Origin: a virus
Lineage: Duplodnaviria; Heunggongvirae; Uroviricota; Caudoviricetes
IMG/VR virus record: IMGVR_UViG_2713897073_000006
Strand: one strand, 5' to 3'
Length of the DNA stretch: 26,128 nt
Shown here: positions 1-26,128 of the stretch, piece by piece
Numbering within the stretch: the stretch's first letter is position 1
Layout of the letters: the number at the start of each line of letters is the position of its first letter
The notes under the pieces: model-generated
Told to the model about the DNA's origin: nothing
What the model saw: the letters and a program-made list of their open reading frames with translations, nothing else
Database searches by the model: none
Program-made: the position numbers and the translations under genes

Positions 1-1251
1 GTGCTTACCGATACAAAATTAAAAAACCTCAAGCCGCAGGACAAACTGTACAAGGTCTCCGATCGTGACGGGCTGTATGTAGCTGTGCTTACGTCAGGCA
101 CGGTCTCGTTTCGCTATGACTACCGTATCAACGGTCGCCGCGAAACACTGGTAATCGGGCAGTATGGGCGTGACGGTATCAGCCTGGCAGAAGCGCGAGA
201 AGAACTGATTGCTGCAAAGAAGCTGCTTAAAGCAGGCCAGTCACCGGCTGCGGCTAAACGTGACGGTATCAAAAAGATTCGTGGTGCCGAGACGTTTGCG
301 GTACATACCGACAGTTATATGAAACACGTCATCCTGGCTGACAGTACCCGCGCAATGAAACAGGCGGTGATCGACCGTGACATACTTCCGGTTCTTGGCA
401 ATAAAATGATGGCTGAAATTACCACATCGATGGTTCGTGATTTGTGTGACCGGATTGTCGAACGCGGTGGCCGGGCAACAGCAGTGCAGGCCAGGGAGAT
501 CATCAGTAGCGTATACCGTCACGCCAATGACCGTGGTCATGGTTTGTTTAATCCTGCGGCTGACATTAAACCTTCGTCTATCGCCATATTTAAACCACGA
601 GAGCGAACACTGACACCAGAAGAAATTGGCCTGTTCTTCCGCACGCTGGATGCCATTGGTGCTATGGGCACTATGAAAATGGCTTTAAAACTGGTGCTTA
701 TCACTATGGTTCGTAAGGGCGAATTCACCAATGCAACGTGGGATGAAATAGATTTTAAAAAATGGACATGGACAATTCCTCCAGACCGCATGAAGGGAAG
801 CCGGGCGCACGTTATTTACCTGCCTAAACAGGCACAGGATATATTGGTCGGGTTGCAGATGTGCGCTGGTGGAAGTGAATATCTGGTTCCTGGTCGTTAC
901 AATTTCCGGAAGCCATTATCTAATGCCGCGCTGAACTCTCTGATCGACAGAACGGTGAAAATAATAAATGAAGATGGTGAGCATATTCAGGACTTCACTG
1001 TACATGATATGCGCCGTACAGCCAGTACGTTGTTGCATGAGGCTGGTTATCCTTCAGACTGGATTGAAAAGGCTCTGGCACATGAGCAGAAAGGTGTGCG
1101 CGCCGTATATAACAAAGCGGAATACGCCAGACAGCGCGCCTACATGTTGCAGCAGTGGGCCGATATGATTGATTCATGGATTGACGGGGAGCATACGGAT
1201 CTGATTCCGTTCTCCCCGTCGAAGTTTGAGAAGTGGATGGCGGGGGAATAA
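1..1251 (+). CDS. int: Phage integrase, tyrosine recombinase (P4/CP4-57-like)
   Basis: 416-aa ORF. N-terminal MLTDTKLKNLKP...FRYDYRINGRRETL resembles the arm-binding region of P4-type integrases; C-terminal region has HDMRRT (His-x-x-Arg) and a tyrosine in VYNKAEY. Starts with GTG at position 1, so the true start may sit at or just beyond the window edge. Confidence 0.9.
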   Translation: MLTDTKLKNLKPQDKLYKVSDRDGLYVAVLTSGTVSFRYDYRINGRRETLVIGQYGRDGISLAEAREELIAAKKLLKAGQSPAAAKRDGIKKIRGAETFAVHTDSYMKHVILADSTRAMKQAVIDRDILPVLGNKMMAEITTSMVRDLCDRIVERGGRATAVQAREIISSVYRHANDRGHGLFNPAADIKPSSIAIFKPRERTLTPEEIGLFFRTLDAIGAMGTMKMALKLVLITMVRKGEFTNATWDEIDFKKWTWTIPPDRMKGSRAHVIYLPKQAQDILVGLQMCAGGSEYLVPGRYNFRKPLSNAALNSLIDRTVKIINEDGEHIQDFTVHDMRRTASTLLHEAGYPSDWIEKALAHEQKGVRAVYNKAEYARQRAYMLQQWADMIDSWIDGEHTDLIPFSPSKFEKWMAGE

Positions 1252-1254
1252 CGT

Positions 1255-1449
1255 TTAATAGTTCTGCTGATTTTCTTCCATCTCGGCTTCTGCTGCCAGT
1301 GATTCAATTTTATCTGCGAATATTGCTGACAGTGTTGCAAATTCAGCATCAGTGACAGCGGGAATTGGAACAAACCTGATCCCGCTGTGTGCAAGCATGT
1401 TTGCAGTTTCAAGGCATTTCCTTAAATCTGCTGGTGATGCCCGGTTCAT
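1255..1449 (-). CDS. Hypothetical small acidic protein (64 aa)
   Basis: ATG at 1449..1447 overlaps the TGA stop of the upstream methyltransferase gene (ATGA coupling), with GGGAG about 9 nt upstream. Product MNRASPADLRKCLETANMLAHSG...EEMEENQQNY. Last gene of the leftward operon, converging on int. Confidence 0.4.
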   Translation of the reverse strand: MNRASPADLRKCLETANMLAHSGIRFVPIPAVTDAEFATLSAIFADKIESLAAEAEMEENQQNY

Positions 1450-2096
1450 GCTGCACGCTCCCGCCCCTGGTTGTCTGTTGGTGACAGCGGAGCATTGCTG
1501 AATGCATTTGTTAATCTGGCAATATCCAATGCGTATCCAGGGTGTAGTTGCACTGCCGGGTCTTCGCACTGATTACCCCAAACATCGAAGCCATGAGACG
1601 ACTGGCGGGCGAACAGTTCAATGCGAGAAACATCGCCTAACAATTGCACAAGTTTTTCACGAACGACATCTGGTTTTCTTGAATGCTCAAGCCGCGGTGC
1701 GGTAAATGACTGAACGATCCCTGCATTAATGCGCGGAGGTAGTTTTCCCTTTACTGCAAACAGGCAATCTTCACTATTGGCGCGAGTCATGTGTCCCATA
1801 CCCATAACCAGTTTATCTGGTTGTCGACTACCACATTTTATCCATGTGAAGCCCTTCATGGTCATCAGACGGAATCCCCAGGCTTCAACAACTTTTAGCG
1901 CTTCGAGTGGTTGTGTTGGCACCCACCACATGGCCAACAGACAGTTTTCATCGGCCAAATCCCACACAGGAAGGCGGCAGATATCCATCACACTCATAAC
2001 CGGATATTTAAAACCGGCACCGCGATTACCATCTGCGGCTTTGTCCCGGTATACCCAGGGTGGATCTGCATAGATTAGTGTGTATTTCTTAGTCAT
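1446..2096 (-). CDS. MT-A70 family N6-adenine DNA methyltransferase
   Basis: 216-aa ORF with the catalytic DPPW motif near the N-terminus (LIYADPPWVY) and the conserved downstream core typical of phage Dam-like MT-A70 enzymes. Its ATG overlaps the stop of the upstream ORF (ATGACTAA). Confidence 0.85.
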   Translation of the reverse strand: MTKKYTLIYADPPWVYRDKAADGNRGAGFKYPVMSVMDICRLPVWDLADENCLLAMWWVPTQPLEALKVVEAWGFRLMTMKGFTWIKCGSRQPDKLVMGMGHMTRANSEDCLFAVKGKLPPRINAGIVQSFTAPRLEHSRKPDVVREKLVQLLGDVSRIELFARQSSHGFDVWGNQCEDPAVQLHPGYALDIARLTNAFSNAPLSPTDNQGRERAA

Positions 2097-2388
2097 AAAC
2101 CACCCCGCAACATCCTATACCGCTATAGTCGCCACGGCGAAGGCCGTTACCTTTTGTGATACATTGGTCCCTGCGAACCGCGATCCTTGCACGCTCAACA
2201 TCACCAGAAGCAACATCCATACACTGAAGCCAAAGGTGAGCGGCAATGCGGAACTGTCCTTTTTTCTCTCTTTCAATTGCGCGTTTTTCGATCTCTATCG
2301 CCGCAGGAGTAACGGCGACAATCTTTGACGGACTGCGCATTGAAACCTTGTTCATGTGATATTTTTCAAGTCGGCTTAACTTTCTCAC
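2089..2388 (-). CDS. Hypothetical protein (start uncertain: GTG 2388 or ATG 2355/2340)
   Basis: ORF in the leftward operon whose stop overlaps the methyltransferase start. GTG at 2388 is preceded by AGAGGG; the alternative ATG at 2340 is preceded by AAGG. No recognisable domain. Confidence 0.45.
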   Translation of the reverse strand: MRKLSRLEKYHMNKVSMRSPSKIVAVTPAAIEIEKRAIEREKKGQFRIAAHLWLQCMDVASGDVERARIAVRRDQCITKGNGLRRGDYSGIGCCGVVYD

Positions 2389-2497
2389 TTAATCCAACCC
2401 TCTCTGAAAATTAATGCCAGCAGATAAAGCCATGCTGAAACAGAGGCCAGGAATAAGTACCATCCTGACCATTTGCTCCAGTGCCTTAGCAGCACAC

Positions 2498-2746
2498 TCA
2501 TGCAGCGTTGCTCACAGGACGATATACACGTTGCTGAACAGGAGGCTTTTTACCCTGGAACTCTGCCGGGCTTGCTGCCTGACGTTCATCAAGCCAACGC
2601 TCAACTTCATCACGGTTCCATGCGCAGCGTTTGTCAGTGATATACCAGCGTTTAGGAAATTCCCCTGCGCGCTCCATGCGGTCGATAGTGCTCCATGACA
2701 GTGGCACCACCGCCAGGAGTTCCTTCTTACCTAATGCACCTTTCAT
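2498..2746 (-). CDS. AlpA-family (excisionase-like) small DNA-binding regulator
   Basis: 82-aa protein MKGALGKKELLAVVPLSWSTIDRMERAGEFPKRWYITDKRCAWNRDEVERWLDER matches the AlpA / prophage CP4-57 regulatory protein HTH pattern. GAGAGG ribosome-binding site upstream of the ATG. Confidence 0.75.
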   Translation of the reverse strand: MKGALGKKELLAVVPLSWSTIDRMERAGEFPKRWYITDKRCAWNRDEVERWLDERQAASPAEFQGKKPPVQQRVYRPVSNAA

Positions 2747-2795
2747 AAATACCTCTCTTGGTTGCAGTGCGGCGCGCGTGGCGCCGCGGTGGTGG

Positions 2796-3737
2796 TTACA
2801 TAGATGTTTCGTTTAATTCTTCTCGACGAACGCTGTAAACGTCGGTGGCTTTTGCCAGCAGTTCGTCATCATCTGAAAGTTTTTGTGCAATGTATTTGTA
2901 AGCTTTATCCAGTTCGAAGACAGTGCTGTAATTCATCGCTGCGCTGGTAAAGGCCATCAGCATTTCTTCTGGATCACGGCTATCCGCTTTACGCGTTTGC
3001 TCATCAGGCTTTTTCACTTGTTTAGCGTTGATCAGACTGTTCATTCCCGCAGCAGTGGTCGTTTGCGGAGTAATGTCTCGCTCAACGCGCGGTGCCGTTT
3101 CCTGTAATTCGTCTGGTGTGTAGACGCCCATGATTACGTCAGGACAGTGCAGGCGAGACCAGCGTTTTGTCGCAAGGTATGCGAGTTGTTGTTTCGGATC
3201 ACTGGCCCAAAGTGTGGAGTTTCTTACCTGTGCTTGAGACAGCATTAACTCAAGCACTCGAGGTTGATCCTCGCCCTTCATGGTTGCCCATACGCGAACA
3301 CCGCAGCCTTCTTCGTCTTTTAGAGTCCAGCCTGGTGCGATATATGGATTGCCGTTTTTGGATGTTTTCTCAACAAACTTACCGATCACGCGTTCCCACG
3401 GCCCGAACCACTCGTAGTTGATGCGATCTTTTGTTGGCGACATCGTTGAGATAACTGCGTTTACTAATTGGGCTTCATAACCTAGCGTGCCGTTCACAAC
3501 ATGGGTTTTCTGAGCCACGGCAAACGGGTTCATTCCCCACTGCGCAGCCTGCATTGCCACGGCCATGCAATCAGCTGGTTTCCCGGCGAGGTGCGCCGGT
3601 ACCGTTACGCGGCTTTGCGCCATTACCTCGGCGAATTTCATCAGTTGGTTCAAGCCGTCTGGGCTGAAAATAGTTGCAGCAGTTCCAGCGATTGCTGTGT
3701 CTACTGGTGCGTTGATGTTTGCGATGTCGTTGCTCAT
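2796..3737 (-). CDS. recT: RecT/Bet-family single-strand annealing protein
   Basis: The central region (WGMNPFAVAQK...GPWERV...LWASDPKQQLAYLATKRWSRL) parallels the lambda Bet / RecT core. ATG at 3737 has an AGGA ribosome-binding site and overlaps the exonuclease stop (ATGA). The ORF track extends the frame to 3764. Confidence 0.8.
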   Translation of the reverse strand: MSNDIANINAPVDTAIAGTAATIFSPDGLNQLMKFAEVMAQSRVTVPAHLAGKPADCMAVAMQAAQWGMNPFAVAQKTHVVNGTLGYEAQLVNAVISTMSPTKDRINYEWFGPWERVIGKFVEKTSKNGNPYIAPGWTLKDEEGCGVRVWATMKGEDQPRVLELMLSQAQVRNSTLWASDPKQQLAYLATKRWSRLHCPDVIMGVYTPDELQETAPRVERDITPQTTTAAGMNSLINAKQVKKPDEQTRKADSRDPEEMLMAFTSAAMNYSTVFELDKAYKYIAQKLSDDDELLAKATDVYSVRREELNETSM

Positions 3738-4555
3738 ATGTACATATCCTGTTTGCGTGCCCACTCAGGGCGTTTAATGATTTCCACACCGCCCCATTCA
3801 TCATTGATGCGGCATTCGTGATAGGTATTCAGATCCCGGCGGAACAGAGCGTGCCCGGCATCGACATCCTGCGCATCCAGCTCGAACACGCGTACCGGAT
3901 ACCGACCACAATCAATGCTTTCGCTCACGGCAAGAAAGAAAAAACCATGCGGCTGACCAGTAACCCTCATTGCGCCTTCGCGGTACATTGCGTCCTGCAC
4001 GTGGTAGCGGAATTCCTCGATGTGGCGTGCAAAACGGTCCATATCTGCAACCTTTTTCACGTCGACGATTACGTTGTGCTCGTTCAGCCATTTGTCTGGA
4101 CGAATTCGGCACAACTCACCCGTCTCTTCATCGTTCCAGTACATTGATGCTTCGCAGTAACCAGGTGCTTCCAACATCCAGCGTGCCGCCGGATGAGCCA
4201 TTGCGCTATCACGCATCAGCTCCAGTTTTCGCCACTGCTCGACATCAAGTACCGTAATACCCATATCCGCCACATCACGAAGAAATGCTTCTTCGTCAGC
4301 TTTACCTTGTTTTGTCCGACGATCTAATTTCGGTGAAACGATGAAGCGTTTGTCGAATTCTCCAGGTTCCAGAAGCAGACAGTGCAATGCGGTTCCCATA
4401 TCCAGTGCAGACTTTTTCTCTTCGTCTTCTGGTGCTGCCTGAACCCATTTAAGAAGCGCCGGATTCTTGGCAACCATGTCCAGTTGCGACTTACTCACGC
4501 CGTCACCGGCGTGGTAGTCTTCGTTGCTGATGTCGAAATAAATTCCCGGTTTCAT
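3734..4555 (-). CDS. RecE-like PD-(D/E)XK 5'-3' exonuclease, partner of RecT
   Basis: 273-aa ORF immediately upstream of and coupled to the annealing-protein gene. Has a D...(D/E)xK nuclease signature (RIRPDKW ... VIVDVKK). AGAGGGA ribosome-binding site. Confidence 0.75.
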   Translation of the reverse strand: MKPGIYFDISNEDYHAGDGVSKSQLDMVAKNPALLKWVQAAPEDEEKKSALDMGTALHCLLLEPGEFDKRFIVSPKLDRRTKQGKADEEAFLRDVADMGITVLDVEQWRKLELMRDSAMAHPAARWMLEAPGYCEASMYWNDEETGELCRIRPDKWLNEHNVIVDVKKVADMDRFARHIEEFRYHVQDAMYREGAMRVTGQPHGFFFLAVSESIDCGRYPVRVFELDAQDVDAGHALFRRDLNTYHECRINDEWGGVEIIKRPEWARKQDMYI

Positions 4556-4851
4556 GCCGCGTCCCTCTGCCCATCAAGCTGATCAGCCAGATCCCAGCGC
4601 GCGATAATTGCCATTGCCTCGCGCCGGTAGGCATCCATCAGTTCTTCGAACTCAGGGCTGTCTTTAGCTGCTTCCAGCACTTCCTGGCGAACTCCTTTGC
4701 CTGTTACAACGTCGAAAGTTGAGGCCAGTTGATGAAGCCGGATGGTCTCAATCAGTTCAACTTGTCGGTCATATAGCTGTTCTGACAGGCGGTAGTCCTT
4801 GTCGAATGCCAGCATGATTTTTTGAAGATTTTTCTGCTGATTAACGTTCAT
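4552..4851 (-). CDS. Hypothetical early protein (99 aa)
   Basis: ATG at 4851 with a strong GGGAGGG ribosome-binding site 5 nt upstream. Its stop overlaps the exonuclease start (ATGA). The ORF track's longer version to 4866 lacks a ribosome-binding site. Confidence 0.55.
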   Translation of the reverse strand: MNVNQQKNLQKIMLAFDKDYRLSEQLYDRQVELIETIRLHQLASTFDVVTGKGVRQEVLEAAKDSPEFEELMDAYRREAMAIIARWDLADQLDGQRDAA

Positions 4852-4854
4852 TAT

Positions 4855-5007
4855 CAGCCCTCCCATATCTCGTTATCGTTGGCCACATCGCGAGCTTCTT
4901 TGCTGACGAAAGCCCACTTAATGCCTTCCTGTAAGGTGCGGAACTTCCAGCTCATGAATCCGCATGCAGTAACGCAGTACCAACCGTTGATGATTTTCCA
5001 CTGCATA
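4855..5007 (-). CDS. Hypothetical small protein (50 aa), first gene of the leftward operon
   Basis: Hand-translated MQWKIINGWYCVTACGFMSWKFRTLQEGIKWAFVSKEARDVANDNEIWEG. The stop lies 3 nt before the next ATG, and the gene sits just downstream of the PL-like promoter and operator. Below the ORF-track size cutoff. Confidence 0.3.
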
Positions 5008-5025
5008 ACTTGTTACCTCGGTCTG

Positions 5026-5040
5026 TTACCGTTGAGGTAA
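5026..5040. promoter_or_regulatory. Palindromic operator-like site TTACCgttgaGGTAA (site a)
   Basis: Perfect TTACC-N5-GGTAA inverted repeat, 19 nt upstream of the first leftward gene and overlapping a putative -10 region. Confidence 0.6.
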
Positions 5041-5068
5041 TAATTATGCTTATTTGGTTTGGTGTCAA
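5040..5068 (-). promoter_or_regulatory. Putative PL-like sigma70 promoter for the leftward early operon
   Basis: On the minus strand, TTGACA (complement of 5063-5068) is followed about 16-17 nt later by TAATTA/CATAAT-like hexamers, flanked by operator sites a and b. The -10 assignment is approximate. Confidence 0.4.
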
Positions 5069-5087
5069 TAGATATGAGTTAAAAAAA

Positions 5088-5102
5088 TTACCCGTAAGGT
5101 AA
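5088..5102. promoter_or_regulatory. Palindromic operator-like site TTACCcgtaaGGTAA (site b)
   Basis: Perfect TTACC-N5-GGTAA, 62 bp from site a, on the other side of the putative PL promoter. Confidence 0.6.
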
Positions 5103-5114
5103 TCTATCTGGCAA

Positions 5115-5138
5115 TAAAAAAGCCGCCATGAGGCGGCT
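5115..5138 (-). terminator. Rho-independent terminator downstream of the repressor gene
   Basis: Stem AGCCGCC / GGCGGCT (5121-5127 / 5132-5138) with loop ATGA. On the minus strand the stem is followed by a run of six T (complement of AAAAAA at 5115-5120). Confidence 0.7.
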
Positions 5139-5159
5139 TACTTGCTGAAAACTATAGTT

Positions 5160-5744
5160 TTATTGTTTGCTTTTTTCGTTCTGGTTGATGACAAATTCAA
5201 TGTAACTTTCGATCTTTGCCTTCTCTGTTTCAGGTAACAATGCGTAGCGCGAGCGGTCATAGTTGATAGTCGCGGGGTCGTGCGGGTGAATCAGTAATTC
5301 ATATCCGTGACGCCCAAATGCGGATGCAACATTCTCCAGGGTGGAAATGGAAACGCTGACCTCATTGTTTAACAGGCGGCTGATTGTTACCTGGGCGACG
5401 CCGGATGCGCGGTGAAGTTTTCCCTGCGTTGAAAGGTCGCGGCTTTCGCTCATCCAGCGTTCCAGGTTGTGAGCCGCCAGTTGACCAATGTCGCTTGGTC
5501 CGACAGGCTGAAAACCTTCCTGAGAAAGCGAGCGATCGATATCAAGCCAGTTACGGGGTTTATTGGCGGCAGCTTCAATTTTTCGCGCAACCTGGTCGCC
5601 GATAACCTTCTTGCCAAGAGCCCAGCGGTTTACCAGATTTGCCTGAGTTCCAAGTTTTTCAGCCATCCGCGTCTGAACACCATTGAATTCACGGTCGATC
5701 AAGTCGTTGAGATTTTGCCTGCGGACGTCCTGGATACTTTTCAT
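5160..5744 (-). CDS. Prophage repressor, two HTH-like segments and no S24 peptidase domain
   Basis: 194-aa ORF divergent from the Cro-like gene. HTH-like segments QTRMAEKLGTQANLVNRWALGKK and ASGVAQVTISRLLNNEVSVSISTLENVASAFG. No Ala-Gly / Ser-Lys autocleavage module is visible. Confidence 0.75.
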   Translation of the reverse strand: MKSIQDVRRQNLNDLIDREFNGVQTRMAEKLGTQANLVNRWALGKKVIGDQVARKIEAAANKPRNWLDIDRSLSQEGFQPVGPSDIGQLAAHNLERWMSESRDLSTQGKLHRASGVAQVTISRLLNNEVSVSISTLENVASAFGRHGYELLIHPHDPATINYDRSRYALLPETEKAKIESYIEFVINQNEKSKQ

Positions 5745-5799
5745 TTTCTGGAAAATCGCCTCATATCTGAATCAGAAGATGATTCAATTTAAAGCAATA

Positions 5800-5814
5800 T
5801 TACCCAACAGGTAA
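5800..5814. promoter_or_regulatory. Palindromic operator-like site TTACCcaacaGGTAA (site c)
   Basis: Perfect TTACC-N5-GGTAA in the repressor/cro divergent region, on the repressor (PRM) side. Confidence 0.6.
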
Positions 5815-5844
5815 ATGCACCTCATGGGTAACTATCCTTGATTT

Positions 5845-5873
5845 TTGTTACCTTATAGGTGAATATTTATTAT
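5845..5873 (+). promoter_or_regulatory. Putative PR promoter (-35 TTGTTA, -10 TATTAT) with operator site d in the spacer
   Basis: TTGTTA at 5845-5850, 17-bp spacer, TATTAT at 5868-5873, about 25 nt upstream of the Cro-like ATG. The spacer holds TTACCttataGGTGA (5848-5862), a one-mismatch copy of the operator motif. Confidence 0.5.
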
Positions 5874-5898
5874 CTGAAATAAATATCAGGCAATAGCT

Positions 5899-6129
5899 AT
5901 GAGCGATAACGGACATTTCGATTTCAAAAAGCACTGGCTTGCACTTACTCCGGATGAGCGTGAAGCCTTCGCACAGGAAGCCGGAACGACGAGTCACTAT
6001 ATCCAGACTCACTTAACAGGTAAGCGCAAAATGCCAGGTAAGGTATTGATGGATGGGCTTTTTAAAGCCTGTAAATCAAGACAATGGCTGCGCTCAAAAG
6101 CAGAACTGGCATACTTCTTCTACTCATGA
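5899..6129 (+). CDS. Cro-like / YdaS-type small HTH regulator
   Basis: 76-aa ORF divergent from the repressor, with an HTH-like segment EAFAQEAGTTSHYIQTHLTGKRKMP. Position and size match a Cro-type early regulator. Confidence 0.6.
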   Translation: MSDNGHFDFKKHWLALTPDEREAFAQEAGTTSHYIQTHLTGKRKMPGKVLMDGLFKACKSRQWLRSKAELAYFFYS

Positions 6130-6150
6130 TATCCAGCCACAACCCTCTGT

Positions 6151-6174
6151 AGACCGCCATCCGGCGGTCTTTTC
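6151..6174 (+). terminator. tR1-like rho-independent terminator after the Cro-like gene
   Basis: Stem AGACCGCC / GGCGGTCT (6151-6158 / 6163-6170), loop ATCC, then TTTT. Confidence 0.65.
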
Positions 6175-6185
6175 ATATCTATTCG

Positions 6186-6200
6186 TACCTCAAGGGTAAT
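6186..6200. promoter_or_regulatory. Operator-like site GTACCtcaagGGTAA (site e, one mismatch)
   Basis: Imperfect copy of the TTACC-N5-GGTAA motif between the tR1-like terminator and the cII-position gene. Confidence 0.4.
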
Positions 6201-6279
6201 AAAAAACCAAATATGGTTGATCTTTTTTTTGTGTCAGCACAAAATAACCGTAATCCCAATACTAATAACAGGGCTTACC

Positions 6280-6480
6280 ATGGAAATCATTACACGTATT
6301 GATGCCGCAAAGCGCGGACTTAAACGCTACTACACCGGAAAAACATGTAAGCACGGACATGACAGTGAACGCTGGGTTTACAACGGACACTGTGTTGAGT
6401 GCACCATGGAATCAAACCGTCGTATCAGGGCAGAGATTAAGCAGATCATGATTAATTCCTCCCCACAACATTCAAGCTGA
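6280..6480 (+). CDS. Small zinc-finger protein in the cII position (function unknown)
   Basis: ATG at 6280 gives 66 aa, MEIITRIDAAKRGLKRYYTGKTCKHGHDSERWVYNGHCVECTMES..., with a C-x-H-x-H ... H-C-x2-C metal-binding pattern. The ORF-track version starts at a TTG at 6217 with no ribosome-binding site. Confidence 0.5.
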   Translation: MEIITRIDAAKRGLKRYYTGKTCKHGHDSERWVYNGHCVECTMESNRRIRAEIKQIMINSSPQHSS

Positions 6481-6495
6481 TAGCGGAGATTAATC

Positions 6496-7311
6496 ATGAG
6501 CAGACATGCAACAGATTGGGCCTGGGAGACAGATCCAGATAGCTCGTCATTAAAGCTCATACTGCTCTCGATGGCTGACAGAGCCGATGAATATAACCTC
6601 TGCTACCCCAGCATAGAACGCCTCGTTAAAGACACTTGCCTGAATAAAAAAACCGTGCAGGCCGGACTTATATCGCTCATGAAAATGGGGCTTATTTCAG
6701 ATACCGGGGAGAGAAAGGGAGCGACAAAAAGAGTGCGGGTTTTCTCTCTTAATATAACCAAAAACGGGAACATTAAAGGCAACCGAGAGGGGGGCAATGA
6801 ACCCGAAAACGGTAATGTTACCGAAAACGGGAATATACCCAAAAACGGGATGTTGAATGATCCCAAAAACGGGATGTTGAATGATCCCAAAAACGGGATC
6901 CAGAACCAGTCATATAACCAGTCATTTAACCAAGAGAGGGAGAGCAGGACAAAAAACGGGGATTCTGTGCATCATGACCCCGGCGCAAACAACGCCGTGA
7001 TGAATAACTTTGTTCCTCCTGGTGGGCCAGGGCAATTAGGCAAATTTGTCATGCATGAACAATGGCAGCCATCAGATGACTTTCTTCGGAAAAGCTCATT
7101 GCAGGGGATCTACCTGGACAGTCTGCCAACGGCACAGGAACTTGCAGAGTTCAGAATTTACTGGATGGCTGAGGGTAAGGCATACCATCAGGCACAGTGG
7201 GAGCAGAAGCTGGCAAGGCGGCTGCAGATTAGCAGACAGAAGCAATCAACATTACCTGATAACAACGTTCCGCACTGGAACAGCCCTGAAGCATGGGAGG
7301 ATTTCTTGTGA
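6496..7311 (+). CDS. Replication initiator, lambda O-like (phage replisome organiser)
   Basis: 271-aa ORF. N-terminal MSRHATDWAWETDPDSSSLKLILLSMADRADEYNLCYPSIERL is the winged-helix replisome-organiser type. The middle of the gene carries DNA iterons that encode an NG-rich linker. The stop overlaps the P-like start. GGAG ribosome-binding site. Confidence 0.8.
   Translation: MSRHATDWAWETDPDSSSLKLILLSMADRADEYNLCYPSIERLVKDTCLNKKTVQAGLISLMKMGLISDTGERKGATKRVRVFSLNITKNGNIKGNREGGNEPENGNVTENGNIPKNGMLNDPKNGMLNDPKNGIQNQSYNQSFNQERESRTKNGDSVHHDPGANNAVMNNFVPPGGPGQLGKFVMHEQWQPSDDFLRKSSLQGIYLDSLPTAQELAEFRIYWMAEGKAYHQAQWEQKLARRLQISRQKQSTLPDNNVPHWNSPEAWEDFL
6758..6898 (+). repeat. Iteron array (putative origin of replication) inside the O-like gene
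   Basis: Six direct copies of CC(C/G)AAAACGG(G) starting at 6758, 6803, 6821, 6838, 6862 and 6886. The last three sit on exact 24-bp tandem units (cccaaaaacgggatgttgaatgat). A seventh, weaker copy lies near 6949. Confidence 0.7.
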
Positions 7312-8093
7312 ACAACGTTTTTACCGCGATACAAAACCGTGACGGAGAAGCCCTTTCTCGCATGTCAGGTTATGAGCATCAGTACACCAACAATGACAAC
7401 GTAGTGAACATGTCAGCAGAGAGGCTTGTTGATGCCCTTTTCAAACAGTTGAAACAACTGTTTCCGGCGGCAGTGGTAACCAACCTGAAGACGCCAGAGC
7501 AGGAAGTTGCTGCAAAACAGCAGTGGATTGCTGCGTTTGCCGAAGGGGGGATCCGAACCCGTGAACAGGTTTCTGCTGGTATGCGCCACGCCCGCGCCAG
7601 TGAATCTCCGTTCTGGCCGTCGCCAGGGCAATTTATCAAGTGGTGTAAAGACAGCAAGATGGTTCTTGGCGTCACCATTGACGATGTGATGGCGGAGTTT
7701 CACCGGTACAGCAAGGAAAAAAGTTTATATCCTGGTGGTCCCGAAAGATTCCCGTGGCGGCATCCGGTTATGTACTGGGTCGTATGTGATACACGCCGTG
7801 CAATGTATCAGCGCCAGCTTAGCGAGATTGAGGTTGAGAAACACGCGCGCAGGCTGCTCGATGATTGGGCGAAAAAGGTGGCTTCCGGACAGCAGATACC
7901 CGATCCGGTGATCAGCATACAGGCAAAGCCAGAGCCCATGAGTACGCCTCCGGACACAGGGAGAGACGTTTACCATCCACCAGGGCGAAGTTTCGGGTGC
8001 ATGCCTAACGCCGCCACCCTTGGGGGAATAACACCGGCGCAGTGGCTGATGGAGGAATACAGGCGGGGAAAGGCGGCAGGATTTATCAAGTAA
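7308..8093 (+). CDS. Replication protein P-like (DnaB helicase loader)
   Basis: Protein contains FWPSPGQFIKWC, matching the lambda P motif FLPSPGQFVAWC, and the flanking regions align. GTG at 7308 overlaps the O stop (GTGA) with GGGAGG 7 nt upstream; an alternative ATG lies at 7293. Confidence 0.8.
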   Translation: MNNVFTAIQNRDGEALSRMSGYEHQYTNNDNVVNMSAERLVDALFKQLKQLFPAAVVTNLKTPEQEVAAKQQWIAAFAEGGIRTREQVSAGMRHARASESPFWPSPGQFIKWCKDSKMVLGVTIDDVMAEFHRYSKEKSLYPGGPERFPWRHPVMYWVVCDTRRAMYQRQLSEIEVEKHARRLLDDWAKKVASGQQIPDPVISIQAKPEPMSTPPDTGRDVYHPPGRSFGCMPNAATLGGITPAQWLMEEYRRGKAAGFIK

Positions 8094-8098
8094 TACCA

Positions 8099-8118
8099 GC
8101 GCGATAGCGCATTTTTTT
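8099..8118 (+). terminator. Weak terminator-like hairpin plus T-run after the P-like gene
   Basis: Short stem GCGC / GCGC around GATA (8099-8110) followed by seven T. The stem is only 4 bp, so this is tentative. Confidence 0.35.
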
Positions 8119-8130
8119 ACGTCTATATGA

Positions 8131-8145
8131 TTACCTGGAAGGTAA
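8131..8145. promoter_or_regulatory. Palindromic operator-like site TTACCtggaaGGTAA (site f)
   Basis: Perfect motif upstream of the virion operon; forms a pair with site g. Confidence 0.6.
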
Positions 8146-8192
8146 TAAAATGTTCTAATCTCTATTGATTTCATGTCTTATGTGGTTTTTAA

Positions 8193-8207
8193 TTACCTAA
8201 GGGGTAA
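8193..8207. promoter_or_regulatory. Palindromic operator-like site TTACCtaaggGGTAA (site g)
   Basis: Perfect motif ending 4 nt before the ATG at 8211. It is 62 bp from site f, the same spacing as the a/b pair, with a TTGATT -35-like hexamer between them. Confidence 0.6.
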
Positions 8208-8210
8208 ATC

Positions 8211-8399
8211 ATGAGAAAACAGATACAGGCTCTTGGTCGACTCAAAACAGGCCAGATGAACAAAACAGAATCTGCGTATTGCCAGCACCTTGAGCTGCGT
8301 AAACGTGCAGGGGAAATCGCCTGGTATCGATTCACCATCAGTGCCTGCAACACCAGAAGTTCAGGCAGCACCACAGGAGCAGGATGCCGCCGTTGTTGA
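8211..8399 (+). CDS. Hypothetical small protein; possibly the N-terminal part of a frameshifted gp7.3-like gene
   Basis: ATG at 8211 with AAGGGG 6 nt upstream. Product MRKQIQALGRLKTGQMNKTESAYCQHLELRKRAGEIAWYRF... The +1 frame is open from 8260 and encodes the gp7.3-like C-terminus. Confidence 0.35.
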   Translation: MRKQIQALGRLKTGQMNKTESAYCQHLELRKRAGEIAWYRFTISACNTRSSGSTTGAGCRRC

Positions 8400-8523
8400 T
8401 GCCCGCGACGAAGAAACTCGTCGCCGTCGCGCTGCTGCTGGTCGTAGTTCTACGCTGCTTACCGGTTCTCAGGGCGACACATCAACCGCTAATACCAGCG
8501 GTAAAACGCTGCTTGGTCAGTAA
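8290..8523 (+). CDS. T7 gp7.3/gp6.7-like virion protein, C-terminal region (no convincing own start)
   Basis: C-terminal ...PEVQAAPQEQDAAVVDARDEETRRRRAAAGRSSTLLTGSQGDTSTANTSGKTLLGQ resembles the T7 gp7.3 C-terminus (VEVPQAAAQ...RKKARAGGKKSLSV...) from memory. Lies directly upstream of the portal, as in T7. The frame starts only at TTG/GTG codons without a ribosome-binding site. Confidence 0.45.
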   Translation: MSCVNVQGKSPGIDSPSVPATPEVQAAPQEQDAAVVDARDEETRRRRAAAGRSSTLLTGSQGDTSTANTSGKTLLGQ

Positions 8524-8537
8524 CCGGAGTCATTGAA

Positions 8538-10217
8538 ATGGCGGAAACAACTAAAGAGCGATTGAACAAACAGTTCGCACAACTTGAAAGCGAGCGTCAG
8601 TCGTTCGAGCCGCACTGGCGCGAGTTGAGTGATTACATCAACCCGCGTGGTTCCCGCTTTCTGACTTCTGAGGTCAACCGTAACGATCGACGCAATACAC
8701 GCATTATTGATTCGACCGGGACTATGGCGGCGCGCACTCTCGCCAGCGGCATGATGTCAGGCATCACAAGCCCCGCGCGTCCGTGGTTTCGCCTGGCTAC
8801 GCCAGATCCTGAAATGATGGATTATGGCCCTGTTAAGTTGTGGCTTGAGGCGGTGCAGAACCGCATGAACGATATGTTCAATAAGTCGAATCTCTATCAG
8901 TCGCTGCCGCAGTTATACGGAAGCCTCGGCACATACAGCACTGGCGCAATGGCGGTGCTGGAGGATGACGAGGACATCATTCGTACAATGCCATTCCCGA
9001 TAGGAAGTTACTACCTGGCTAACTCACCTCGTGGCAGTGTGGACACCTGTTTTCGCAAGTTCTCTATGACTGTTCGTCAGCTTGTTCAGGAGTTCGGGCT
9101 AAATAACGTCAGCGAATCCGTAAAAAGCATGTGGGAAAGCGGCACCTACGAGAAGTGGATTGACGTGATGCATTCGGTTTACCCGAACATTGACCGCGAT
9201 ACATCGAAGCTGGATAGCAAGAACAAGCCATTCAAATCGGTTTATTACGAGGTTGGTGGCGATAACGACAAGTTGTTGCGTGAGTCCGGATTTGATGAGT
9301 TTCCAATTATGGCTCCGCGCTGGGAAGTTAACGGCGAAGATGTTTATGGATCATCATGCCCGGGTATGCTGGCGCTTGGACCTGTTAAGGCATTGCAGCT
9401 TCTCCAGAAGCGCAAGTCGCAGTTGATTGATAAAGCCACCAATCCGCCGATGGTTGCTCCGACTTCCCTCAAGAATCAGCGTGCCTCCCTTCTTCCTGGC
9501 GACATCACGTATATCGATCAGATTACTGGTCAGGATGGTTTCAGGCCTGCTTATCTGGTTAACCCCAGTACAGCAGATTTGGTGGCAGACATTCAGGACA
9601 CTCGTCAAATCATTAACAGCGCCTACTTTGTCGATCTGTTCATGATGTTGCAGAACATCAATACCCGCTCGATGCCTGTTGAAGCGGTGATCGAAATGAA
9701 AGAAGAAAAACTTCTGATGTTGGGGCCGGTTCTGGAGCGTCTGAACGACGAATGTCTTAACCCTCTCATTGACCGCGCTTTCTCGATGATGGTGCGTAAA
9801 AACATGCTGCCGCCACCGCCTGACGCGATGGAAGGTATGCCCCTGAAGGTCGAATACATTTCCGTCATGGCTCAGGCGCAGAAGTCTATCGGCCTGTCCA
9901 GTCTGGCGTCCACGGTTAACTTCATTGGTCAACTTGCGCAAGCGAAACCAGAAGCTCTCGACAAACTCAACGTTGATCAGGCGATCGATGCATTCGCTGA
10001 TATGTCCGGAGTGTCTCCAACCGTCATTGTTCCGCAGGAACAGGTTGAGCAGGCTCGCCAGCAACGGGCACAGCAACAACAGCAGCAACAAATGATGGCG
10101 ATGGGGATGGCGGCGGCACAGGGTGCCAAGACGCTAAGCGAAGCTAAAACTTCGGATCCGAGTGTTTTGTCAGCTATGGCGAATGCAGTTAGTGGTCAGG
10201 GTGGGCAATCACAATGA
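8538..10217 (+). CDS. Portal (head-to-tail connector) protein, T7 gp8-like
   Basis: 559-aa ORF with GGAG ribosome-binding site. Overall architecture and the Gln-rich C-terminus (QQRAQQQQQQQMMAMGMAAAQGAK...) parallel the T7 gp8 C-terminus (QKQQKMAQQSMQMGMDNGAAALAQGMAAQ). Confidence 0.85.
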   Translation: MAETTKERLNKQFAQLESERQSFEPHWRELSDYINPRGSRFLTSEVNRNDRRNTRIIDSTGTMAARTLASGMMSGITSPARPWFRLATPDPEMMDYGPVKLWLEAVQNRMNDMFNKSNLYQSLPQLYGSLGTYSTGAMAVLEDDEDIIRTMPFPIGSYYLANSPRGSVDTCFRKFSMTVRQLVQEFGLNNVSESVKSMWESGTYEKWIDVMHSVYPNIDRDTSKLDSKNKPFKSVYYEVGGDNDKLLRESGFDEFPIMAPRWEVNGEDVYGSSCPGMLALGPVKALQLLQKRKSQLIDKATNPPMVAPTSLKNQRASLLPGDITYIDQITGQDGFRPAYLVNPSTADLVADIQDTRQIINSAYFVDLFMMLQNINTRSMPVEAVIEMKEEKLLMLGPVLERLNDECLNPLIDRAFSMMVRKNMLPPPPDAMEGMPLKVEYISVMAQAQKSIGLSSLASTVNFIGQLAQAKPEALDKLNVDQAIDAFADMSGVSPTVIVPQEQVEQARQQRAQQQQQQQMMAMGMAAAQGAKTLSEAKTSDPSVLSAMANAVSGQGGQSQ

Positions 10218-10510
10218 CAGATTACGAAGATGATCAACTGAAAGAAGAAAACGCCCGTAAGCAACGTGACATGGCACAGCGTGAAATTGATGACATTCGC
10301 TTTGTCATGAGCAGTGAACAGGGGCGTCGCGTTGTCTGGTCGGTGCTGGAGAAAGGCCGTGTGTTTTCCGCTATCTCACCGATGGACGCTATGGCAATGG
10401 CATTTAATGAGGGGCAACGCAATCTGGCGCTGGAACTGTTTCAGCGCGTTATGGCGCATTGCCCTGAACAGTATTTGAAGATGGCCAAAGAGGCCAGTGA
10501 ACAGGAGTGA
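10214..10510 (+). CDS. Hypothetical head-morphogenesis-associated protein (98 aa)
   Basis: ATG overlaps the portal stop (ATGA). Charged, helical-looking product MTDYEDDQLKEENARKQRDMAQREIDDIRF... between the portal and scaffold genes. Confidence 0.55.
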   Translation: MTDYEDDQLKEENARKQRDMAQREIDDIRFVMSSEQGRRVVWSVLEKGRVFSAISPMDAMAMAFNEGQRNLALELFQRVMAHCPEQYLKMAKEASEQE

Positions 10511-10512
10511 TC

Positions 10513-11208
10513 ATGAATTTATTTGAGCGTTTGCTGTATCGCCGTCTTTGCAATGAGCAACCAGTCGATGGTGGAGCAGCTCCGGCTGCGTCAGAACCGT
10601 CAGCGCCTGCAGGTGATAACCCTGCTCCAGTTGGTGATCCATCACAATCGGAAGGTGATAAGCCACAACCTGTTGCTGATGGCGATAAACCTGCTGATGA
10701 CAAAAAGCCTGAAAGCGATAAGCAGGGTGAAAAAAAGGACGGCGATAAACCGGATGGTGCGCCGGAGAAGTACGAGTTTCAGGCTGCCGAAGGCGTAGAG
10801 CTGGATACAGAAGCGTTAAAGGAATTCGAGCCGGTGGCGCGAGAACTAAACCTGACCAACGAGCAAGCGCAAAAGCTGGTTGATGCTTATCCGAAGATTC
10901 TGGCAGGTGTTCAGCAGCGCCAGGCAGAAGCCTGGCAGAAAACAACCGAGCAGTGGGCTGCGGATGTAAAAGCTGACAAAGAAATCGGTGGCGACAAGTT
11001 GATTTCTAACCTTAGCTCCGCACAGCGTGCGCTTGACCAGTTCGGGACACCTGAACTCAAAGAATATCTGAACACCACCGGGCTGGGTAATCACCCTGAT
11101 CTGGTCAAAACGTTCGTGAAAATCGGAAAGGCGATGTCTGAAGATGGCATGGTCACCGGTGGTAATGAAGGCCAGCGTAGTGCGGCCGAAGTGCTCTATG
11201 GCAAATAA
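10513..11208 (+). CDS. Putative scaffolding protein
   Basis: ATG at 10513 with AGGAG 5 nt upstream. N-terminal half is a low-complexity acidic, Pro/Lys-rich region (DGDKP repeats); C-terminal half looks helical. Assigned by position between portal and capsid. Confidence 0.55.
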   Translation: MNLFERLLYRRLCNEQPVDGGAAPAASEPSAPAGDNPAPVGDPSQSEGDKPQPVADGDKPADDKKPESDKQGEKKDGDKPDGAPEKYEFQAAEGVELDTEALKEFEPVARELNLTNEQAQKLVDAYPKILAGVQQRQAEAWQKTTEQWAADVKADKEIGGDKLISNLSSAQRALDQFGTPELKEYLNTTGLGNHPDLVKTFVKIGKAMSEDGMVTGGNEGQRSAAEVLYGK

Positions 11209-11222
11209 GAGAGGAGATAACA

Positions 11223-12209
11223 ATGGCTGTTAAAGGCTTAACTGCGCTAACGCTGGCTGACTGGGGTAAGCGCGTCGATCCAAATGGGAAAGTCGATAAG
11301 ATTATCGAGCTTCTCAATCAAACTAACCCAATTCTTCAGGATATGCCTTTTGTTGAAGGAAACCTTCCTACCGGACACCGAACCACCATTCGTTCTGGTT
11401 TACCTTCTGCTACCTGGCGTTTGCTGAACTATGGCGTACAGCCAAGCAAATCAACCACAGTGCAGGTCACCGATTCCATTGGCATGCTGGAAACCTATGC
11501 TGAAGTCGATAAGTCTCTGGCTGATCTGAACGGTAATACTGCCGAATTCCGTCTGTCTGAAGACCGAGCATTTATTGAAGCGATGAATCAGGCGATGGCG
11601 CAGACACTGTTTTACGGTGATTCCAGCGTTAACCCTCAGCAGTTTATGGGACTGTCCTCCCGCTATTCCAGCCTGTCTGCGGGTAATGCTCAGAACATCA
11701 TTGATGCTGGTGGCACGGGTACAGATAACACTTCAATCTGGTTAGTGGTGTGGGGCGAAAACACCGTGCATGGCATCTTCCCGAAAGGACAGAAGGCTGG
11801 CATTCAGATGGAAGATAAAGGCCAGGTGACACTGGAAGATGCTAATGGCGGCAAGTACGAAGGTTATCGTACCCATTATAAGTGGGACAACGGGCTGACA
11901 TTACGTGACTGGCGCTATGTAGTTCGTATCGCAAACATCGATGTCAGCAATCTTTCAGAACCTTCCTCTGCCGCAAATATTGCGAAGTTGATGGTTAAAG
12001 CACTGCATCGCATTCCAAACCGTGGCATGGGTCGCCCGGTGTTCTACATGAACCGCACTGTAGGCCAGGCTCTTGATCTGCAATCTCTGGAGAAAACATC
12101 TCTGGCTATCAGCGTAAAAGAGACTGAAGGCGAGTGGTGGACTTCATTCCGTGGTGTACCAATCCGTGAAACTGATGCGCTTCTGGAAACAGAAGCCCGC
12201 GTGGTGTAA
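11223..12209 (+). CDS. Major capsid protein
   Basis: 328-aa ORF with a strong GAGGAG ribosome-binding site, directly after the scaffold gene, as in podovirus head modules. Assigned by position and size, not by a recognised motif. Confidence 0.7.
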   Translation: MAVKGLTALTLADWGKRVDPNGKVDKIIELLNQTNPILQDMPFVEGNLPTGHRTTIRSGLPSATWRLLNYGVQPSKSTTVQVTDSIGMLETYAEVDKSLADLNGNTAEFRLSEDRAFIEAMNQAMAQTLFYGDSSVNPQQFMGLSSRYSSLSAGNAQNIIDAGGTGTDNTSIWLVVWGENTVHGIFPKGQKAGIQMEDKGQVTLEDANGGKYEGYRTHYKWDNGLTLRDWRYVVRIANIDVSNLSEPSSAANIAKLMVKALHRIPNRGMGRPVFYMNRTVGQALDLQSLEKTSLAISVKETEGEWWTSFRGVPIRETDALLETEARVV

Positions 12210-12260
12210 CGCCTGTTATTAACCTGTGGGTCGTAACAGACCCACTAATGGAGAAAGAAG

Positions 12261-12593
12261 ATGATCACCGACAAACTGTTGATGTTCTCCGAAGCACAGG
12301 CGGTAACTGATACCGCGGCTTCTACTGACGTAATCGATCTCGGTCCAATTGACGGAAACCGTCGCGATATCGGTGTGGGTTACCCGCTTGAGTTTTGGGT
12401 GCTGGTTAACGAAGCCGCCACGGCAAGTGGTGAGGCAACTGTAAACATCCAGTTGCAGACGAGTGAGAATAACAGCTCATGGTCCACTATTTATGATAGT
12501 GGCGCACTGGCAAAGGCTACCCTGACAGCAGGTACCCGCCGAAAGAGTTGCGTCGCTATGCGCATGACAACTGGCAACTGGTTGATGTGGTAA
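12261..12593 (+). CDS. Small virion protein (possible capsid decoration protein), or N-terminal part of a frameshifted structural gene
   Basis: 110-aa ORF with GGAGA ribosome-binding site immediately after the capsid gene. Its 3' end overlaps the next structural ORF, whose frame (-1) is open from 12500. Confidence 0.5.
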   Translation: MITDKLLMFSEAQAVTDTAASTDVIDLGPIDGNRRDIGVGYPLEFWVLVNEAATASGEATVNIQLQTSENNSSWSTIYDSGALAKATLTAGTRRKSCVAMRMTTGNWLMW

Positions 12594-14305
12594 CGAAGAA
12601 CGGACCATTTGAAGATATCAATATTGACGAGTCAGTGACGGTTTATGCCAGCGCCAGCACCGGGACAATTACGTTAACGGCAAGCGCCTCTATTTTTGGC
12701 GCGGAGCAGGTAGGCAAATTGTTCTATCTGGAACAGCCTGCAGTGGATTCAGTGCCGGTATGGGAAACCAGTAAGAGTACGTCGATTGGCGATATTCGCC
12801 GTGCAGACAGTAACTACTATCGCGCCGTTACAGCAGGCAAAACAGGTACTTTGCGCCCTTCGCATACAGAAGGCACATCATGGGATGGCTGGGGCGGATC
12901 CGGTGATGATGATACTGGCATTGAGTGGGAATATCTGCACAGTGGTTTTGGCATTGCCCGTATCACTGCTGCAAATGGAACTACTGCAACTGCCGAGGTG
13001 ATTTCCTATATCCCTTCGCAGGTAGTTGGCGAGGATAATGCCAGCTATAAATGGGCTAAATATGCCTGGAACAGTGTTAATGGTTATCCTGGCACTGTTG
13101 TTTATTATCAACAACGTCTTTACTTCGCCGCATCGACTGCGTTCCCTCAGACTATCTGGGCTAGCCGTACCGGGGATTATAAGGATTTTGGCAAAAGCAA
13201 TCCTACGCAGGATGACGACAGAATTATCTACACCTATGCCGGGCGTCAGGTTAATGAGATCCGCCACCTGATTGATGTCGGTTCGCTGGTGGCACTGACT
13301 TCCGGAGGTGAGTACGTCATCACCGGCGACCAGAACAAAGTGTTAACCCCATCATCATTTGCATTCAGCTCTCAGGGATCAAATGGCTCGAGCAATGTCC
13401 CACCAATTGCCGTGGCGAATATTGCTCTGTTCGTCCAGGAGAAAGGCAGTGTTGTCCGTGATCTGGCCTACTCATTCGATGTTGACGGCTATCAGGGGAA
13501 CGACCTGACCATCCTTGCCAATCATCTTTTTCAGAAGCACAGCATTGTTGACTGGTGCTTCTCTATTGTCCCTTACTCCAGCGCCTTCTGCATTCGTGAT
13601 GACGGTAAATTACTGGTGATGACCTATTTGCGTGATCAGCAGGTTTTTGCATGGGCACCACAATCCAGTACCGGAAAATATGAAAGCACATGCAGTATCA
13701 GCGAAGGAAATGAAGATGCGGTGTATTTCGTTGTTAACCGAACCGTTAACGGGCAAACAGTGAGATACATCGAGCGACTGTCCAGCCGTTTATTTACCAG
13801 CGATGAAGATGCTTTCTTTGTTGATTCTGGCCTTAGCTATGATGGAAGAAATACGTCTGACAGAACGATGACCATCACTGGTGGTTCTGGCGAATGGGAT
13901 TACCGCGCGGAATATACAATCAGTATTTCTGGTGGTGCGTACTTCACCAGTAGTGATGTCGGTGCGCAACTACAGTTCCCTTATACCGGCGCTGATTTAT
14001 CTACCGGTAACGCGCTGGATATATTTGGTGACACTGCTCAGTTTGGCGCTCTTGATTCGCTGACGACGGTGAATAACGCGCAACGCGAGGCTTACGGTTA
14101 TCAGGTTCAGGCTGCCAACTATAAAGCAGAAGCCAGTTCAGCCCGTAAACAGGGGAATGTGGGAGCAGCAACAACATTGCTCACTGCGCCTCTGAAGGCA
14201 TACGGTGCGTACCAGATGTTTGGTGGGACGTGGAGTCCGTTTACTCAAAGCACCCCTGCGCCAATCGGGGCAGCAGCAGGAACCAGATTACCCGGAGGAT
14301 TATAA
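12548..14305 (+). CDS. Virion structural protein (tail tube/hub-type candidate), start unresolved
   Basis: 585-aa Ser/Thr/Gly-rich ORF. The frame has no ATG near its 5' end (track start is TTG 12548 without a ribosome-binding site). Stop TAA overlaps the next ATG (TAATG). Confidence 0.6.
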   Translation: MRRYAHDNWQLVDVVTKNGPFEDINIDESVTVYASASTGTITLTASASIFGAEQVGKLFYLEQPAVDSVPVWETSKSTSIGDIRRADSNYYRAVTAGKTGTLRPSHTEGTSWDGWGGSGDDDTGIEWEYLHSGFGIARITAANGTTATAEVISYIPSQVVGEDNASYKWAKYAWNSVNGYPGTVVYYQQRLYFAASTAFPQTIWASRTGDYKDFGKSNPTQDDDRIIYTYAGRQVNEIRHLIDVGSLVALTSGGEYVITGDQNKVLTPSSFAFSSQGSNGSSNVPPIAVANIALFVQEKGSVVRDLAYSFDVDGYQGNDLTILANHLFQKHSIVDWCFSIVPYSSAFCIRDDGKLLVMTYLRDQQVFAWAPQSSTGKYESTCSISEGNEDAVYFVVNRTVNGQTVRYIERLSSRLFTSDEDAFFVDSGLSYDGRNTSDRTMTITGGSGEWDYRAEYTISISGGAYFTSSDVGAQLQFPYTGADLSTGNALDIFGDTAQFGALDSLTTVNNAQREAYGYQVQAANYKAEASSARKQGNVGAATTLLTAPLKAYGAYQMFGGTWSPFTQSTPAPIGAAAGTRLPGGL

Positions 14306-16818
14306 TGCCAGTCGTACCAACAGTATCCGGACGTCAGGTTGAGAGTCGTGGAGTTCAGTCAGCAGGCTTGCAGACGTTTTCTCAGCAAGGTATTGGTGAT
14401 GCTTTTGTTCGGGCAGGGACAGAGGCAATTGATGTTTTGGGGCAGGCAAAACAGCGTGCCAATATCGCTCTGGCTCAGGAGGCATCTCTTAACCTCAGTC
14501 AGATAAGAAGCGATCTGCTGAATAATCCTGAAACAGGATTGCTTAACCTGAAAGGGAAAAATGCTATTGGAAAAGGCCATGAGTATACGCAGCAGTTTGA
14601 TGCTCAGGTCGAACAACTGGCTATGTCGCTGCCGGATGAACAGGCTCGTAATGCTTTCATGCAGCAGGCGCAGCAGCAGCGCATTCAGTTCACTACGCAG
14701 GCCGGGCGACACGAGATAGGGCAAATTAATGCCTACGAAGAAGGCCAGTTTCAGGCGACACTGCTGAACAATGGTAAAAATGCCGCAGCATTGTATGGCG
14801 ACAACGCCGCATACGTATTGGCTAACAAGCAAACTTTCCAGCAAATTGAGGAGTACGGTGTTGCACATGGCTGGAGCAACGAGCAAATCCAGGCCAAGAA
14901 AATCGAGTTTAAAGAGAAGGTTGCTGATGCTGCATTGTCCCAGTGGTCGGCAAACAATGCGACCGCATTCATCCAAAGTAATGGCGAGTTAAGTGATACT
15001 GCTGCTGGAGCTCGCCGTGCTGTAGCAGATAGTGACTCTTCCGAGCGTGCCCGTGGCATACGCAACAATAACCCAGGAAATCTCGAATACAGCAAAACTA
15101 ATCCGTGGGTAGGCCAGACCGGTGATGATGGTCGATTTGCTAAATTCGAAACACCTGAACACGGGATTCGTGCATTAGGGCGGAACCTGATGTCGTATCA
15201 GAGGCAGGGTATTGATACCGTCAGCGAGATAATTAATCGCTGGGCACCGCCTGCTGATAAAAATGACACTATGTCGTATATCAAAGCAGTGTGCGAACAA
15301 CTTGGCGTTTCTGCTGATGAGCCTCTCGATGCATCTAATCCTGATACCCTGAAGGCGCTTTGTGCAGCCATTATCCATCATGAGAACGGTAGCCAGCCAT
15401 ACAGTGATCAGCAGTTAACTGCTGGTGTCAGTGCAGCACTTGGTTTATCAACAATTCCAACCAACACCAAACGCTATACCGGTAATGCAGCATTCGATGC
15501 GGCATCTCCTGAGGCGCAGGCAAGTTTTATGCGACAGGCGGATCAACTGCGTCGGCAGCAGCAGGCTGAATATAAAACGATGATTGACAGCCAGGTTCGC
15601 GATGCGACAGCTGCGTATATGCGTGGCGTTGAATTTCCTAACCCACCTGGTGAGGCTGATTTTATTGCAGCTTATGGCGTCAGAGAAGGAAACCTGCGAT
15701 ATACCGAGTTCAGAAATACGCAGATCGCCGGACAGTATATAGGCTCTTTCCGCAATATGCCGACAAGCAGCATTACAGCATATGTTGAGCAATTACGCCC
15801 GGATACTGGTGAGACAGGGGAGGGGTATGCGGCACGCGCAGCTCTTTATGACAACGTTGTTTCGGCTGCAAATCAGGTGATAAAGCAGCGGCAGTCGGAT
15901 CCTGTGCAGTTCTCTCTTTCCTCCGGACAGGCAAAGCCTATCGACATGAGCAATAAGGATAACTTTGGACAGAGCGTTGCCTTGCGTGCTGCTCAGGTCA
16001 GTGACCTTGCTAAGTCATATGGCACTCCACTGACGTTCTTTTCCAAAGACGAGGCCAATCAAATCGGTGTTTTCTTTCGTGATGCGCCCGTTTCCCAACA
16101 GGCTGCATATCTCGATACCATCAGGCAAAGCACTGGTGGTGGGCAGGTGTATATGTCAGCACTACAGCAGATCAGTGCCAACGCTCCATCTGCTGCCGTT
16201 GCCGGGATACTGATGGATAAGCCTGGTGGTATTTTGGCAGAAAAAAACTGGTTTAATCCGGATGTTTCCGTGTCTCCTGAAACCGCTGCGCAGACAATTC
16301 TTGCTGGCGCTGCGGCTCGTAAAGGTACTGATGATGCGAAAGGTATTCCGATGCCTAAAGATGCTGATCTTCGCCTTGAGTTTTCTGACATGGTGAAGGA
16401 TGCATTTGCTGGTGACGCTCATGGGGCATCAATGGCATACGAGATCGCAAAGGATTATTACGCTGGTGTGATGGCGAAAAAAGGCGTGGTATCAGGAGAA
16501 ATTGACAATGATGTCTGGAAACAGGCTGTTAACGTAGCTACAGGTGGCGTGCATGACTATAACGGAATGGGGAATGTCCTTTTGCCGTGGGGAATGTCTG
16601 CAGAGCAATTCGATAAGCAGGTTAATCAGGCTTGGAATGAACAAGTTGTCGGCTCCGGGATAAAAACACCGCCTGGTCAGTATGGTTTGCAAAGTTACGG
16701 CGATAGTCAGTACCTGGTGAAACTTGGCGCTGGTTATCTGCTGAAAGATGATGGTTCTCCCGTTGTTCTTAATCTGACACAGAAGCGTCAGAGATTCTCC
16801 GGAGATATTCCGCAATGA
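14305..16818 (+). CDS. Internal virion / ejection protein (about 837 aa)
   Basis: ATG at 14305 with GGAGG 7 nt upstream (the track's earlier start at 14230 lacks this). Gln/Ala-rich large protein with a central segment RGIRNNNPGNLEYSKTNPWVGQTGDDGRFAKFETPEHGIRALGRNL. Position matches podovirus core proteins. Confidence 0.7.
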   Translation: MPVVPTVSGRQVESRGVQSAGLQTFSQQGIGDAFVRAGTEAIDVLGQAKQRANIALAQEASLNLSQIRSDLLNNPETGLLNLKGKNAIGKGHEYTQQFDAQVEQLAMSLPDEQARNAFMQQAQQQRIQFTTQAGRHEIGQINAYEEGQFQATLLNNGKNAAALYGDNAAYVLANKQTFQQIEEYGVAHGWSNEQIQAKKIEFKEKVADAALSQWSANNATAFIQSNGELSDTAAGARRAVADSDSSERARGIRNNNPGNLEYSKTNPWVGQTGDDGRFAKFETPEHGIRALGRNLMSYQRQGIDTVSEIINRWAPPADKNDTMSYIKAVCEQLGVSADEPLDASNPDTLKALCAAIIHHENGSQPYSDQQLTAGVSAALGLSTIPTNTKRYTGNAAFDAASPEAQASFMRQADQLRRQQQAEYKTMIDSQVRDATAAYMRGVEFPNPPGEADFIAAYGVREGNLRYTEFRNTQIAGQYIGSFRNMPTSSITAYVEQLRPDTGETGEGYAARAALYDNVVSAANQVIKQRQSDPVQFSLSSGQAKPIDMSNKDNFGQSVALRAAQVSDLAKSYGTPLTFFSKDEANQIGVFFRDAPVSQQAAYLDTIRQSTGGGQVYMSALQQISANAPSAAVAGILMDKPGGILAEKNWFNPDVSVSPETAAQTILAGAAARKGTDDAKGIPMPKDADLRLEFSDMVKDAFAGDAHGASMAYEIAKDYYAGVMAKKGVVSGEIDNDVWKQAVNVATGGVHDYNGMGNVLLPWGMSAEQFDKQVNQAWNEQVVGSGIKTPPGQYGLQSYGDSQYLVKLGAGYLLKDDGSPVVLNLTQKRQRFSGDIPQ

Positions 16819-18617
16819 GTTACTTTGGCCTTAATCCAGTAAACCAGAATCAGCAGCTTGACGAAGCAGCATCAAATCCAGCTGGCTTTAACAGCAATGT
16901 TGGTTTTTTCGACAATGCTGTAGGAGCGGCATTGTCTGGTTTGTACTCCGGGCTGGTGGCAAAGCCAGATCAGTTGCTATGGGCAGGGATGGATAAAATC
17001 GTATCCCCGATTGCTCAGTTTGTTAACGAAAACACCTCGCTCAATGACACTTCAGTTTCATACATTGCTGAGCAGAGAAAACTAGCAGAGCAGCAGGTTA
17101 AGCGGCTGACGCCTGATGCGGCGACAACCGGAACCGCCGGGCAGGTCCTTTATGGGTTGTTCGATATGGGCGGGCAGGCTGTTGTCGGTACAACGCTCGG
17201 TGGTCCGGTCGGAGGTGCTGCGGCGGTAACTTCGCTACAGGGTTTTTCTGAGTTTGAACGGCTGACAGCACAGGGTGTTGATTTCAGGACGGCGCAGGAA
17301 GCGGGATTAGTGCAGGGTATTACTGCTGGTGCCGGAACACTGATCCCTATGAGCCTCGGGTTACGTGCTGGTGGTGCGCTGGCGGAAGGTGTGGCGGCTC
17401 AGCTTGCGCGGACTGGTGAAAGTTCAGTGCGACGCGCCGCAGCAACAGCAGTACGTGCAACGCCAGATATTGCCTATGCCGCAGGTACAAATATTGCGTT
17501 CGGTATGGCACAGCGTGGGCTTACTGCAAAAACGCTTCGTGATGGTGGCTATAGCGAAATGGCTAACCAGTATGATGTGTTGGATCGACAGGCAATTGCT
17601 ATTGATGCTGTTCTTGGGGTGGCGTTTGGTGGTGTCGGCAGATTTATTAACTCTCGCGGCGAGTCTACAAGCGCACCAAATTTTTCACCAGTTGATGTTG
17701 ATGCTGCACTGGCGGCGAATGCCGCTCATCATGCTGAAATTGATATTGCGCCCGGCGTGCCGATCAACGTGCTTTCGCGCAATTCTCACATTCAGGCTCT
17801 GCGAAAAGCTATGTCTGATGTTAGCCAGGGGAGACCTGTAGACGTTGCCAGCATTGTTGAGTCTGCATCTTTCAGTGAAATTCCTGGGCGCAAGAGTCTG
17901 CTGTCTCAGGCAGTTAATGAGGCTCTGTCATCTGTAGATGATGGAGTAACGGCGCGCGCTATAGAAAATCGGTTGCTTGAAGAACAGGCCGCGCAGCTTT
18001 TGCCGCGTGGCGATAGACAGGTTTACCAGTCTGAAATCGCTAATAGCCAACGAATTATTGAAAATCTCACTGAACAGCGCGCACAAATTCTTGCAGAAGA
18101 GCCAACCGGTAGCGGTAAATCTTTGTCTCGTGCTCGATCAGATAAACAGGTCAGACTTCGCGATATTGACCAACGAATCCGGCAGGCACAAGAACGCCTG
18201 GAATTTTCCCGTAACGCGTTGGCGCCGCACGAGCCTGGAGGTCAGTTTTTTGAAGCTCGAGCAGAACTGGCACGGCGACAGCAGGCAGAAAGTGAACTTA
18301 ATGCTCAGGCTGTTTCATTCTATAAAACAGCAGAGGTCAGGACGCCAGACGAAGTAGCTCCTTTTGAGCCCGGTAAGATATTGCAACAGACAGAACAAAA
18401 AATGATGGCAGATCCGGCAGGAGATATTGATCTGCGTATAGCTGAAGACTCGCTGCTTGAATCTCCGGACATGATAATCACCGTGCTGGATGATGATGGT
18501 AATCCACAATCGCGCAGTGCGCGTGAAGTACTGGATGAAGCGAACAGGGAAAGTGAGCAGGCAATACAGGATTCCAGCCTGTTTGATGTTGCTGTGGCGT
18601 GTTTCTTGAGAGGTTAA
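16815..18617 (+). CDS. Internal virion / ejection protein (600 aa)
   Basis: ATGA-coupled to the upstream gene. Gly/Ala-rich N-terminal half and a charged, coiled-coil-like C-terminal half, typical of podovirus injection proteins. Confidence 0.7.
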   Translation: MSYFGLNPVNQNQQLDEAASNPAGFNSNVGFFDNAVGAALSGLYSGLVAKPDQLLWAGMDKIVSPIAQFVNENTSLNDTSVSYIAEQRKLAEQQVKRLTPDAATTGTAGQVLYGLFDMGGQAVVGTTLGGPVGGAAAVTSLQGFSEFERLTAQGVDFRTAQEAGLVQGITAGAGTLIPMSLGLRAGGALAEGVAAQLARTGESSVRRAAATAVRATPDIAYAAGTNIAFGMAQRGLTAKTLRDGGYSEMANQYDVLDRQAIAIDAVLGVAFGGVGRFINSRGESTSAPNFSPVDVDAALAANAAHHAEIDIAPGVPINVLSRNSHIQALRKAMSDVSQGRPVDVASIVESASFSEIPGRKSLLSQAVNEALSSVDDGVTARAIENRLLEEQAAQLLPRGDRQVYQSEIANSQRIIENLTEQRAQILAEEPTGSGKSLSRARSDKQVRLRDIDQRIRQAQERLEFSRNALAPHEPGGQFFEARAELARRQQAESELNAQAVSFYKTAEVRTPDEVAPFEPGKILQQTEQKMMADPAGDIDLRIAEDSLLESPDMIITVLDDDGNPQSRSAREVLDEANRESEQAIQDSSLFDVAVACFLRG

Positions 18618-18622
18618 ATTAA

Positions 18623-21097
18623 ATGAGACAGGAATGTATACAAGCGGTCCAGCAGGCGGCGCAGCGCACGTTAACGGCGCGAGAAATACAGAACATTGAA
18701 GACCGCATTTATCGAAATATGCGCTCCATTGCTCGTGATGACCCGATGTCGTGGCGACAACTTTCCGAATCAGAACGGTTGTATCGTGCAGCACAATTGG
18801 CATCTGAAGAATTACAGCGAGAAGCGGCATTAAAGAAACGTCGTGTGGCCCTCACTATAGCCGCACGTCAGAGATTGGATAAATTTATCAATAACTATCA
18901 AGGGGCTGATGGGAAACTTGGCGCTCTTAACCGTACTATTGCTTTTAATGCAGACGGTAAATCGAATTTCCTCTCTGTTGAATCCAGAACAAAAGCCACT
19001 CGTGATTATGCATTGAGTCAATTGCAGGAGGCATTTGAAGCAGTTGATCCTCGCTTTTTTGGCCTGTTTGAAGATGAAGCGGGCGTGCGTGACCTGGTAT
19101 ATGAAATGCGAGGGCAAAATACTGGCAATGCTAAAGCAAGAAAAGGTGCTAAGGCGTGGAGAGAAGTGACAGATCTACTTCGCCGCCGGTTTAATGATGC
19201 TGGTGGGGACATTGGCTATCTCGAAAACTGGGGGATCCCTCAACATCATTCTATGGAAAAGGTTGGGGCGGTATCAAAAGATAAATGGGTTAGCGATGTT
19301 ATAGGTAAGCTGGATCGCAAATATTATACCCGAGCCGATGGACAACTGATGAACGATGCCGAGTTGTCTGCATTTCTTGGAGAGGCTTATAACACGATCG
19401 CTACTGGTGGGCTGAATAAGCTTACTGACACCGGAATGCGAATTTCCGGAGCACGTGCTAACCGTGGTAATGCATCACGACAGATACATTTCAAAGATGC
19501 AGATTCCTATCTGCAATATCAGCAACTTTATGGCGATCGCTCTCTATGGGAAATCATGGTCGGTCACCTGGAAGGTATCAGTAAAGATATTGCACTGGTG
19601 GAAACATATGGCCCAAACCCCGATCATGTTTTCCGCTCTCTTCTTGATCAGGTGAAGGCAGAAACGGCAACAGCTAACCCGAGTAAAACCGGTAGCGTCG
19701 AGCGTCTGGCGAACAAAACAGAGAACTTGTACAACTTTATTTCCGGAAAAACACAGCCTGTAGCGAATCCCCACATCGCGCGATGGTCTGACAATATCCG
19801 CAACTGGCTGGTTGCCAGCAGACTCGGATCCGCGTTGCTGTCATCGTTCTCTGATCTTGGAACCATGTATCTGTCTGCGAAGGTTACCAACCTTCCAATG
19901 AACCAGTTATTTCGCAACCAGCTTGAAGCTATTGACCCAACGAACCGTACTGAGCTTGCGCGGGCGCGCCGCGCTGGCCTGGCGATGGAATCTCTACTTG
20001 GCAGCGTTAACCGCTGGGCGATGGATAATATGGGGCCGTCTGTGTCTCGTTGGGCGGCAACGGCGGTAATGCGTGCCAGTGGGCTTACAGCATGGTCAGA
20101 TGCGCACAAGCGCGCCTATGGCGTAACCATGATGGGAAGCCTGGGAGAAGTAGTGTCACGGACACCAGACCTTCGTAGCCTCGATGACTCTGATTTTCGT
20201 ATCCTGAAAAGTAAAGGGATTACTGACACAGACTGGAGCGTATGGAAGCTGGCGCAACAGGAGGACTGGGGGAACGGTAATAATACGATGCTGACACCGG
20301 AAAGCATTATGCGTATCCCTGATTCAGCAGTTAAACATCTTGGTGAGCCTGAACGCGTGAAATTTGAGGCAATGCGTAAACTGCTCGGTGCCGTAACTGA
20401 AGAAGTTGATATGGCTGTTATTACACCGGGCGCACGTGAGCAGATGTTCGTAGGGTCTGGTCTTCAGCGTGGAACATGGAAAGGTGAATTAACGAGAAGT
20501 GTTTTCCTGTTTAAATCGTTCCCTATCTCGGTTGTTATGCGTCACTGGTCACGCGCTATGGGTATGCCGTCTGCTGGTGGGCGTGCAGCATATATAGCAA
20601 CGTTTTTAGCAAGCACAACCATGCTTGGTGCTCTTTCCATGCAGATTACTGATCTTATTAATGGGAGAAATCCAAAGGAAATGACCGGTGACCACATGGT
20701 TAAATTCTGGATAAATGCATTTTTAAAAGGTGGCGGGGCTGGGTTGTACGGTGATTTTCTTTTCTCTGACCACACTAGGTACGGGAGCGGCGCGCTGGCG
20801 TCGATGCTTGGCCCGGTAGCTGGTCTGGTTGATGATGTAGTGAAGATTGCTCAGGGCATACCGTTAAATGCTGTGGAAGGGAAGAGTGAGCAGACTGGTG
20901 GTGATCTGGTGAAGCTGGGGAAAGGTTTGATGCCTGGTGCGAATCTCTGGTACTTGAAGGCGGCTCTCGATCACATGATCTTTAACCAGATGCAGGAGTA
21001 TTTTTCACCAGGTTATTTGCGTAAAATGGAGCAACGTTCGAAGAAAGAGTTTAACCAGACATACTGGTGGCGACCACAGGATGTCACTCCGCAATAA
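18623..21097 (+). CDS. Large internal virion / ejection protein (824 aa)
   Basis: GAGAGG ribosome-binding site. Last large gene of the structural operon; size and position match a T7 gp16-type core protein. No catalytic motif identified with confidence. Confidence 0.7.
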   Translation: MRQECIQAVQQAAQRTLTAREIQNIEDRIYRNMRSIARDDPMSWRQLSESERLYRAAQLASEELQREAALKKRRVALTIAARQRLDKFINNYQGADGKLGALNRTIAFNADGKSNFLSVESRTKATRDYALSQLQEAFEAVDPRFFGLFEDEAGVRDLVYEMRGQNTGNAKARKGAKAWREVTDLLRRRFNDAGGDIGYLENWGIPQHHSMEKVGAVSKDKWVSDVIGKLDRKYYTRADGQLMNDAELSAFLGEAYNTIATGGLNKLTDTGMRISGARANRGNASRQIHFKDADSYLQYQQLYGDRSLWEIMVGHLEGISKDIALVETYGPNPDHVFRSLLDQVKAETATANPSKTGSVERLANKTENLYNFISGKTQPVANPHIARWSDNIRNWLVASRLGSALLSSFSDLGTMYLSAKVTNLPMNQLFRNQLEAIDPTNRTELARARRAGLAMESLLGSVNRWAMDNMGPSVSRWAATAVMRASGLTAWSDAHKRAYGVTMMGSLGEVVSRTPDLRSLDDSDFRILKSKGITDTDWSVWKLAQQEDWGNGNNTMLTPESIMRIPDSAVKHLGEPERVKFEAMRKLLGAVTEEVDMAVITPGAREQMFVGSGLQRGTWKGELTRSVFLFKSFPISVVMRHWSRAMGMPSAGGRAAYIATFLASTTMLGALSMQITDLINGRNPKEMTGDHMVKFWINAFLKGGGAGLYGDFLFSDHTRYGSGALASMLGPVAGLVDDVVKIAQGIPLNAVEGKSEQTGGDLVKLGKGLMPGANLWYLKAALDHMIFNQMQEYFSPGYLRKMEQRSKKEFNQTYWWRPQDVTPQ

Positions 21098-21106
21098 GGA
21101 AGTGTT

Positions 21107-21280
21107 GTGTTTTTAATTATTTTGAGTGTGATAATTTCTGGTGGATTGTTATTTATTGACCGCTACAAATATTTTCTTAACCCTCAGACTCAAGCTATTT
21201 GCTGGTTCATCTTTGTTGTGCAGGGAGTAGTTCTTGTTGCAAGCCTTATTGAGGGGAGGCCTCTTATTTTTACTGGGTAA
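21107..21280 (+). CDS. Small hydrophobic membrane protein (57 aa, GTG start)
   Basis: GTG at 21107 with AAGGAAG 5 nt upstream, right after the stop of the large virion gene. Hand-translated VFLIILSVIISGGLLFIDRYKYFLNPQTQAICWFIFVVQGVVLVASLIEGRPLIFTG suggests two transmembrane segments. Not in the ORF track. Confidence 0.4.
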   Translation: MFLIILSVIISGGLLFIDRYKYFLNPQTQAICWFIFVVQGVVLVASLIEGRPLIFTG

Positions 21281-21293
21281 ATTAGGTGACTAC

Positions 21294-21590
21294 ATGCAAG
21301 CTATAGGATTCATTGTTTATATCGTCGTTGGTCTTTTTCAGTTGGCAGCAATTATGGCTGGGCTTGAATCATGGTGGGGATTGCACTGGATAATTGCAGC
21401 CCCCATTGCTTTCATCGTGAGCTATATTCCATTTGTTGGAGCGATTGTTGGTATGGTTGGCGCTGTGGATGTATGGCGGTGGGAGTGGTGGCAGGCTGGC
21501 CTTCTCTTCTTTGGTGGGATCATCTTTGCTATTGTCTGCGGTGGAATGTCATCATTTTTCGAATGGCTAGCATTCAGAAAAGGAACGTGA
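21294..21590 (+). CDS. Membrane protein with three predicted transmembrane helices (98 aa)
   Basis: ATG at 21294 with GGTGA ribosome-binding site; the track's TTG start at 21234 was rejected. Product MQAIGFIVYIVVGLFQLAAIMAGL...EWLAFRKGT has three hydrophobic spans and a short basic C-terminus. Followed by a terminator. Confidence 0.6.
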   Translation: MQAIGFIVYIVVGLFQLAAIMAGLESWWGLHWIIAAPIAFIVSYIPFVGAIVGMVGAVDVWRWEWWQAGLLFFGGIIFAIVCGGMSSFFEWLAFRKGT

Positions 21591-21599
21591 CATGTCACA

Positions 21600-21623
21600 G
21601 GCCGCTTTCGCGGCCTTGTTTTT
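21600..21623 (+). terminator. Rho-independent terminator after the membrane-protein gene
   Basis: Stem GGCCGC / GCGGCC (21600-21605 / 21610-21615), loop TTTC, followed by TTGTTTTT. Confidence 0.7.
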
Positions 21624-21783
21624 AACGAATGCCACCGCCTCCCGGGCGGGAATCCGCAGAACGCCCACCGCAGCGGGAGCCGTCAGCGGCAGTATCGCTG
21701 TCGTGCTGACAACGACCGGCAAAGGCCTGAGTTGAAGCTACCAGAGACAACAAAACGAACAGTGCAGCAAATGCTTTTTTCAT
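21622..21783 (-). CDS. Small secreted peptide with signal sequence (53 aa)
   Basis: ATG at 21783. Product MKKAFAALFVLLSLVASTQAFA|GRCQHDSDTAADGSRCGGRSADSRPGGGGIR has a Sec-type signal with AxA site and two Cys in the mature part. It has its own promoter-like element upstream. Confidence 0.35.
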   Translation of the reverse strand: MKKAFAALFVLLSLVASTQAFAGRCQHDSDTAADGSRCGGRSADSRPGGGGIR

Positions 21784-21796
21784 TGTGAAATTTCCA

Positions 21797-21824
21797 TCTA
21801 TAAGCCACCTCAATGTGGCGTCAA
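21797..21824 (-). promoter_or_regulatory. Putative sigma70 promoter for the small secreted-peptide gene
   Basis: On the minus strand, TTGACG (complement of 21819-21824), 16-nt spacer, TATAGA (complement of 21797-21802). The spacer contains the inverted repeat GCCAC-N6-GTGGC. Confidence 0.4.
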
Positions 21825-21855
21825 TGAGTGTAGCACTGACTTTTGTTTCGTCCAC

Positions 21856-21875
21856 AAAAAATCCCGCAGCGCGGG
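21856..21875 (-). terminator. Rho-independent terminator after the 147-aa accessory gene
   Basis: Stem CCCGC / GCGGG (21863-21867 / 21871-21875), loop AGC. On the minus strand it is followed by a six-T run (complement of AAAAAA at 21856-21861), right after the stop at 21877. Confidence 0.6.
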
Positions 21876-21876
21876 C

Positions 21877-22320
21877 TTATTCTTCTTCTTCATCATTAAA
21901 AAGCGGATTGTTGTTTCCATCTGATGAAAGGAAAGGTATGTGTTCTCTTGAAAATCCAACAATGACAATTTCATTATCATTTTTTGCATAATGAATGCAT
22001 TCATTAGAATGCATTCCGCCAGGGTTGAAATTTAAGTTAATGGTATAATTCTTAAATGTGTTTGGATACCATGTTGGCCCACAATGATAATGCCAATAAT
22101 TCTCTTGCTCATAATTGTCTGAGCCTGGAATTTTATCATGGTTATCATCAACCCACGAGGGCTTGTTTTTTCCAACAAGCGCCCTTCCATTGGCAACATC
22201 CTCTAAAAACCTTTGTATGATTTTTATTTCATCATCAGTAAGGAAAGGTCCGTCTACAGCGAAAGGGGTGTTGCTTTCCCCATGTAGAAAACTATTAGAT
22301 ATTCTAATGTTAAACTTCAA
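21877..22320 (-). CDS. Hypothetical accessory protein, AT-rich gene (147 aa, TTG start)
   Basis: TTG at 22320 preceded by AGGAG at 7-nt spacing. Coding sequence is visibly A+T-rich compared with the flanking virion genes. Product has an acidic NDEEEE tail and His/Cys/Trp-rich segments (ENYWHYHCGPTWYPN, GGMHSNECIHYAKND). No family recognised. Confidence 0.55.
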   Translation of the reverse strand: MKFNIRISNSFLHGESNTPFAVDGPFLTDDEIKIIQRFLEDVANGRALVGKNKPSWVDDNHDKIPGSDNYEQENYWHYHCGPTWYPNTFKNYTINLNFNPGGMHSNECIHYAKNDNEIVIVGFSREHIPFLSSDGNNNPLFNDEEEE

Positions 22321-22340
22321 GGAAAACTCCTGATGTGCTT

Positions 22341-22508
22341 CTATTTGGAGCGAAATGCCGCCTTGAAGTCGCTAAAAGATGTTCCTGTCTGGTAAACCAT
22401 ATCCTTGTCGCGCTCTTTGCTTGCGCGACCAAGCATAACTTTTCCAATGACATCCCAGCATTGCTTGGCTTGTTCATTGTGCTGAGTACGATTTTTCAAC
22501 GCTGTCAT
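22341..22508 (-). CDS. Hypothetical small protein (55 aa), upstream partner of the 147-aa gene
   Basis: ATG at 22508 with a strong AAGGAGG ribosome-binding site 8 nt upstream, directly downstream of operator site h. Hand-translated MTALKNRTQHNEQAKQCWDVIGKVMLGRASKERDKDMVYQTGTSFSDFKAAFRSK. Preferred over the plus-strand ORF 22335..22535. Confidence 0.45.
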   Translation of the reverse strand: MTALKNRTQHNEQAKQCWDVIGKVMLGRASKERDKDMVYQTGTSFSDFKAAFRSK

Positions 22509-22520
22509 ATCGCGCCTCCT

Positions 22521-22535
22521 TTACCTTTAAGGTAA
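22521..22535. promoter_or_regulatory. Palindromic operator-like site TTACCtttaaGGTAA (site h)
   Basis: Perfect motif just upstream of the ribosome-binding site of the 55-aa gene and just downstream of a TAATAT-like -10. Identical in sequence to site j. Confidence 0.6.
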
Positions 22536-22570
22536 TATTACGCGAATCTACATCACATCGCCAATGATTA

Positions 22571-22593
22571 TTTTAAAGGCACATCCCTGTGCC
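22571..22593 (-). terminator. Terminator-like hairpin after the Bro-N gene
   Basis: Stem GGCACA / TGTGCC (22578-22583 / 22588-22593), loop TCCC. On the minus strand it is followed by a T/A-rich run, 9 nt after the stop at 22602. Confidence 0.4.
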
Positions 22594-22601
22594 GCCGCCC
22601 G

Positions 22602-23330
22602 TCAGAAGAACCCTGCCTTGTCGTTGATGTACTCCGCGTGGGTCTGGATATCACGCAGGCATTTGCTCACACCGACGATGTAGCAGAACATGGTGGTCAG
22701 TTCCGCCGCCGCGCCCGATACGTCATGCCCGTCTTCCTGTAACTGGTTCAGCAAATTCATCAGCAGTGAGTTCTCCGTCAGGCCGAGAACACCAGACGGC
22801 GAATGAATCAGGCTACGGTAGCCGGGCTTCAGTGGGGCGCTGTAGGTTTTGTTCTCTATCTTCATTGCCTGCATCACTGCTGATGCTGTGGCGTTGGCTA
22901 CCTGGTCGGCAACCATCTTTATGCGTTCTTCTTGCGGGAGCGAGTTTTTAATGTAACTTCCGGTGCGGCGGATCTGAGGAAGAACCTCACCTGTAACCCA
23001 TTTACGAAAGCGGTATGGGATAGTGCCTGGTGTCACCGCATCGCGGCAGCGGAGGATCAGTGTGTAGAGGCCTGACTCGTTGATAATATTGGTTTCGCCT
23101 TGACGGCCTAAGTTAAATTTAGCCCTTTCATCATCATCAAGAGATTTTATTGACATAGTGGGGTTTGTCAGTTGAAGAGCTTTAATAACGTCTTTGGCAA
23201 CAAACCAAGGATTAATCGCAAATCCAACTCTCCTCAGAGTTATAACGCTCAAACGCTTTACACATACTTTGTGTTGGTGCTGGAGGGCGTTCAAGGGCAG
23301 CCATGACTTGCTCCCAAACATCCTCTTCAA
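22602..23330 (-). CDS. Bro-N domain antirepressor-like protein (N-terminus uncertain)
   Basis: Contains the Bro-N signature ...FAINPWFVAKDVIKAL...INESGLYTLILRCRDAV...FRKWVTGEVLPQIRRTGSY. The C-terminal roughly 90 aa are paralogous to the small protein at 24440..24697. The 5' 119 nt overlap the upstream RHH gene in another frame; an alternative ATG lies at 23156. Confidence 0.65.
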   Translation of the reverse strand: MKRMFGSKSWLPLNALQHQHKVCVKRLSVITLRRVGFAINPWFVAKDVIKALQLTNPTMSIKSLDDDERAKFNLGRQGETNIINESGLYTLILRCRDAVTPGTIPYRFRKWVTGEVLPQIRRTGSYIKNSLPQEERIKMVADQVANATASAVMQAMKIENKTYSAPLKPGYRSLIHSPSGVLGLTENSLLMNLLNQLQEDGHDVSGAAAELTTMFCYIVGVSKCLRDIQTHAEYINDKAGFF

Positions 23331-23496
23331 CGATCAAGCGGCGATGTTCATTAATAACTGTTTCAGCTCTAAAAGTCGCAGACTCCATTACAAATTGAGA
23401 TACGGACACTTTAGAAATAACAGCAGCTTCTTCGATACGGCGCTTCGCAGCTTCGGGCAGACGAAACTCGAACCGCTCCTTTCTTACTGCGTTCAT
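23212..23496 (-). CDS. DUF1778 / TacA-like ribbon-helix-helix protein (antitoxin-type fold)
   Basis: ATG at 23496 with AGGAG 5 nt upstream. The 94-aa product MNAVRKERFEFRLPEAAKRRIEEAAVISKVSVSQFVMESATFRAETVINEHRRLIVEEDVWEQVMAALERPPAPT matches the DUF1778 antitoxin pattern. No GNAT toxin gene follows. Confidence 0.75.
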   Translation of the reverse strand: MNAVRKERFEFRLPEAAKRRIEEAAVISKVSVSQFVMESATFRAETVINEHRRLIVEEDVWEQVMAALERPPAPTQSMCKAFERYNSEESWICD

Positions 23497-23560
23497 AACA
23501 ACTCCTGAGCTAATGCTCACAGTGGTTTATACCACATAACGATATGCACGGTACGGGAAT

Positions 23561-23575
23561 TTACCGTACAGGTAA
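23561..23575. promoter_or_regulatory. Palindromic operator-like site TTACCgtacaGGTAA (site i)
   Basis: Perfect motif 65 nt upstream of the RHH gene start, in the promoter region of the RHH / Bro-N operon. Confidence 0.6.
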
Positions 23576-23653
23576 TGATAAGCGCGAAGAAACATTAAAA
23601 TCAACCTTATTTGGTTGATTGCGTTTAACGCTTGATCACCTGAAAGCAAGATA

Positions 23654-23668
23654 TTACCTTTAAGGTAA
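23654..23668. promoter_or_regulatory. Palindromic operator-like site TTACCtttaaGGTAA (site j)
   Basis: Perfect motif 21 nt upstream of the ATG of the zinc-ribbon membrane-protein gene. Identical to site h. Confidence 0.6.
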
Positions 23669-23688
23669 TGTTATTGTGAGGAAAAGCA

Positions 23689-24417
23689 ATGGAAGTTTTC
23701 TGGATAGTTGTTGGTGTGGTTGCGGTGATTATTTACGTTATCAACCAGAACAAGACTAAGATCTCTGATCGTACGGTCGTTAATCATAACAAAACGATAA
23801 AGACCGAAGATGGGGAGATAACGATTAATCGTACACAGGTGATAGAACACACCTCTACTCAGTTTCAAAAAACTGGAGGTAATGCGCCTAATATTTCCGC
23901 ACCTCCTGCTTATGATAGTGCGGTAATCCAGACATATTATAAACAGCAGGAGTTAGCAAAAGAGAGGCAACTGATTCAGCCAAAGCCGTTTACAACTGAG
24001 ATTCCACCTGGAGTGTCAACGCGTCCGGCATATCATGGAAGATTCCCTGGTGATGACATATCGTCTCAGTCATCTAAAAAAGCACCTCAGGCAATATCAG
24101 AGCCAGCAAGAATACCTTCTGTATCGCCGCAAAAAGAAGAATCAGCTAACAGAGTTTCAAGTGGTAGCAAGCAGTGCTTGCGATGCAGAATAAACCTTCC
24201 ATATGAAAAATTCAGGAAATCGTCAAAAAATCCAGATGGATTGACTAAATGGTGTGCAAGGTGTCTCGATGGCCCAAAGAATACACGCCATATGAAGTGG
24301 TGCCCAATTTGTAATGTCCGCAGAAAACGAACCAGCTTTTACCCTAATAATCAAAATGCGGACGGCTTAATGGCATGGTGCAAAACGTGCTGGGATGAGC
24401 ACAAAGCGAAACGATAG
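23689..24417 (+). CDS. Membrane-anchored protein with C-terminal tandem C4 zinc ribbons (function unknown)
   Basis: GAGG ribosome-binding site. N-terminal hydrophobic helix MEVFWIVVGVVAVIIYVI, long polar Ser/Pro/Gln-rich linker, then two repeats of C-x2-C ... (N)xDGL-x2-WC-x2-C (CLRC...PDGLTKWCARC and CPIC...ADGLMAWCKTC). Confidence 0.7.
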   Translation: MEVFWIVVGVVAVIIYVINQNKTKISDRTVVNHNKTIKTEDGEITINRTQVIEHTSTQFQKTGGNAPNISAPPAYDSAVIQTYYKQQELAKERQLIQPKPFTTEIPPGVSTRPAYHGRFPGDDISSQSSKKAPQAISEPARIPSVSPQKEESANRVSSGSKQCLRCRINLPYEKFRKSSKNPDGLTKWCARCLDGPKNTRHMKWCPICNVRRKRTSFYPNNQNADGLMAWCKTCWDEHKAKR

Positions 24418-24441
24418 GCCGCTCTTGCGGCCTTTAAATTT
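24417..24441. terminator. Bidirectional terminator-like hairpin between convergent genes
   Basis: Stem GGCCGC / GCGGCC (24417-24422 / 24427-24432), loop TCTT, followed by TTTAAATTT on the plus strand. Sits between the stop of the zinc-ribbon gene (24417) and the stop of the minus-strand gene (24440). Confidence 0.55.
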
Positions 24442-24697
24442 ACCGGGTTTGTTTTCGTAATTGTTCGGCACAATAGTCGAGATGTGTTTGCAGATCCCGC
24501 ATAGACATCTGTGAGCTGGTGACGTAGTTAATCAGTGCAGTCAGTTCGGCAAGTGGGCCATCGACATTAAATCCATCCTTATCGAGATCCCGGAGTAATT
24601 TCATCAAGTGCGATCCCTCCACCAGTGACCTGACGCCTCCCGGCGTGTGAATCCTTTCGGTAAATCCGTCTTCCAGTGGATAGTGATACCGCTGCAT
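24440..24697 (-). CDS. Small protein paralogous to the Bro-N protein C-terminal domain; candidate SOS-inducible antirepressor
   Basis: ATG at 24697 with GGAG ribosome-binding site (the track's TTG start at 24715 was rejected). The 85-aa product (...SHLMKLLRDLDKDGFNVDGPLAELTALINYVTSSQMSMRDLQTHLDYCAEQL) aligns by eye with the C-terminus of the 22602..23330 protein (...SLLMNLLNQLQEDGHDVSGAAAELTTMFCYIVGVSKCLRDIQTHAEYINDK). A LexA box lies about 22 nt upstream. Confidence 0.6.
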   Translation of the reverse strand: MQRYHYPLEDGFTERIHTPGGVRSLVEGSHLMKLLRDLDKDGFNVDGPLAELTALINYVTSSQMSMRDLQTHLDYCAEQLRKQTR

Positions 24698-24716
24698 CTT
24701 ATCTTCTCCATGCAAT

Positions 24717-24736
24717 AACTGTATATTTATACAGTA
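24717..24736. promoter_or_regulatory. LexA (SOS) box aaCTGTatatttatACAGta
   Basis: CTGT-N8-ACAG with an AT-rich spacer, near-identical to the E. coli LexA consensus taCTGTatatatatACAGta. Located in the promoter region of the minus-strand gene 24440..24697. Confidence 0.65.
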
Positions 24737-24773
24737 TCAAATAATTTGTTTGCTATCCAGCACGTTTTGCAAA

Positions 24774-24788
24774 TTACCCGAAAGGTAA
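24774..24788. promoter_or_regulatory. Palindromic operator-like site TTACCcgaaaGGTAA (site k)
   Basis: Perfect motif between the LexA-box gene and the tailspike gene, about 40 bp from the LexA box. Confidence 0.6.
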
Positions 24789-24892
24789 TATCTATTCATA
24801 TTCACAGCCTTTCTATCCATATGTGGTTTTTCAGGTAATAGAATAACCAGATATGCGGCGCAACGGGTGCTGCGACTATCTGGAGATTTAAC

Positions 24893-26128
24893 ATGACGGT
24901 CTCAACCGAAGTTGACCACAACGAATACACCGGTAACGGCGTTACGACATCATTTCCGTATACCTTCCGTATTTTCAAAAAAACCGACCTGGTTGTTCAG
25001 GTGTCTGATCTGAACGGGAACGTAACAGAATTGGTTCTGGATACCGGTTATAAGGTAACTGGAGCGGGCACTTATAGTGGCGGTGAAGTGGTTCTCCCGT
25101 CGCCGCTTGCTGCTGGCTGGCGAATTACGATAGAGCGTGTGCTTGATGTGGTGCAGGAGACTGATCTTCGCAATCAGGAAAAATTTTTCCCCGAAGTTCA
25201 TGAAGATGCATTTGACTACCTGACGATGCTGATCCAGCGATGTTTTGGGTGGTTCAGACGTGCATTGATGAAACCCTCGTTGCTTGCAAAATATTACGAT
25301 GCAAAGCAAAACAGAATATCTAACCTTGCTGATCCATCACTTGAGCAGGACGCTGTAAATAATCGCTCAATGCGTAATTATGTCGATGCTGCAATCGCCG
25401 GGGTTGTTGGTGGTTTTGGTTGGTTTATTCAGTATGGTTCTGGAGCAGTATACCGAACGTTCCAGGATAAGATGCGGGATGAAGTAAATATTCGTGATTT
25501 TGGAGCAGGAGATTCAGGTGAAGTTACAGATGCTATTTTGAAGGCTGTTGCAGCTACTAATGGCACCATTATTATCCCGGATGGAAATTATGTTTCTACT
25601 CCAACAGTAACGCAGACTCCGAACGTTATGAAATTGCTTTCACGAGCAGAGTTTAGAGGTTCTTTGACCATCAATCTTCCTGTTGGAACTGTTAACCTAT
25701 CAGAAAAGACGCTAATCAGATCACAAAATGTTCATAAACTTTCTATTTCTGGTATTACGTATTCAACTACGCTAACTGGCTTAGTGGGTGTATCTGGTAT
25801 CCCCAAATCATACCTAGTTACGCTCTCTCTGGCTGATGCTTCAAACGTTTCTGTAGGCGACGTCGTGATGATTCGTCACGATATAACGGGGACAGGAGGA
25901 TATCACATCCATTGTGGCGGATGGGTTGTGACTGCCGTGTCTGGCAAAAATGTTACCGTAAAAAACACCTGCCACCTGTCTGAATTACCAACGTCAACGA
26001 TTACAGGCGGAACAGTAGTCATACTAAAAAGTATTCTGAGATATGCCGGATGTGATGGGATTGTGGCTGCAGGTGCTGGGTGCATTAAGACAATAAACGG
26101 TGTCGCAATTGTTGTCAACGACGGATGA
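24893..26128 (+). CDS. Tail fibre / tailspike protein
   Basis: 411-aa ORF with GGAG ribosome-binding site. N-terminal MTVSTEVDHNEYTGNGVTTSFPYTFRIF...TDLRNQEKFFPEVHEDAFDYLTMLIQ resembles the conserved particle-binding N-terminal domain of enterobacterial phage tail fibres or spikes (from memory). C-terminal part is a Thr/Ser/Gly/Val-rich beta-type region. The stop coincides with the window end. Confidence 0.75.
   Translation: MTVSTEVDHNEYTGNGVTTSFPYTFRIFKKTDLVVQVSDLNGNVTELVLDTGYKVTGAGTYSGGEVVLPSPLAAGWRITIERVLDVVQETDLRNQEKFFPEVHEDAFDYLTMLIQRCFGWFRRALMKPSLLAKYYDAKQNRISNLADPSLEQDAVNNRSMRNYVDAAIAGVVGGFGWFIQYGSGAVYRTFQDKMRDEVNIRDFGAGDSGEVTDAILKAVAATNGTIIIPDGNYVSTPTVTQTPNVMKLLSRAEFRGSLTINLPVGTVNLSEKTLIRSQNVHKLSISGITYSTTLTGLVGVSGIPKSYLVTLSLADASNVSVGDVVMIRHDITGTGGYHIHCGGWVVTAVSGKNVTVKNTCHLSELPTSTITGGTVVILKSILRYAGCDGIVAAGAGCIKTINGVAIVVNDG

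Follow-up and report, generated by a model that had tools for sequence, protein, structure and literature searches.

Decay of a phiV10/epsilon15-group prophage in Escherichia coli joins replication genes directly to virion genes

The Salmonella phage epsilon15, the founder of its group, has the temperate podovirus layout typical of these phages, in which terminase, portal, capsid, tail, core, tailspike and lysis genes are followed by the integrase. Its capsid protein belongs to PF20911, a family built on epsilon15 GP7, and most genes of phiV10 (NC_007804; Uetakevirus phiV10) were mapped to epsilon15 genes in phiV10 annotations. In phiV10, phiv142-3, and ~97% of the E. coli prophages belonging to this type, the P gene and the portal gene are 6-7 kb apart; in intact relatives, the intervening DNA contains nin-like genes, a regulator, terS, terL, Gp49, and often tRNA-Arg. 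The repressor sequence is identical among ZX5, phiV10 (ORF40), phiv142-3, and typing phage 10, overexpression of the ZX5 repressor blocked the lytic cycle, and the epsilon15 repressor is only 42% identical to this phiV10 type (PMC9782041).

The stretch of DNA analyzed here (26,128 nucleotides; hereafter, the window) had its closest relatives in phiV10, phiv142-3, O157 typing phages 9 and 10, vB_EcoP_ZX5, and PAS61; phiV10, phiv142-3, the O157 typing phages, and others shared 97-98% DNA identity across 89-92% of its length. Alignment by blastn with phiV10, phiv142-3, and the intact prophage of strain MSB1_7C revealed collinear blocks with three clean breakpoints, and the block spanning the leftward early operon, with the repressor gene inside it, was 97.9% identical to phiV10 26927-35272. 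The explanation we favor, at a probability of roughly 96%, is a defective prophage from the phiV10/epsilon15 group (genus Uetakevirus) that is decaying through deletions and IS100 and whose left 26 kb make up the window; nothing found contradicts it. A preliminary description had proposed a new mosaic; whole-genome comparison instead gives an already well-known E. coli prophage type, in which the direct replication-virion join reflects decay, not a new phage design. Both att sites sought beyond the window edges were found: the prophage lies between guaA and yfgI, integrated at the 3′ terminus of guaA, and 17-bp cores (ATTGAGTGGGAATGATT) form attL and attR at positions 11794-11810 and 43500-43516 of locus L002, the attL core lying outside the window at the guaA 3′ end, 190 bp left of the integrase gene. 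Since these cores flank the whole element, it is one prophage rather than two adjacent elements. The same attP/attB has been published (PMC9782041). Beyond the right edge, RefSeq annotation shows IS100 and the remaining fibre, then a lysis set of two holins, one GH19 endolysin, and one DUF2514 spanin, and finally yfgI, with attR also on this side, so that the lysis genes expected outside the window are indeed there. Genes outside the lesions are full length, each as long as its counterpart in functional phages, and RefSeq marks the same remnants as pseudogenes.

Profile searches supported a lambda-like early and replication region, in agreement with the P4-type integrase, RecE/RecT-type recombination, repressor/Cro, and O/P-like genes listed previously; most of the remaining gene list was likewise upheld, apart from three items discussed below. 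The P4-type tyrosine integrase gene (1-1251, + strand; Pfam Arm-DNA-bind_3, Phage_int_M, and Phage_integrase) is followed by a leftward early operon (1255-5006, - strand; Pfam matches and RefSeq annotation of the identical locus) encoding DUF1382, an MT-A70 methyltransferase, a PerC-like protein, an AlpA-like HTH protein, RecT (2796-3737), a RecE-like PD-(D/E)XK nuclease (DUF3799; 3734-4555), the latter two assigned by profile search, and two small hypothetical genes. Its PL-like promoter (TTGACA-17-AATTAT; 5026-5102, - strand; promoter scan and motif search) sits between two TTACC-N5-GGTAA operators spaced 62 bp apart. The HTH prophage repressor (5160-5744, - strand) matched Pfam HTH_3, weakly a YdaS-type HTH, and PHROG transcriptional regulator/repressor families, with no peptidase domain in the Pfam profile search. 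In the divergent repressor/cro control region, a motif search located two operator sites (5800-5862), the second overlapping a rightward promoter (TTGTTA-17-TATTAT). The rightward early operon (5899-8093, + strand; Pfam, PHROG, and terminator scan) comprises a Cro-like gene facing the repressor gene (5899-6129, +; phrog_35), a terminator with an operator (6151-6199; terminator scan), a small gene (6280-6480, +), a DnaT/HTH_36 "O-like" initiator (6496-7311, +; Pfam), and a lambda-P-like helicase loader (7308-8093, +; Pfam PF06992, E = 1.5e-56).

Between P and the portal, profile searches confirmed the reported lack of a terminase, a lysis gene, or a recognizable N or Q. This lack had been read as the native design of a mosaic: a lambdoid early/replication module would border directly on virion genes in T7 order, with the terminase after the fibre and late genes expressed from 8131-8207. 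Such a design would fit the PF12236 portal, the p17 homologue that RefSeq calls "virion core protein, T7 gp14 family," the T7-resembling order of portal, scaffold, capsid, adaptor, nozzle, core, and fibre, and the absence of N, Q, and terminase genes from the window in profile searches and tblastn. However, the join is a lineage-specific deletion junction (8333/8334, 8332-8335; 2-bp microhomology TC; blastn block ends and base-level alignment) that falls inside two genes complete in relatives. To its left is an N-terminal remnant of the DUF1064 gene (phiV10 p45; 41 of 114 codons; 8211-8333, +; tblastn, phrog_190, and RefSeq pseudogene flag), and to its right are codons 6-68 of epsilon15-gp3/phiV10-p06 (8334-8523, +; phrog_831, function unknown), with start codon, ribosome-binding site, and promoter all gone; the supposed gp7.3-like gene is thus a chimeric remnant, in which DUF1064 codons 1-41 are joined out of frame to p06 codons 6-68. 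Measured against phiV10, 7203 bp are missing, and against the MSB1_7C prophage, 6146 bp; the lost segment contained most of DUF1064, the nin-like genes, the phrog_536 regulator, terS, terL, Gp49, the promoter of the structural operon, and p06 codons 1-5. Of 531 genomes, 15 were contiguous across this junction, one of them in a different two-piece arrangement. In the 97-98% identical intact relatives, terS and terL lie upstream of the portal, and the terminase predicted past the right edge was detected by tblastn in neither the whole prophage nor its flanks. When all 18 missing-segment proteins were searched by tblastn against the whole 49-kb locus, terS, terL, Gp49, the regulator, the staple, the adaptor, and p16 were not found, and five truncated remnants were the sole matches. 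The position of the junction inside genes, the right-flank content, and the tblastn result refute the native mosaic, which we consider very improbable.

The window contains 11 copies of the TTACC-N5-GGTAA palindrome, where 0.41 would be expected. Two of them (8131-8145 and 8193-8207; motif search) flank a promoter (TTGATT-17-TTTAAT; 8131-8207, + strand) with the layout of the PL-like promoter (operator, 19 nt, -35, 17 nt, -10, operator), and an alignment of four phages showed invariant half-sites and hexamers around a variable central 5 bp. The promoter reported here is genuine and conserved, but it is not the native late promoter as had been suggested: its geometry is that of the leftward early promoter, and the structural operon originally had a separate promoter region, equipped with an operator site, in the segment lost in deletion 1, which also argues against the native mosaic. 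The 8131-8207 element is an early, PL-type promoter that in its native setting drives DUF1064, the nin-like genes, terS, and terL. Deletion 1 set this repressor-controlled promoter directly before the portal-capsid operon, so that a T7-type virion module falsely seems to adjoin a lambdoid one. A phage RNA polymerase gene was not found, and transcription by the host polymerase, as proposed earlier for the late genes, is thus likely.

The virion module was upheld as one in which a PF12236 portal precedes adaptor, nozzle, and internal-core genes. The head gene block (8538-12209) is intact, with matches to PF12236, PF25181, PF20911, phrog_332, and phrog_458; it encodes the portal ("bacteriophage head to tail connecting protein"; 8538-10217, +; Pfam E = 1.8e-187; E = 1.4e-178 against solved structure 8ck0), a Bbp19-like protein (10214-10510, +) and a protease/scaffold (10513-11208, +), both by Pfam/PHROG profile match, and an epsilon15 GP7-type major capsid protein (11223-12209, +; Pfam PF20911). 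The Bbp16-family capsid cement gene is truncated to 93 of 145 codons (12261-12534, +; Pfam Bbp16 and tblastn) and then reads on out of frame until it meets a stop at 12593. At this second junction (12534/12535, 12533-12536; 2-bp microhomology TA; blastn and base-level alignment), contiguous in only 7 of 526 genomes, 1887 bp encoding the cement C-terminus, p12, the gp10 capsid staple, adaptor p14, and the nozzle N-terminus was lost; the segment is retained in sister strains FORC_031 and E8. The 585-aa "tail" ORF of the preliminary description (12548-14305) proved to be part of a chimeric ORF (12535-14305, +; phrog_376, phrog_418, and tblastn) that fuses nozzle residues 134-628 in frame to residues 76-181 of a core protein, the p17 homologue; the full-length nozzle protein matches the 8ck1 chain called "Tail Nozzle." Deletion 3 created this fusion at a 13-bp imperfect microhomology, TACCGG(A/C)(A/G)CTGAT (13984-13996; blastn and base-level alignment), with the loss of ~1.3 kb (nozzle C-terminus, p16, and p17 N-terminus), and its junction was contiguous in 14 of 523 genomes. 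Three intact large virion/ejection (internal) proteins follow (837, 600, and 824 aa; 14305-21097, +; phrog_992, alongside families labeled endolysin and tail injection transglycosylase, phrog_1145, and phrog_684), equal in length to phiV10 p18-p20.

The accessory region (21107-24697) encodes small membrane proteins, a BRO-N anti-repressor (22602-23252, -), a TacA/DUF1778-like ORF (23212-23496, -), and proteins of 242 aa (23689-24417, +) and 85 aa (24440-24697, -), with operator sites at 22521, 23561, and 23654 (motif search). The 85-aa protein and the C-terminal part of the anti-repressor are homologous (phrog_450, phrog_15539, and phrog_1760 are common to the two proteins), and an exact match to the LexA-box pattern (CTGTATATTTATACAG; 24719-24734), 22 bp upstream of its gene, is conserved in loci L002-L006. 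Further right are another operator site (24774-24788; motif search), a TATGTGGTT motif (24820), and, from 24893 to 26112 (+), the first 1220 bases of the tail-fibre/tailspike gene (PHROG profile match to the fibre N-terminus). The fibre ORF described previously begins correctly at 24893, but its end is the first 16 bases of IS100 (26113-26128; insertion at 26112/26113; inverted repeats, sequence, and annotation), with its TGA stop (26126-26128) inside the element. IS100 spans 1954 bp with a 5-bp target duplication (ATTGT), and FORC_031 carries the empty site in an uninterrupted 2601-bp fibre gene.

An originally ~39-kb temperate podovirus genome underwent three illegitimate-recombination deletions at 2-13-bp microhomologies, followed by IS100 insertion into the tail-fibre gene. 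Junction 2 was contiguous in 7 of the ~525 E. coli genomes carrying both flanks separately, and junctions 1 and 3 in 14 genomes each, all 14 having both deletions. Sister strains preserve intermediate stages at 99.98% identity: in FORC_031, only deletions 1 and 3 are present and the fibre is intact, and E8 additionally has ISEc23 in its capsid gene. Draft mis-joins, for which we found no support, are an extremely remote explanation, as 7 to 14 complete genomes, each sequenced independently, carry the same junctions at 100% identity in a nested distribution. That the phiV10 arrangement arose from a window-like ancestor through an insertion is implausible, as four open reading frames are cut by the junctions. 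The full-length genes outside the lesions, the intact repressor and operators, and fixation in 14 closely related genomes could instead point to a domesticated or satellite-like element, kept by using the terminase and tail parts of a co-resident or incoming Uetakevirus or by benefiting the host through immunity or other functions. We regard this as very unlikely: sister strains gain further inactivation (deletion 2, IS100, and ISEc23), a neutral-decay pattern, terS is gone, probably with any nearby packaging site, and no PADLOC defence-system family matched except the methyltransferase. For the decaying prophage, the gene content suggests that immunity (repressor and operators), integrase, recombination, replication, and the lysis genes right of the window are intact; the element may thus remain able to confer immunity and, once SOS is induced, perhaps to excise, replicate, or lyse, although it would be incapable of packaging DNA and building tails.

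Compared with lambdoid phages, the element shares a lambda-P homologue, divergent repressor/cro genes with operators, a RecT-type recombination module, and, in intact relatives, Ead/Ea22-like nin-region genes; it differs in that N and Q were not detected, the repressor lacks a peptidase domain, the lysis cassette lies far right beside attR, and the virion module is unrelated. T7 and the Autographiviridae resemble it in the PF12236 portal, adaptor and nozzle tail proteins, ejected internal core proteins, and gene order downstream of the portal, whereas this phage type is temperate, has no detected phage RNA polymerase gene, and, in intact relatives, carries its terminase genes ahead of the portal rather than behind the fibre; similarity of the portal to solved T7-like portals was marginal (cyanophage P-SCSP1u, E = 1.8e-5). 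Epsilon15 is more distant than phiV10, with related Salmonella phages showing ~78% identity across ~59% of the window. Relative to the phiV10 group, the window lacks ~10 kb through the three deletions, carries IS100 in the fibre, and differs in the accessory region (21.1-24.4 kb) and the receptor-binding part of the fibre, and no O-acetyltransferase is annotated in its prophage; RecE-like and RecT proteins are encoded by two genes in the window, phiv142-3, and MSB1_7C and by a single fused gene in phiV10. All retained segments nevertheless share 97-98% nucleotide identity and gene order with this group, together with the attP core, the guaA site, the operator palindrome, and the promoter geometry.

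Our megablast search of phage records with the first 25 kb of the window indicated close kinship with phages of the genus Uetakevirus. Nine phages covered at least 80% of this query, the best matches being phiv142-3 (92% covered, 97.4% identity) and phiV10 (89%, 97.5%), both of that genus, and the collinear blocks were 97.2-98.2% identical. The ICTV genus-level threshold is about 70% nucleotide identity over the genome; the window falls within the genus by nucleotide identity, about 10 kb being absent relative to a full phage genome. A match to the window was present in 620 of 5426 complete E. coli genomes (about 10%), and 14 records matched at 99% identity or more. In NZ_LR882973.1 (1301848-1327975), the window recurs at 99.996% identity, with one mismatch over 26128 bases, directly downstream of guaA. 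The 17-bp attachment core ATTGAGTGGGAATGATT sits at the stop codon of guaA, 190 bp upstream of int and of the window's left edge, and recurs about 31.7 kb further right, just ahead of yfgI. The core occupies both prophage ends in this locus and in the intact prophage of strain MSB1_7C, and is also found in phiV10 attP; the published attP/attB core of phiV10, epsilon15, and vB_EcoP_ZX5 is identical to it (PMC9782041). The element is integrated through this core at the 3' end of guaA, as are its Uetakevirus relatives. Because the att cores flank both the early and the virion modules, the two modules form one element and not two adjacent ones, an alternative that the preliminary description had named as one that would refute it. 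Collectively, nucleotide identity, attachment site, and synteny, together with the GP7 capsid gene, the one intact member of the epsilon15-type head trio of GP7 capsid, Bbp16-type cement, and gp10 staple, place the element in a known phage type, the phiV10-type Uetakeviruses; it is in a defective, decaying state.

Most of the gene calls made from the sequence alone were borne out by profile searches. These revealed a P4-type integrase, MT-A70 methylase, PerC-like and AlpA-like genes, RecT, a PD-(D/E)XK nuclease, a helix-turn-helix repressor that carries no peptidase domain and stands opposite a Cro-like gene, and an HTH_36/DnaT initiator together with a lambda-P homologue. The virion genes comprise a PF12236 portal (E=1.8e-187), a Bbp19-like protein, a protease/scaffold, an intact epsilon15 GP7-type capsid gene (PF20911, E=1.2e-149), three large internal virion proteins, and the N-terminus of a tail fibre. 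NCBIfam gave zero matches for ten virion proteins and Pfam zero for the large virion proteins and TerL, their families coming from PHROGs. In these profile searches the window's open reading frames (ORFs) matched no family of antiterminators, terminases, lysis proteins, or RNA polymerases, in line with what had been read for the first three. A tRNA scan and an Rfam scan of the window found nothing. The gene read as gp7.3-like matched only phrog_831 (function unknown), and its ORF is a deletion chimera; small pre-portal proteins like the window's remnant of p06, the phiV10 homologue of epsilon15 gp3, may resemble T7 gp6.7. Among the accessory genes, the sole PADLOC match was the MT-A70 methyltransferase, giving no evidence of defence-system cargo. 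An ORF at 23212-23496 (-), overlapping the BRO-N gene at 22602-23252 (-), resembles a TacA/DUF1778 antitoxin (Pfam TacA1, E=4e-20) and has no adjacent GNAT toxin; the intact MSB1_7C prophage has different sequence in place of the segment at about 23213-23558. Downstream of two operator sites, the gene at 23689-24417 (+) encodes a 242-aa accessory protein (phrog_6762) whose C-terminus shows zinc-finger-like similarity to families with the labels endonuclease VII, Lar-like, and HNH.

The contact between the P-like gene and the portal had been taken for a native, direct join of a lambdoid early module to a T7-type virion module. We mapped it by blastn against phiV10, the intact MSB1_7C prophage at the same site, and phiv142-3, followed by base-level alignment. 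All three references gave identical collinear blocks with three breakpoints: window 1-8333 corresponds to phiV10 26927-35272, 8332-12534 to 3372-7574, 12533-13996 to 9462-10925, and 13984-21100 to 12222-19338, with clean switches at the junctions in the base-level alignment. Junction 1, at 8333/8334 with the 2-bp microhomology TC, falls within codon 42 of DUF1064 and codon 6 of p06; junction 2, at 12534/12535 with the 2-bp microhomology TA, interrupts both the Bbp16 cement gene and the gene for the nozzle; and junction 3, set in an imperfect repeat of 13 bp (13984-13996), joins the nozzle in frame to the RefSeq 'virion core protein, T7 gp14 family'. The noted contact of P with the portal is deletion junction 1, and the reading as a native module join is abandoned.

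Relative to the MSB1_7C prophage, deletion 1 (6146 bp) removed the rest of DUF1064, five nin-like genes (hypothetical, Ead/Ea22-like, DUF551, hypothetical, and ASCH), the phrog_536 'transcriptional regulator', terS (PF03592), terL (phrog_2), Gp49, tRNA-Arg, and the p06 promoter region with that gene's first five codons; the tRNA-Arg of intact relatives thus lies inside the segment deleted from the window. Deletion 2 (1887 bp) took the cement C-terminus, p12, the gp10 capsid staple, the adaptor p14, and 133 nozzle codons, and deletion 3 (about 1.3 kb) took the nozzle C-terminus, p16, and 75 codons of the core protein p17. The possibility that the terminase or other missing genes persist in diverged form was ruled out by tblastn of 18 proteins of the missing segments against the whole 49-kb chromosomal locus, which recovered only five truncated pieces: terS, terL, adaptor, staple, and p16 were absent from the locus, the nozzle, cement, core, and DUF1064 genes were truncated, and RefSeq pseudogene flags coincided with the remnants. 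The full set of a functional prophage (terS, terL, portal, capsid, adaptor, nozzle, and fibre) is therefore incomplete here. A terminase had also been predicted beyond the right edge. The fibre ORF (24893-26128) extends 16 bases into, and is split by, a 1954-bp IS100 with terminal inverted repeats and the 5-bp target duplication ATTGT, beyond which lie the remainder of the fibre gene, two holin-like genes, a GH19 endolysin, a DUF2514 spanin, attR, and yfgI; the prediction was false because this content fills the right flank.

A census with 260-bp probes centred on each junction, run against all complete E. coli genomes, found junction 1 contiguous in 15 genomes (14 exact, 1 in a different two-piece arrangement) among 531 with any match, junction 2 in 7 of 526, and junction 3 in 14 of 523. 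In the other genomes the probe halves typically lay at separate places, with a median of two places per genome. The deletions are derived and lineage-specific, and an assembly artefact was rejected, as the junctions are common to 7 to 14 independent complete genomes. The sister strains FORC_031 and E8, at 99.98% identity, preserve intermediate states. FORC_031 carries deletions 1 and 3, the 1887-bp segment intact, and no IS100; its fibre gene is an uninterrupted 2601 bp with one ATTGT at the IS100 target, and it has both the Bbp16-type cement gene truncated in the window and the gp10 staple gene deleted there. E8 carries deletions 1 and 3 and an ISEc23 (IS66 family) insertion in its major capsid gene. 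This pattern is stepwise prophage decay, in which deletions 1 and 3 came earliest, deletion 2 and IS100 later in one sub-branch, and ISEc23 independently in another. Since genes outside the lesions retain the same lengths as in functional phages, the decay is recent. In strain CEA601S (NZ_CP166713.1, 2835820-2836551), the DUF1064 and p06 flanks are only about 730 bp apart, apparently through a separate deletion of the terminase region that arose independently.

With one mismatch tolerated, the palindrome TTACC-N5-GGTAA is found at 11 places in the window where 0.41 would be expected, and none of 100 shuffles gave as many. The sites (5026-5040, 5088-5102, 5800-5814, 5848-5862, 6185-6199, 8131-8145, 8193-8207, 22521-22535, 23561-23575, 23654-23668, and 24774-24788) all lie between annotated genes, and they mark nearly every transcription unit; phiV10 has 14, and the MSB1_7C locus has 15, one of those in flanking chromosomal DNA. 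A leftward promoter, TTGACA-17-AATTAT, is flanked by the sites at 5026 and 5088 in the order operator, 19 nt, -35, 17 nt, -10; the -10 and the second operator share one base, the last of the former and the first of the latter. The sites at 8131 and 8193 flank TTGATT-17-TTTAAT, read by eye, with identical geometry and the same 62-bp spacing; a simple sigma-70 scan, which demands A at -10 position 2, returned no promoter at 8131-8207. Alignment of four phages showed invariant half-sites and hexamers and a variable central 5 bp of the operators, the pattern that would be expected of a protein-binding site. On this basis the palindromes are probably operators of the 194-aa repressor (5160-5744, -). 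Lytic development is blocked when the ZX5 repressor, whose sequence is reported to match that of the phiV10 repressor exactly, is overexpressed (PMC9782041).

The promoter at 8131-8207, to which late transcription had been attributed, is a real and conserved element, but the native late role did not hold. In intact relatives this promoter stands ahead of DUF1064, the nin-like genes, terS, and terL, followed by a terminator, a reverse-oriented Gp49 gene, and then the structural operon's own control region, which has a further operator site some 105 bp ahead of p06 (phiV10 3252; MSB1_7C locus 21384). Deletion 1 took that control region away; the window's element is an early-type promoter fused to virion genes by the deletion, not the native late promoter. 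Two adjacent TTACC-N5-GGTAA-like sites also lie within the 5' end of terS (phiV10 87-101 and 105-119; MSB1_7C locus 18219-18233 and 18237-18251), in the segment deleted from the window; these might relate to packaging-site recognition or regulation.

Each intact relative carries exactly three copies of the 9-mer TATGTGGTT (MSB1_7C locus 15203, 21442, and 41185; phiV10 3310, 20923, and 35118), always on the + strand, 46-58 bp after an operator site, and confined to the upstream side of the packaging, structural, and tail-fibre units. Two copies remain in the window (8179-8187 and 24820-24828), and the 9-mer may serve these units as a common promoter or activator element. At 24719-24734, 22 bp upstream of an 85-aa gene (24440-24697, -), CTGTATATTTATACAG matches the LexA box exactly; this box is conserved in prophage loci L002-L006, which include those of MSB1_7C, FORC_031, and E8, and the stricter pattern CTGTAT-N4-ATACAG is without a match in phiV10. 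The 85-aa product and the C-terminal part of the BRO-N anti-repressor have PHROG families 450, 15539, and 1760 in common, making the gene a candidate SOS-controlled mini-anti-repressor for a repressor without a cleavage domain. The operator at nearly every unit, the twin promoter geometry, TATGTGGTT, and the LexA box suggest a scheme, which we put forward tentatively and at somewhat less than even odds, in which antiterminators are dispensed with, a non-cleavable repressor silences each operon directly, and SOS acts via the LexA-controlled mini-anti-repressor. The genome papers on epsilon15 and phiV10 may already contain part of it.

The main value of the analysis is correct annotation, with little reach beyond. 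The window is a textbook case of stepwise decay, with nested deletions and IS insertions in one E. coli lineage, and it illustrates that, in a genome examined on its own, the scar of a deletion is easily taken for a new fusion of modules; where terminase or lysis genes are absent between modules, intact relatives should be compared first. The phage type is already known; the only possibly new content is the regulation of the group and not the mosaic, and the operator, LexA-box, and 9-mer observations might be the only items worth brief follow-up; they could aid work on how lysogeny is controlled in Uetakeviruses, a common group in E. coli.

T7-like phages (Autographiviridae) encode a single-subunit RNA polymerase, whereas no ORF scanned here matched such a family in Pfam or PHROGs and none is annotated in phiV10 or phiv142-3. 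They are strictly lytic and place the terminase at the right end after the fibre; in contrast, intact Uetakevirus relatives carry terS/terL immediately upstream of the portal region, and the element, with its integrase, repressor, and att sites, is temperate. The likeness lies in the portal family, PF12236, which we take to be that of T7 gp8, and in the common adaptor/nozzle/core layout: p14 and p15 of the relatives match the solved 8ck1 chains 'Connector Protein' and 'Tail Nozzle', and phrog_9239 'tail tubular protein' also matches p14. The element departs from lambdoid N/Q control, as antiterminator families had no match by profile search in the window or the segment deleted from it, a search that very divergent ones could escape, and TTACC-N5-GGTAA sites stand instead in nearly every intergenic control region. 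Its replication genes include a lambda P homologue (PF06992 Phage_lambda_P, E=1.5e-56), as in lambdoid phages, and its initiator combines HTH_36 and DnaT domains rather than belonging to the lambda O family. Lambda-like early genes with a T7-like virion core are a fair description of this phage group, but the combination is an established one for epsilon15-like phages, as reportedly set out in the genome papers on epsilon15 and phiV10.

Follow-up and report, generated by a model that had tools for sequence, protein, structure and literature searches.

A putative replication origin formed by repeats inside the initiator gene of a phiV10-like prophage

The initiator and loader genes

The window, by which we mean the whole stretch of 26,128 nucleotides analysed here, comes from a phiV10-like E. 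coli prophage, here without a terminase region, and carries a replication initiator gene that is followed directly by the gene for its presumptive partner, a helicase loader:

6496..7311, plus strand: replication initiator gene (271 aa), encoding an HTH_36 winged helix, a repeat-encoded linker and a DnaT-like C-terminal domain
6496..6756, plus strand: segment encoding the N-terminal winged-helix domain (aa 1-87), the presumed reader of the iterons
7045..7251, plus strand: segment encoding the DnaT-like C-terminal domain (Pfam DnaT, aa 184-252, E 1e-15)
7308..8093, plus strand: lambda-P-type helicase-loader gene (PF06992, Phage_lambda_P, E 1.5e-56; phrog_109, E 2.4e-92)

The initiator matches phrog_1032, "replication initiation protein", over aa 1-269 (E 2.1e-107) and is 98-99% identical to those of phiv142-3, PAS61 and phiV10 (gene 43). 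Its N-terminal domain contains a Pfam HTH_36 match at aa 18-67 (E 1.8e-10; 40.9 bits at a cut-off of 25 bits), and tblastn found this N-domain in 135 phage records. A first, sequence-only reading of this DNA had called the gene O-like, which is apt functionally but not by family, as the protein has HTH_36 rather than Phage_rep_O at its N-terminus and a DnaT-like domain at its C-terminus. HTH_36 and DnaT were the only such matches in the window protein, with none to Phage_rep_O (PF04492), a family that lambda O matches at E 5.7e-36. BLASTP between the N-domains of the window protein and lambda O returned nothing (best E 4.0), hhalign of the window-type N-domain against the lambda O type gave 38% probability over 28 columns, and an HMM of HTH_36-type domains did not match phi80 gp15. 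These comparisons place the initiator outside the lambda O protein family. Sequence homology of its N-domain to either lambda O or phi80 gp15 could not be demonstrated, so any analogy with those phages crosses protein families. Nor did the window protein have a Pfam match at E<=0.01 to Rep_3, the WH1-WH2 family of plasmid iteron initiators.

The C-terminal ~85 residues (aa 180-265) align to residues 85-170 of DnaT, and the PDB DnaT chains 9zbt_D and 6aep_A match the C-domain at about E 7e-21, with 4ou6 also matched. This domain is all that the initiator has in common with E. coli DnaT (primosomal protein I): the full-length DnaT architecture, in which an N-terminal oligomerisation and PriB-binding domain is joined to a C-terminal ssDNA-binding domain, was not found, and the N-terminal half is instead an unrelated winged helix of the origin type. 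Because the C-domain aligns with the ssDNA-binding domain of DnaT, database records carry the label "primosomal protein"; this is the label given to the initiator in the phiV10 record, which has no origin annotated in the stretch that we inspected. Unlike DnaT, the window protein is encoded in a phage initiator-loader operon, and "DnaT" here names a domain, not a role. The domain presumably contacts ssDNA, the P-DnaB complex or both. The initiator was also modelled with single-sequence AlphaFold2, but the model was unusable (mean pLDDT 37, pTM 0.25). The GTG start of the loader overlaps the initiator stop codon (GTGA) and is equivalent to the start given in the phiV10 annotation; an alternative ATG lies at 7293.

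A repeat array in linker-coding DNA

Searching with at most one mismatch, we found six matches to CCSAAAACGGG, all on the plus strand (6758, 6803, 6821, 6839, 6863 and 6887), and no further match elsewhere on either strand in all 26,128 bases; shuffled sequences averaged 0.85 matches with at most 4, and 0 of 100 reached six. A seventh copy, CAAAAAACGG, lies at 6950, and the seven copies, with the pattern CC[A/C/G]AAAACGG, span 6758-6959. The six to seven direct repeats counted in the sequence-only reading are thus borne out. Its consensus, CC(C/G)AAAACGGG, describes real repeats in a slightly shifted register and lacks one A of the 24-bp units (CCCAAAAACGGG); CC[A/C/G]AAAACGG is the consensus that fits all six copies matched in the search. 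The best 10-mer occurs seven times in the initiator gene and at most four times in codon-shuffled versions of it. The same reading had placed the array inside an initiator gene, and the phrog_1032 match, the lambda-P-type loader next to it and the finding that this is the sole multi-copy repeat array in the early region (4500-8600) all agree with that placement. The copies and the element beside them are as follows:

6755..6770, plus strand: iteron 1, TAACCAAAAACGGGAA, which stands apart from the core array, 45 bp upstream of it
6800..6815, plus strand: iteron 2, AACCCGAAAACGGTAA, which opens the 18-bp-spaced units and whose core is the phi80 iteron core
6818..6833, plus strand: iteron 3, TTACCGAAAACGGGAA
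6836..6851, plus strand: iteron 4, TACCCAAAAACGGGAT, the start of an exact 24-bp tandem
6860..6875, plus strand: iteron 5, ATCCCAAAAACGGGAT, with 5-bp inverted arms ATCCC/GGGAT flanking an A-tract
6884..6899, plus strand: iteron 6, ATCCCAAAAACGGGAT, the last firm copy, adjoining the CAGAACC element
6901..6934, plus strand: post-iteron element, CAGAACCAGTCATAT AACCAGTCATTT AACCAAG, made of 12-bp direct repeats
6947..6962, plus strand: doubtful seventh copy, GGACAAAAAACGGGGA

Start-to-start spacings of iterons 1-6 are 45, 18, 18, 24 and 24 bp. Tandem Repeats Finder reports an 18-bp unit in 2.8 copies (6801-6850), a separate 12-bp unit in 2.4 copies (6904-6932) and a 24-bp unit in 2.6 copies with 100% matches (6838-6899), the last in accord with the earlier claim that three repeats lie on an exact 24-bp tandem. 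Dyad symmetry (ATCCC-AAAAAC-GGGAT, 5-bp arms) is present in iterons 5 and 6, while iteron 4 has 4-bp arms (TCCC..., read as CCC/GGG plus A/T) and iterons 1-3 have arms of just CC..GG or CCG..CGG; a GATC overlaps the left arm of iteron 5. Two "terminator-like" matches on the minus strand (6889-6870 and 6865-6846) were rejected as terminators, each being simply the iteron palindrome with the A-tract's T-run after it.

The repeats are real, but the copies are not equivalent. Among near-identical loci (~99% identical to the window, from a viral-contig search with a 6-sequence N-domain alignment, and used for population variation, not diversity), iteron 1 is retained in 76 of 83 and altered to AAAAAAGGG in the other 7. 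The core of the seventh copy is AAAAAACGG in 23, AAAAAGCGG in 25 and AAAAACC in 31 of 79 such loci. The firm core is five copies (iterons 2-6), iteron 1 is an outlier and the seventh copy is not conserved; the seventh is probably not a functional iteron.

All seven copies lie within the ORF at 6496-7311(+) in one shared codon phase. They encode aa 88-155, reading (T/P)(K/E)NG, between HTH_36 (aa 18-67) and the DnaT-like domain (aa 184-252), which together with the length variation among natural initiators supports the earlier view of the array as coding for an inter-domain linker. In natural variants, lengths of 263-295 aa reflect gain or loss of entire 6- or 8-codon units, a change that the protein tolerates. 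A further consequence of having the sites in coding DNA is that they also set the sequence of the flexible, (T/P)(K/E)NG-rich linker between the two domains. In evolutionary terms the exact 24-bp tandem is young, and it is polymorphic; slippage alone would yield the same, which counts against an origin reading.

We looked for a lambda-strength AT-rich tract adjoining the array and did not find one. The left flank (6739-6778) has a dG of -45.6 and the right flank (6897-6936) a dG of -48.7, against a gene mean of -54.1 (sd 2.8), and iteron 1 is located in the least stable 40-mer of the gene; lambda's AT tract has a dG of -43.0 and 26% GC over 38 bp. Instability of the flanks is moderate, not lambda-like. 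GC-skew was dropped as an origin indicator: in a prophage fragment of 26 kb, skew mainly follows gene orientation.

Conservation in homologous initiators

Because all seven copies share one codon phase, selection on the DNA and selection on the protein are inseparable from the window alone; to tell them apart we relied on homologues and on small samples of 8 codons per unit. Each of the 12 phage N-domain homologues that we fetched via tblastn carries 3-8 direct repeats starting from about nt 260-300 of the gene. Repeat counts are clearly above the codon-shuffle maximum in seven of the 12 and equal to or below it in AB1, AP22, Stx2a_F403 and ZF40; perfect palindromic repeats occur in AB1 (ACCCAAATTTGGGT) and Bcep176 (GTCCCAAATTTGGGAC). 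Spacing of the repeats is not a multiple of 3 in Bcep176, PseuP_224, Aeromonas 56, Mcat8 and lambda, and ACCCAAAAACGG reads T-Q-K-R in GF-2, EPP-1 and PPompW, whereas in-frame copies read P-K-N-G. Third-codon identity between the window and GF-2 or H20 is 0.41 or 0.29 in the N-domain and 0.75 or 0.63 in the 24-nt unit, a small sample of 8 codons per unit in which synonymous sites are conserved in the repeat units and saturated in the N-domain.

Comparison of gene architectures indicates that the array travels with the N-domain and not with the C-domain. The window's upstream region, DnaT-like domain and P gene recur in TL-2011b and Tyrion, but the N-domains of these two are unrelated to it and such an array is absent from them. 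GF-2 has the window-type N-domain and iteron type joined to a lambda-O C-half that is 62% identical to lambda's.

The post-iteron element directly adjoins the last firm iteron (CAGAACCAGTCA, then AACC 12-mers), has a GC content of 37.8% against 47.9% for the initiator gene, and shows DNA-level conservation throughout the family. In a motif scan of viral contigs, 107 of 120 matches fell in wHTH initiator ORFs, where they came immediately behind iteron arrays of diverse types. RAACC is 7.8-fold enriched after iteron arrays (p 7.6e-12) and occurs in all three codon phases. The element lies 0-2 nt from the last iteron and consists of 2-4 phased (G/A)AACC direct repeats at 9-17 bp; the genes that bear it have at least four kinds of C-terminal region and at least 25 iteron types. 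We regard it as a candidate unwinding or helicase-entry region.

The array as part of a probable origin

What the sequences show is the repeats and where they lie, conservation at the DNA level, the domains of the initiator and the association of the array with the N-domain. On these grounds, together with analogy to known phages, we consider it likely that the array at 6755-6899, with its five firm copies and an outlier, makes up the iterons of the phage replication origin, inside the initiator's own gene. Origins inside initiator genes have been textbook since lambda, and the phage here is a new example of that long-known arrangement rather than a new principle. The sequence-only reading had already likened the array to the lambda ori in gene O, and the likeness withstands comparison: the position in the gene is equivalent in lambda and phi80, the pattern is common to them, and the repeats of homologues behave as DNA-level elements.

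As in the lambda ori, whose architecture has been described (PMC7466680, PMC3349717), direct dyad repeats ~18-24 bp apart lie in the middle of the initiator gene, in linker-coding DNA, with arms ATCCC/GGGA(T) around an AAAAC centre, and a P-type loader gene that overlaps the initiator stop codon lies directly downstream. The annotated lambda iterons, which read ATCCCTCAAAACGAGGGA, are 18-19 bp long against 16 bp in the window, and number four, out of frame, against five to six, all in frame. Lambda also has a 38-bp AT tract of 26% GC where the window has the 12-mer AACC element (37.8% GC), and the window's HTH_36 N-domain and DnaT-like C-domain stand in place of Phage_rep_O and a lambda-O-like C-domain. 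The phi80 ori lies in gene 15, at the same relative gene position as the window array and likewise with a P-like loader next. Its annotated gp15 binding sites read TTCCCGAAAACGGGAA, with a core virtually identical to that of AACCCGAAAACGGTAA and TTACCGAAAACGGGAA in the window; both are 16 bp, phi80 has the exact window core CCGAAAACGG, and lambda and phi80 both have TCCC..AAAAC..GGGA. Unlike the window array, that of phi80 comprises four copies spaced 21 bp apart and read in another frame (F-P-K-T-G), and phi80 gp15 has lambda-O-type N- and C-domains.

Iteron number also varies naturally within one origin type in Stx phages (933W, P27; six iterons), in which the outer iterons are weakly bound and still contribute (PMC7466680). 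Similarly, the outlying copies of the window array are less conserved, and near-identical prophages carry anywhere from 4 to 9 copies. Stx phages differ in having lambda-type O proteins and lambda-type iterons with measured binding. In theta plasmid iteron origins (RK2 oriV/TrfA, F/RepE, R6K/pi), direct repeats and a winged-helix initiator are accompanied by flanking phased 13-mers, which are the unwinding element; the window resembles these in its direct repeats, its winged-helix initiator (for which binding is predicted) and its short phased direct repeats alongside. Plasmid iterons, by contrast, lie outside the rep gene, Rep proteins are tandem WH1-WH2 (Rep_3), and helicase recruitment differs.

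How initiator binding, the unwinding site, helicase recruitment and origin use might fit together we infer from lambda and phi80, from which each step of the following scheme is drawn by analogy. Derepression would lead to rightward early transcription and production of the initiator, whose N-terminal winged-helix dimers would bind the dyad sites (ATCCC-AAAAAC-GGGAT) at their intervals of 18-24 bp, giving a bent nucleoprotein complex. Flanking, less stable DNA would then open, the best candidate being the CAGAACC/AACC 12-mers at 6901-6934 and the alternative being the AT-rich left flank at 6739-6757. The DnaT-like C-domain could hold the single-stranded DNA and/or recruit the complex of the P-like loader (7308-8093) and host DnaB, such that the helicase would be loaded.

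It is also conceivable, though we think it unlikely, that the sites bind the initiator but are mainly regulatory, acting in titration, autoregulation, transcriptional roadblock, handcuffing or exclusion of related phages, and that opening and helicase loading take place elsewhere, such as in AT-rich intergenic DNA at about 5848 or 8142. Iterons can have roles beyond nucleating unwinding, since in lambda cloned iterons are enough to give an inhibitory phenotype even when the AT-rich tract is left out (PMC3349717) and the extra iterons of Stx phages are weakly bound yet needed for replication (PMC7466680). Moreover, the least stable DNA of the early region is intergenic, at 5848 (dG -40.2) and 8142 (dG -42.1), and nothing within the gene nears lambda's AT tract. 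However, 5848 is the divergent repressor/cro promoter region, with the sole plus-strand promoter-like match there, 8142 comes after the terminator of the loader gene in the phiV10 annotation, and there are no iteron copies near either. A composite origin fits better with the family-wide presence of a DNA-level conserved element at a fixed distance from the last iteron.

That element leads us to a broader and more tentative idea. HTH_36 initiators may possibly share a two-part origin in linker-coding DNA, in which iterons that vary with the N-domain are followed by a constant CAGAACC(AGTCA)/(G/A)AACC element serving as a common, undescribed unwinding, helicase-entry or host-factor site; our literature search found no paper describing the element as a common site. 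The iteron core common to phi80 gp15 (Phage_rep_O) and an HTH_36 protein might then reflect an ancient shared origin design or origin capture. For the element only, one might propose instead that it is a conserved "junction" that makes it easier for origin-specific N-terminal modules and loader-specific C-terminal ones to be swapped by homologous exchange, and not a working origin part. The element does lie exactly at a homology break, as the window, H20 and GF-2 share the N-domain, iterons and element and then diverge completely; the variety of C-terminal regions in motif-bearing genes would fit as well, and recombination points are annotated in the lambda record shortly after the iterons, inside oriλ as defined in PMC3349717. 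But selection for exchangeability is weak, yet the element keeps its fixed 0-2 nt from the last iteron, is built of phased direct repeats like the unwinding elements of iteron origins, and is retained in three reading frames, and we find a pure junction improbable.

Least plausible of all, to the point that we give it very little weight, is that the repeats are a protein feature only, a slippage-made, low-complexity flexible linker rich in N, G, P and K whose likeness to iterons is incidental: a single codon phase with a regular peptide repeat, 100% identical 24-bp units and unit numbers that vary among near-identical prophages as replication slippage predicts would all suit it, but homologues break frame and encode different peptides (T-Q-K-R vs P-K-N-G), synonymous positions are conserved in the unit and saturated in the adjacent folded domain, the inverted arms are not required by a peptide repeat, the core is that of phi80's annotated gp15 binding sites read in another frame, and the array is gone when the N-domain is replaced, though a linker is still needed.

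Our reading of the array as the iteron part of an origin gives the phiV10/Uetakevirus group, whose phages are used as O157:H7 reporter and typing phages, a concrete and testable origin location. A literature search on phiV10 iterons, the epsilon15 origin, DnaT-type phage initiators and the motifs GAACCAGTCA and CCCAAAAACGGGAT returned no relevant description, the motif matches being unrelated primer lists. For engineering, the array marks in-frame edits that the protein would tolerate but that may be lethal in cis. Repeats directly 3' of an HTH_36-coding segment, followed by the CAGAACC/AACC element, could likewise serve as an origin-finding rule for thousands of prophages.

The repeat array and its setting

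The motif CCSAAAACGGG, with at most one mismatch, matches six times in the window, at 6758, 6803, 6821, 6839, 6863 and 6887, all on the plus strand; shuffled controls give a mean of 0.85 and a maximum of 4, and there is no further match anywhere in the 26,128 bases. A weaker seventh copy lies at 6950. By Tandem Repeats Finder, an exact 24-bp unit recurs 2.6 times over 6838-6899 and an 18-bp unit 2.8 times over 6801-6850, with a separate 12-bp unit (x 2.4) at 6904-6932; 4500-8600 holds no multi-copy repeat array other than the one at 6758-6959. All copies in the window share a single codon phase and encode aa 88-155 of the initiator, flanked by HTH_36 (aa 18-67) and a DnaT-like domain (aa 184-252). 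The sequence-only reading had proposed direct repeats, some as exact 24-bp tandem units, that lie inside the initiator coding sequence and encode an inter-domain linker, and these observations bear it out. Its repeats are real, but its consensus, beginning CC(C/G), is better written CC[A/C/G]AAAACGG, and the full site in the 24-bp units reads ATCCC-AAAAAC-GGGAT, an A-tract between 5-bp inverted arms. The surrounding segment (5800-8200) is 97-99% identical to Escherichia phages phiv142-3, vB_EcoP_PAS61 and phiV10 (genus Uetakevirus).

Genes and elements of the window
Left edge of window: integrase gene
1446-2096, minus: DNA methyltransferase gene, between integrase and RecT/exonuclease
After the methyltransferase gene, before the repressor gene: RecT and exonuclease genes
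5160-5744, minus: repressor gene
5899-6129: cro-like gene
6496-7311: initiator gene
6901-6934: post-iteron element, CAGAACCAGTCATAT AACCAGTCATTT AACCAAG, adjoining the last iteron
Ending at 8093: lambda-P-like loader gene, followed by connector, head and tail genes
8538-10217: connector/head-tail adaptor gene

The loader probably starts at GTG 7308, which overlaps the initiator stop codon (GTGA), has GGAGG 7 nt upstream and agrees with the phiV10 annotation; the longest-ORF start, ATG 7293, is less likely. The overlap at GTG 7308 suggests translational coupling. Three GATC (Dam) sites, at 6859, 6883 and 6897, overlap the iteron arms, a density that is the window maximum for any 60 nt, with only 22 window positions reaching 3. 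The prophage also has its own methyltransferase gene, and the proposed origin might conceivably be controlled by methylation or SeqA. Two minus-strand terminator-like matches at 6846-6889 consist of the iteron palindrome and the T-run of the A-tract, and we regard them as an artefact of consensus scanning and not as evidence of a terminator.

Selection on DNA or on peptide

Because every copy is in frame, the window alone cannot separate selection on the DNA from selection on the peptide. A tblastn search with the initiator N-domain (aa 1-87) returned 135 phage records, and 12 diverse ones, from Edwardsiella, Vibrio, Acinetobacter, Burkholderia, Moraxella, Pseudomonas, Aeromonas, Pectobacterium and E. 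coli, were taken for comparison. All 12 carry 3-8 direct repeats from gene nt ~260-300, directly 3' of the winged-helix-coding part, and in seven of them the repeat counts lie clearly above those of codon-shuffled controls; the counts of AB1, AP22, Stx2a_F403 and ZF40 are equal to or below the codon-shuffle maximum. Spacing breaks the frame in Bcep176 (17/22 bp), PseuP_224, Aeromonas 56 (22/23 bp) and Mcat8 (21/22/41 bp), as it does among the lambda iterons (20/24/23 bp), and in GF-2, EPP-1 and PPompW the first copy, ACCCAAAAACGG, translates as T-Q-K-R and later copies as P-K-N-G. Third-codon identity over the N-domain is near saturation (window vs GF-2 0.41, vs H20 0.29), and over the 24-nt repeat unit it is 0.75 and 0.63, respectively. 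We read these frame changes, together with the conservation of synonymous sites, as signatures of DNA-level selection.

Iteron likeness and initiator modules

The lambda origin combines iterons with an AT-rich tract mid-O and is bent at the iterons, and Stx phages vary in carrying 4 to 6 of them (PMC7466680, PMC3349717). The annotated lambda iterons, ATCCCTCAAAACGAGGGA and variants, occupy gene nt 349-433 of O and share ATCCC/GGGAT arms with the 24-bp units of the window. In phage phi80 (L220, JX871397, 8664-8740) the four sites annotated for gp15 binding (TTCCCGAAAACGGGAA and variants) are spaced 21 bp apart at gene nt 365-441, and the core of AACCCGAAAACGGTAA and TTACCGAAAACGGGAA in the window (within 6800-6833) is exactly the phi80 core. 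This identity exists although the N-domains belong to different Pfam families without demonstrable homology: lambda O and phi80 gp15 carry Phage_rep_O, whereas the window initiator carries HTH_36, with no similarity found by BLASTP or an HMM, and hhalign of the two N-domain types gives 38% over the helix-turn-helix only. The C-domain matches residues 85-170 of E. coli DnaT (PDB 9zbt, 6aep; ~E 1e-20). Because the N-domain is HTH_36 and the C-domain DnaT-like, "O-like", as the gene had been called, describes its role and not its family.

TL-2011b (L002, 2172-2996) and Tyrion (L006, 3691-4458), of the window's phage group, have the upstream region, DnaT-like domain and P-like gene in common with the window. 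Their N-terminal halves are of two other kinds, unrelated and lacking any Pfam match; DNA homology returns only from the start of the DnaT-like domain, and we detected no repeat array in either initiator gene, so their origins must be organised differently. The Edwardsiella phage GF-2 (L007, 1501-2343) is a natural hybrid, in which a phiV10-type N-domain and iterons (ATCCCAAAATTGGGAT) are joined to a lambda-O-type C-terminal half, 62% identical to lambda's over 144 aa, with a lambda-type P gene next to it. The array, on these comparisons, belongs to the N-domain module. The two-domain logic is classical, the N-domain reading the origin and the C-domain contacting the loader. Homologue frames, synonymous sites, likeness to lambda and phi80 iterons and association with the N-domain all support the proposed reading of the array as an origin resembling lambda ori.

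An AT tract of lambda strength was sought beside the array and is absent; the flanking 40-mers at 6897 and 6739 have dG values of -48.7 and -45.6 (gene mean -54.1, sd 2.8), compared with -43.0 for the lambda tract. The post-iteron element also follows the last iteron in H20, ZF40, Stx2a_F403 and PseuP_224, whose iterons differ greatly, and Bcep176 has GAACAGTAG x 4 in its place; lambda lacks it. Across 13 genes (the window and the 12 homologues, chosen by N-domain similarity only) the 67 nt past the last iteron show a 7.8-fold excess of RAACC (p 7.6e-12), which occurs there in all three codon phases. Between the window and H20 the element differs at three aligned positions and by one 1-nt indel, and the encoded peptides are therefore unrelated (QNQSYNQSFNQ and QNQSLEPVIEPS). 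A scan of viral contigs for CAGAACCAGTCA-N2-7-GAACC gave at least 120 matches; among the 120 listed, 107 lie inside ORFs fitting the winged-helix profile, at aa ~120-150, and at least 25 different iteron types adjoin the listed matches, making the element, among the viral-contig matches listed, almost exclusive to HTH_36 initiator genes. Eight cluster representatives all have HTH_36 by Pfam, with differing C-terminal regions. In our reading the element is the constant, conserved portion of the putative origin, possibly its unwinding or helicase-entry region; a rival explanation would make it a conserved junction at which modules are exchanged.

Alongside the sequence anatomy, domain identities, conservation pattern and modular association documented here, we infer binding, bending, an opening site, recruitment and origin use. 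In the most likely mechanism, winged-helix dimers of the initiator would bend the DNA by binding at five to six sites, the adjacent post-iteron element would open with the assistance of rightward transcription, and the DnaT-like domain would bind the exposed strand and/or recruit P-DnaB, such that helicase is loaded. That an origin can lie within an initiator gene is textbook knowledge. Neither this instance nor the pattern seen across the HTH_36 initiator family is described in the searchable literature, and the phiV10 stretch inspected has neither origin nor repeats annotated, its initiator being labelled "putative primosomal protein", which names one domain. Experimental work could be rewarding on two points, the conserved post-iteron element and the iteron core that the window shares with phi80 across different N-domain families.

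Near-identical loci

The 83 near-identical loci comprise 80 IMG/VR contigs (L020-L099, 2 truncated within the gene), phiV10, BP9, PAS61 and the window. Core matches per gene range from 4 to 9 (mode 6), and the array (window 6801-6899) gains and loses complete units of 18 or 24 bp, so that the proteins measure 263-295 aa; phiV10 carries an additional 12-bp AACCAGTCATAT unit, and BP9 is shorter by one 24-bp unit. The first copy is retained in 76 of the 83. Three versions of the seventh occur among 79 loci, AAAAAACGG (23 loci), AAAAAGCGG (25) and AAAAACC (31), and it is probably not a working site.

Compared with phiV10, the window jumps at ~8200-8332 from ~35.2 kb to 3372 in phiV10 coordinates. 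The jump leads from the 5' part of a DUF1064 gene to a point shortly before the connector/head-tail adaptor gene, with ORF 8211-8399 as a fusion. About 7 kb are absent, including the region upstream of the connector gene where packaging genes are expected; the window is probably a defective prophage with its replication module intact. A phiV10-type immunity and replication segment also lies near the end of the Vequintavirus record BP9 (L003, PP488543.1; 134-136 kb of 138,295), and another in the unannotated PP350014.1 (phage PH444, 114,913 bp); both records may be assembly chimeras of lytic phage and host prophage DNA.

What the first reader, a model, noticed from the sequence alone, without database searches (positions are those of the whole stretch)
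21856..22535. AT-rich two-gene cassette (55 aa plus 147 aa) with its own operator, strong ribosome-binding sites and terminator
A compact minus-strand unit has operator site h, a 55-aa gene (AAGGAGG ribosome-binding site), a 147-aa gene (TTG start, AGGAG ribosome-binding site) and an intrinsic terminator. The coding DNA is visibly more A+T-rich than the surrounding virion genes, as expected for a horizontally acquired moron. Neither protein matches a family I recognise. A small upstream gene plus a larger downstream gene is the typical layout of toxin-antitoxin or abortive-infection and defence cassettes carried in prophage accessory loci.
Basis: partly seen in the sequence, partly recalled or inferred. 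Interest (0 to 1): 0.65.

Follow-up and report, generated by a model that had tools for sequence, protein, structure and literature searches.

The report
Unnamed RelE-fold toxin–antitoxin cassette in prophage
A small, AT-rich two-gene insert in an E. coli prophage most likely encodes a toxin–antitoxin pair: the toxin is predicted to fold like the RelE family of RNA-cutting toxins but matches no named family, and its promoter carries the phage's own repressor-binding site.

Summary
The cassette is 39.3% G+C against 48.8% for the window, the lowest stretch in the window.

The 55-aa protein is predicted as two helices with no DNA-binding domain. Its core is recognisably encoded directly upstream of the toxin homologue in 22 of 26 genuine loci examined. 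These include tailed and filamentous prophages, 3-kb plasmids and a chromosomal islet.

In related phages the same slot holds other two-gene cargos, one with a YafO-family toxin.

The "operator" is a perfect copy of TTACC-N5-GGTAA. The motif occurs 11 times, including between the repressor and cro-like genes.

Best reading: a sequence-novel RelE/ParE-superfamily toxin–antitoxin module, probably a histidine-dependent RNase, with its promoter gated by the phage repressor. Toxicity, neutralisation and repression are inferred, not tested.

The parts
22578..22593 (-). Hairpin GGCACA-GGGA-TGTGCC just after the Bro-N stop codon. It marks the left (upstream) conserved border of the cargo slot.
   Evidence: Read directly. 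The same sequence is present in TL-2011b, EC.W1-9 and Phi05_1387 B, after which the sequences diverge.
22559..22564 (-). Putative -35 hexamer TTGGCG
   Evidence: Read. It lies 18 nt from the TAATAT hexamer and, together with it, matches 8 of 12 consensus positions, below the threshold of the scan. Inferred.
22535..22540 (-). Putative -10 hexamer TAATAT
   Evidence: Read. TL-2011b has a -10 hexamer placed the same way against the operator (TACTAT then TACC...), and so does window site 23561-23575, where one search places a TATCAT -10-like hexamer ending at 23575. Inferred.
22521..22535 (.). Operator: the perfect palindrome TTACCTTTAAGGTAA, lying between the -10 hexamer and the ribosome-binding site
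   Evidence: 11 sites with at most one mismatch against 0.41 expected. The same motif is clustered between the repressor gene (5160-5744, minus strand) and the cro-like gene (5899 onward, plus strand).
22515..22521 (-). Ribosome-binding site AAGGAGG of the 55-aa gene
   Evidence: 6 nt before the ATG.
22341..22508 (-). 55-aa gene: putative antitoxin. Basic (pI 9.8), predicted as two helices, with no DNA-binding domain.
   Evidence: (phrog_8607). The homologous core lies upstream of toxin homologues in 22 of 26 genuine loci. The two E. coli variants compared differ by synonymous changes only.
22327..22331 (-). Ribosome-binding site AGGAG of the 147-aa gene
   Evidence: 6 nt before the TTG.
21877..22320 (-). 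147-aa gene (TTG start): putative RelE/ParE-fold toxin, probably a histidine-dependent endoribonuclease. Acidic (pI 4.84).
21856..21875 (-). Intrinsic terminator: stem CCCGC, loop GCT, stem GCGGG, then ATTTTTTG. It marks the right conserved border of the slot.
   Evidence: The same hairpin is present in TL-2011b in flipped orientation.
5160..5744 (-). 194-aa helix-turn-helix repressor of the prophage: the presumed binder of the operator (acts in trans)
   Evidence: Pfam HTH_3, E 1.2e-9. Operator-like sites at 5800, 5817 and 5848 lie between it and the cro-like gene. Overexpressing the repressor of phage ZX5, of the same genus, shut off lytic transcripts (PMC9782041). I did not compare this window's protein with that repressor.

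Best explanation
The cassette is a mobile two-gene toxin–antitoxin-type module.

**Toxin.** The 147-aa protein is a sequence-divergent member of the RelE/ParE (BECR-fold) toxin superfamily. It most likely cuts RNA. The active site would be built from H77 and H79 (strand WHYH), H110 and Y111 (strand IHY), H127 and F130 (just after the last strand) and K53. This resembles the histidine-based site of YafQ.

**Antitoxin.** The 55-aa basic protein, translated first from the same transcript, most likely neutralises the toxin by direct binding through its conserved helical core. It has no DNA-binding domain, so it probably does not regulate its own promoter.

**Regulation.** The promoter instead carries a perfect copy of the operator used in the prophage's own immunity region. 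The phage repressor probably keeps the cassette off in the lysogen. The cassette would then be transcribed when repression is lifted, on induction or on fresh infection.

**Translation.** The weak TTG start of the toxin gene, against ATG with a strong ribosome-binding site for the partner, should hold toxin synthesis below antitoxin synthesis.

**Shown here:** the anatomy, the predicted fold, the residue conservation, the co-conservation of the pair, its mobility, and the operator family.

**Inferred:** toxicity, RNase activity, neutralisation by binding, and repression by the phage repressor.
For: **Fold**
- AlphaFold2 model: mean pLDDT 90.3, pTM 0.85.
- Foldseek independently ranks YafQ, RelE and ParE first, with target-normalised TM-scores of 0.55-0.65, although its E-values are not significant.

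**Catalytic-type conservation**
- In 79 diverse relatives, H79 and H127 are invariant.
- N52, K53, S55, H77, Y78, H110, Y111 and F130 are at least 90% conserved.
- YafQ uses H50 or H63 as base, H87 as acid and F91 for base stacking (PMC4652777).

**Pairing**
- A small co-oriented gene ends 1-31 nt before, or overlaps, the toxin homologue in every genuine locus that could be scored.
- Its core is recognisably homologous in 22 of 26 such loci. The Vibrio filamentous-phage partner, found later, shows the same motif by eye.

**Mobility typical of toxin–antitoxin modules**
- An Erwinia chromosomal islet between the acetyl-CoA carboxylase alpha-subunit gene (Pfam ACCA) and an IF-2B-family gene.
- Cryptic plasmids of 2.7-4.6 kb, on which little else is annotated beyond a putative replication gene.
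- The nin region of a Klebsiella lambdoid prophage.
- A Vibrio filamentous phage.
- Uetakevirus-like prophages of Pectobacterium and Serratia.

**Same slot in a relative**
- TL-2011b carries a 59-aa gene plus a YafO-family toxin gene there.

**Antitoxin**
- Predicted as helix 2-36 and helix 45-53, pTM 0.35, no Pfam domain.

**Start codon**
- A TTG or GTG toxin start is conserved in Erwinia, Pectobacterium and Serratia.

**Operator**
- 11 sites against 0.41 expected, clustered between the repressor and cro-like genes.
- Every alternative cargo in this slot has its own copy between the promoter and the first gene.
Against: **No sequence-level link to a named toxin family**
- Pfam, NCBIfam and PADLOC are negative for the window protein. 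Pfam is also negative for the 30 close relatives and for 20 distant ones.
- Profile comparison with YafO gives only E 0.02-0.046 and probability 1-2%.
- Sequence searches of the PDB find nothing relevant.

**Charge is inverted relative to RelE and RelB**
- The putative toxin is acidic (pI 4.84, net charge about -12) and the partner is basic (pI 9.8). An acidic protein is an odd ribosome or RNA binder.

**The fold cannot separate RNases from ParE-type gyrase poisons** (PMC11980606).

**Repression fits poorly with classical addiction logic.** If the antitoxin were labile, shutting the operon off when lysogeny is established would release the toxin.

**The promoter is weak by consensus**.

**The complex could not be modelled**, and there are no expression or toxicity data.
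Confidence: 0.62

Rival explanations
1. It is a toxin–antitoxin pair, but the toxin is a ParE-type DNA gyrase poison rather than an RNase.
For: - Gerdes 2025 notes that fold alone cannot separate the two activities (PMC11980606).
- The closest analogue in antitoxin design, PaaA2, which lacks a DNA-binding domain and sits in a prophage, pairs with a ParE toxin (PMC8630535).
Against: - The best structural matches are RNases: RelE, YafQ, YoeB and HigB.
- The family keeps a cluster of invariant or near-invariant histidines plus a lysine and a tyrosine. From the secondary structure of the model I infer that these lie on the strands, and just after the last strand, where YafQ carries its catalytic residues.
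- From my own knowledge, ParE toxins lack such catalytic histidines.
Confidence: 0.1
2. It is not an addiction or defence module. It is a lytic-cycle accessory: a phage-encoded RelE-fold RNase made early after derepression to reshape host or phage mRNA pools, in the manner of T4 RegB. The small protein would act as its modulator or timer.
For: - The operator position implies expression only when the repressor is absent.
- Every cargo in this slot, whatever it encodes, carries its own operator copy.
- The cassette follows the antirepressor operon, which carries the same operator.
- From my own knowledge, T4 RegB is a roughly 150-aa early endoribonuclease that depends on histidines and has a RelE/YoeB-like fold.
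Against: - The same gene pair sits on 3-kb plasmids and in an Erwinia chromosomal islet with no phage and no such operator.
- In the Klebsiella lambdoid prophage the operator is an orphan: the prophage's own cI-cro region lacks the motif.
- A strictly conserved neutralising-type partner is the hallmark of a toxin–antitoxin pair.
Confidence: 0.13
3. It is an anti-phage, abortive-infection-type defence system carried by the prophage. The toxin–antitoxin pair would be triggered by an infecting phage.
For: - It sits in a prophage cargo hotspot.
- A recent bioinformatic survey argues that RelE/ParE-fold toxins act in phage defence (PMC11980606).
- It is present in only 76 of 5426 complete E. coli genomes, an accessory distribution.
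Against: - No PADLOC model matches either protein.
- If the resident repressor keeps the promoter off, the proteins would not be present in the lysogen to sense an invader.
- No phenotype data exist.
Confidence: 0.1
4. The roles are reversed, or the acidic 147-aa protein is a non-enzymatic decoy or anti-defence protein.
For: - The charge pattern is inverted: the large protein has pI 4.84 and an acidic DEEEE tail, and the small protein has pI 9.8.
Against: - The charge is not conserved across the family. The median pI is 6.7 in the broad alignment and 9.5 in the short relatives.
- The histidines are conserved.
- The fold is that of a toxin enzyme.
- A net charge of -12 is modest next to known DNA mimics (my own knowledge).
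Confidence: 0.05

Closest known systems
YafN–YafO of E. coli (Pfam PF13957, YafO_toxin)
   Same: - Gene order is antitoxin first, then toxin.
- The toxin is larger than a typical RelE (132 aa for YafO, 147 aa here).
- The motifs come in the same order: a helix, then G-[KR]-[ND], then xHxH on a strand, then TS...(H)xxY, then a terminal S/P..H. Both profile alignments place them in this register.
- A YafO-family pair occupies exactly this slot in phage TL-2011b.
   Different: - There is no Pfam hit for the window protein or any of 30 close relatives, even at E up to 10, nor for 20 distant relatives at E up to 0.01.
- hhalign gives probability 1-2% and E 0.02-0.046, which is not significant.
- This family has an extra segment of about 24 residues between the WHYH and IHY strands, inferred by comparing alignments A1 and A5.
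- From my own knowledge, YafN is a Phd/YefM-type antitoxin with a DNA-binding domain, whereas the 55-aa partner has none.
DinJ–YafQ and the RelE, YoeB and HigB mRNA interferases
   Same: - The candidate histidine-rich active site resembles YafQ's H50, H63, H87 and F91.
   Different: - Sequence identity is 9-19%.
- The protein is about 55 residues longer.
- It is acidic rather than basic.
- Ribosome dependence is unknown.
PaaR2–PaaA2–ParE2 of the cryptic prophage CP-933P (E. coli O157:H7)
   Same: - It is a RelE/ParE-superfamily toxin–antitoxin pair inside a prophage.
- Its operon is controlled by lambda-CI-like and Cro-like prophage regulators and is wired into the prophage regulatory network (PMC8630535).
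- From my own knowledge, its antitoxin is short, helical and lacks a DNA-binding domain.
   Different: - In that system the regulator gene is part of the operon and the toxin is a ParE.
- Here no regulator is encoded in the cassette. The operator matches the master repressor's sites elsewhere in the genome, and the toxin looks like an RNase.
Bacteriophage T4 RegB endoribonuclease (from my own knowledge, not tested)
   Same: It is a phage-encoded, roughly 150-aa, histidine-dependent endoribonuclease with a RelE/YoeB-like fold, made early in infection.
   Different: - RegB has no partner inhibitor gene.
- The family studied here also lives on plasmids and chromosomes.

Membership tests
RelE/ParE (BECR-fold) toxin superfamily | The characteristic small alpha/beta fold: N-terminal helices packed on an antiparallel sheet | tested here: met
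   - Model pLDDT 90.3.
- The Foldseek top hits agree, although their E-values (0.1 or higher) are not significant.
RelE/ParE (BECR-fold) toxin superfamily | A sequence match to one of the 13 Pfam toxin families listed by Gerdes 2025 | tested here: not met
   No such Pfam family matched the window protein or its 30 close relatives at E up to 10, nor 20 distant relatives at E up to 0.01. The family list is from PMC11980606.
RelE-type mRNA interferases (RNase branch) | Conserved acid/base residues on the sheet face and the C-terminal segment | tested here: inconclusive
   - H79 and H127 are invariant. H77, Y78, H110, Y111, K53 and F130 are at least 90% conserved.
- Their positions parallel YafQ's H50, H63, H87 and F91.
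- No residue-level superposition was available, and there is no activity test.
YafO family (PF13957) | A match to the family profile | tested here: not met
   No Pfam hit, whereas E. coli YafO scores 1.9e-37 and TL-2011b gp44 scores 8.1e-6.
YafO family (PF13957) | Remote homology by profile-profile comparison | tested here: inconclusive
   hhalign gives E 0.046 and probability 1.2% for A3 against A4, and E 0.02 and probability 2.3% for A5 against A4. The motifs align in a consistent register.
Type II toxin–antitoxin module | A two-gene operon with a small partner gene tightly coupled to the toxin gene, inherited as a unit across unrelated genomic contexts | tested here: met
   - Twenty nucleotides lie between the two genes in the window.
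- The partner core is recognisably homologous upstream in 22 of 26 genuine loci.
- Contexts include plasmids, a filamentous phage, a chromosomal islet and a lambdoid prophage.
Type II toxin–antitoxin module | The toxin arrests growth, and the antitoxin neutralises it by direct binding | not testable with these tools
   No complex prediction was possible, because only single window or database sequences were accepted, and there is no wet-lab test.
Type II toxin–antitoxin module | The antitoxin carries a DNA-binding domain and autoregulates the operon | tested here: not met
   - No Pfam or NCBIfam domain.
- AlphaFold predicts two helices with pTM 0.35.
- The promoter instead carries the phage operator.
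Phage moron / accessory cargo | A self-contained unit with its own promoter, flanked by terminators, of deviant composition, and variably present among close relatives | tested here: met
   - Composition.
- Terminator.
- Alternative cargos in this slot, and a deletion derivative in phiV10.
- Expression from the repressed prophage, which is often taken as part of the definition, is doubtful because of the operator.
Immunity operator of the resident phage | A repeated palindrome concentrated at the repressor/cro divergent promoters and at other phage promoters | tested here: met
   - Eleven sites with at most one mismatch against 0.41 expected.
- Three sites lie between the repressor and cro-like genes, and two lie at the leftward early region.
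- Binding by the 194-aa repressor was not testable.
Known anti-phage defence systems (PADLOC-DB 2.0) | A match to any component model | tested here: not met
   No hit for either protein at E up to 1.

The most novel reading that the evidence does not exclude
The slot downstream of the antirepressor in these phages may be a dedicated cargo site. Its cassettes, including two different RelE-superfamily toxin–antitoxin pairs, would be deliberately wired to the phage master repressor through a private operator copy.

The toxin would then be silent in the lysogen and released as part of the lytic or entry programme. It could serve host-translation shut-off, commitment to lysis, or killing of cells in which development aborts. 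On this reading, a toxin–antitoxin module has been repurposed as a repressor-gated lytic effector rather than as an addiction or defence device.
Probability: 0.2. Interest if true: 0.65.

Novelty: new member of a known kind. Interest (0 to 1): 0.42.

Why it matters
- **A family without a model.** If confirmed, this adds a family to the RelE/ParE toxin superfamily that current Pfam, NCBIfam and PADLOC models do not detect. A profile search of 1.84 billion representative proteins found 119 matches. RefSeq labels both genes as hypothetical in the E. coli genomes inspected.
- **Cryptic plasmids.** The homologous pairs on 3-kb cryptic plasmids may explain how those plasmids persist. The small partner gene is missing from the gene tables available for the three plasmids examined.
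- **A testable regulatory case.** The operator finding gives a concrete case of toxin–antitoxin cargo placed under a phage's master repressor. It bears on the open question of what prophage toxin–antitoxin modules are for: addiction, defence or lytic function.
- **Practical value.** It would improve annotation of 76 complete E. coli genomes and of several phage records.

Tried and rejected
**Searches that found nothing useful**
- Pfam, NCBIfam and PADLOC scans of both proteins and of relatives gave no relevant hits.
- Sequence searches of the PDB with the protein and with the 79-sequence profile gave nothing relevant. A cytochrome c555 and Cks1 matched short, low-scoring stretches and I judged them spurious.
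- Foldseek against viral predicted structures found nothing significant.
- The afdb50 library was not available.
- Rfam found only a sub-threshold Trp-leader match over the terminator region, so there is no evidence of an RNA antitoxin.
- No paper in the library mentions the RefSeq accessions of the two proteins.

**Tests that came out weak or failed**
- BLASTP of the 147-aa protein against the TL-2011b YafO-like toxin was not significant.
- Profile comparison with YafO was weak, so I do not file the protein as a YafO member.
- The search for related loci with the broad alignment failed for lack of conserved stretches. The narrower alignment worked, but one of its 19 loci (L036) is a false positive and one (L024) gave no callable toxin ORF.

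**Ideas considered and rejected**
- That the operator is bound by a cassette-encoded protein. I rejected this because the motif is clustered in the immunity region, precedes unrelated cargos, and is absent from the Erwinia and Proteus copies inspected and from all Pasteurellaceae loci.
- That the operator belongs to the slot backbone. I rejected this because each cargo brings its own divergent promoter with an operator, and the Klebsiella lambdoid copy carries one far from any matching immunity region.
Full report
**Where the window comes from.** The window is a prophage of the phiV10/epsilon15 type (genus Uetakevirus) in E. coli.
- The 1.2 kb around the finding is 98.5% identical to phage HEMP4 and 96.9% identical to phiv142-3.
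- The 680-bp cassette is 100% identical to the chromosome of E. coli O6:H16 strain M9682-C1 and several other strains.
- It occurs, always with at least 80% of its length, in 76 of 5426 complete E. coli genomes, and only on chromosomes.

**The observation.**
- The perfect palindrome TTACCTTTAAGGTAA lies at 22521-22535. It overlaps by one base a TAATAT -10-like hexamer.
- AAGGAGG lies 6 nt before the ATG of a 55-aa ORF (22341-22508).
- After a 20-nt gap that contains AGGAG comes a TTG-initiated 147-aa ORF (21877-22320).
- A G+C-rich hairpin with a T tract follows (21856-21875).
- The cassette is 39.3% G+C against 48.8% for the window, and the lowest 680-bp stretch of the window lies here. The toxin gene is 35.1% G+C with 29.7% at third codon positions.
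- Both ORFs are real genes. Each belongs to a PHROG family (phrog_8607 and phrog_5954, both of unknown function). RefSeq annotates both as hypothetical proteins.
- In two E. coli variants the small gene differs only by synonymous changes.

**What the 147-aa protein is.** Sequence methods say nothing: there are no Pfam, NCBIfam, PADLOC or PDB-sequence hits.
- A word-indexed search found 36 clusters, all unnamed, in Enterobacterales and Pasteurellaceae.
- A profile search of 1.84 billion representative proteins found 119 matches. None of the 20 I sampled has a Pfam domain.
- The alignment shows the blocks GKNKPSW, (Y)WHYH(C)G, (I)HY and S..H.PF.
- Across 79 diverse members, H79 and H127 are invariant. 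N52, K53, S55, H77, Y78, H110, Y111 and F130 are at least 90% conserved.
- An AlphaFold2 model built from 31 sequences is confident (pLDDT 90.3, pTM 0.85).
- Foldseek gives the same families at the top, with target-normalised TM-scores of 0.55-0.65 but non-significant E-values.
- From the secondary structure of the model, the conserved histidines lie on the central strands and just after the last strand. That layout parallels the YafQ active site: H50 or H63 as base, H87 as acid, F91 stacking (PMC4652777). I could not superpose residues, so this step is an inference.

**Relation to YafO.** By eye, the motifs of this family parallel those of YafO: AHIH, TSD.HLVY and P..H. Profile-profile comparison puts them in the same register in two independent alignments. 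The scores are weak, however (E 0.046 and 0.02, probability 1-2%). I treat YafO as the nearest named family by resemblance, not as the family of this protein.

**What the 55-aa protein is.**
- It is basic (pI 9.8) and has no domain hit.
- It is predicted as a long helix (residues 2-36), a loop and a short helix (45-53), with no compact fold (pTM 0.35). This is the look of a toxin-wrapping antitoxin that lacks a DNA-binding domain.
- Its own sequence family is narrow (12 clusters). Reading upstream of toxin homologues shows that the partner is always there:

| Context | Upstream partner |
|---|---|
| Erwinia | 58 aa |
| Pectobacterium | 56 aa |
| Serratia | 57 aa |
| Proteus | 62 aa |
| Three 3-kb plasmids | 60-62 aa, missing from the gene tables available |
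| Vibrio filamentous phage | 50 aa |
| Klebsiella lambdoid prophage | C-terminal ~40 residues of a 102-aa protein |
| Pasteurellaceae | C-terminal ~40 residues of 159-185-aa proteins |
| Neisseriaceae (Kingella, Neisseria) | 197-211-aa proteins with a similar C-terminal end by eye only |

- Two small HMMs seeded from different subgroups both reach the Haemophilus proteins. Together they recognise the partner in 22 of the 26 genuine loci then in hand. The Vibrio phage partner, found afterwards, shows the same motif by eye.
- The other four loci (Aeromonas, Kingella, Neisseria, Enterobacter adelaidei) also have an abutting or overlapping co-oriented upstream gene.
- Gaps between partner and toxin run from overlaps to 31 nt.

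**Mobility.** The pair turns up in many unrelated settings:
- behind a Bro-N gene in Uetakevirus-like prophages of E. coli, Pectobacterium and Serratia;
- in the nin region of a Klebsiella lambdoid prophage;
- in a filamentous Vibrio phage;
- next to a giant polyvalent protein in a Pasteurellaceae element;
- as a lone islet between housekeeping genes in Erwinia (next to the genes for DNA polymerase III alpha and acetyl-CoA carboxylase alpha);
- on 2.7-4.6-kb plasmids on which little else is annotated beyond a putative replication gene.

A strictly paired, self-mobile, two-gene unit with a RelE-fold protein in the second position is the signature of a type II toxin–antitoxin module.

**The slot.** Sequence shared with relatives runs up to the hairpin after the Bro-N stop codon and resumes at the terminator. 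Between these borders:

| Phage | Cargo in the slot |
|---|---|
| This window | 55 aa + 147 aa |
| TL-2011b | 59 aa + 181-aa toxin passing the Pfam YafO threshold |
| EC.W1-9 and ZX5 | 108 aa + 167-aa DUF2335 membrane protein |
| Phi05_1387 B | 72 aa + 125 aa |
| phiV10 | deletion that also removes most of the next gene |

**The operator.** TTACC-N5-GGTAA occurs 11 times in the window with at most one mismatch, against 0.41 expected. The sites are:
- three, one of them weaker, in the 154 bp between the 194-aa helix-turn-helix repressor gene and the divergent cro-like gene;
- two at the leftward early region;
- one after the cro-like gene;
- two before the late operon;
- one before the DUF1778/Bro operon;
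- one before the gene at 23689;
- one before the tail-fibre gene;
- one in front of the cassette.

This is the pattern of the phage's own immunity operator. Overexpressing the repressor of phage ZX5, of the same genus, reduced lytic transcripts by more than 99.9%, and the Bro-N protein acts as antirepressor (PMC9782041).

Every alternative cargo in the slot has its own copy between its promoter and its first gene, embedded in otherwise unrelated sequence. The Erwinia chromosomal copy and the Proteus copy have none in the stretches I read, and no Pasteurellaceae locus contains the motif. I did not scan the plasmid loci for it.

The Klebsiella lambdoid copy keeps one perfect site, although that prophage's own cI-cro region lacks the motif. 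There it looks like an orphan carried along with the cassette.

The simplest reading is that in this prophage the cassette is repressed in the lysogen and transcribed on derepression. That is inferred from position only.

**Mechanism, with the steps marked.**
- *Shown:* the two-gene anatomy, the predicted fold, the conserved histidine, lysine and tyrosine set, the co-inheritance of the pair, the operator family, and the weak toxin start codon. TTG or GTG is conserved in four Enterobacterales genera.
- *Inferred:* the 147-aa protein is a growth-arresting endoribonuclease; the 55-aa protein blocks it by binding; the phage repressor gates transcription.

**Points against.**
- The putative toxin is acidic (pI 4.84, net charge about -12) and the partner basic, the reverse of RelE and RelB. 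The charge is not conserved across the family, however.
- Fold alone cannot exclude a ParE-like gyrase poison (PMC11980606).
- Repressor control sits uneasily with a labile-antitoxin addiction logic. This keeps open the reading that the pair serves the lytic programme.

**Comparison with what is known.**
- Gerdes (2025) catalogued 13 Pfam families of BECR-fold toxin–antitoxin toxins. This protein matches none of them, so it is a sequence-novel family within a well-known superfamily and system type.
- The nearest regulatory analogue is paaR2-paaA2-parE2, a toxin–antitoxin operon embedded in a prophage CI/Cro-like circuit (PMC8630535). From my own knowledge, its antitoxin lacks a DNA-binding domain. 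In that system the regulator is part of the operon.

**Verdict.** A defence role is untested.

It is a new member, at the level of a new sequence family, of a known kind. Interest is moderate. It rises if the repressor-gated, lytic-phase use of toxin–antitoxin cargo is real.

Noticed in passing
window 23212-23520 (-) and 22602-23330 (-): A DUF1778/TacA-like gene (Pfam E 5e-20), normally the antitoxin of GNAT toxins, sits directly upstream of the Bro-N antirepressor gene and overlaps it. No acetyltransferase toxin is nearby. From my own knowledge TacA antitoxins are ribbon-helix-helix proteins, so it may act as an Arc/Mnt-like regulator of the antirepressor. Phage phiv142-3 lacks it at this position.
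   Followed up: partly
window 5026, 5088, 5800, 5817, 5848, 6185, 8131, 8193, 23561, 23654, 24774: The operator TTACC-N5-GGTAA precedes nearly every transcription unit, including the late structural operon and the tail-fibre gene. This suggests that one repressor directly silences the whole genome rather than only the early promoters.
   Followed up: partly
L020-L031 and L033-L034, upstream genes ending at about 2995-3001 (about 1599 in L034): In Pasteurellaceae and Neisseriaceae the partner is 159-211 aa long, with a hydrophobic, signal-peptide-like N-terminus. In Pasteurellaceae only the last ~40 residues are detectably homologous to the 55-aa protein. In the Neisseriaceae proteins the resemblance is by eye only. 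The large N-terminal domain matches no Pfam family.
   Followed up: partly
L043, L044, L045 (plasmids NZ_CP032420.1, NZ_CP115364.1, NZ_MG212498.1): Cryptic plasmids of about 3 kb carry a homologous pair at 43-47% identity. The 60-62-aa upstream gene is absent from the gene tables available for all three records.
   Followed up: yes
L046 4833-5435 (Vibrio phage 10N.261.55.B9_PE002): A filamentous (Tubulavirales) Vibrio phage carries the same pair. The 50-aa partner, with the EYKK.CDDVLLSR motif, directly abuts a toxin homologue of 42% identity.
   Followed up: partly
L001 3277-3858 (phage phiv142-3, MN187550.1): The GenBank annotation of phiv142-3 misses the intact toxin gene. In its place it annotates a 52-aa ORF in another frame.
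   Followed up: yes
L040 778-1579 and L042 778-1364: Two further cargo types occupy the same slot: 108 aa plus a 167-aa DUF2335 membrane protein (phages EC.W1-9 and ZX5), and 72 aa plus 125 aa with no family match sought (Phi05_1387 B). Each has its own operator copy.
   Followed up: partly
window 21863-21875 compared with L002 about 3265-3277: The 13-nt terminator hairpin at the right border of the slot is the exact reverse complement of the one in TL-2011b (CCCGCGCTGCGGG against CCCGCAGCGCGGG). The palindromic stem may itself be the recombination border.
   Followed up: no
window 23689-24417 (+): A 242-aa protein with a hydrophobic N-terminus and a cysteine-rich C-terminal part (weak Stc1 match). 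It has its own perfect operator at 23654-23668, and no gene is annotated at this position in phiV10 or phiv142-3. It is probably another cargo gene.
   Followed up: no
L039 7038-8680 (E. coli M9682-C1): In a genome whose cassette is 100% identical to the window, the tail-fibre gene is truncated and followed by an IS21-family element. That prophage copy is probably defective.
   Followed up: no
L037 9165-9445 (Klebsiella lambdoid prophage): The nin-region copy of the module has an extra 95-aa gene in front. It is preceded by a terminator and by the only perfect TTACC-N5-GGTAA site in 20 kb. The prophage's own cI-cro intergenic region lacks the motif.
   Followed up: yes

Follow-up and report, generated by a model that had tools for sequence, protein, structure and literature searches.

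Why should a DUF1778/TacA-type RHH gene lie directly upstream of a Bro-N antirepressor-like gene in a prophage, and do the two work together? The original prediction for this DNA (26,128 nt in all, hereafter the window) offered two possibilities, an Arc/Mnt-Ant-like evolved module or a novel RHH plus Bro-N pair with toxin-antitoxin (TA)-like behavior. Our analysis points elsewhere. With a probability of roughly 88%, we read the locus as a recent plasmid-prophage chimera, a recombination scar that comprises an orphan antitoxin gene and a probably dead Bro-N/Ant-like gene. The two genes concerned are:

23212..23496, minus strand: tacA, 94 aa, ATG 23496, stop 23214-23212; an intact gene of the DUF1778/TacA-AtaR-KacA RHH antitoxin family, its toxin gene absent.
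22602..23252, minus strand: gene for a Bro-N protein with an Ant-like C-terminal domain, 5'-truncated; RefSeq call, TTG 23252, 216 aa.

Pfam profile searches confirmed both predicted genes at these places on the minus strand, and they are genuine genes rather than chance ORFs. The maximal tacA ORF (23212..23520, 102 aa from a GTG) matches PF08681 (TacA1) with E = 5.1e-20 and 71.7 bits (cutoff 21), over profile positions 1-79 of 80. Solved relatives include AtaR (6AJM, E = 5e-20) and KacA (5ZGN, E = 1.2e-17). The start that we prefer, ATG 23496, has GGAG upstream, gives a protein of 94 aa and is the one annotated in RefSeq; the SD duplex of tacA is -6.9 kcal/mol. In KacA, R8 and R12 contact DNA (PMC6698736), and the equivalent residues of TacA, also R8 and R12, are invariant in the family alignment. 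The Pfam search returned no Arc or Mnt match for the RHH protein, only a weak NikA-like hit besides TacA1. Neutralization of a GNAT toxin is a property of the family that this copy may share. For the Bro-N gene, the maximal ORF (22602..23330, minus strand, 242 aa from a TTG) carries a Bro-N domain (PF02498, E = 6.7e-18), and the C-terminal domain of the protein matches phrog_450 (E = 3.8e-36). A 119-nt overlap of the two ORFs had been predicted. It holds for the maximal ORF (23212-23330), whose frame is open up to TTG 23330, but this codon has no SD and the RefSeq start reduces the overlap to 41 nt.

The absence of a GNAT toxin gene, also predicted, is borne out. A tblastn search of the whole 26-kb window with the cognate TacT gave nothing significant (best E = 0.024), which leads us to reject a hidden or degraded toxin gene, and cognate tacT DNA is absent from the complete E. 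coli genomes (5426 searched). Only the very beginning of the toxin gene is present:

23168..23221, minus strand: tacT remnant with its own TTG start at 23221, the SD GAGGAG and four native codons kept.

The SD duplex at this start amounts to -9.2 kcal/mol. The frame of the remnant enters Bro-N DNA out of frame, forming a 17-codon ORF (MRLILGLLPKTLLKLFN, then stop); the N-terminus of the plasmid TacT reads LRLIPGF. Ribosomes at the retained tacT start would thus be expected to make a 17-residue out-of-frame peptide.

The source of the tacA segment can be identified. It is delimited by two short patches, which we read from a three-way alignment of the window, the 118UI prophage and a plasmid:

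23209..23576, unstranded: plasmid-identical segment with tacA, the promoter-proximal DNA before it and the first tacT codons.
23570..23576, unstranded: left crossover patch ATTACCT, common to prophage and plasmid, within an 18-mer at which the parents are 17/18 identical.
23209..23213, unstranded: right crossover patch AATCC, common to the plasmid tacT start and Bro-N codons 25-27, within a 12-mer that is 11/12 identical.

The plasmid is pRHB09-C18_5 (CP057940.1), a 3.5-kb ColE1/Rop-type E. coli plasmid with a tacA-tacT locus, and positions 23209-23576 align to it with 0 mismatches in 368 nt (100% identity), which upholds the suggestion that the RHH gene is TA-derived. All 94/94 residues of TacA are the same in the two proteins. 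On the plasmid, the identical tacA is followed, with a 10-nt overlap, by the gene for a GNAT toxin of 176 aa. Eight more small plasmids, from Klebsiella, Raoultella and Citrobacter, match the segment at 98.9-99.7%. Positions 23214-23569 are plasmid-derived without ambiguity, and the prophage DNA that the segment displaced is 339 nt long, consisting of the transcribed leader next to the promoter and Bro-N codons 1-25.

The ancestral allele is found in prophage 118UI, which is 98.6-98.7% identical on either side of the segment and whose Bro-N gene is intact, coding for 228 aa; tacA is missing from 118UI as well as from TL-2011b and phiV10. DNA homology of the Bro-N gene to the 118UI prophage starts at 23213, and only from there downward is the Bro-N sequence native, beginning at native codon 26. 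Compared with intact alleles, the protein has other residues in place of native 1-25. A 356-368-nt piece of a small-plasmid tacA-tacT operon took the place of 339 nt in a phiV10/epsilon15-like prophage through a double crossover at ATTACCT, inside the prophage operator, and at AATCC. The piece brought in the palindromic TacA-type operator, the RBS of tacA, complete tacA, and the tacT SD with the four codons that follow it, while the rest of the toxin gene was left behind.

The junction between tacA and the Bro-N gene, marked by the 29-mer GATTTGCGATTAATCCTTGGTTTGTTGCC, occurs in 14 of 5426 complete E. coli genomes, in copies at least 99.7% identical. The carriers, among them strains M9682-C1 and FORC_031, have complete chromosomes that were assembled independently in different projects; the two junctions are clean and share one orientation. 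Identity of 100% to a plasmid is what an assembly or sequencing artefact joining plasmid and chromosome reads could also produce, but recurrence of one junction in 14 such chromosomes, with such clean ends, makes this vanishingly unlikely. The Bro-N region itself is present in 469 E. coli genomes, about 455 of which are without tacA. Because the splice is so recent, the intactness of tacA is uninformative on selection either way.

If the two genes formed a functional pair, their association might recur elsewhere. Among viral loci in IMG/VR that encode TacA relatives, a GNAT gene lies downstream in 51/51 and a Bro-N gene in 0/51; among viral Bro-N loci, the native N-terminus is found in 79/79 and TacA upstream in 0/79. 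Metagenomic and plasmid TacA relatives that we examined always have a GNAT gene downstream. Relatives at 85-89% and at 59% amino acid identity are each followed by a 176-178-aa ORF with the same 10-nt overlap, and those behind the 85-89% relatives match GNAT Pfam families. With no co-occurrence in these 51 and 79 loci, we reject a conserved TacA plus Bro-N pairing, and our literature search found no paper naming DUF1778 together with Bro-N. A novel TA-like pair, in which the Bro-N protein would be the toxin and the DUF1778 protein the antitoxin, has in its favor the gene order and overlapping ORFs, nothing else. Besides the lack of recurrence, the ~455 E. coli genomes that hold the Bro-N gene without tacA indicate that it is not toxic enough to require TacA, the two genes were joined by a splice at microhomology, and the C-terminus of TacA-family proteins is specialized for binding the GNAT toxin (PMC6698736). 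We regard this second possibility of the original prediction as highly improbable and already effectively refuted.

Regulation of the spliced locus involves DNA from both parents:

23575..23604, minus strand: prophage promoter-like sequence, -35 TTGATT at 23604-23599, 18-nt spacer, -10 TATCAT at 23580-23575.
23561..23575, unstranded: candidate Rep-type operator TTACC-N5-GGTAA, abutting the -10 and overlapping the TacA palindrome.
23551..23569, unstranded: predicted TacA-type operator palindrome GTACGG-N7-CCGTAC, which arrived with the plasmid segment.

The promoter-like stretch is native to the prophage (98.6% identical to 118UI), was kept upstream of the splice and, judging from the sequence, would now drive tacA. 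At 8166-8207 the window has a site of the same geometry, TTGATT-N18-TAnnAT and then TACC-N5-GGTAA. The window contains 11 TTACC-N5-GGTAA sites, compared to a mean of 0.41 in shuffled sequences, and 0/100 shuffles reach 11. Other copies flank the Rep gene at PL- and PR-like positions; on the basis of position alone, the sites presumably belong to Rep. The expected operator in the tacA promoter is indeed seen, as the copy abutting the -10. By comparison, GTACGG-N7-CCGTAC has a single exact copy in the window, and it is found upstream of tacA in 64/66 other fetched tacA-GNAT loci and in 0/82 loci without tacA. KacA and AtaR bind a palindrome across the transcription start, and for KacA alone operator binding is weak, versus strong binding by the A4T2 hexamer (PMC6698736). 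Transcription of the orphan tacA probably starts at the Bro promoter native to the prophage. A Rep-type operator remains there at +1, and hence this promoter is probably closed in the lysogen. At the overlapping palindrome, TacA would be expected to add no more than weak autorepression, since it has no GNAT corepressor.

The prophage appears to have an antirepression switch of its own, encoded elsewhere:

5160..5744, minus strand: prophage repressor Rep, homologue of the Salmonella phage SPC32H Rep (5D50_A, E = 3.5e-42).
24440..24697, minus strand: small Ant, 85 aa, 84% identical to SPC32H Ant (5D50_E).

No peptidase domain was found in the Rep homologue, for which Pfam gives HTH_3 only. Upstream of small ant lie a perfect LexA box (CTGTATATTTATACAG, 24717-24736, 0 mismatches; intergenic match 24719-24734), a second match with one mismatch (24792-24807) and a Rep-type operator (24774-24788). 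LexA control of the tacA/Bro-N promoter was considered and rejected, as no intergenic LexA-box match occurs there; both sit upstream of small ant. The small Ant is likely to be the true antirepressor of this prophage, and the predicted SOS-responsive antirepression switch is Rep with the LexA-controlled small Ant, separate from the Bro-N gene. In its Rep homologue and its 85-aa Ant with a LexA box, the window resembles the SPC32H Rep-Ant system of epsilon15-like phages (5D50). The Bro-N protein ends in a domain of this Ant family, and the 118UI allele matches 5D50_E in that domain (E = 1.9e-13). However, the Bro-N/Ant-like gene is a larger second paralogue with an N-terminal Bro-N domain, truncated here, and has a Rep-type operator rather than a LexA box. 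Other counterparts are the Bro-N 'anti-immunity' proteins phiV10 gp23 and TL-2011b gp46, whose genes occupy the same position, with tail genes on one side and the tailspike on the other. Nucleotide identity is 93-99% from codon 26 (118UI) or from about codon 70 (TL-2011b, phiV10); the difference is that here the tacA cassette replaces the native leader and codons 1-25.

How much function does the truncated gene retain? We found no Shine-Dalgarno sequence at any of the in-frame Bro-N starts examined (TTG 23330, ATG 23321, TTG 23252); their SD duplexes are +0.4, +0.2 and -0.4 kcal/mol, compared to -4.3 for the native Bro-N start. The Bro-N/Ant-like gene has lost its native start codon and RBS, and its frame would be open into tacA by chance. 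The Bro-N Pfam score is 65.5 bits for the truncated protein versus 72.3 for the intact allele, even though the first strand is now encoded by out-of-frame tacA DNA. The 13 chimeric residues ahead of the junction, SVITLRRVGFAI, resemble the native strand SEATIRAIVIDG. We treat the likeness of TLRRVGFAI to TIRAIVIDG as coincidence. Read in another frame, the 3' end of tacA encodes the chimeric strand, which the plasmid has in identical form. The drop in score is modest, such that a product from the chimeric starts might fold. Bro-N protein could still arise by leaderless, non-SD or coupled initiation (at TTG 23252, or at ATG 23321 for a product of 239 aa), and reinitiation at ATG 23156, 12 nt past the stop of the remnant ORF, could yield a 184-aa protein retaining the Ant-like C-terminal domain. 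Most likely, as far as can be told from sequence, the Bro-N/Ant-like gene is a young pseudogene, untranslated or poorly translated. That the ORF might be a pseudogene was raised in the original prediction as an outcome that would speak against it, and this is largely what we see, a 5'-truncated ORF for which no usable translation start was found.

These features also bear on whether an immI-like circuit is beginning to form, with TacA acting in Arc-like fashion on the promoter of the Bro-N/Ant-like gene and so regulating its expression. As in P22 immI (mnt / arc-ant), a small RHH gene lies directly upstream of an antirepressor-like gene, with an RHH operator at the shared promoter: the palindrome at 23551-23569 overlaps the +1 region of the sole promoter-like site upstream of both genes. 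Homology of the Bro-N C-terminal domain to a proven antirepressor (5D50_E) and its 41% identity to small Ant fit such a circuit, and the relative TL-2011b has a natural Arc-like plus Ant pair. But the RHH protein here is of the TacA family, not Arc/Mnt, and TacA-family proteins without the GNAT corepressor repress weakly. The splice is recent, codons 1-25 of the downstream gene are gone together with its start and RBS, the arrangement is conserved in no relative, and the real antirepression switch of the family is Rep with the LexA-controlled small Ant. We consider a developing circuit quite unlikely. As for the evolved Arc/Mnt-Ant-like module originally envisaged, the plasmid splice, the truncation of the Bro-N gene and the restriction of the junction to 14 near-identical genomes argue against it. 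What survives is that, by an accident of the splice, the predicted TacA operator overlaps a promoter that would read into the Bro-N remnant.

The plasmid-prophage chimera that we favor leaves an intact antitoxin gene, and one may ask whether it was kept for a purpose. Orphan TacA could have been captured adaptively to neutralize TacT-type GNAT toxins of small plasmids or of phage defence, acting as an anti-addiction or counter-defence antitoxin made from the prophage promoter. The gene is complete with RBS, promoter and operator, and shows 100% identity to a copy that has a toxin partner. Plasmids of the donor type are in circulation among E. coli, Klebsiella, Raoultella and Citrobacter, and phages are known to counter TA defence with orphan antitoxins (PMC11825919). 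On the other hand, the event is too recent (99.7-100% identity) for intactness to imply selection, only 14/5426 genomes carry the junction, and none of the complete E. coli genomes contains cognate tacT, so that TacA would probably have no cognate toxin to neutralize in the carrier genomes. The Rep-type operator in the promoter implies that expression in the lysogen is probably low. Moreover, the prophage is defective, a conclusion drawn from the lack of any annotated terminase gene and the annotation of several pseudogenes. Adaptive capture thus seems doubtful. It is likewise unlikely that TacA has a dual function, as a protective orphan antitoxin and as a second regulator of the Ant-family gene remnant.

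As an ordinary GNAT-RHH type II TA antitoxin (TacA/AtaR/KacA; PF08681; 6AJM, 6GTO, 5ZGN), the protein has the full-length Pfam match, R8/R12, the upstream palindrome, and complete identity to a plasmid copy partnered with a GNAT toxin. It differs in its setting, which has no GNAT gene, just the SD and four codons of tacT, and a prophage promoter with the operator of a prophage repressor. Orphan antitoxins on chromosomes and prophages have been surveyed in Klebsiella (PMC7192599) and E. coli (PMC10790755). The present gene is likewise a toxin-less antitoxin gene in a mobile element, but here the donor, both crossovers and the ancestral recipient allele are identifiable to the base.

What seemed to be a new RHH/antirepressor or TA-like module is, on our reading, better seen as a datable recombination scar. 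In annotation, the RefSeq 'BRO-N domain-containing protein' (TTG start, 41-nt overlap) is here better treated as a probable pseudogene. The locus would provide a natural example of prophage accessory-gene inactivation, and of the birth of an orphan antitoxin, the plasmid TA operon having been cut precisely where antitoxin meets toxin. Should the orphan TacA prove active, a GNAT-RHH case would join the prophage-borne anti-addiction or counter-defence antitoxins. And if it did serve both functions, this would be an RHH-antirepressor (immI-like) circuit caught assembling from TA parts via microhomology recombination.

As originally predicted, the locus pairs a DUF1778 gene that has no GNAT toxin partner with a Bro-N gene directly downstream. 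Its two members are as follows.

23212..23496 (-): tacA, encoding 94 aa from ATG 23496 within the ORF 23212..23520, with GGAG upstream of the start; Pfam TacA1/DUF1778, E=5.1e-20
22602..23330 (-): Bro-N ORF; Bro-N profile match, E=6.7e-18

No GNAT toxin gene is encoded across the entire window. The predicted 119-nt overlap holds for the maximal ORFs; RefSeq/PGAP places the Bro-N start at TTG 23252 for the same DNA in 14 complete E. coli genomes, giving an overlap of 41 nt. Calling the downstream gene antirepressor-like is fair for the intact protein, because its C-terminal ~80 residues belong to the same Ant family as the small Ant of this prophage (41% identity). This domain matches phrog_450, and the intact allele of a related prophage in E. 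coli 118UI matches crystallised Ant of phage SPC32H (5D50_E) at E=1.9e-13. The 3' end of the gene (22602-22835) shares 95% nucleotide identity with gp42 'Ant' of the related phage TL-2011b (L001 2015-2271). The domain is a shuffled module, found in the Bro-N protein, in TL-2011b gp42 and as a free-standing 85-aa Ant.

The nearest relatives of TacA (85-89% and 59% amino acid identity) are all followed by an ORF of 176-178 aa with a 10-nt overlap, and the ORFs after the 85-89% relatives match GNAT Pfam families. A plasmid search found that 368 nt of the window (23209-23576) align with 0 mismatches to pRHB09-C18_5, a 3469-bp Rop-type E. coli plasmid (CP057940.1), which encodes an identical 94-aa TacA and an overlapping 176-aa GNAT gene (tacT). 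Eight further small plasmids, from Klebsiella, Raoultella and Citrobacter, match the segment at 98.9-99.7%. The 118UI prophage matches the window at 98.6-98.7% identity as far down as 23558, and the match resumes at 23213 and continues downward; in this prophage tacA is absent and the 228-aa Bro-N gene is intact, with MTANVTPSVFHFESEATIRAIVIDG/NPWF at its start. In a three-way alignment of window, 118UI prophage and plasmid, 339 prophage nt are replaced by 345 plasmid nt, with a short crossover patch at each end.

23576-23570: left patch, ATTACCT, inside an 18-mer 17/18 identical in both parents, which is a Rep-type operator in the prophage and overlaps the TacA palindrome in the plasmid
23213-23209: right patch, AATCC, in a 12-mer (11/12 identical) shared by the tacT start and Bro-N codons 25-28

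RecT and a PD-(D/E)XK nuclease are among the proteins encoded by the prophage; we speculate that they may have mediated this short-homology exchange.

The tacA cassette is present in 14 of 5426 complete E. coli genomes, every time at the same junction and with at least 99.7% identity, and the Bro-N region in 469. In IMG/VR, each of the 51 TacA-relative loci places a GNAT gene immediately after the TacA relative, and Bro-N is absent from all of them; each of the 79 Bro-N-relative loci keeps the native N-terminus, with no TacA present. tacA is also absent from phages TL-2011b and phiV10. Given the single junction, the lack of co-occurrence at either set of loci and these two phages, the pairing is one recent event, and the idea of a novel RHH/Bro-N module falls away. 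Nor is the proposed Arc/Mnt-Ant-like arrangement supported. P22 arc-ant is similar in architecture alone: here the RHH protein falls outside the Arc/Mnt family, the gene after it is truncated, and the gene order is not conserved. A natural Arc-like repressor and Ant pair does occur elsewhere in this phage family, as TL-2011b gp41-gp42.

The exchange cost the Bro-N gene its native leader, RBS, start codon and 25 codons, and its frame is open upstream only because the 3' end of tacA happens to lack a stop in that frame. SD pairing is essentially nil at the in-frame starts (TTG 23330, +0.4; ATG 23321, +0.2; TTG 23252, -0.4 kcal/mol), compared to -4.3 for the native Bro-N start and -6.9 for tacA. 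Nearby, strong SD pairing is offered only by the GAGGAG of tacT (-9.2), which serves the retained tacT start, TTG 23221.

23221..23168 (-): tacT remnant ORF of 17 codons, MRLILGLLPKTLLKLFN then stop, running out of frame through Bro-N DNA

With start, RBS and 25 codons gone and essentially no SD pairing at the remaining starts, the Bro-N ORF is a probable young pseudogene, judging from its sequence. Two points qualify this reading. Chimeric residues before the junction resemble the lost beta-strand by chance, and the Pfam Bro-N score drops only from 72.3 to 65.5 bits. Reinitiation at ATG 23156, 12 nt past the stop of the remnant ORF, could also yield a product that keeps the Ant-like domain.

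tacA itself is intact, retains its own RBS and operator, and has R8 and R12 conserved. In KacA these two residues touch the operator DNA, a site straddling the transcription start, to which the antitoxin binds weakly by itself and strongly as part of the KacA4KacT2 hexamer (PMC6698736). The TacA palindrome, GTACGG-N7-CCGTAC, occurs once in the window (23551-23569). It lies upstream of the tacA/ataR/kacA-like gene at 64 of 66 other tacA-GNAT loci (plasmids, phage-plasmids and metagenomes; L006-L073), is kept exactly even where the TacA relatives are only 40-45% identical, and is found at none of the 82 fetched loci without tacA. For a TA family, such invariance in an operator is unusual. By analogy with KacA, autorepression of tacA would be at most weak. 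Judged by its sequence, its key residues and its operator, this TacA genuinely belongs to the TacA/AtaR/KacA family, but the adjacent GNAT toxin that defines these TA systems is missing, making tacA an orphan antitoxin, a well-documented category (PMC7192599, PMC10790755, PMC11825919). There is also no cognate toxin for it to neutralise, since tacT-like DNA is absent from all 5426 complete E. coli genomes. A functional role for TacA in anti-addiction or counter-defence, or an incipient immI-like circuit, seems to us improbable. The locus is thus genuine but nothing out of the ordinary: recombination left a scar here that turned tacA into an orphan antitoxin and probably inactivated the Bro-N/Ant-like gene.

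The window is a phiV10/epsilon15-like prophage integrated beside guaA in E. coli, 100% identical to several ETEC-type genomes. It looks defective, and, as no terminase gene is annotated in it and several structural genes are pseudogenes, it is probably non-inducible. The FDAARGOS_1077 copy, otherwise identical, has ~1.9 kb within the structural genes that is missing from the window at 12533-12534. All parts of an SPC32H-type antirepression system are present in the prophage.

5160..5744 (-): repressor, homologue of Salmonella phage SPC32H Rep (PDB 5D50_A, E=3.5e-42), in which no peptidase domain was found
24440..24697 (-): small Ant, 85 aa, 84% identical to crystallised SPC32H Ant (5D50_E)
24717-24736: perfect LexA box, TACTGTATATTTATACAGTA, preceding the small ant gene

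According to PMC9638917, SPC32H Rep sits as a tetramer on palindromic sites, and tetrameric Ant takes it apart. A perfect 15-nt inverted repeat (TGCAAAACGTGCTGG / CCAGCACGTTTTGCA; 24379-24393 and 24757-24771) brackets small ant and its LexA box, with a chance expectation of roughly 0.01 in this 4-kb region. Its left arm falls within the 3' end of a 242-aa ORF; its right arm overlaps the -35-like TTGCAA of the ant promoter and adjoins a Rep-type operator. The product of this 242-aa ORF (23689-24417(+), phrog_6762) is hydrophobic at its N-terminus; CxxC motifs recur in its C-terminal half, which matches two kinds of PHROG family, endonuclease VII-like and Lar-like, and gives a weak hit to Pfam Stc1. 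The ORF starts 20 nt downstream of a perfect ATTACCTTTAAGGTAAT operator. Behind the Rep-type operator at 22521 is a two-gene operon (22341-22508(-), 55 aa, phrog_8607; 21877-22320(-), 147 aa, phrog_5954; neither family has an assigned function). It fills the slot of the YafO-family toxin and preceding small gene of TL-2011b, and may be another small, possibly TA-like, two-gene cassette.

The window holds 11 copies of the motif TTACC-N5-GGTAA, where 0.41 would be expected.

5026, 5088: PL-like position, with the Rep stop on one side and the leftward early genes on the other
5800, 5848: Rep/cro-like intergenic region, one copy between -35 and -10
6185: between the cro-like gene and the next downstream gene
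8131, 8193: another promoter, after the replication genes
22521, 23561, 23654, 24774: accessory region, one at every promoter there
23604..23575: promoter-like TTGATT-18-TATCAT, its -10 abutting the operator at 23561-23575

The operator predicted in the tacA promoter is the copy at 23561-23575. A recurring geometry is seen, TTGATT-N18-TAnnAT followed directly by TACC-N5-GGTAA. From their placement, these sites are probably Rep operators; tacA would be transcribed from the prophage Bro promoter, and in the lysogen Rep probably keeps its expression low. If the sites are indeed Rep operators, the moron-like genes of this prophage would be directly repressed by Rep.

Follow-up and report, generated by a model that had tools for sequence, protein, structure and literature searches.

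A membrane-tethered double zinc-ribbon protein encoded in an optional cassette of temperate phages: a candidate superinfection exclusion or abortive infection factor

Introduction

What might a small membrane protein with two zinc ribbons do for a temperate phage? The question is raised by an open reading frame (ORF) in a 26,128-nucleotide stretch of tailed phage DNA (IMG/VR virus record IMGVR_UViG_2713897073_000006), which at its full length is referred to below as the window. A preliminary description, made from the sequence without database searches, proposed that the encoded protein has an architecture that is not recognised from any characterised phage protein, and suggested that it could be a sensor or effector for superinfection exclusion, defence or lysogeny control. 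We have now followed up this locus by comparison of genomes, protein families, predicted structures and gene neighbourhoods.

Results

The window is a defective phiV10/epsilon15-like (Uetakevirus) prophage of ETEC O6:H16. Phages phiV10 and phiv142-3 are about 97% identical to this prophage, and E. coli O6:H16 M9682-C1 is 100% identical to the gene-bearing part of the window. The prophage carries three clean deletions, one of which takes out both terminase genes and has a junction that is also present in 15 complete E. coli genomes. In the source genome, the tailspike gene is split by IS100. The terminase deletion and the split tailspike gene indicate that the prophage is defective, but the ORF at 23689..24417 has stayed intact despite both. 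It is located 18 kb from the gene of the 194-aa repressor (5160..5744). To its left are the ejection-protein genes (16815..18617 and, as the last, 18623..21097), and to its right is the tailspike gene, which starts at 24893. An Rfam scan of positions 21000-25200 matched zero RNA families, suggesting that this region does not encode a sar-like antisense RNA of a described family.

The slot that separates the ejection-protein genes from the tailspike gene differs in content among Uetakeviruses. In PAS61 it contains an epsilon15p19-like gene only, in phiV10 a p19-like gene together with a Bro-N gene, and in the window prophage and TL-2011b additionally the double-ribbon cassette, which is absent from phiV10, PAS61 and most Uetakeviruses. 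Genome comparison showed that P22 keeps sieA, orf59a, mnt, arc and ant in the same slot. The cassette was present, with sharp edges, in 128 of 5426 complete E. coli genomes (about 2%, including ETEC and STEC lineages). Other E. coli genomes share a conserved block that starts at 23558 and ends at about 24435, and thus extends from operator through terminator; to the left of it the antirepressor genes differ between genomes. Conservation of the entire operator-to-terminator block suggests that the gene carries its own control elements along when it moves. We regard the whole as a self-contained accessory ("moron") cassette of temperate phages, and an optional one.

The coordinates of the locus are collected in Table 1. 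The gene had been described as lying between two antirepressor-type genes, which is essentially correct. On the left, however, an RHH gene intervenes before the Bro-N antirepressor gene, and the right neighbour is an 85-aa homologue of an antirepressor C-terminus, with 44% identity to that of the Bro-N antirepressor. Upstream of this p19-like gene lie a LexA box at 24717-24736 and, farther out, an operator at 24773-24789.

Table 1. Features in and around the double-ribbon cassette. Positions refer to the window.
Feature	Position	Strand	Remarks
Bro-N antirepressor	22602..23252	-	
DUF1778/TacA-type RHH gene	23212..23496	-	divergent; directly upstream of the antirepressor
Operator TTTACCGTACAGGTAAT	23560..23576	.	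overlaps -10 (TATCAT) of the leftward RHH/antirepressor promoter
Operator, perfect palindrome ATTACCTTTAAGGTAAT	23653..23669	.	20 nt upstream of ATG
Shine-Dalgarno sequence GAGGA	23679..23683	+	5 nt before ATG; read from sequence
CDS, 242-aa membrane-tethered double zinc-ribbon protein (PHROG 6762)	23689..24417	+	ORF, homologues, PGAP
Predicted TM helix, residues 3-23	23695..23757	+	AF2 pLDDT ~90; charge pattern
Juxtamembrane segment, residues 29-52, T..I.T.dGe..i.R	23773..23844	+	conserved; beta-hairpin predicted with low confidence
Linker, residues 53-159	23845..24165	+	disordered, Pro/Ser/Gln-rich, variable; alignments, AF2
Zinc ribbon 1, residues 160-196	24166..24276	+	C163, C166, C189, C192; pLDDT >90
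Zinc ribbon 2, residues 202-238	24292..24402	+	C205, C208, C231, C234; pLDDT >90
GC-rich hairpin, probable intrinsic terminator	24416..24433	+	overlaps stop codon, then UUUAAAUUU
epsilon15p19-like 85-aa gene	24440..24697	-	convergent; kin to antirepressor C-terminus

The motif ATTACC-N5-GGTAAT occurs 11 times in the window, compared with 0.66 expected copies. Copies flank the repressor gene at PL- and PR-like promoters, pairs spaced 62 bp apart bracket promoters (5025/5087 and 8130/8192), and lone copies are found at 22520, 23560, 23653 and 24773. In every case, the promoter-proximal copy overlaps the -10 hexamer. These overlaps, together with the flanking of the repressor gene, indicate that the sites are the operators of the immunity repressor, dispersed over the genome. 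The operator at 23560 marks the left edge of the cassette among E. coli genomes (boundary at 23558). The perfect copy at 23653-23669 covers the sole plausible -10 of the double-ribbon gene (GATATT or TACCTT), and shares the context AGATATTACCTTT with the operator at 24773-24789 of the p19-like gene.

The preliminary description had credited the gene with an operator and a promoter of its own. The operator was confirmed by these counts, but the promoter was not: a promoter scan and manual reading found no canonical sigma-70 promoter upstream on the plus strand. The best candidate (TTGATC-17-TACCTT, or GATATT as the -10) is weak and situated inside or next to the operator, and the promoter is therefore presumed. 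The overlap of operator and likely -10 makes it probable that the gene is one of those under control of the repressor, and its control region in the window phage has this appearance. A perfect operator at this place, and the lack of a good sigma-70 promoter, also mean that the gene may be silent in the lysogen and be switched on only after induction or infection. The terminator that had been proposed downstream corresponds to a terminator-like hairpin of 7 bp, six of them GC (-14.4 kcal/mol), which is also the right edge of the cassette.

The same CDS is annotated by PGAP/RefSeq in E. coli M9682-C1, where its product is named "hypothetical protein". An AlphaFold2 (AF2) model of the 242-aa protein, built on 24 homologues, agrees with the single N-terminal transmembrane (TM) helix, long polar linker and tandem ribbons that had been read from the translation. 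The C-terminal domain (residues 160-242) was predicted very confidently (pLDDT >90) and consists of two beta-beta-beta-beta-alpha units. Both units have exactly the noted pattern C-x2-C...DGL-x2-WC-x2-C, as C163-x2-C166...D183-G-L-x2-W-C189-x2-C192 in the first ribbon and as C205-x2-C208...D225-G-L-x2-W-C231-x2-C234 in the second. The two ribbons can be aligned without gaps and are 35% identical (E 2e-7).

Conservation was read from two alignments, one of 24 close homologues and the other of 39 broader family members. Neither alignment shows any substitution of the eight Cys, the two Trp, K161 or D225, and D183 is likewise fixed in the 24-sequence alignment, with a conservation of at least 90% in the alignment of 39. 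Family members differ in the length of the linker (about 45 to 145 aa), and in some relatives a coiled-coil-like stretch takes its place. The C-terminal domain is strongly basic in all 39 members (net charge +7 to +19, pI 9.1-10.3), including the window protein (net charge +14, pI 9.9).

K/R residues are absent before the TM helix in 38 of the 39 family members, and a conserved N-Q-N-K/R-T-K stretch follows directly after it. According to the positive-inside rule, this distribution predicts an N-out / C-in topology and a cytoplasmic location of the ribbons, which answers, at the level of prediction, the topology check that had been recommended. Such a location would also be apt for Cys4 zinc sites. 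The alternative of a Cys-rich domain in the periplasm was rejected on account of the missing positive charge in front of the helix, the K/R cluster behind it, and the Cys4 zinc-binding type of the domain.

The depositors of TL-2011b annotated only a "misc_feature" at this locus, which turned out to be an intact copy of the double-ribbon gene. Comparison of the TL-2011b allele with that of the window gave a dN/dS of 0.38, indicative of purifying selection. All nine replacements were located in the linker (residues 103-160), and none in the TM region or the ribbons, suggesting that both ends of the protein are under constraint, while the tether is free to vary.

Scans of the 242-aa protein against Pfam, NCBIfam and PADLOC gave nothing above threshold. 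In PADLOC 2.0 there was no match to a defence model, and just TniQ appeared at E 0.76. In PHROGs, the whole protein falls into phrog_6762, labelled "unknown function", and its ribbons match the zinc-ribbon segments of endonuclease VII, HNH, primase and Lar-like families. The Pfam score for Stc1 (PF12898) was 21.1 bits (E 4.9e-4) and did not reach the gathering cut-off of 24.8 bits, so that membership in this Pfam family is marginal at best; the relatives P0036, P0047 and P0098 clear the cut-off with 33.9, 25.4 and 39.2 bits, respectively. Foldseek identified the tandem zinc finger of Stc1 (2LUY) as the best match in the PDB (probability 0.89). Searched by sequence against the PDB, the C-terminal domain and the family profile gave non-significant matches only. 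The viral structural neighbours were giant-virus and phage proteins, mostly named as Zn-finger, HNH or EndoVII proteins, or unnamed.

Stc1 shares with the double-ribbon protein eight Cys in two CxxC...CxxC units. The unit C-x2-C...F...DG...C-x2-C is shared, with significant profile and structure matches to the double-ribbon domain, by the ribbon arrays of phage and giant-virus HNH/EndoVII proteins and by PacI and Hpy99I in their Cys4 scaffolds. Judged by these matches, the ribbons probably belong to the Stc1-type tandem zinc-finger class and to the ribbon arrays of HNH/EndoVII nucleases. The remote homology and structure searches recommended in the preliminary description thus gave the ribbons a likely place, and no characterised family member was among the matches. 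The claim of an unrecognised architecture holds insofar as the proteins of PHROG 6762 are all named "hypothetical"; it has to be qualified insofar as the ribbons are Stc1-like, and as AbiP and PdpSau provide analogues (see Discussion).

A HMMER search with the 88-aa C-terminal domain as query retrieved 913 cluster representatives with E <1e-3. About 60 of the best 150 of these 913 had a TM helix and two ribbons in about 200 aa; the remainder of the best 150 were soluble arrays of 3-12 ribbons. The ribbons were also found fused to an HNH nuclease (P0047, where they are separate from the HNH domain), to Bro-N and a Vsr/PvuRts1I-like nuclease (P0139), to HEAT repeats (P0098), and to a Mokosh MkoC-like SF1 helicase (P0126), the C-terminus of which is a double ribbon with 42% identity.

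Compared with HNH/EndoVII proteins, the window protein contains the Cys4 zinc scaffold of this type, but no nuclease domain, and it is membrane-anchored. Another difference from the arrays lies in the number of ribbons, just two, and in their subtype, which is distinct (CP.C...R.KTSFY in the second ribbon). The protein had no HNH or Endonuclease_7 match in Pfam, and neither a catalytic His nor a metal-binding Asn was conserved across the family in the 24- and 39-sequence alignments. Without conserved His or Asn for an HNH active site, the domain is best regarded as a non-catalytic binding module. Its basic charge and its fusion partners make nucleic acid the suspected ligand.

Full-length homologues, with identities down to about 25% and invariant Cys, are spread across the Gammaproteobacteria. 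They were identified in enterics (Enterobacter, Citrobacter, Salmonella, Serratia, Providencia, Pectobacterium, Buttiauxella, Yersinia, Edwardsiella) and in Aeromonas, Acinetobacter, Haemophilus, Pseudoalteromonas, Oceanobacter, Marinobacterium and Neptunomonas; Aggregatibacter and Neisseria have shorter or cut-off relatives. The family occurs in podovirus-like, lambdoid and myovirus-like prophages.

A survey of about 20 distinct neighbourhoods showed that the double-ribbon gene usually adjoins lysogeny-control genes. In five independent lineages, it is located downstream of a CI-type HTH+S24 repressor gene on the same strand. The gap between cI and the gene is 15-54 bp in Neptunomonas (L010/L026), Acinetobacter HY1485 (L023), Marinobacterium (L025) and Aeromonas phage phiARM81mr (L031), and in an Acinetobacter MAG (L019) one small gene separates the CI-type repressor gene from the double-ribbon gene. 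This cI-rexAB-like arrangement in five lineages implies co-transcription with the repressor in lysogens. The gene is tail-to-tail with CI in two contexts (Oceanobacter and Pseudoalteromonas), and within about 3 kb of CI in two contexts. In six lineages (E. coli, Enterobacter, Pectobacterium, Edwardsiella, Acinetobacter, Haemophilus), it lies beside Bro-N, KilA-N, Rha or AntA/B antirepressor genes.

Prophages from five further genera, Enterobacter, Serratia, Providencia, Yersinia and Acinetobacter, also use the ejection-protein/tailspike slot (loci L002, L005, L014, L018 and L030). In Serratia, Providencia and Yersinia, the gene is placed between ejection-protein and tailspike genes with no regulator in view, and one further context is a myovirus-like accessory region without an adjoining regulator. 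At L018, which belongs to an epsilon15-like prophage of Acinetobacter, the ejection-protein genes are followed by the double-ribbon gene, an Arc-type RHH gene, a divergent KilA-N antirepressor gene and the tailspike gene, mirroring the P22 order of gene 16, sieA-orf59a-mnt, arc-ant and gene 9. The RHH and double-ribbon genes of L018 are on one strand, with the RHH gene first. The orientation of the gene relative to the late genes varies between phages, as expected of an autonomous cassette.

Discussion

The double-ribbon gene is optional and mobile, occupies rex- and sieA-like slots, and is kept in a dead prophage, which suggests a role in conflict between phages. By analogy with known systems, we tentatively favour the reading that the protein, tethered to the membrane and facing the cytoplasm, binds nucleic acid and in this way serves superinfection exclusion or abortive infection, a role that we consider quite possible, if somewhat short of probable. 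The one N-terminal helix would insert in the inner membrane in N-out / C-in orientation, and the long flexible tether (45-145 residues) would hold the basic, non-catalytic ribbon pair at the cytoplasmic face. The ribbons might then bind foreign nucleic acid on its entry or during its replication, or else a protein that comes in together with it. The outcome could either be a block of productive DNA entry (superinfection exclusion), or a clustering of TM helices that compromises the membrane (abortive infection). Fusion of the ribbon module to nucleic-acid enzymes in other proteins and the precedent of AbiP and PdpSau speak for this reading, and the same mode of action has been proposed for these two proteins in the literature.

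AbiP and PdpSau are single-gene Abi proteins, plasmid- or prophage-borne, which are membrane-anchored and bind nucleic acid. They combine an N-terminal TM helix with a positively charged cytoplasmic nucleic-acid-binding domain (PMC10127798). Like AbiP of Lactococcus and PdpSau of S. aureus prophages, the double-ribbon protein is encoded by a single accessory gene of mobile elements, and shares with them the N-terminal TM anchor and a basic C-terminal domain that is predicted to be cytoplasmic. The likeness is one of architecture: the domain of AbiP and PdpSau is OB-fold-like, whereas the double-ribbon protein has two Cys4 ribbons on a long disordered tether. The hosts are Firmicutes in the case of AbiP and PdpSau, and Gammaproteobacteria in the case of the double-ribbon family.

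SieA of P22 is found in the inner membrane as well, and its gene occupies the same slot, from the ejection-protein genes to the immI antirepressor/tailspike region, with its own promoter (PMC10883804). It has three TM segments and a cytoplasmic FxRYPxEAxxFNK motif, and blocks DNA delivery via the ejection proteins, with specificity for P22-like injection machinery (PMC10883804). In contrast to SieA, which is without zinc ribbons, the double-ribbon protein has one TM helix and does not contain the motif. SieA acts only on P22-like ejection proteins, whereas the double-ribbon family is also present in lambdoid and myovirus-like prophages. With lambda RexA/RexB, the family has in common the position downstream of cI on the same strand (in five distant lineages), and both are membrane-associated. 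However, there is no homology between Rex and the double-ribbon protein, and the window gene is not adjacent to cI. Rex is a two-protein system, and RexB has four TM segments. The defining features that we compared thus place the protein outside SieA, Rex, AbiP/PdpSau and the PADLOC families, but its mode of action may resemble that of AbiP/PdpSau-type or SieA-type factors. A literature search for membrane-anchored zinc-ribbon exclusion proteins or phage Stc1-type domains found nothing relevant.

Several observations weaken the exclusion or Abi reading. PADLOC did not match the protein, and the operator over the -10 suggests silence in the lysogen, which would be atypical of a prophage-expressed exclusion gene. 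Of the three roles that had been suggested at the outset, exclusion, defence and lysogeny control, all agree with the context in many phages, but expression from the lysogen is put in question by this operator. The solved homologue also gives reason for caution. Stc1 is a soluble fission-yeast adaptor that joins Ago1 to a histone-methyltransferase complex, and the tandem zinc fingers of this one solved relative contact a protein, Ago1, and not DNA. Moreover, exclusion of the SieA type is machinery-specific (PMC10883804), and the double-ribbon family spans podovirus-like, lambdoid and myovirus-like prophages. Finally, proximity to cI and ant would equally be expected of a lysogeny regulator.

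The last point leads to the alternative that the protein modulates the lysis-lysogeny decision, with the ribbons serving as a Stc1-like protein adaptor that holds a repressor, an antirepressor or a host factor (e.g., a membrane protease) at the membrane and thereby tunes induction or establishment. The match to Stc1 as the best solved structure would be in line with such a role, as would the cI or Bro-N/KilA-N/Rha/AntA/B genes that adjoin in most contexts, and the position of the window gene inside a cluster of antirepressors under SOS and repressor control. However, the neighbouring regulators come from families that are unrelated to one another, making a conserved protein partner unlikely; the Serratia, Providencia, Yersinia and myovirus-like contexts are without an adjoining regulator; and the ribbon domain, itself very basic, recurs in fusions with nucleic-acid enzymes. 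We regard this alternative as unlikely. A more specific version, a Mnt-like repressor of the divergent antirepressor promoter, is unlikely as well, considering that many homologues have no adjacent antirepressor gene, and that in L018 the Arc/Mnt-type RHH protein is encoded by a separate upstream gene.

Tethering of the phage's own DNA to the membrane appears to us just as improbable. In the early protein p16.7 of phi29, a linker joins an N-terminal anchor to a DNA-binding domain at the C-terminus, and a helper of this kind could act early in the lytic cycle, after release from the repressor, in replication, transcription or packaging. The plan of TM helix, linker and basic domain of a DNA-binding type is similar to that description of p16.7, some relatives have a coiled-coil-like linker, and the operator covers the likely -10 as it does at the PL-like, ant and 8192 promoters. 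The fold is unrelated to that of p16.7, and phi29 is a virulent Bacillus phage. Against this alternative, the gene is dispensable, being absent from most close relatives of the window phage, in five lineages it lies in the cI operon, an operon that is active in lysogens, and it has been kept intact in a prophage that no longer packages DNA. Two further readings carry very little weight. Degradation of DNA at the membrane by an active, membrane-bound nuclease of the HNH/beta-beta-alpha-Me type would need catalytic residues that are not conserved in the family; this reading, in addition short of any HNH/Endonuclease_7 Pfam match and disfavoured by the separation of ribbons and HNH domain in P0047, is effectively excluded. 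A decaying or non-functional ORF might be suspected from the defective state of the host prophage and the bare misc_feature in the TL-2011b record. The gene is nevertheless intact in TL-2011b and the 128 E. coli genomes, distant full-length homologues retain every Cys, and the low dN/dS adds to a pattern of conservation by which decay is effectively refuted.

Beyond the window phage, it is conceivable, though somewhat more doubtful than the exclusion or Abi role itself, that the family represents a widespread and hitherto unrecognised single-gene system of prophage defence or exclusion in Gammaproteobacteria. [quoted passage not shown]

Context and architecture point to an uncharacterised family that would bring a new sensor domain to a familiar role. 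The cI-adjacent and the immI/sieA-like slots have repeatedly yielded exclusion or defence functions in temperate phages, and the family that occupies them here has conserved members in E. coli as well as in Acinetobacter, Aeromonas, Haemophilus and marine Gammaproteobacteria, and has been characterised by nobody. As about 2% of complete E. coli genomes carry the gene, it may affect phage susceptibility in typing or therapy. If the protein is an induction modulator, it would be part of an unusual circuit in epsilon15-like phages that is controlled by SOS, antirepressors and dispersed operators. Should its role be in defence or exclusion, the protein would represent a compact single-gene mechanism with a new type of sensor, a tethered Stc1-like zinc-ribbon pair, and would hint at the task of the ribbon module in the HNH nuclease and Mokosh-like helicase fusions.

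Repressor operators and module boundaries

The repressor operator ATTACC-N5-GGTAAT occurs 11 times in the window, against 0.66 expected, and its copies are spread around the genome as are the dispersed operators of P1. Two strong promoters are each bracketed by a pair of operators spaced by 62 bp, and the spacing of the pair between the antirepressor gene and gene X, which encodes the membrane-anchored double zinc-ribbon protein, is 93 bp. Each promoter-proximal operator overlaps the -10 element. In most E. coli genomes, the cassette formed by gene X and its control region has its left-hand limit of homology (window 23558) exactly at one of these operators (23560-23576). Operator palindromes may therefore act as recombination joints for module exchange.

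Features of the window
Feature	Position	Strand	Remarks
Operators	5025, 5087, 5799, 5848, 6184, 8130, 8192, 22520, 23560, 23653, 24773		window scan
Clean deletion 1	8332/8333		6.2 kb; both terminase subunits and a tRNA-Arg fall within it
Clean deletion 2	12533/12534		1.9 kb
Clean deletion 3	about 13984-13996		1.3 kb
Multi-TM protein, 118 aa	21234-21590	+	island ORF
Protein with acidic tail, 147 aa	21877-22320	-	island ORF
ORF, 55 aa	22341-22508	-	preceded by a promoter overlapped by the operator at 22520
TacA/DUF1778 RHH "antitoxin" gene	23212-23496	-	orphan
epsilon15p19-like gene, 85 aa	24440-24697	-
LexA box, near-consensus	24717-24736		AACTGTATATTTATACAGTA, 2 mismatches

Condition of the prophage

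Deletions in the window were mapped against phage phiv142-3 as the reference. The junction of the first was found in 15 complete E. coli genomes, and in E. coli O6:H16 strain M9682-C1, which carries the same prophage, IS100 also interrupts the tailspike gene. The prophage is defective and clonally inherited.

Genes related to immunity and induction

The TacA/DUF1778 gene, which is not accompanied by a GNAT toxin partner, lies directly upstream of the Bro-N antirepressor gene and overlaps it. Its position ahead of an antirepressor gene is that of Arc in the immI region of P22.

The LexA box is present in a single copy within the window (0 expected), 20 nt upstream of the epsilon15p19-like gene. 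The product of this gene matches the last 72 residues of the Bro-N antirepressor at 44% identity. An NCBIfam search with the main repressor (5160-5744) gave nothing above threshold, so that no S24 self-cleavage domain was detected by this search. The epsilon15p19-like gene looks like an SOS-controlled small antirepressor gene that would trigger induction.

Relatives of the X protein and cargo of its slot

In a subfamily with Haemophilus and Aggregatibacter among its hosts, a heptad-like stretch takes the place of the Pro-rich disordered linker (homologues in the Haemophilus prophage neighbourhood L021, at 5665-6306, and in L020; cluster representatives P0059, P0060 and P0124). This stretch is probably a coiled coil, which suggests oligomerization.

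Another cluster representative, P0126, is a 1237-residue Mokosh MkoC-like SF1 helicase (PADLOC E-value 3e-66). Its C-terminal end is a double zinc ribbon that shares 42% identity with that of X, the subtype-specific second ribbon included. P0126 connects the double-ribbon domain of X to a known class of defence proteins.

The island that harbours gene X also contains three further unannotated accessory ORFs (118, 147 and 55 residues, within 21107-22508), none of which had a match in Pfam, NCBIfam or PADLOC. Immediately ahead of the Pectobacterium homologue (prophage neighbourhood L013, 7446-7892), the toxin-antitoxin genes HicB/HicA lie on the same strand together with a Bro-N gene, another sign that the slot gathers accessory and defence-type cargo.

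Follow-up and report, generated by a model that had tools for sequence, protein, structure and literature searches.

We analysed a 26,128-nt stretch of viral DNA, hereafter the window, and find that the region around its ant gene is very likely the SOS-sensing module of an epsilon15/phiV10-type prophage, in which a small antirepressor (Ant) gated by host LexA would inactivate the prophage repressor (Rep). In the uninduced cell, LexA would occupy a box at 24717-24736, covering the −10 element of ant and likely its transcription start, so that ant would be silent, and the two-HTH Rep would keep the phage operons off through operators of the form ATTACC-N5-GGTAAT. DNA damage would activate RecA and lead LexA to cleave itself; upon the loss of LexA the 85-aa Ant would be made and would bind Rep, and with Rep off its operators the lytic genes would be expressed. 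This mechanism has already been published for Salmonella phage SPC32H (Kim & Ryu 2013; Kim et al. 2016), and there is no new principle here. Where it cites Kim & Ryu 2013, a 2018 review describes SOS- and LexA-dependent synthesis of Ant, which inactivates the repressor via protein–protein contact, and the part of a 2022 NAR paper that deals with the SPC32H structural work describes a Rep that binds DNA as a tetramer, which is broken when an Ant tetramer engages two Rep dimers. The initial annotation of the window had proposed a LexA-repressed antirepressor in place of repressor self-cleavage; homology of both Ant and Rep to their SPC32H counterparts, conservation of the box and the base difference that marks phage SPC32N all argue for that proposal.

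Identity of the ant gene

The gene ant (24440..24697, minus strand) encodes an 85-aa antirepressor, an orthologue of SPC32H Ant (PDB 5D50_E, PHROG 450). A mechanical list of open reading frames starts the minus-strand frame that ends at 24440 at TTG 24715, giving 91 aa; judged from the sequence, ATG 24697 is the better start, because a GGAG lies 8 nt upstream and because SPC32H ant has its annotated start at the aligned position. The GGAG (24706..24709, minus strand), which we read from the sequence as the ribosome-binding site, is invariant in all 11 phages that we aligned. Ant matched chain E, 'Anti-repressor protein', of PDB 5D50, the Rep–Ant complex of SPC32H, with 71/83 identical residues (~86%, E = 3.5e-46, residues 2-84 on 3-85), and this match settles its identity. 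It likewise matched PHROG 450 (E = 1.2e-47) and was 97.6% identical to phiV10 p24 and 83.5% identical to epsilon15 gp19.

We next placed this small protein relative to the larger antirepressors. A Pfam search of Ant returned no significant match, DUF724 scoring far under its cut-off, and no Bro-N domain, so that the N-terminal domain of large P22-type antirepressors was not found in the 85 residues. Ant corresponds instead to the C-terminal domain alone of Bro-N/P22-type antirepressors (PHROG 1760 positions 175-225, E = 5.4e-07). The initial annotation had described its product as homologous to the C-terminal domain of a Bro-N protein, and we recovered this relationship within the window itself, where Ant is 42% identical over 76 aa (E = 2e-16) to the C-terminal part of the protein encoded at 22602..23330 (minus strand). 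On the annotated maps, the window, SPC32H, phiV10 and epsilon15 also share one layout of the locus, in which ant and the tailspike gene diverge and genes for large internal or injection-type proteins lie upstream of ant. By every feature testable from sequence, the element is a member of the SPC32H-type Ant family.

Downstream, a GC-rich hairpin at 24416..24433 (7 pairs, 6 of them GC) is a likely terminator between ant and a convergent plus-strand gene; a good T-run follows it on the plus strand only. An Rfam search of the window found no known RNA family, and therefore no sign of an antisense RNA of the P22 sar type. The convergent gene (23689-24417, plus strand) sits between ant and the Bro-N cassette and encodes a 242-aa protein of PHROG 6762 (unknown function). 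A hydrophobic stretch is predicted at the N-terminus of this protein, and its two C-terminal repeats, rich in Cys, weakly match zinc modules of the endonuclease VII and Stc1 types. The gene is missing from phiV10 and present in TL-2011b, where it is flagged only as a misc_feature.

A predicted LexA box over the putative ant promoter

The E. coli LexA consensus is TACTGTATATATATACAGTA. At 24717..24736 the window reads AACTGTATATTTATACAGTA (TACTGTATAAATATACAGTT on the ant strand), which matches this 20-mer at 18/20 positions. As the initial annotation had noted, this is a near-consensus box: allowing up to three mismatches, we found no second match in the window and none at all in 100 dinucleotide-preserving shuffles of it. 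The shorter pattern CTGT-N8-ACAG occurred twice in the window against 0.33 expected; the second copy, at 12224, was rejected as a LexA site, since its spacer is GC-rich and it lies inside the coding region of a structural gene. A further LexA-like sequence, CTATTCATATTCACAG (CTAT-N8-ACAG, with one mismatch, in the CTGT arm), lies at 24792-24807, abutting an operator-type palindrome; TL-2011b, phiV10 and SPC32H do not conserve it, and it was set aside as probably due to chance. In the complete genomes of phiV10 and epsilon15, the sole full AT-rich LexA box precedes the ant homologue.

We aligned the ~220 bp that precede ant in the window with the corresponding DNA of ten relatives (TL-2011b, phiV10, SPC32H, SPC32N, epsilon15, two Enterobacter phages and three Klebsiella phages). 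CTGT-N8-ACAG occupies an identical position in 8 E. coli, Salmonella and Enterobacter members, and the Klebsiella members carry ATGT-N8-ACAG. The strings T.CTGGA.A and TG.TA.TGT are invariant in 11/11 aligned phages. Within these conserved columns we place a putative ant promoter (24731..24759, minus strand) composed of a −35 TGGATA (24759..24754), a 17-nt spacer ending in TG (24739..24738) and a −10 TACTGT (24736..24731). This −10 is the left arm of the LexA box and part of an extended −10, TG-n-TACTGT; the −35 is conserved 17 nt upstream of it, reading TGGAAA in the Klebsiella phages. Box, extended −10, −35 and ribosome-binding site stand in the same alignment columns in the window, SPC32H, epsilon15, phiV10 and the Enterobacter relatives. 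A generic σ70 consensus scan of 24300-24950 returned no promoter; it missed this one because the −10 matches at only 3/6 positions. The promoter hexamers are weak. Other hexamer choices, inspected by eye (−35 TTGCAA or TTGATA, −10 TATAAA or TATACA within the box), were dropped for a lower score or for lack of conservation between the window and SPC32H.

Coliphage 186 offers a precedent for this arrangement. Its p95 promoter (NC_001317) has an annotated −10, TACTGT (29044-29049), that is also the first six bases of a LexA site (29044-29063), and the same geometry would hold for ant, with TACTGT serving as both −10 and left box arm; the likeness is one of mechanism and not of family membership. 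The 186 LexA box, TACTGTATGTTTATACAGTA, is identical to that of epsilon15. Conservation together with this precedent makes both the ant promoter and the overlap of its −10 with the box probable, which agrees with the initial annotation, where the box had been placed in the promoter region of the 85-aa gene.

The box is palindromic and lies within the 195-bp divergent ant–tailspike intergenic region, so it could in principle regulate the tailspike or late transcript instead of ant, or be a chance AT-rich palindrome. We consider this extremely improbable: the box lies 20 bp from the ant ATG as against 157 bp from the tailspike ATG, with an operator between box and tailspike, the shuffles gave no chance match, and its position relative to ant is conserved across genera. 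Moreover, across the 220-bp region SPC32H and SPC32N differ by a single base, which falls in the box (ACAG>AAAG); this mutation reportedly makes synthesis of Ant constitutive in SPC32N, a constitutively inducing variant. For the window, these sequence comparisons suggest that LexA would bind the box and that ant would be SOS-inducible.

A repressor without a self-cleavage domain

The presumed target of Ant is the 194-aa product of rep (5160..5744, minus strand), which matched chain A, 'Repressor', of PDB 5D50 over residues 1-190 (E = 3.5e-42) and is 99.5% identical to phiV10 p40. Pfam places an HTH_3 domain at residues 106-147 and a weaker HTH-type match at 21-61, and in this search of the 194 residues Peptidase_S24 was absent, as expected from the initial annotation, which had described a repressor with two HTH segments and no recognisable S24 domain.

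Conservation of the pair is uneven. Rep is 43% identical to SPC32H Rep overall, with 54% identity in the N-terminal and 39% in the C-terminal domain. Binding of this Ant to this Rep is a prediction, since Rep (43%; C-terminal domain 39%) has diverged much further from its SPC32H counterpart than Ant (~86%). The C-terminal domain of Rep reportedly carries the main contacts with Ant, and in the alignment many positions of the Rep C-terminal tail are identical to those of SPC32H Rep.

Across the genus, similarity of Ant does not track similarity of Rep: relative to the window, the Salmonella phages have 87% identical Ant and 43% identical Rep, and Enterobacter phage Tyrion has values of 86% and 78%. 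Such a pattern would be in keeping with an Ant uncoupled from its own Rep, either acting mainly in trans on the repressors of other resident prophages (cross-talk) or travelling as a conserved cassette carried by recombination; antirepressors acting in trans are known for the Gifsy prophages, according to the passage of the 2018 review that cites Lemire 2011. The identical positions kept in the Rep tail speak against uncoupling, as does the presence of a Rep homologue in 35/35 phage records that carry Ant, a co-occurrence that is partly phylogenetic because all these phages belong to one genus. We therefore regard an uncoupled Ant as highly improbable and retain Rep of the same prophage as the probable partner.

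Operator palindromes across the prophage

The initial annotation had placed an operator-like site about 40 bp upstream of the box. We find there a perfect ATTACC-N5-GGTAAT palindrome, ATTACCCGAAAGGTAAT (24773-24789), presumably bound by Rep, in the gap from which ant and the tailspike gene diverge. It lies 36 bp beyond the LexA box, 13 bp upstream of the ant −35 and 104 bp upstream of the tailspike ATG, and spans about −49 to −65 relative to the putative ant promoter. At up to two mismatches, the window holds 11 such sites against 0.66 expected, a count that none of 100 shuffles reached. Nine sites remain at up to one mismatch, and 9/9 are intergenic and regulatory in position. Besides the copy next to ant, two follow rep, another separates rep from cro, two come 62 bp apart behind the replication genes and three surround the TacA-like/Bro-N cassette. 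The two downstream of rep (5025..5103, also 62 bp apart) stand at the head of the leftward early genes, and the rep–cro site lies at 5799..5815. Two sites, at 23560-23576 and 23653-23669, lie upstream of the TacA-like and Bro-N genes, and TL-2011b has both in front of its intact Bro-N gene. In the window, a promoter-like TTGATT-18-TATCAT (23604..23575, minus strand) overlaps the former of these two through its −10.

These palindromes recur in relatives. Beside ant, ATTACC...GGTAA is invariant in 11/11 aligned phages, and in phiV10 and epsilon15 the palindrome is found at corresponding places and marks other intergenic regulatory regions. In the GenBank record of epsilon15, seven copies carry the label 'protein_bind: repressor, lysogeny', one being 19895-19911 upstream of gp19. 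Because of this recurrence and this annotation, we take the palindrome at 24773-24789 to be real and, like the epsilon15 annotators, predict that it is very probably an operator for Rep. It may act on the ant promoter, as the 'dual control' of the initial annotation would have it, or on the divergent tailspike promoter.

Pairs of palindromes are in several cases exactly 62 bp apart, start to start: 5025/5087 and 8130/8192 in the window, 32554/32616 (annotated repressor sites) and 35906/35968 in epsilon15, and 31952/32014 in phiV10; the pair at 5025/5087 has its equivalents in 32554/32616 and 31952/32014. At about six helical turns, this spacing would suit a single Rep tetramer that spans both sites. 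We had considered the pair at 8130/8192 as belonging to a portal operon, an assignment rejected by comparison with phiV10: the pair precedes a DUF1064 gene (p45) and was placed beside the portal genes by deletion. A separate motif, (C)ATATGTGGTTTTT, directly adjoins an ATTACC or GGTAAT half-site at 8180-8190, 24821-24831 and 6202-6212 (minus strand). It precedes the DUF1064 and tailspike genes, with the minus-strand copy near cro, and is conserved in phiV10. The motif overlaps what are called IHF sites in the epsilon15 record; it may bind IHF or belong to a late promoter.

A Bro-N protein with an Ant-like domain

A second antirepressor-domain gene lies at 22602..23252 (minus strand) and encodes a Bro-N protein whose C-terminal ~80 aa form an Ant-like domain. 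Its start is uncertain, with PGAP (NZ_CP024275.1) choosing TTG 23252 and the frame remaining open to 23330. The protein matched Pfam Bro-N (E = 6.7e-18), PHROG 450 on residues 159-240 (E = 4.8e-36) and PHROG 130 'anti-repressor Ant'. Bro-N::Ant-like genes are present in E. coli, Enterobacter and some Klebsiella relatives and absent from SPC32H and epsilon15; Salmonella members, these two included, have one Ant-like region per record. In the window, a TacA-like insertion (23088-23557) replaces the 5′ part of the Bro-N gene relative to TL-2011b, so that the Bro-N domain begins at the motif NPWFVAKDV right after the TacA stop codon. The TacA-like (DUF1778) antitoxin gene itself runs from 23212 to 23496 (minus strand), with no toxin partner nearby, and upstream the two reading frames, Bro-N and TacA, overlap.

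We weighed whether this larger protein is the working antirepressor, the small LexA-controlled protein being an accessory or modulator, for instance a competitor, or a trigger dependent on the larger one. In the E. coli sister phage ZX5, overexpression of the Bro-N 'ORF4 anti-repressor' lowered prophage titre, or lysogeny, ~1000-fold (PMC9782041), in a 2022 study that addressed this protein only and left the small ant gene out. The domain 42% identical to Ant and the two upstream operator palindromes, one of them over a promoter-like −10, point in the same direction. Against this, Salmonella members do without the Bro-N paralogue and yet Ant is credited with induction in SPC32H, the LexA box precedes the small gene only, and the Bro-N domain of the window is without its N-terminal part. 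We judge a primary role for the Bro-N protein improbable and continue to regard the small Ant as the effector.

The two antirepressor genes could also work in series. In such an SOS relay of phiV10-type E. coli prophages, LexA-gated Ant would act first and the Bro-N::Ant-like paralogue second, with or without a Rep–Ant toggle in addition. Loss of Rep from the operators at 23560-23669 may switch on the paralogue and provide a positive-feedback lock on Rep, and the operator 13 bp upstream of the ant −35 may set up mutual repression of Rep and Ant, a LexA-gated toggle that would amount to the 'dual control' suggested in the initial annotation. Salmonella members work without the paralogue and the Bro-N part is truncated in the window, and we consider the relay rather unlikely.

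State of this prophage copy

The window is a prophage of the phiV10/TL-2011b type (Uetakevirus, epsilon15-like), and most of it is 97-98% identical to phiV10. A prophage next to guaA in E. coli O6:H16 genomes, NZ_CP024275.1 among them, showed 100% identity in both stretches that we compared (24400-24900 and 8130-8530). Relative to phiV10, the window has three clean internal deletions (35273-39104 plus 1-3371; 7575-9461; 10926-12221 in phiV10 coordinates), whose junctions lie at 8332/8333, 12533/12534 and 13984-13996 of the window. The first removes ~7.2 kb with both terminase genes, and the other two remove parts of structural genes. In NZ_CP024275.1, PGAP marks the matching structural genes as partial and annotates no terminase gene; outside the window, that genome has holin, endolysin and spanin-type genes annotated as intact. 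The junction of the terminase deletion occurs in 16/5,426 complete E. coli genomes, several of them O6:H16 strains, and the ant module in 531/5,426. The tailspike frame is still open at the window end (26128); in O6:H16 strain M9682-C1 (NZ_CP024275.1 7010-8811) the tailspike is annotated as interrupted, with IS100 (istA/istB) adjacent.

This copy is a defective, non-productive remnant, and no phage production is possible from it because its terminase genes are deleted. The switch here could at most derepress the remaining genes, among them the lysis cassette that is intact in the matching RefSeq genome. Of the prophage induction route put forward in the initial annotation, the module stands; the outcome in virions does not hold for this copy, in which terminase and several structural genes are lost.

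Comparison with other antirepressor systems

The closest known system is the Ant–Rep–LexA switch of SPC32H (PDB 5D50, 5D4Z). The Ant proteins are orthologous, ~86% identical and of the same length; the Rep proteins are orthologous, with two HTH regions and without S24; and in both phages ant diverges from the tailspike gene, the distance from box to start codon is equal and the same operator palindrome lies upstream. The window differs in that its host is E. coli, its Rep is only 43% identical, its phage group also has a Bro-N protein with an Ant-like C-terminal domain, and the copy itself is deleted and non-productive.

More distant systems resemble the module in function. AntC of N15 is a LexA-controlled antirepressor that replaces repressor cleavage, and in coliphage 186 LexA represses a small antirepressor, Tum, that inactivates a non-cleavable immunity repressor. 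The initial annotation had likened the 85-aa gene to Tum and to the Gifsy antirepressors, a comparison that holds for function and fails for descent from Tum: a single BLASTP comparison of Ant with 186 Tum gave 17.3 bits (E = 0.04) and no detectable homology. Tum differs further in being 146 aa long and annotated as DinI-like, and its phage is a P2-like myovirus. SPC32H Ant is said to be structurally distinct from the antirepressors of siphoviruses and myoviruses.

In the short-tailed temperate phage P22, the immI region (ant, arc, mnt) is an antirepressor locus between the injection-protein and tailspike genes, and the c2 repressor is RecA-cleavable. The window resembles P22 in also having a large antirepressor-type protein, the Bro-N protein that matched PHROG 130; no homologues of arc or mnt were seen in the window. 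P22 differs in that its Ant is controlled by the phage proteins Mnt and Arc and not by LexA, and in that, in the 2018 review's account of P22, an ant mutant is still SOS-inducible. For Gifsy-1 and Gifsy-3, the same review's section on these prophages describes antirepressors (GfoA, GfhA) that are LexA-controlled and replace repressor cleavage, and our comparison with them is one of function.

Implications

Carriers of the module include O157 typing phages, phage TL-2011b from an HUS outbreak and O6:H16 strains. The gene is under-annotated in E. coli, appearing as 'hypothetical protein' in RefSeq and in a PHROGs family of 'unknown function'. Recognising ant predicts that these prophages would respond to SOS-inducing antibiotics via LexA and Ant, and not through cleavage of their repressor.
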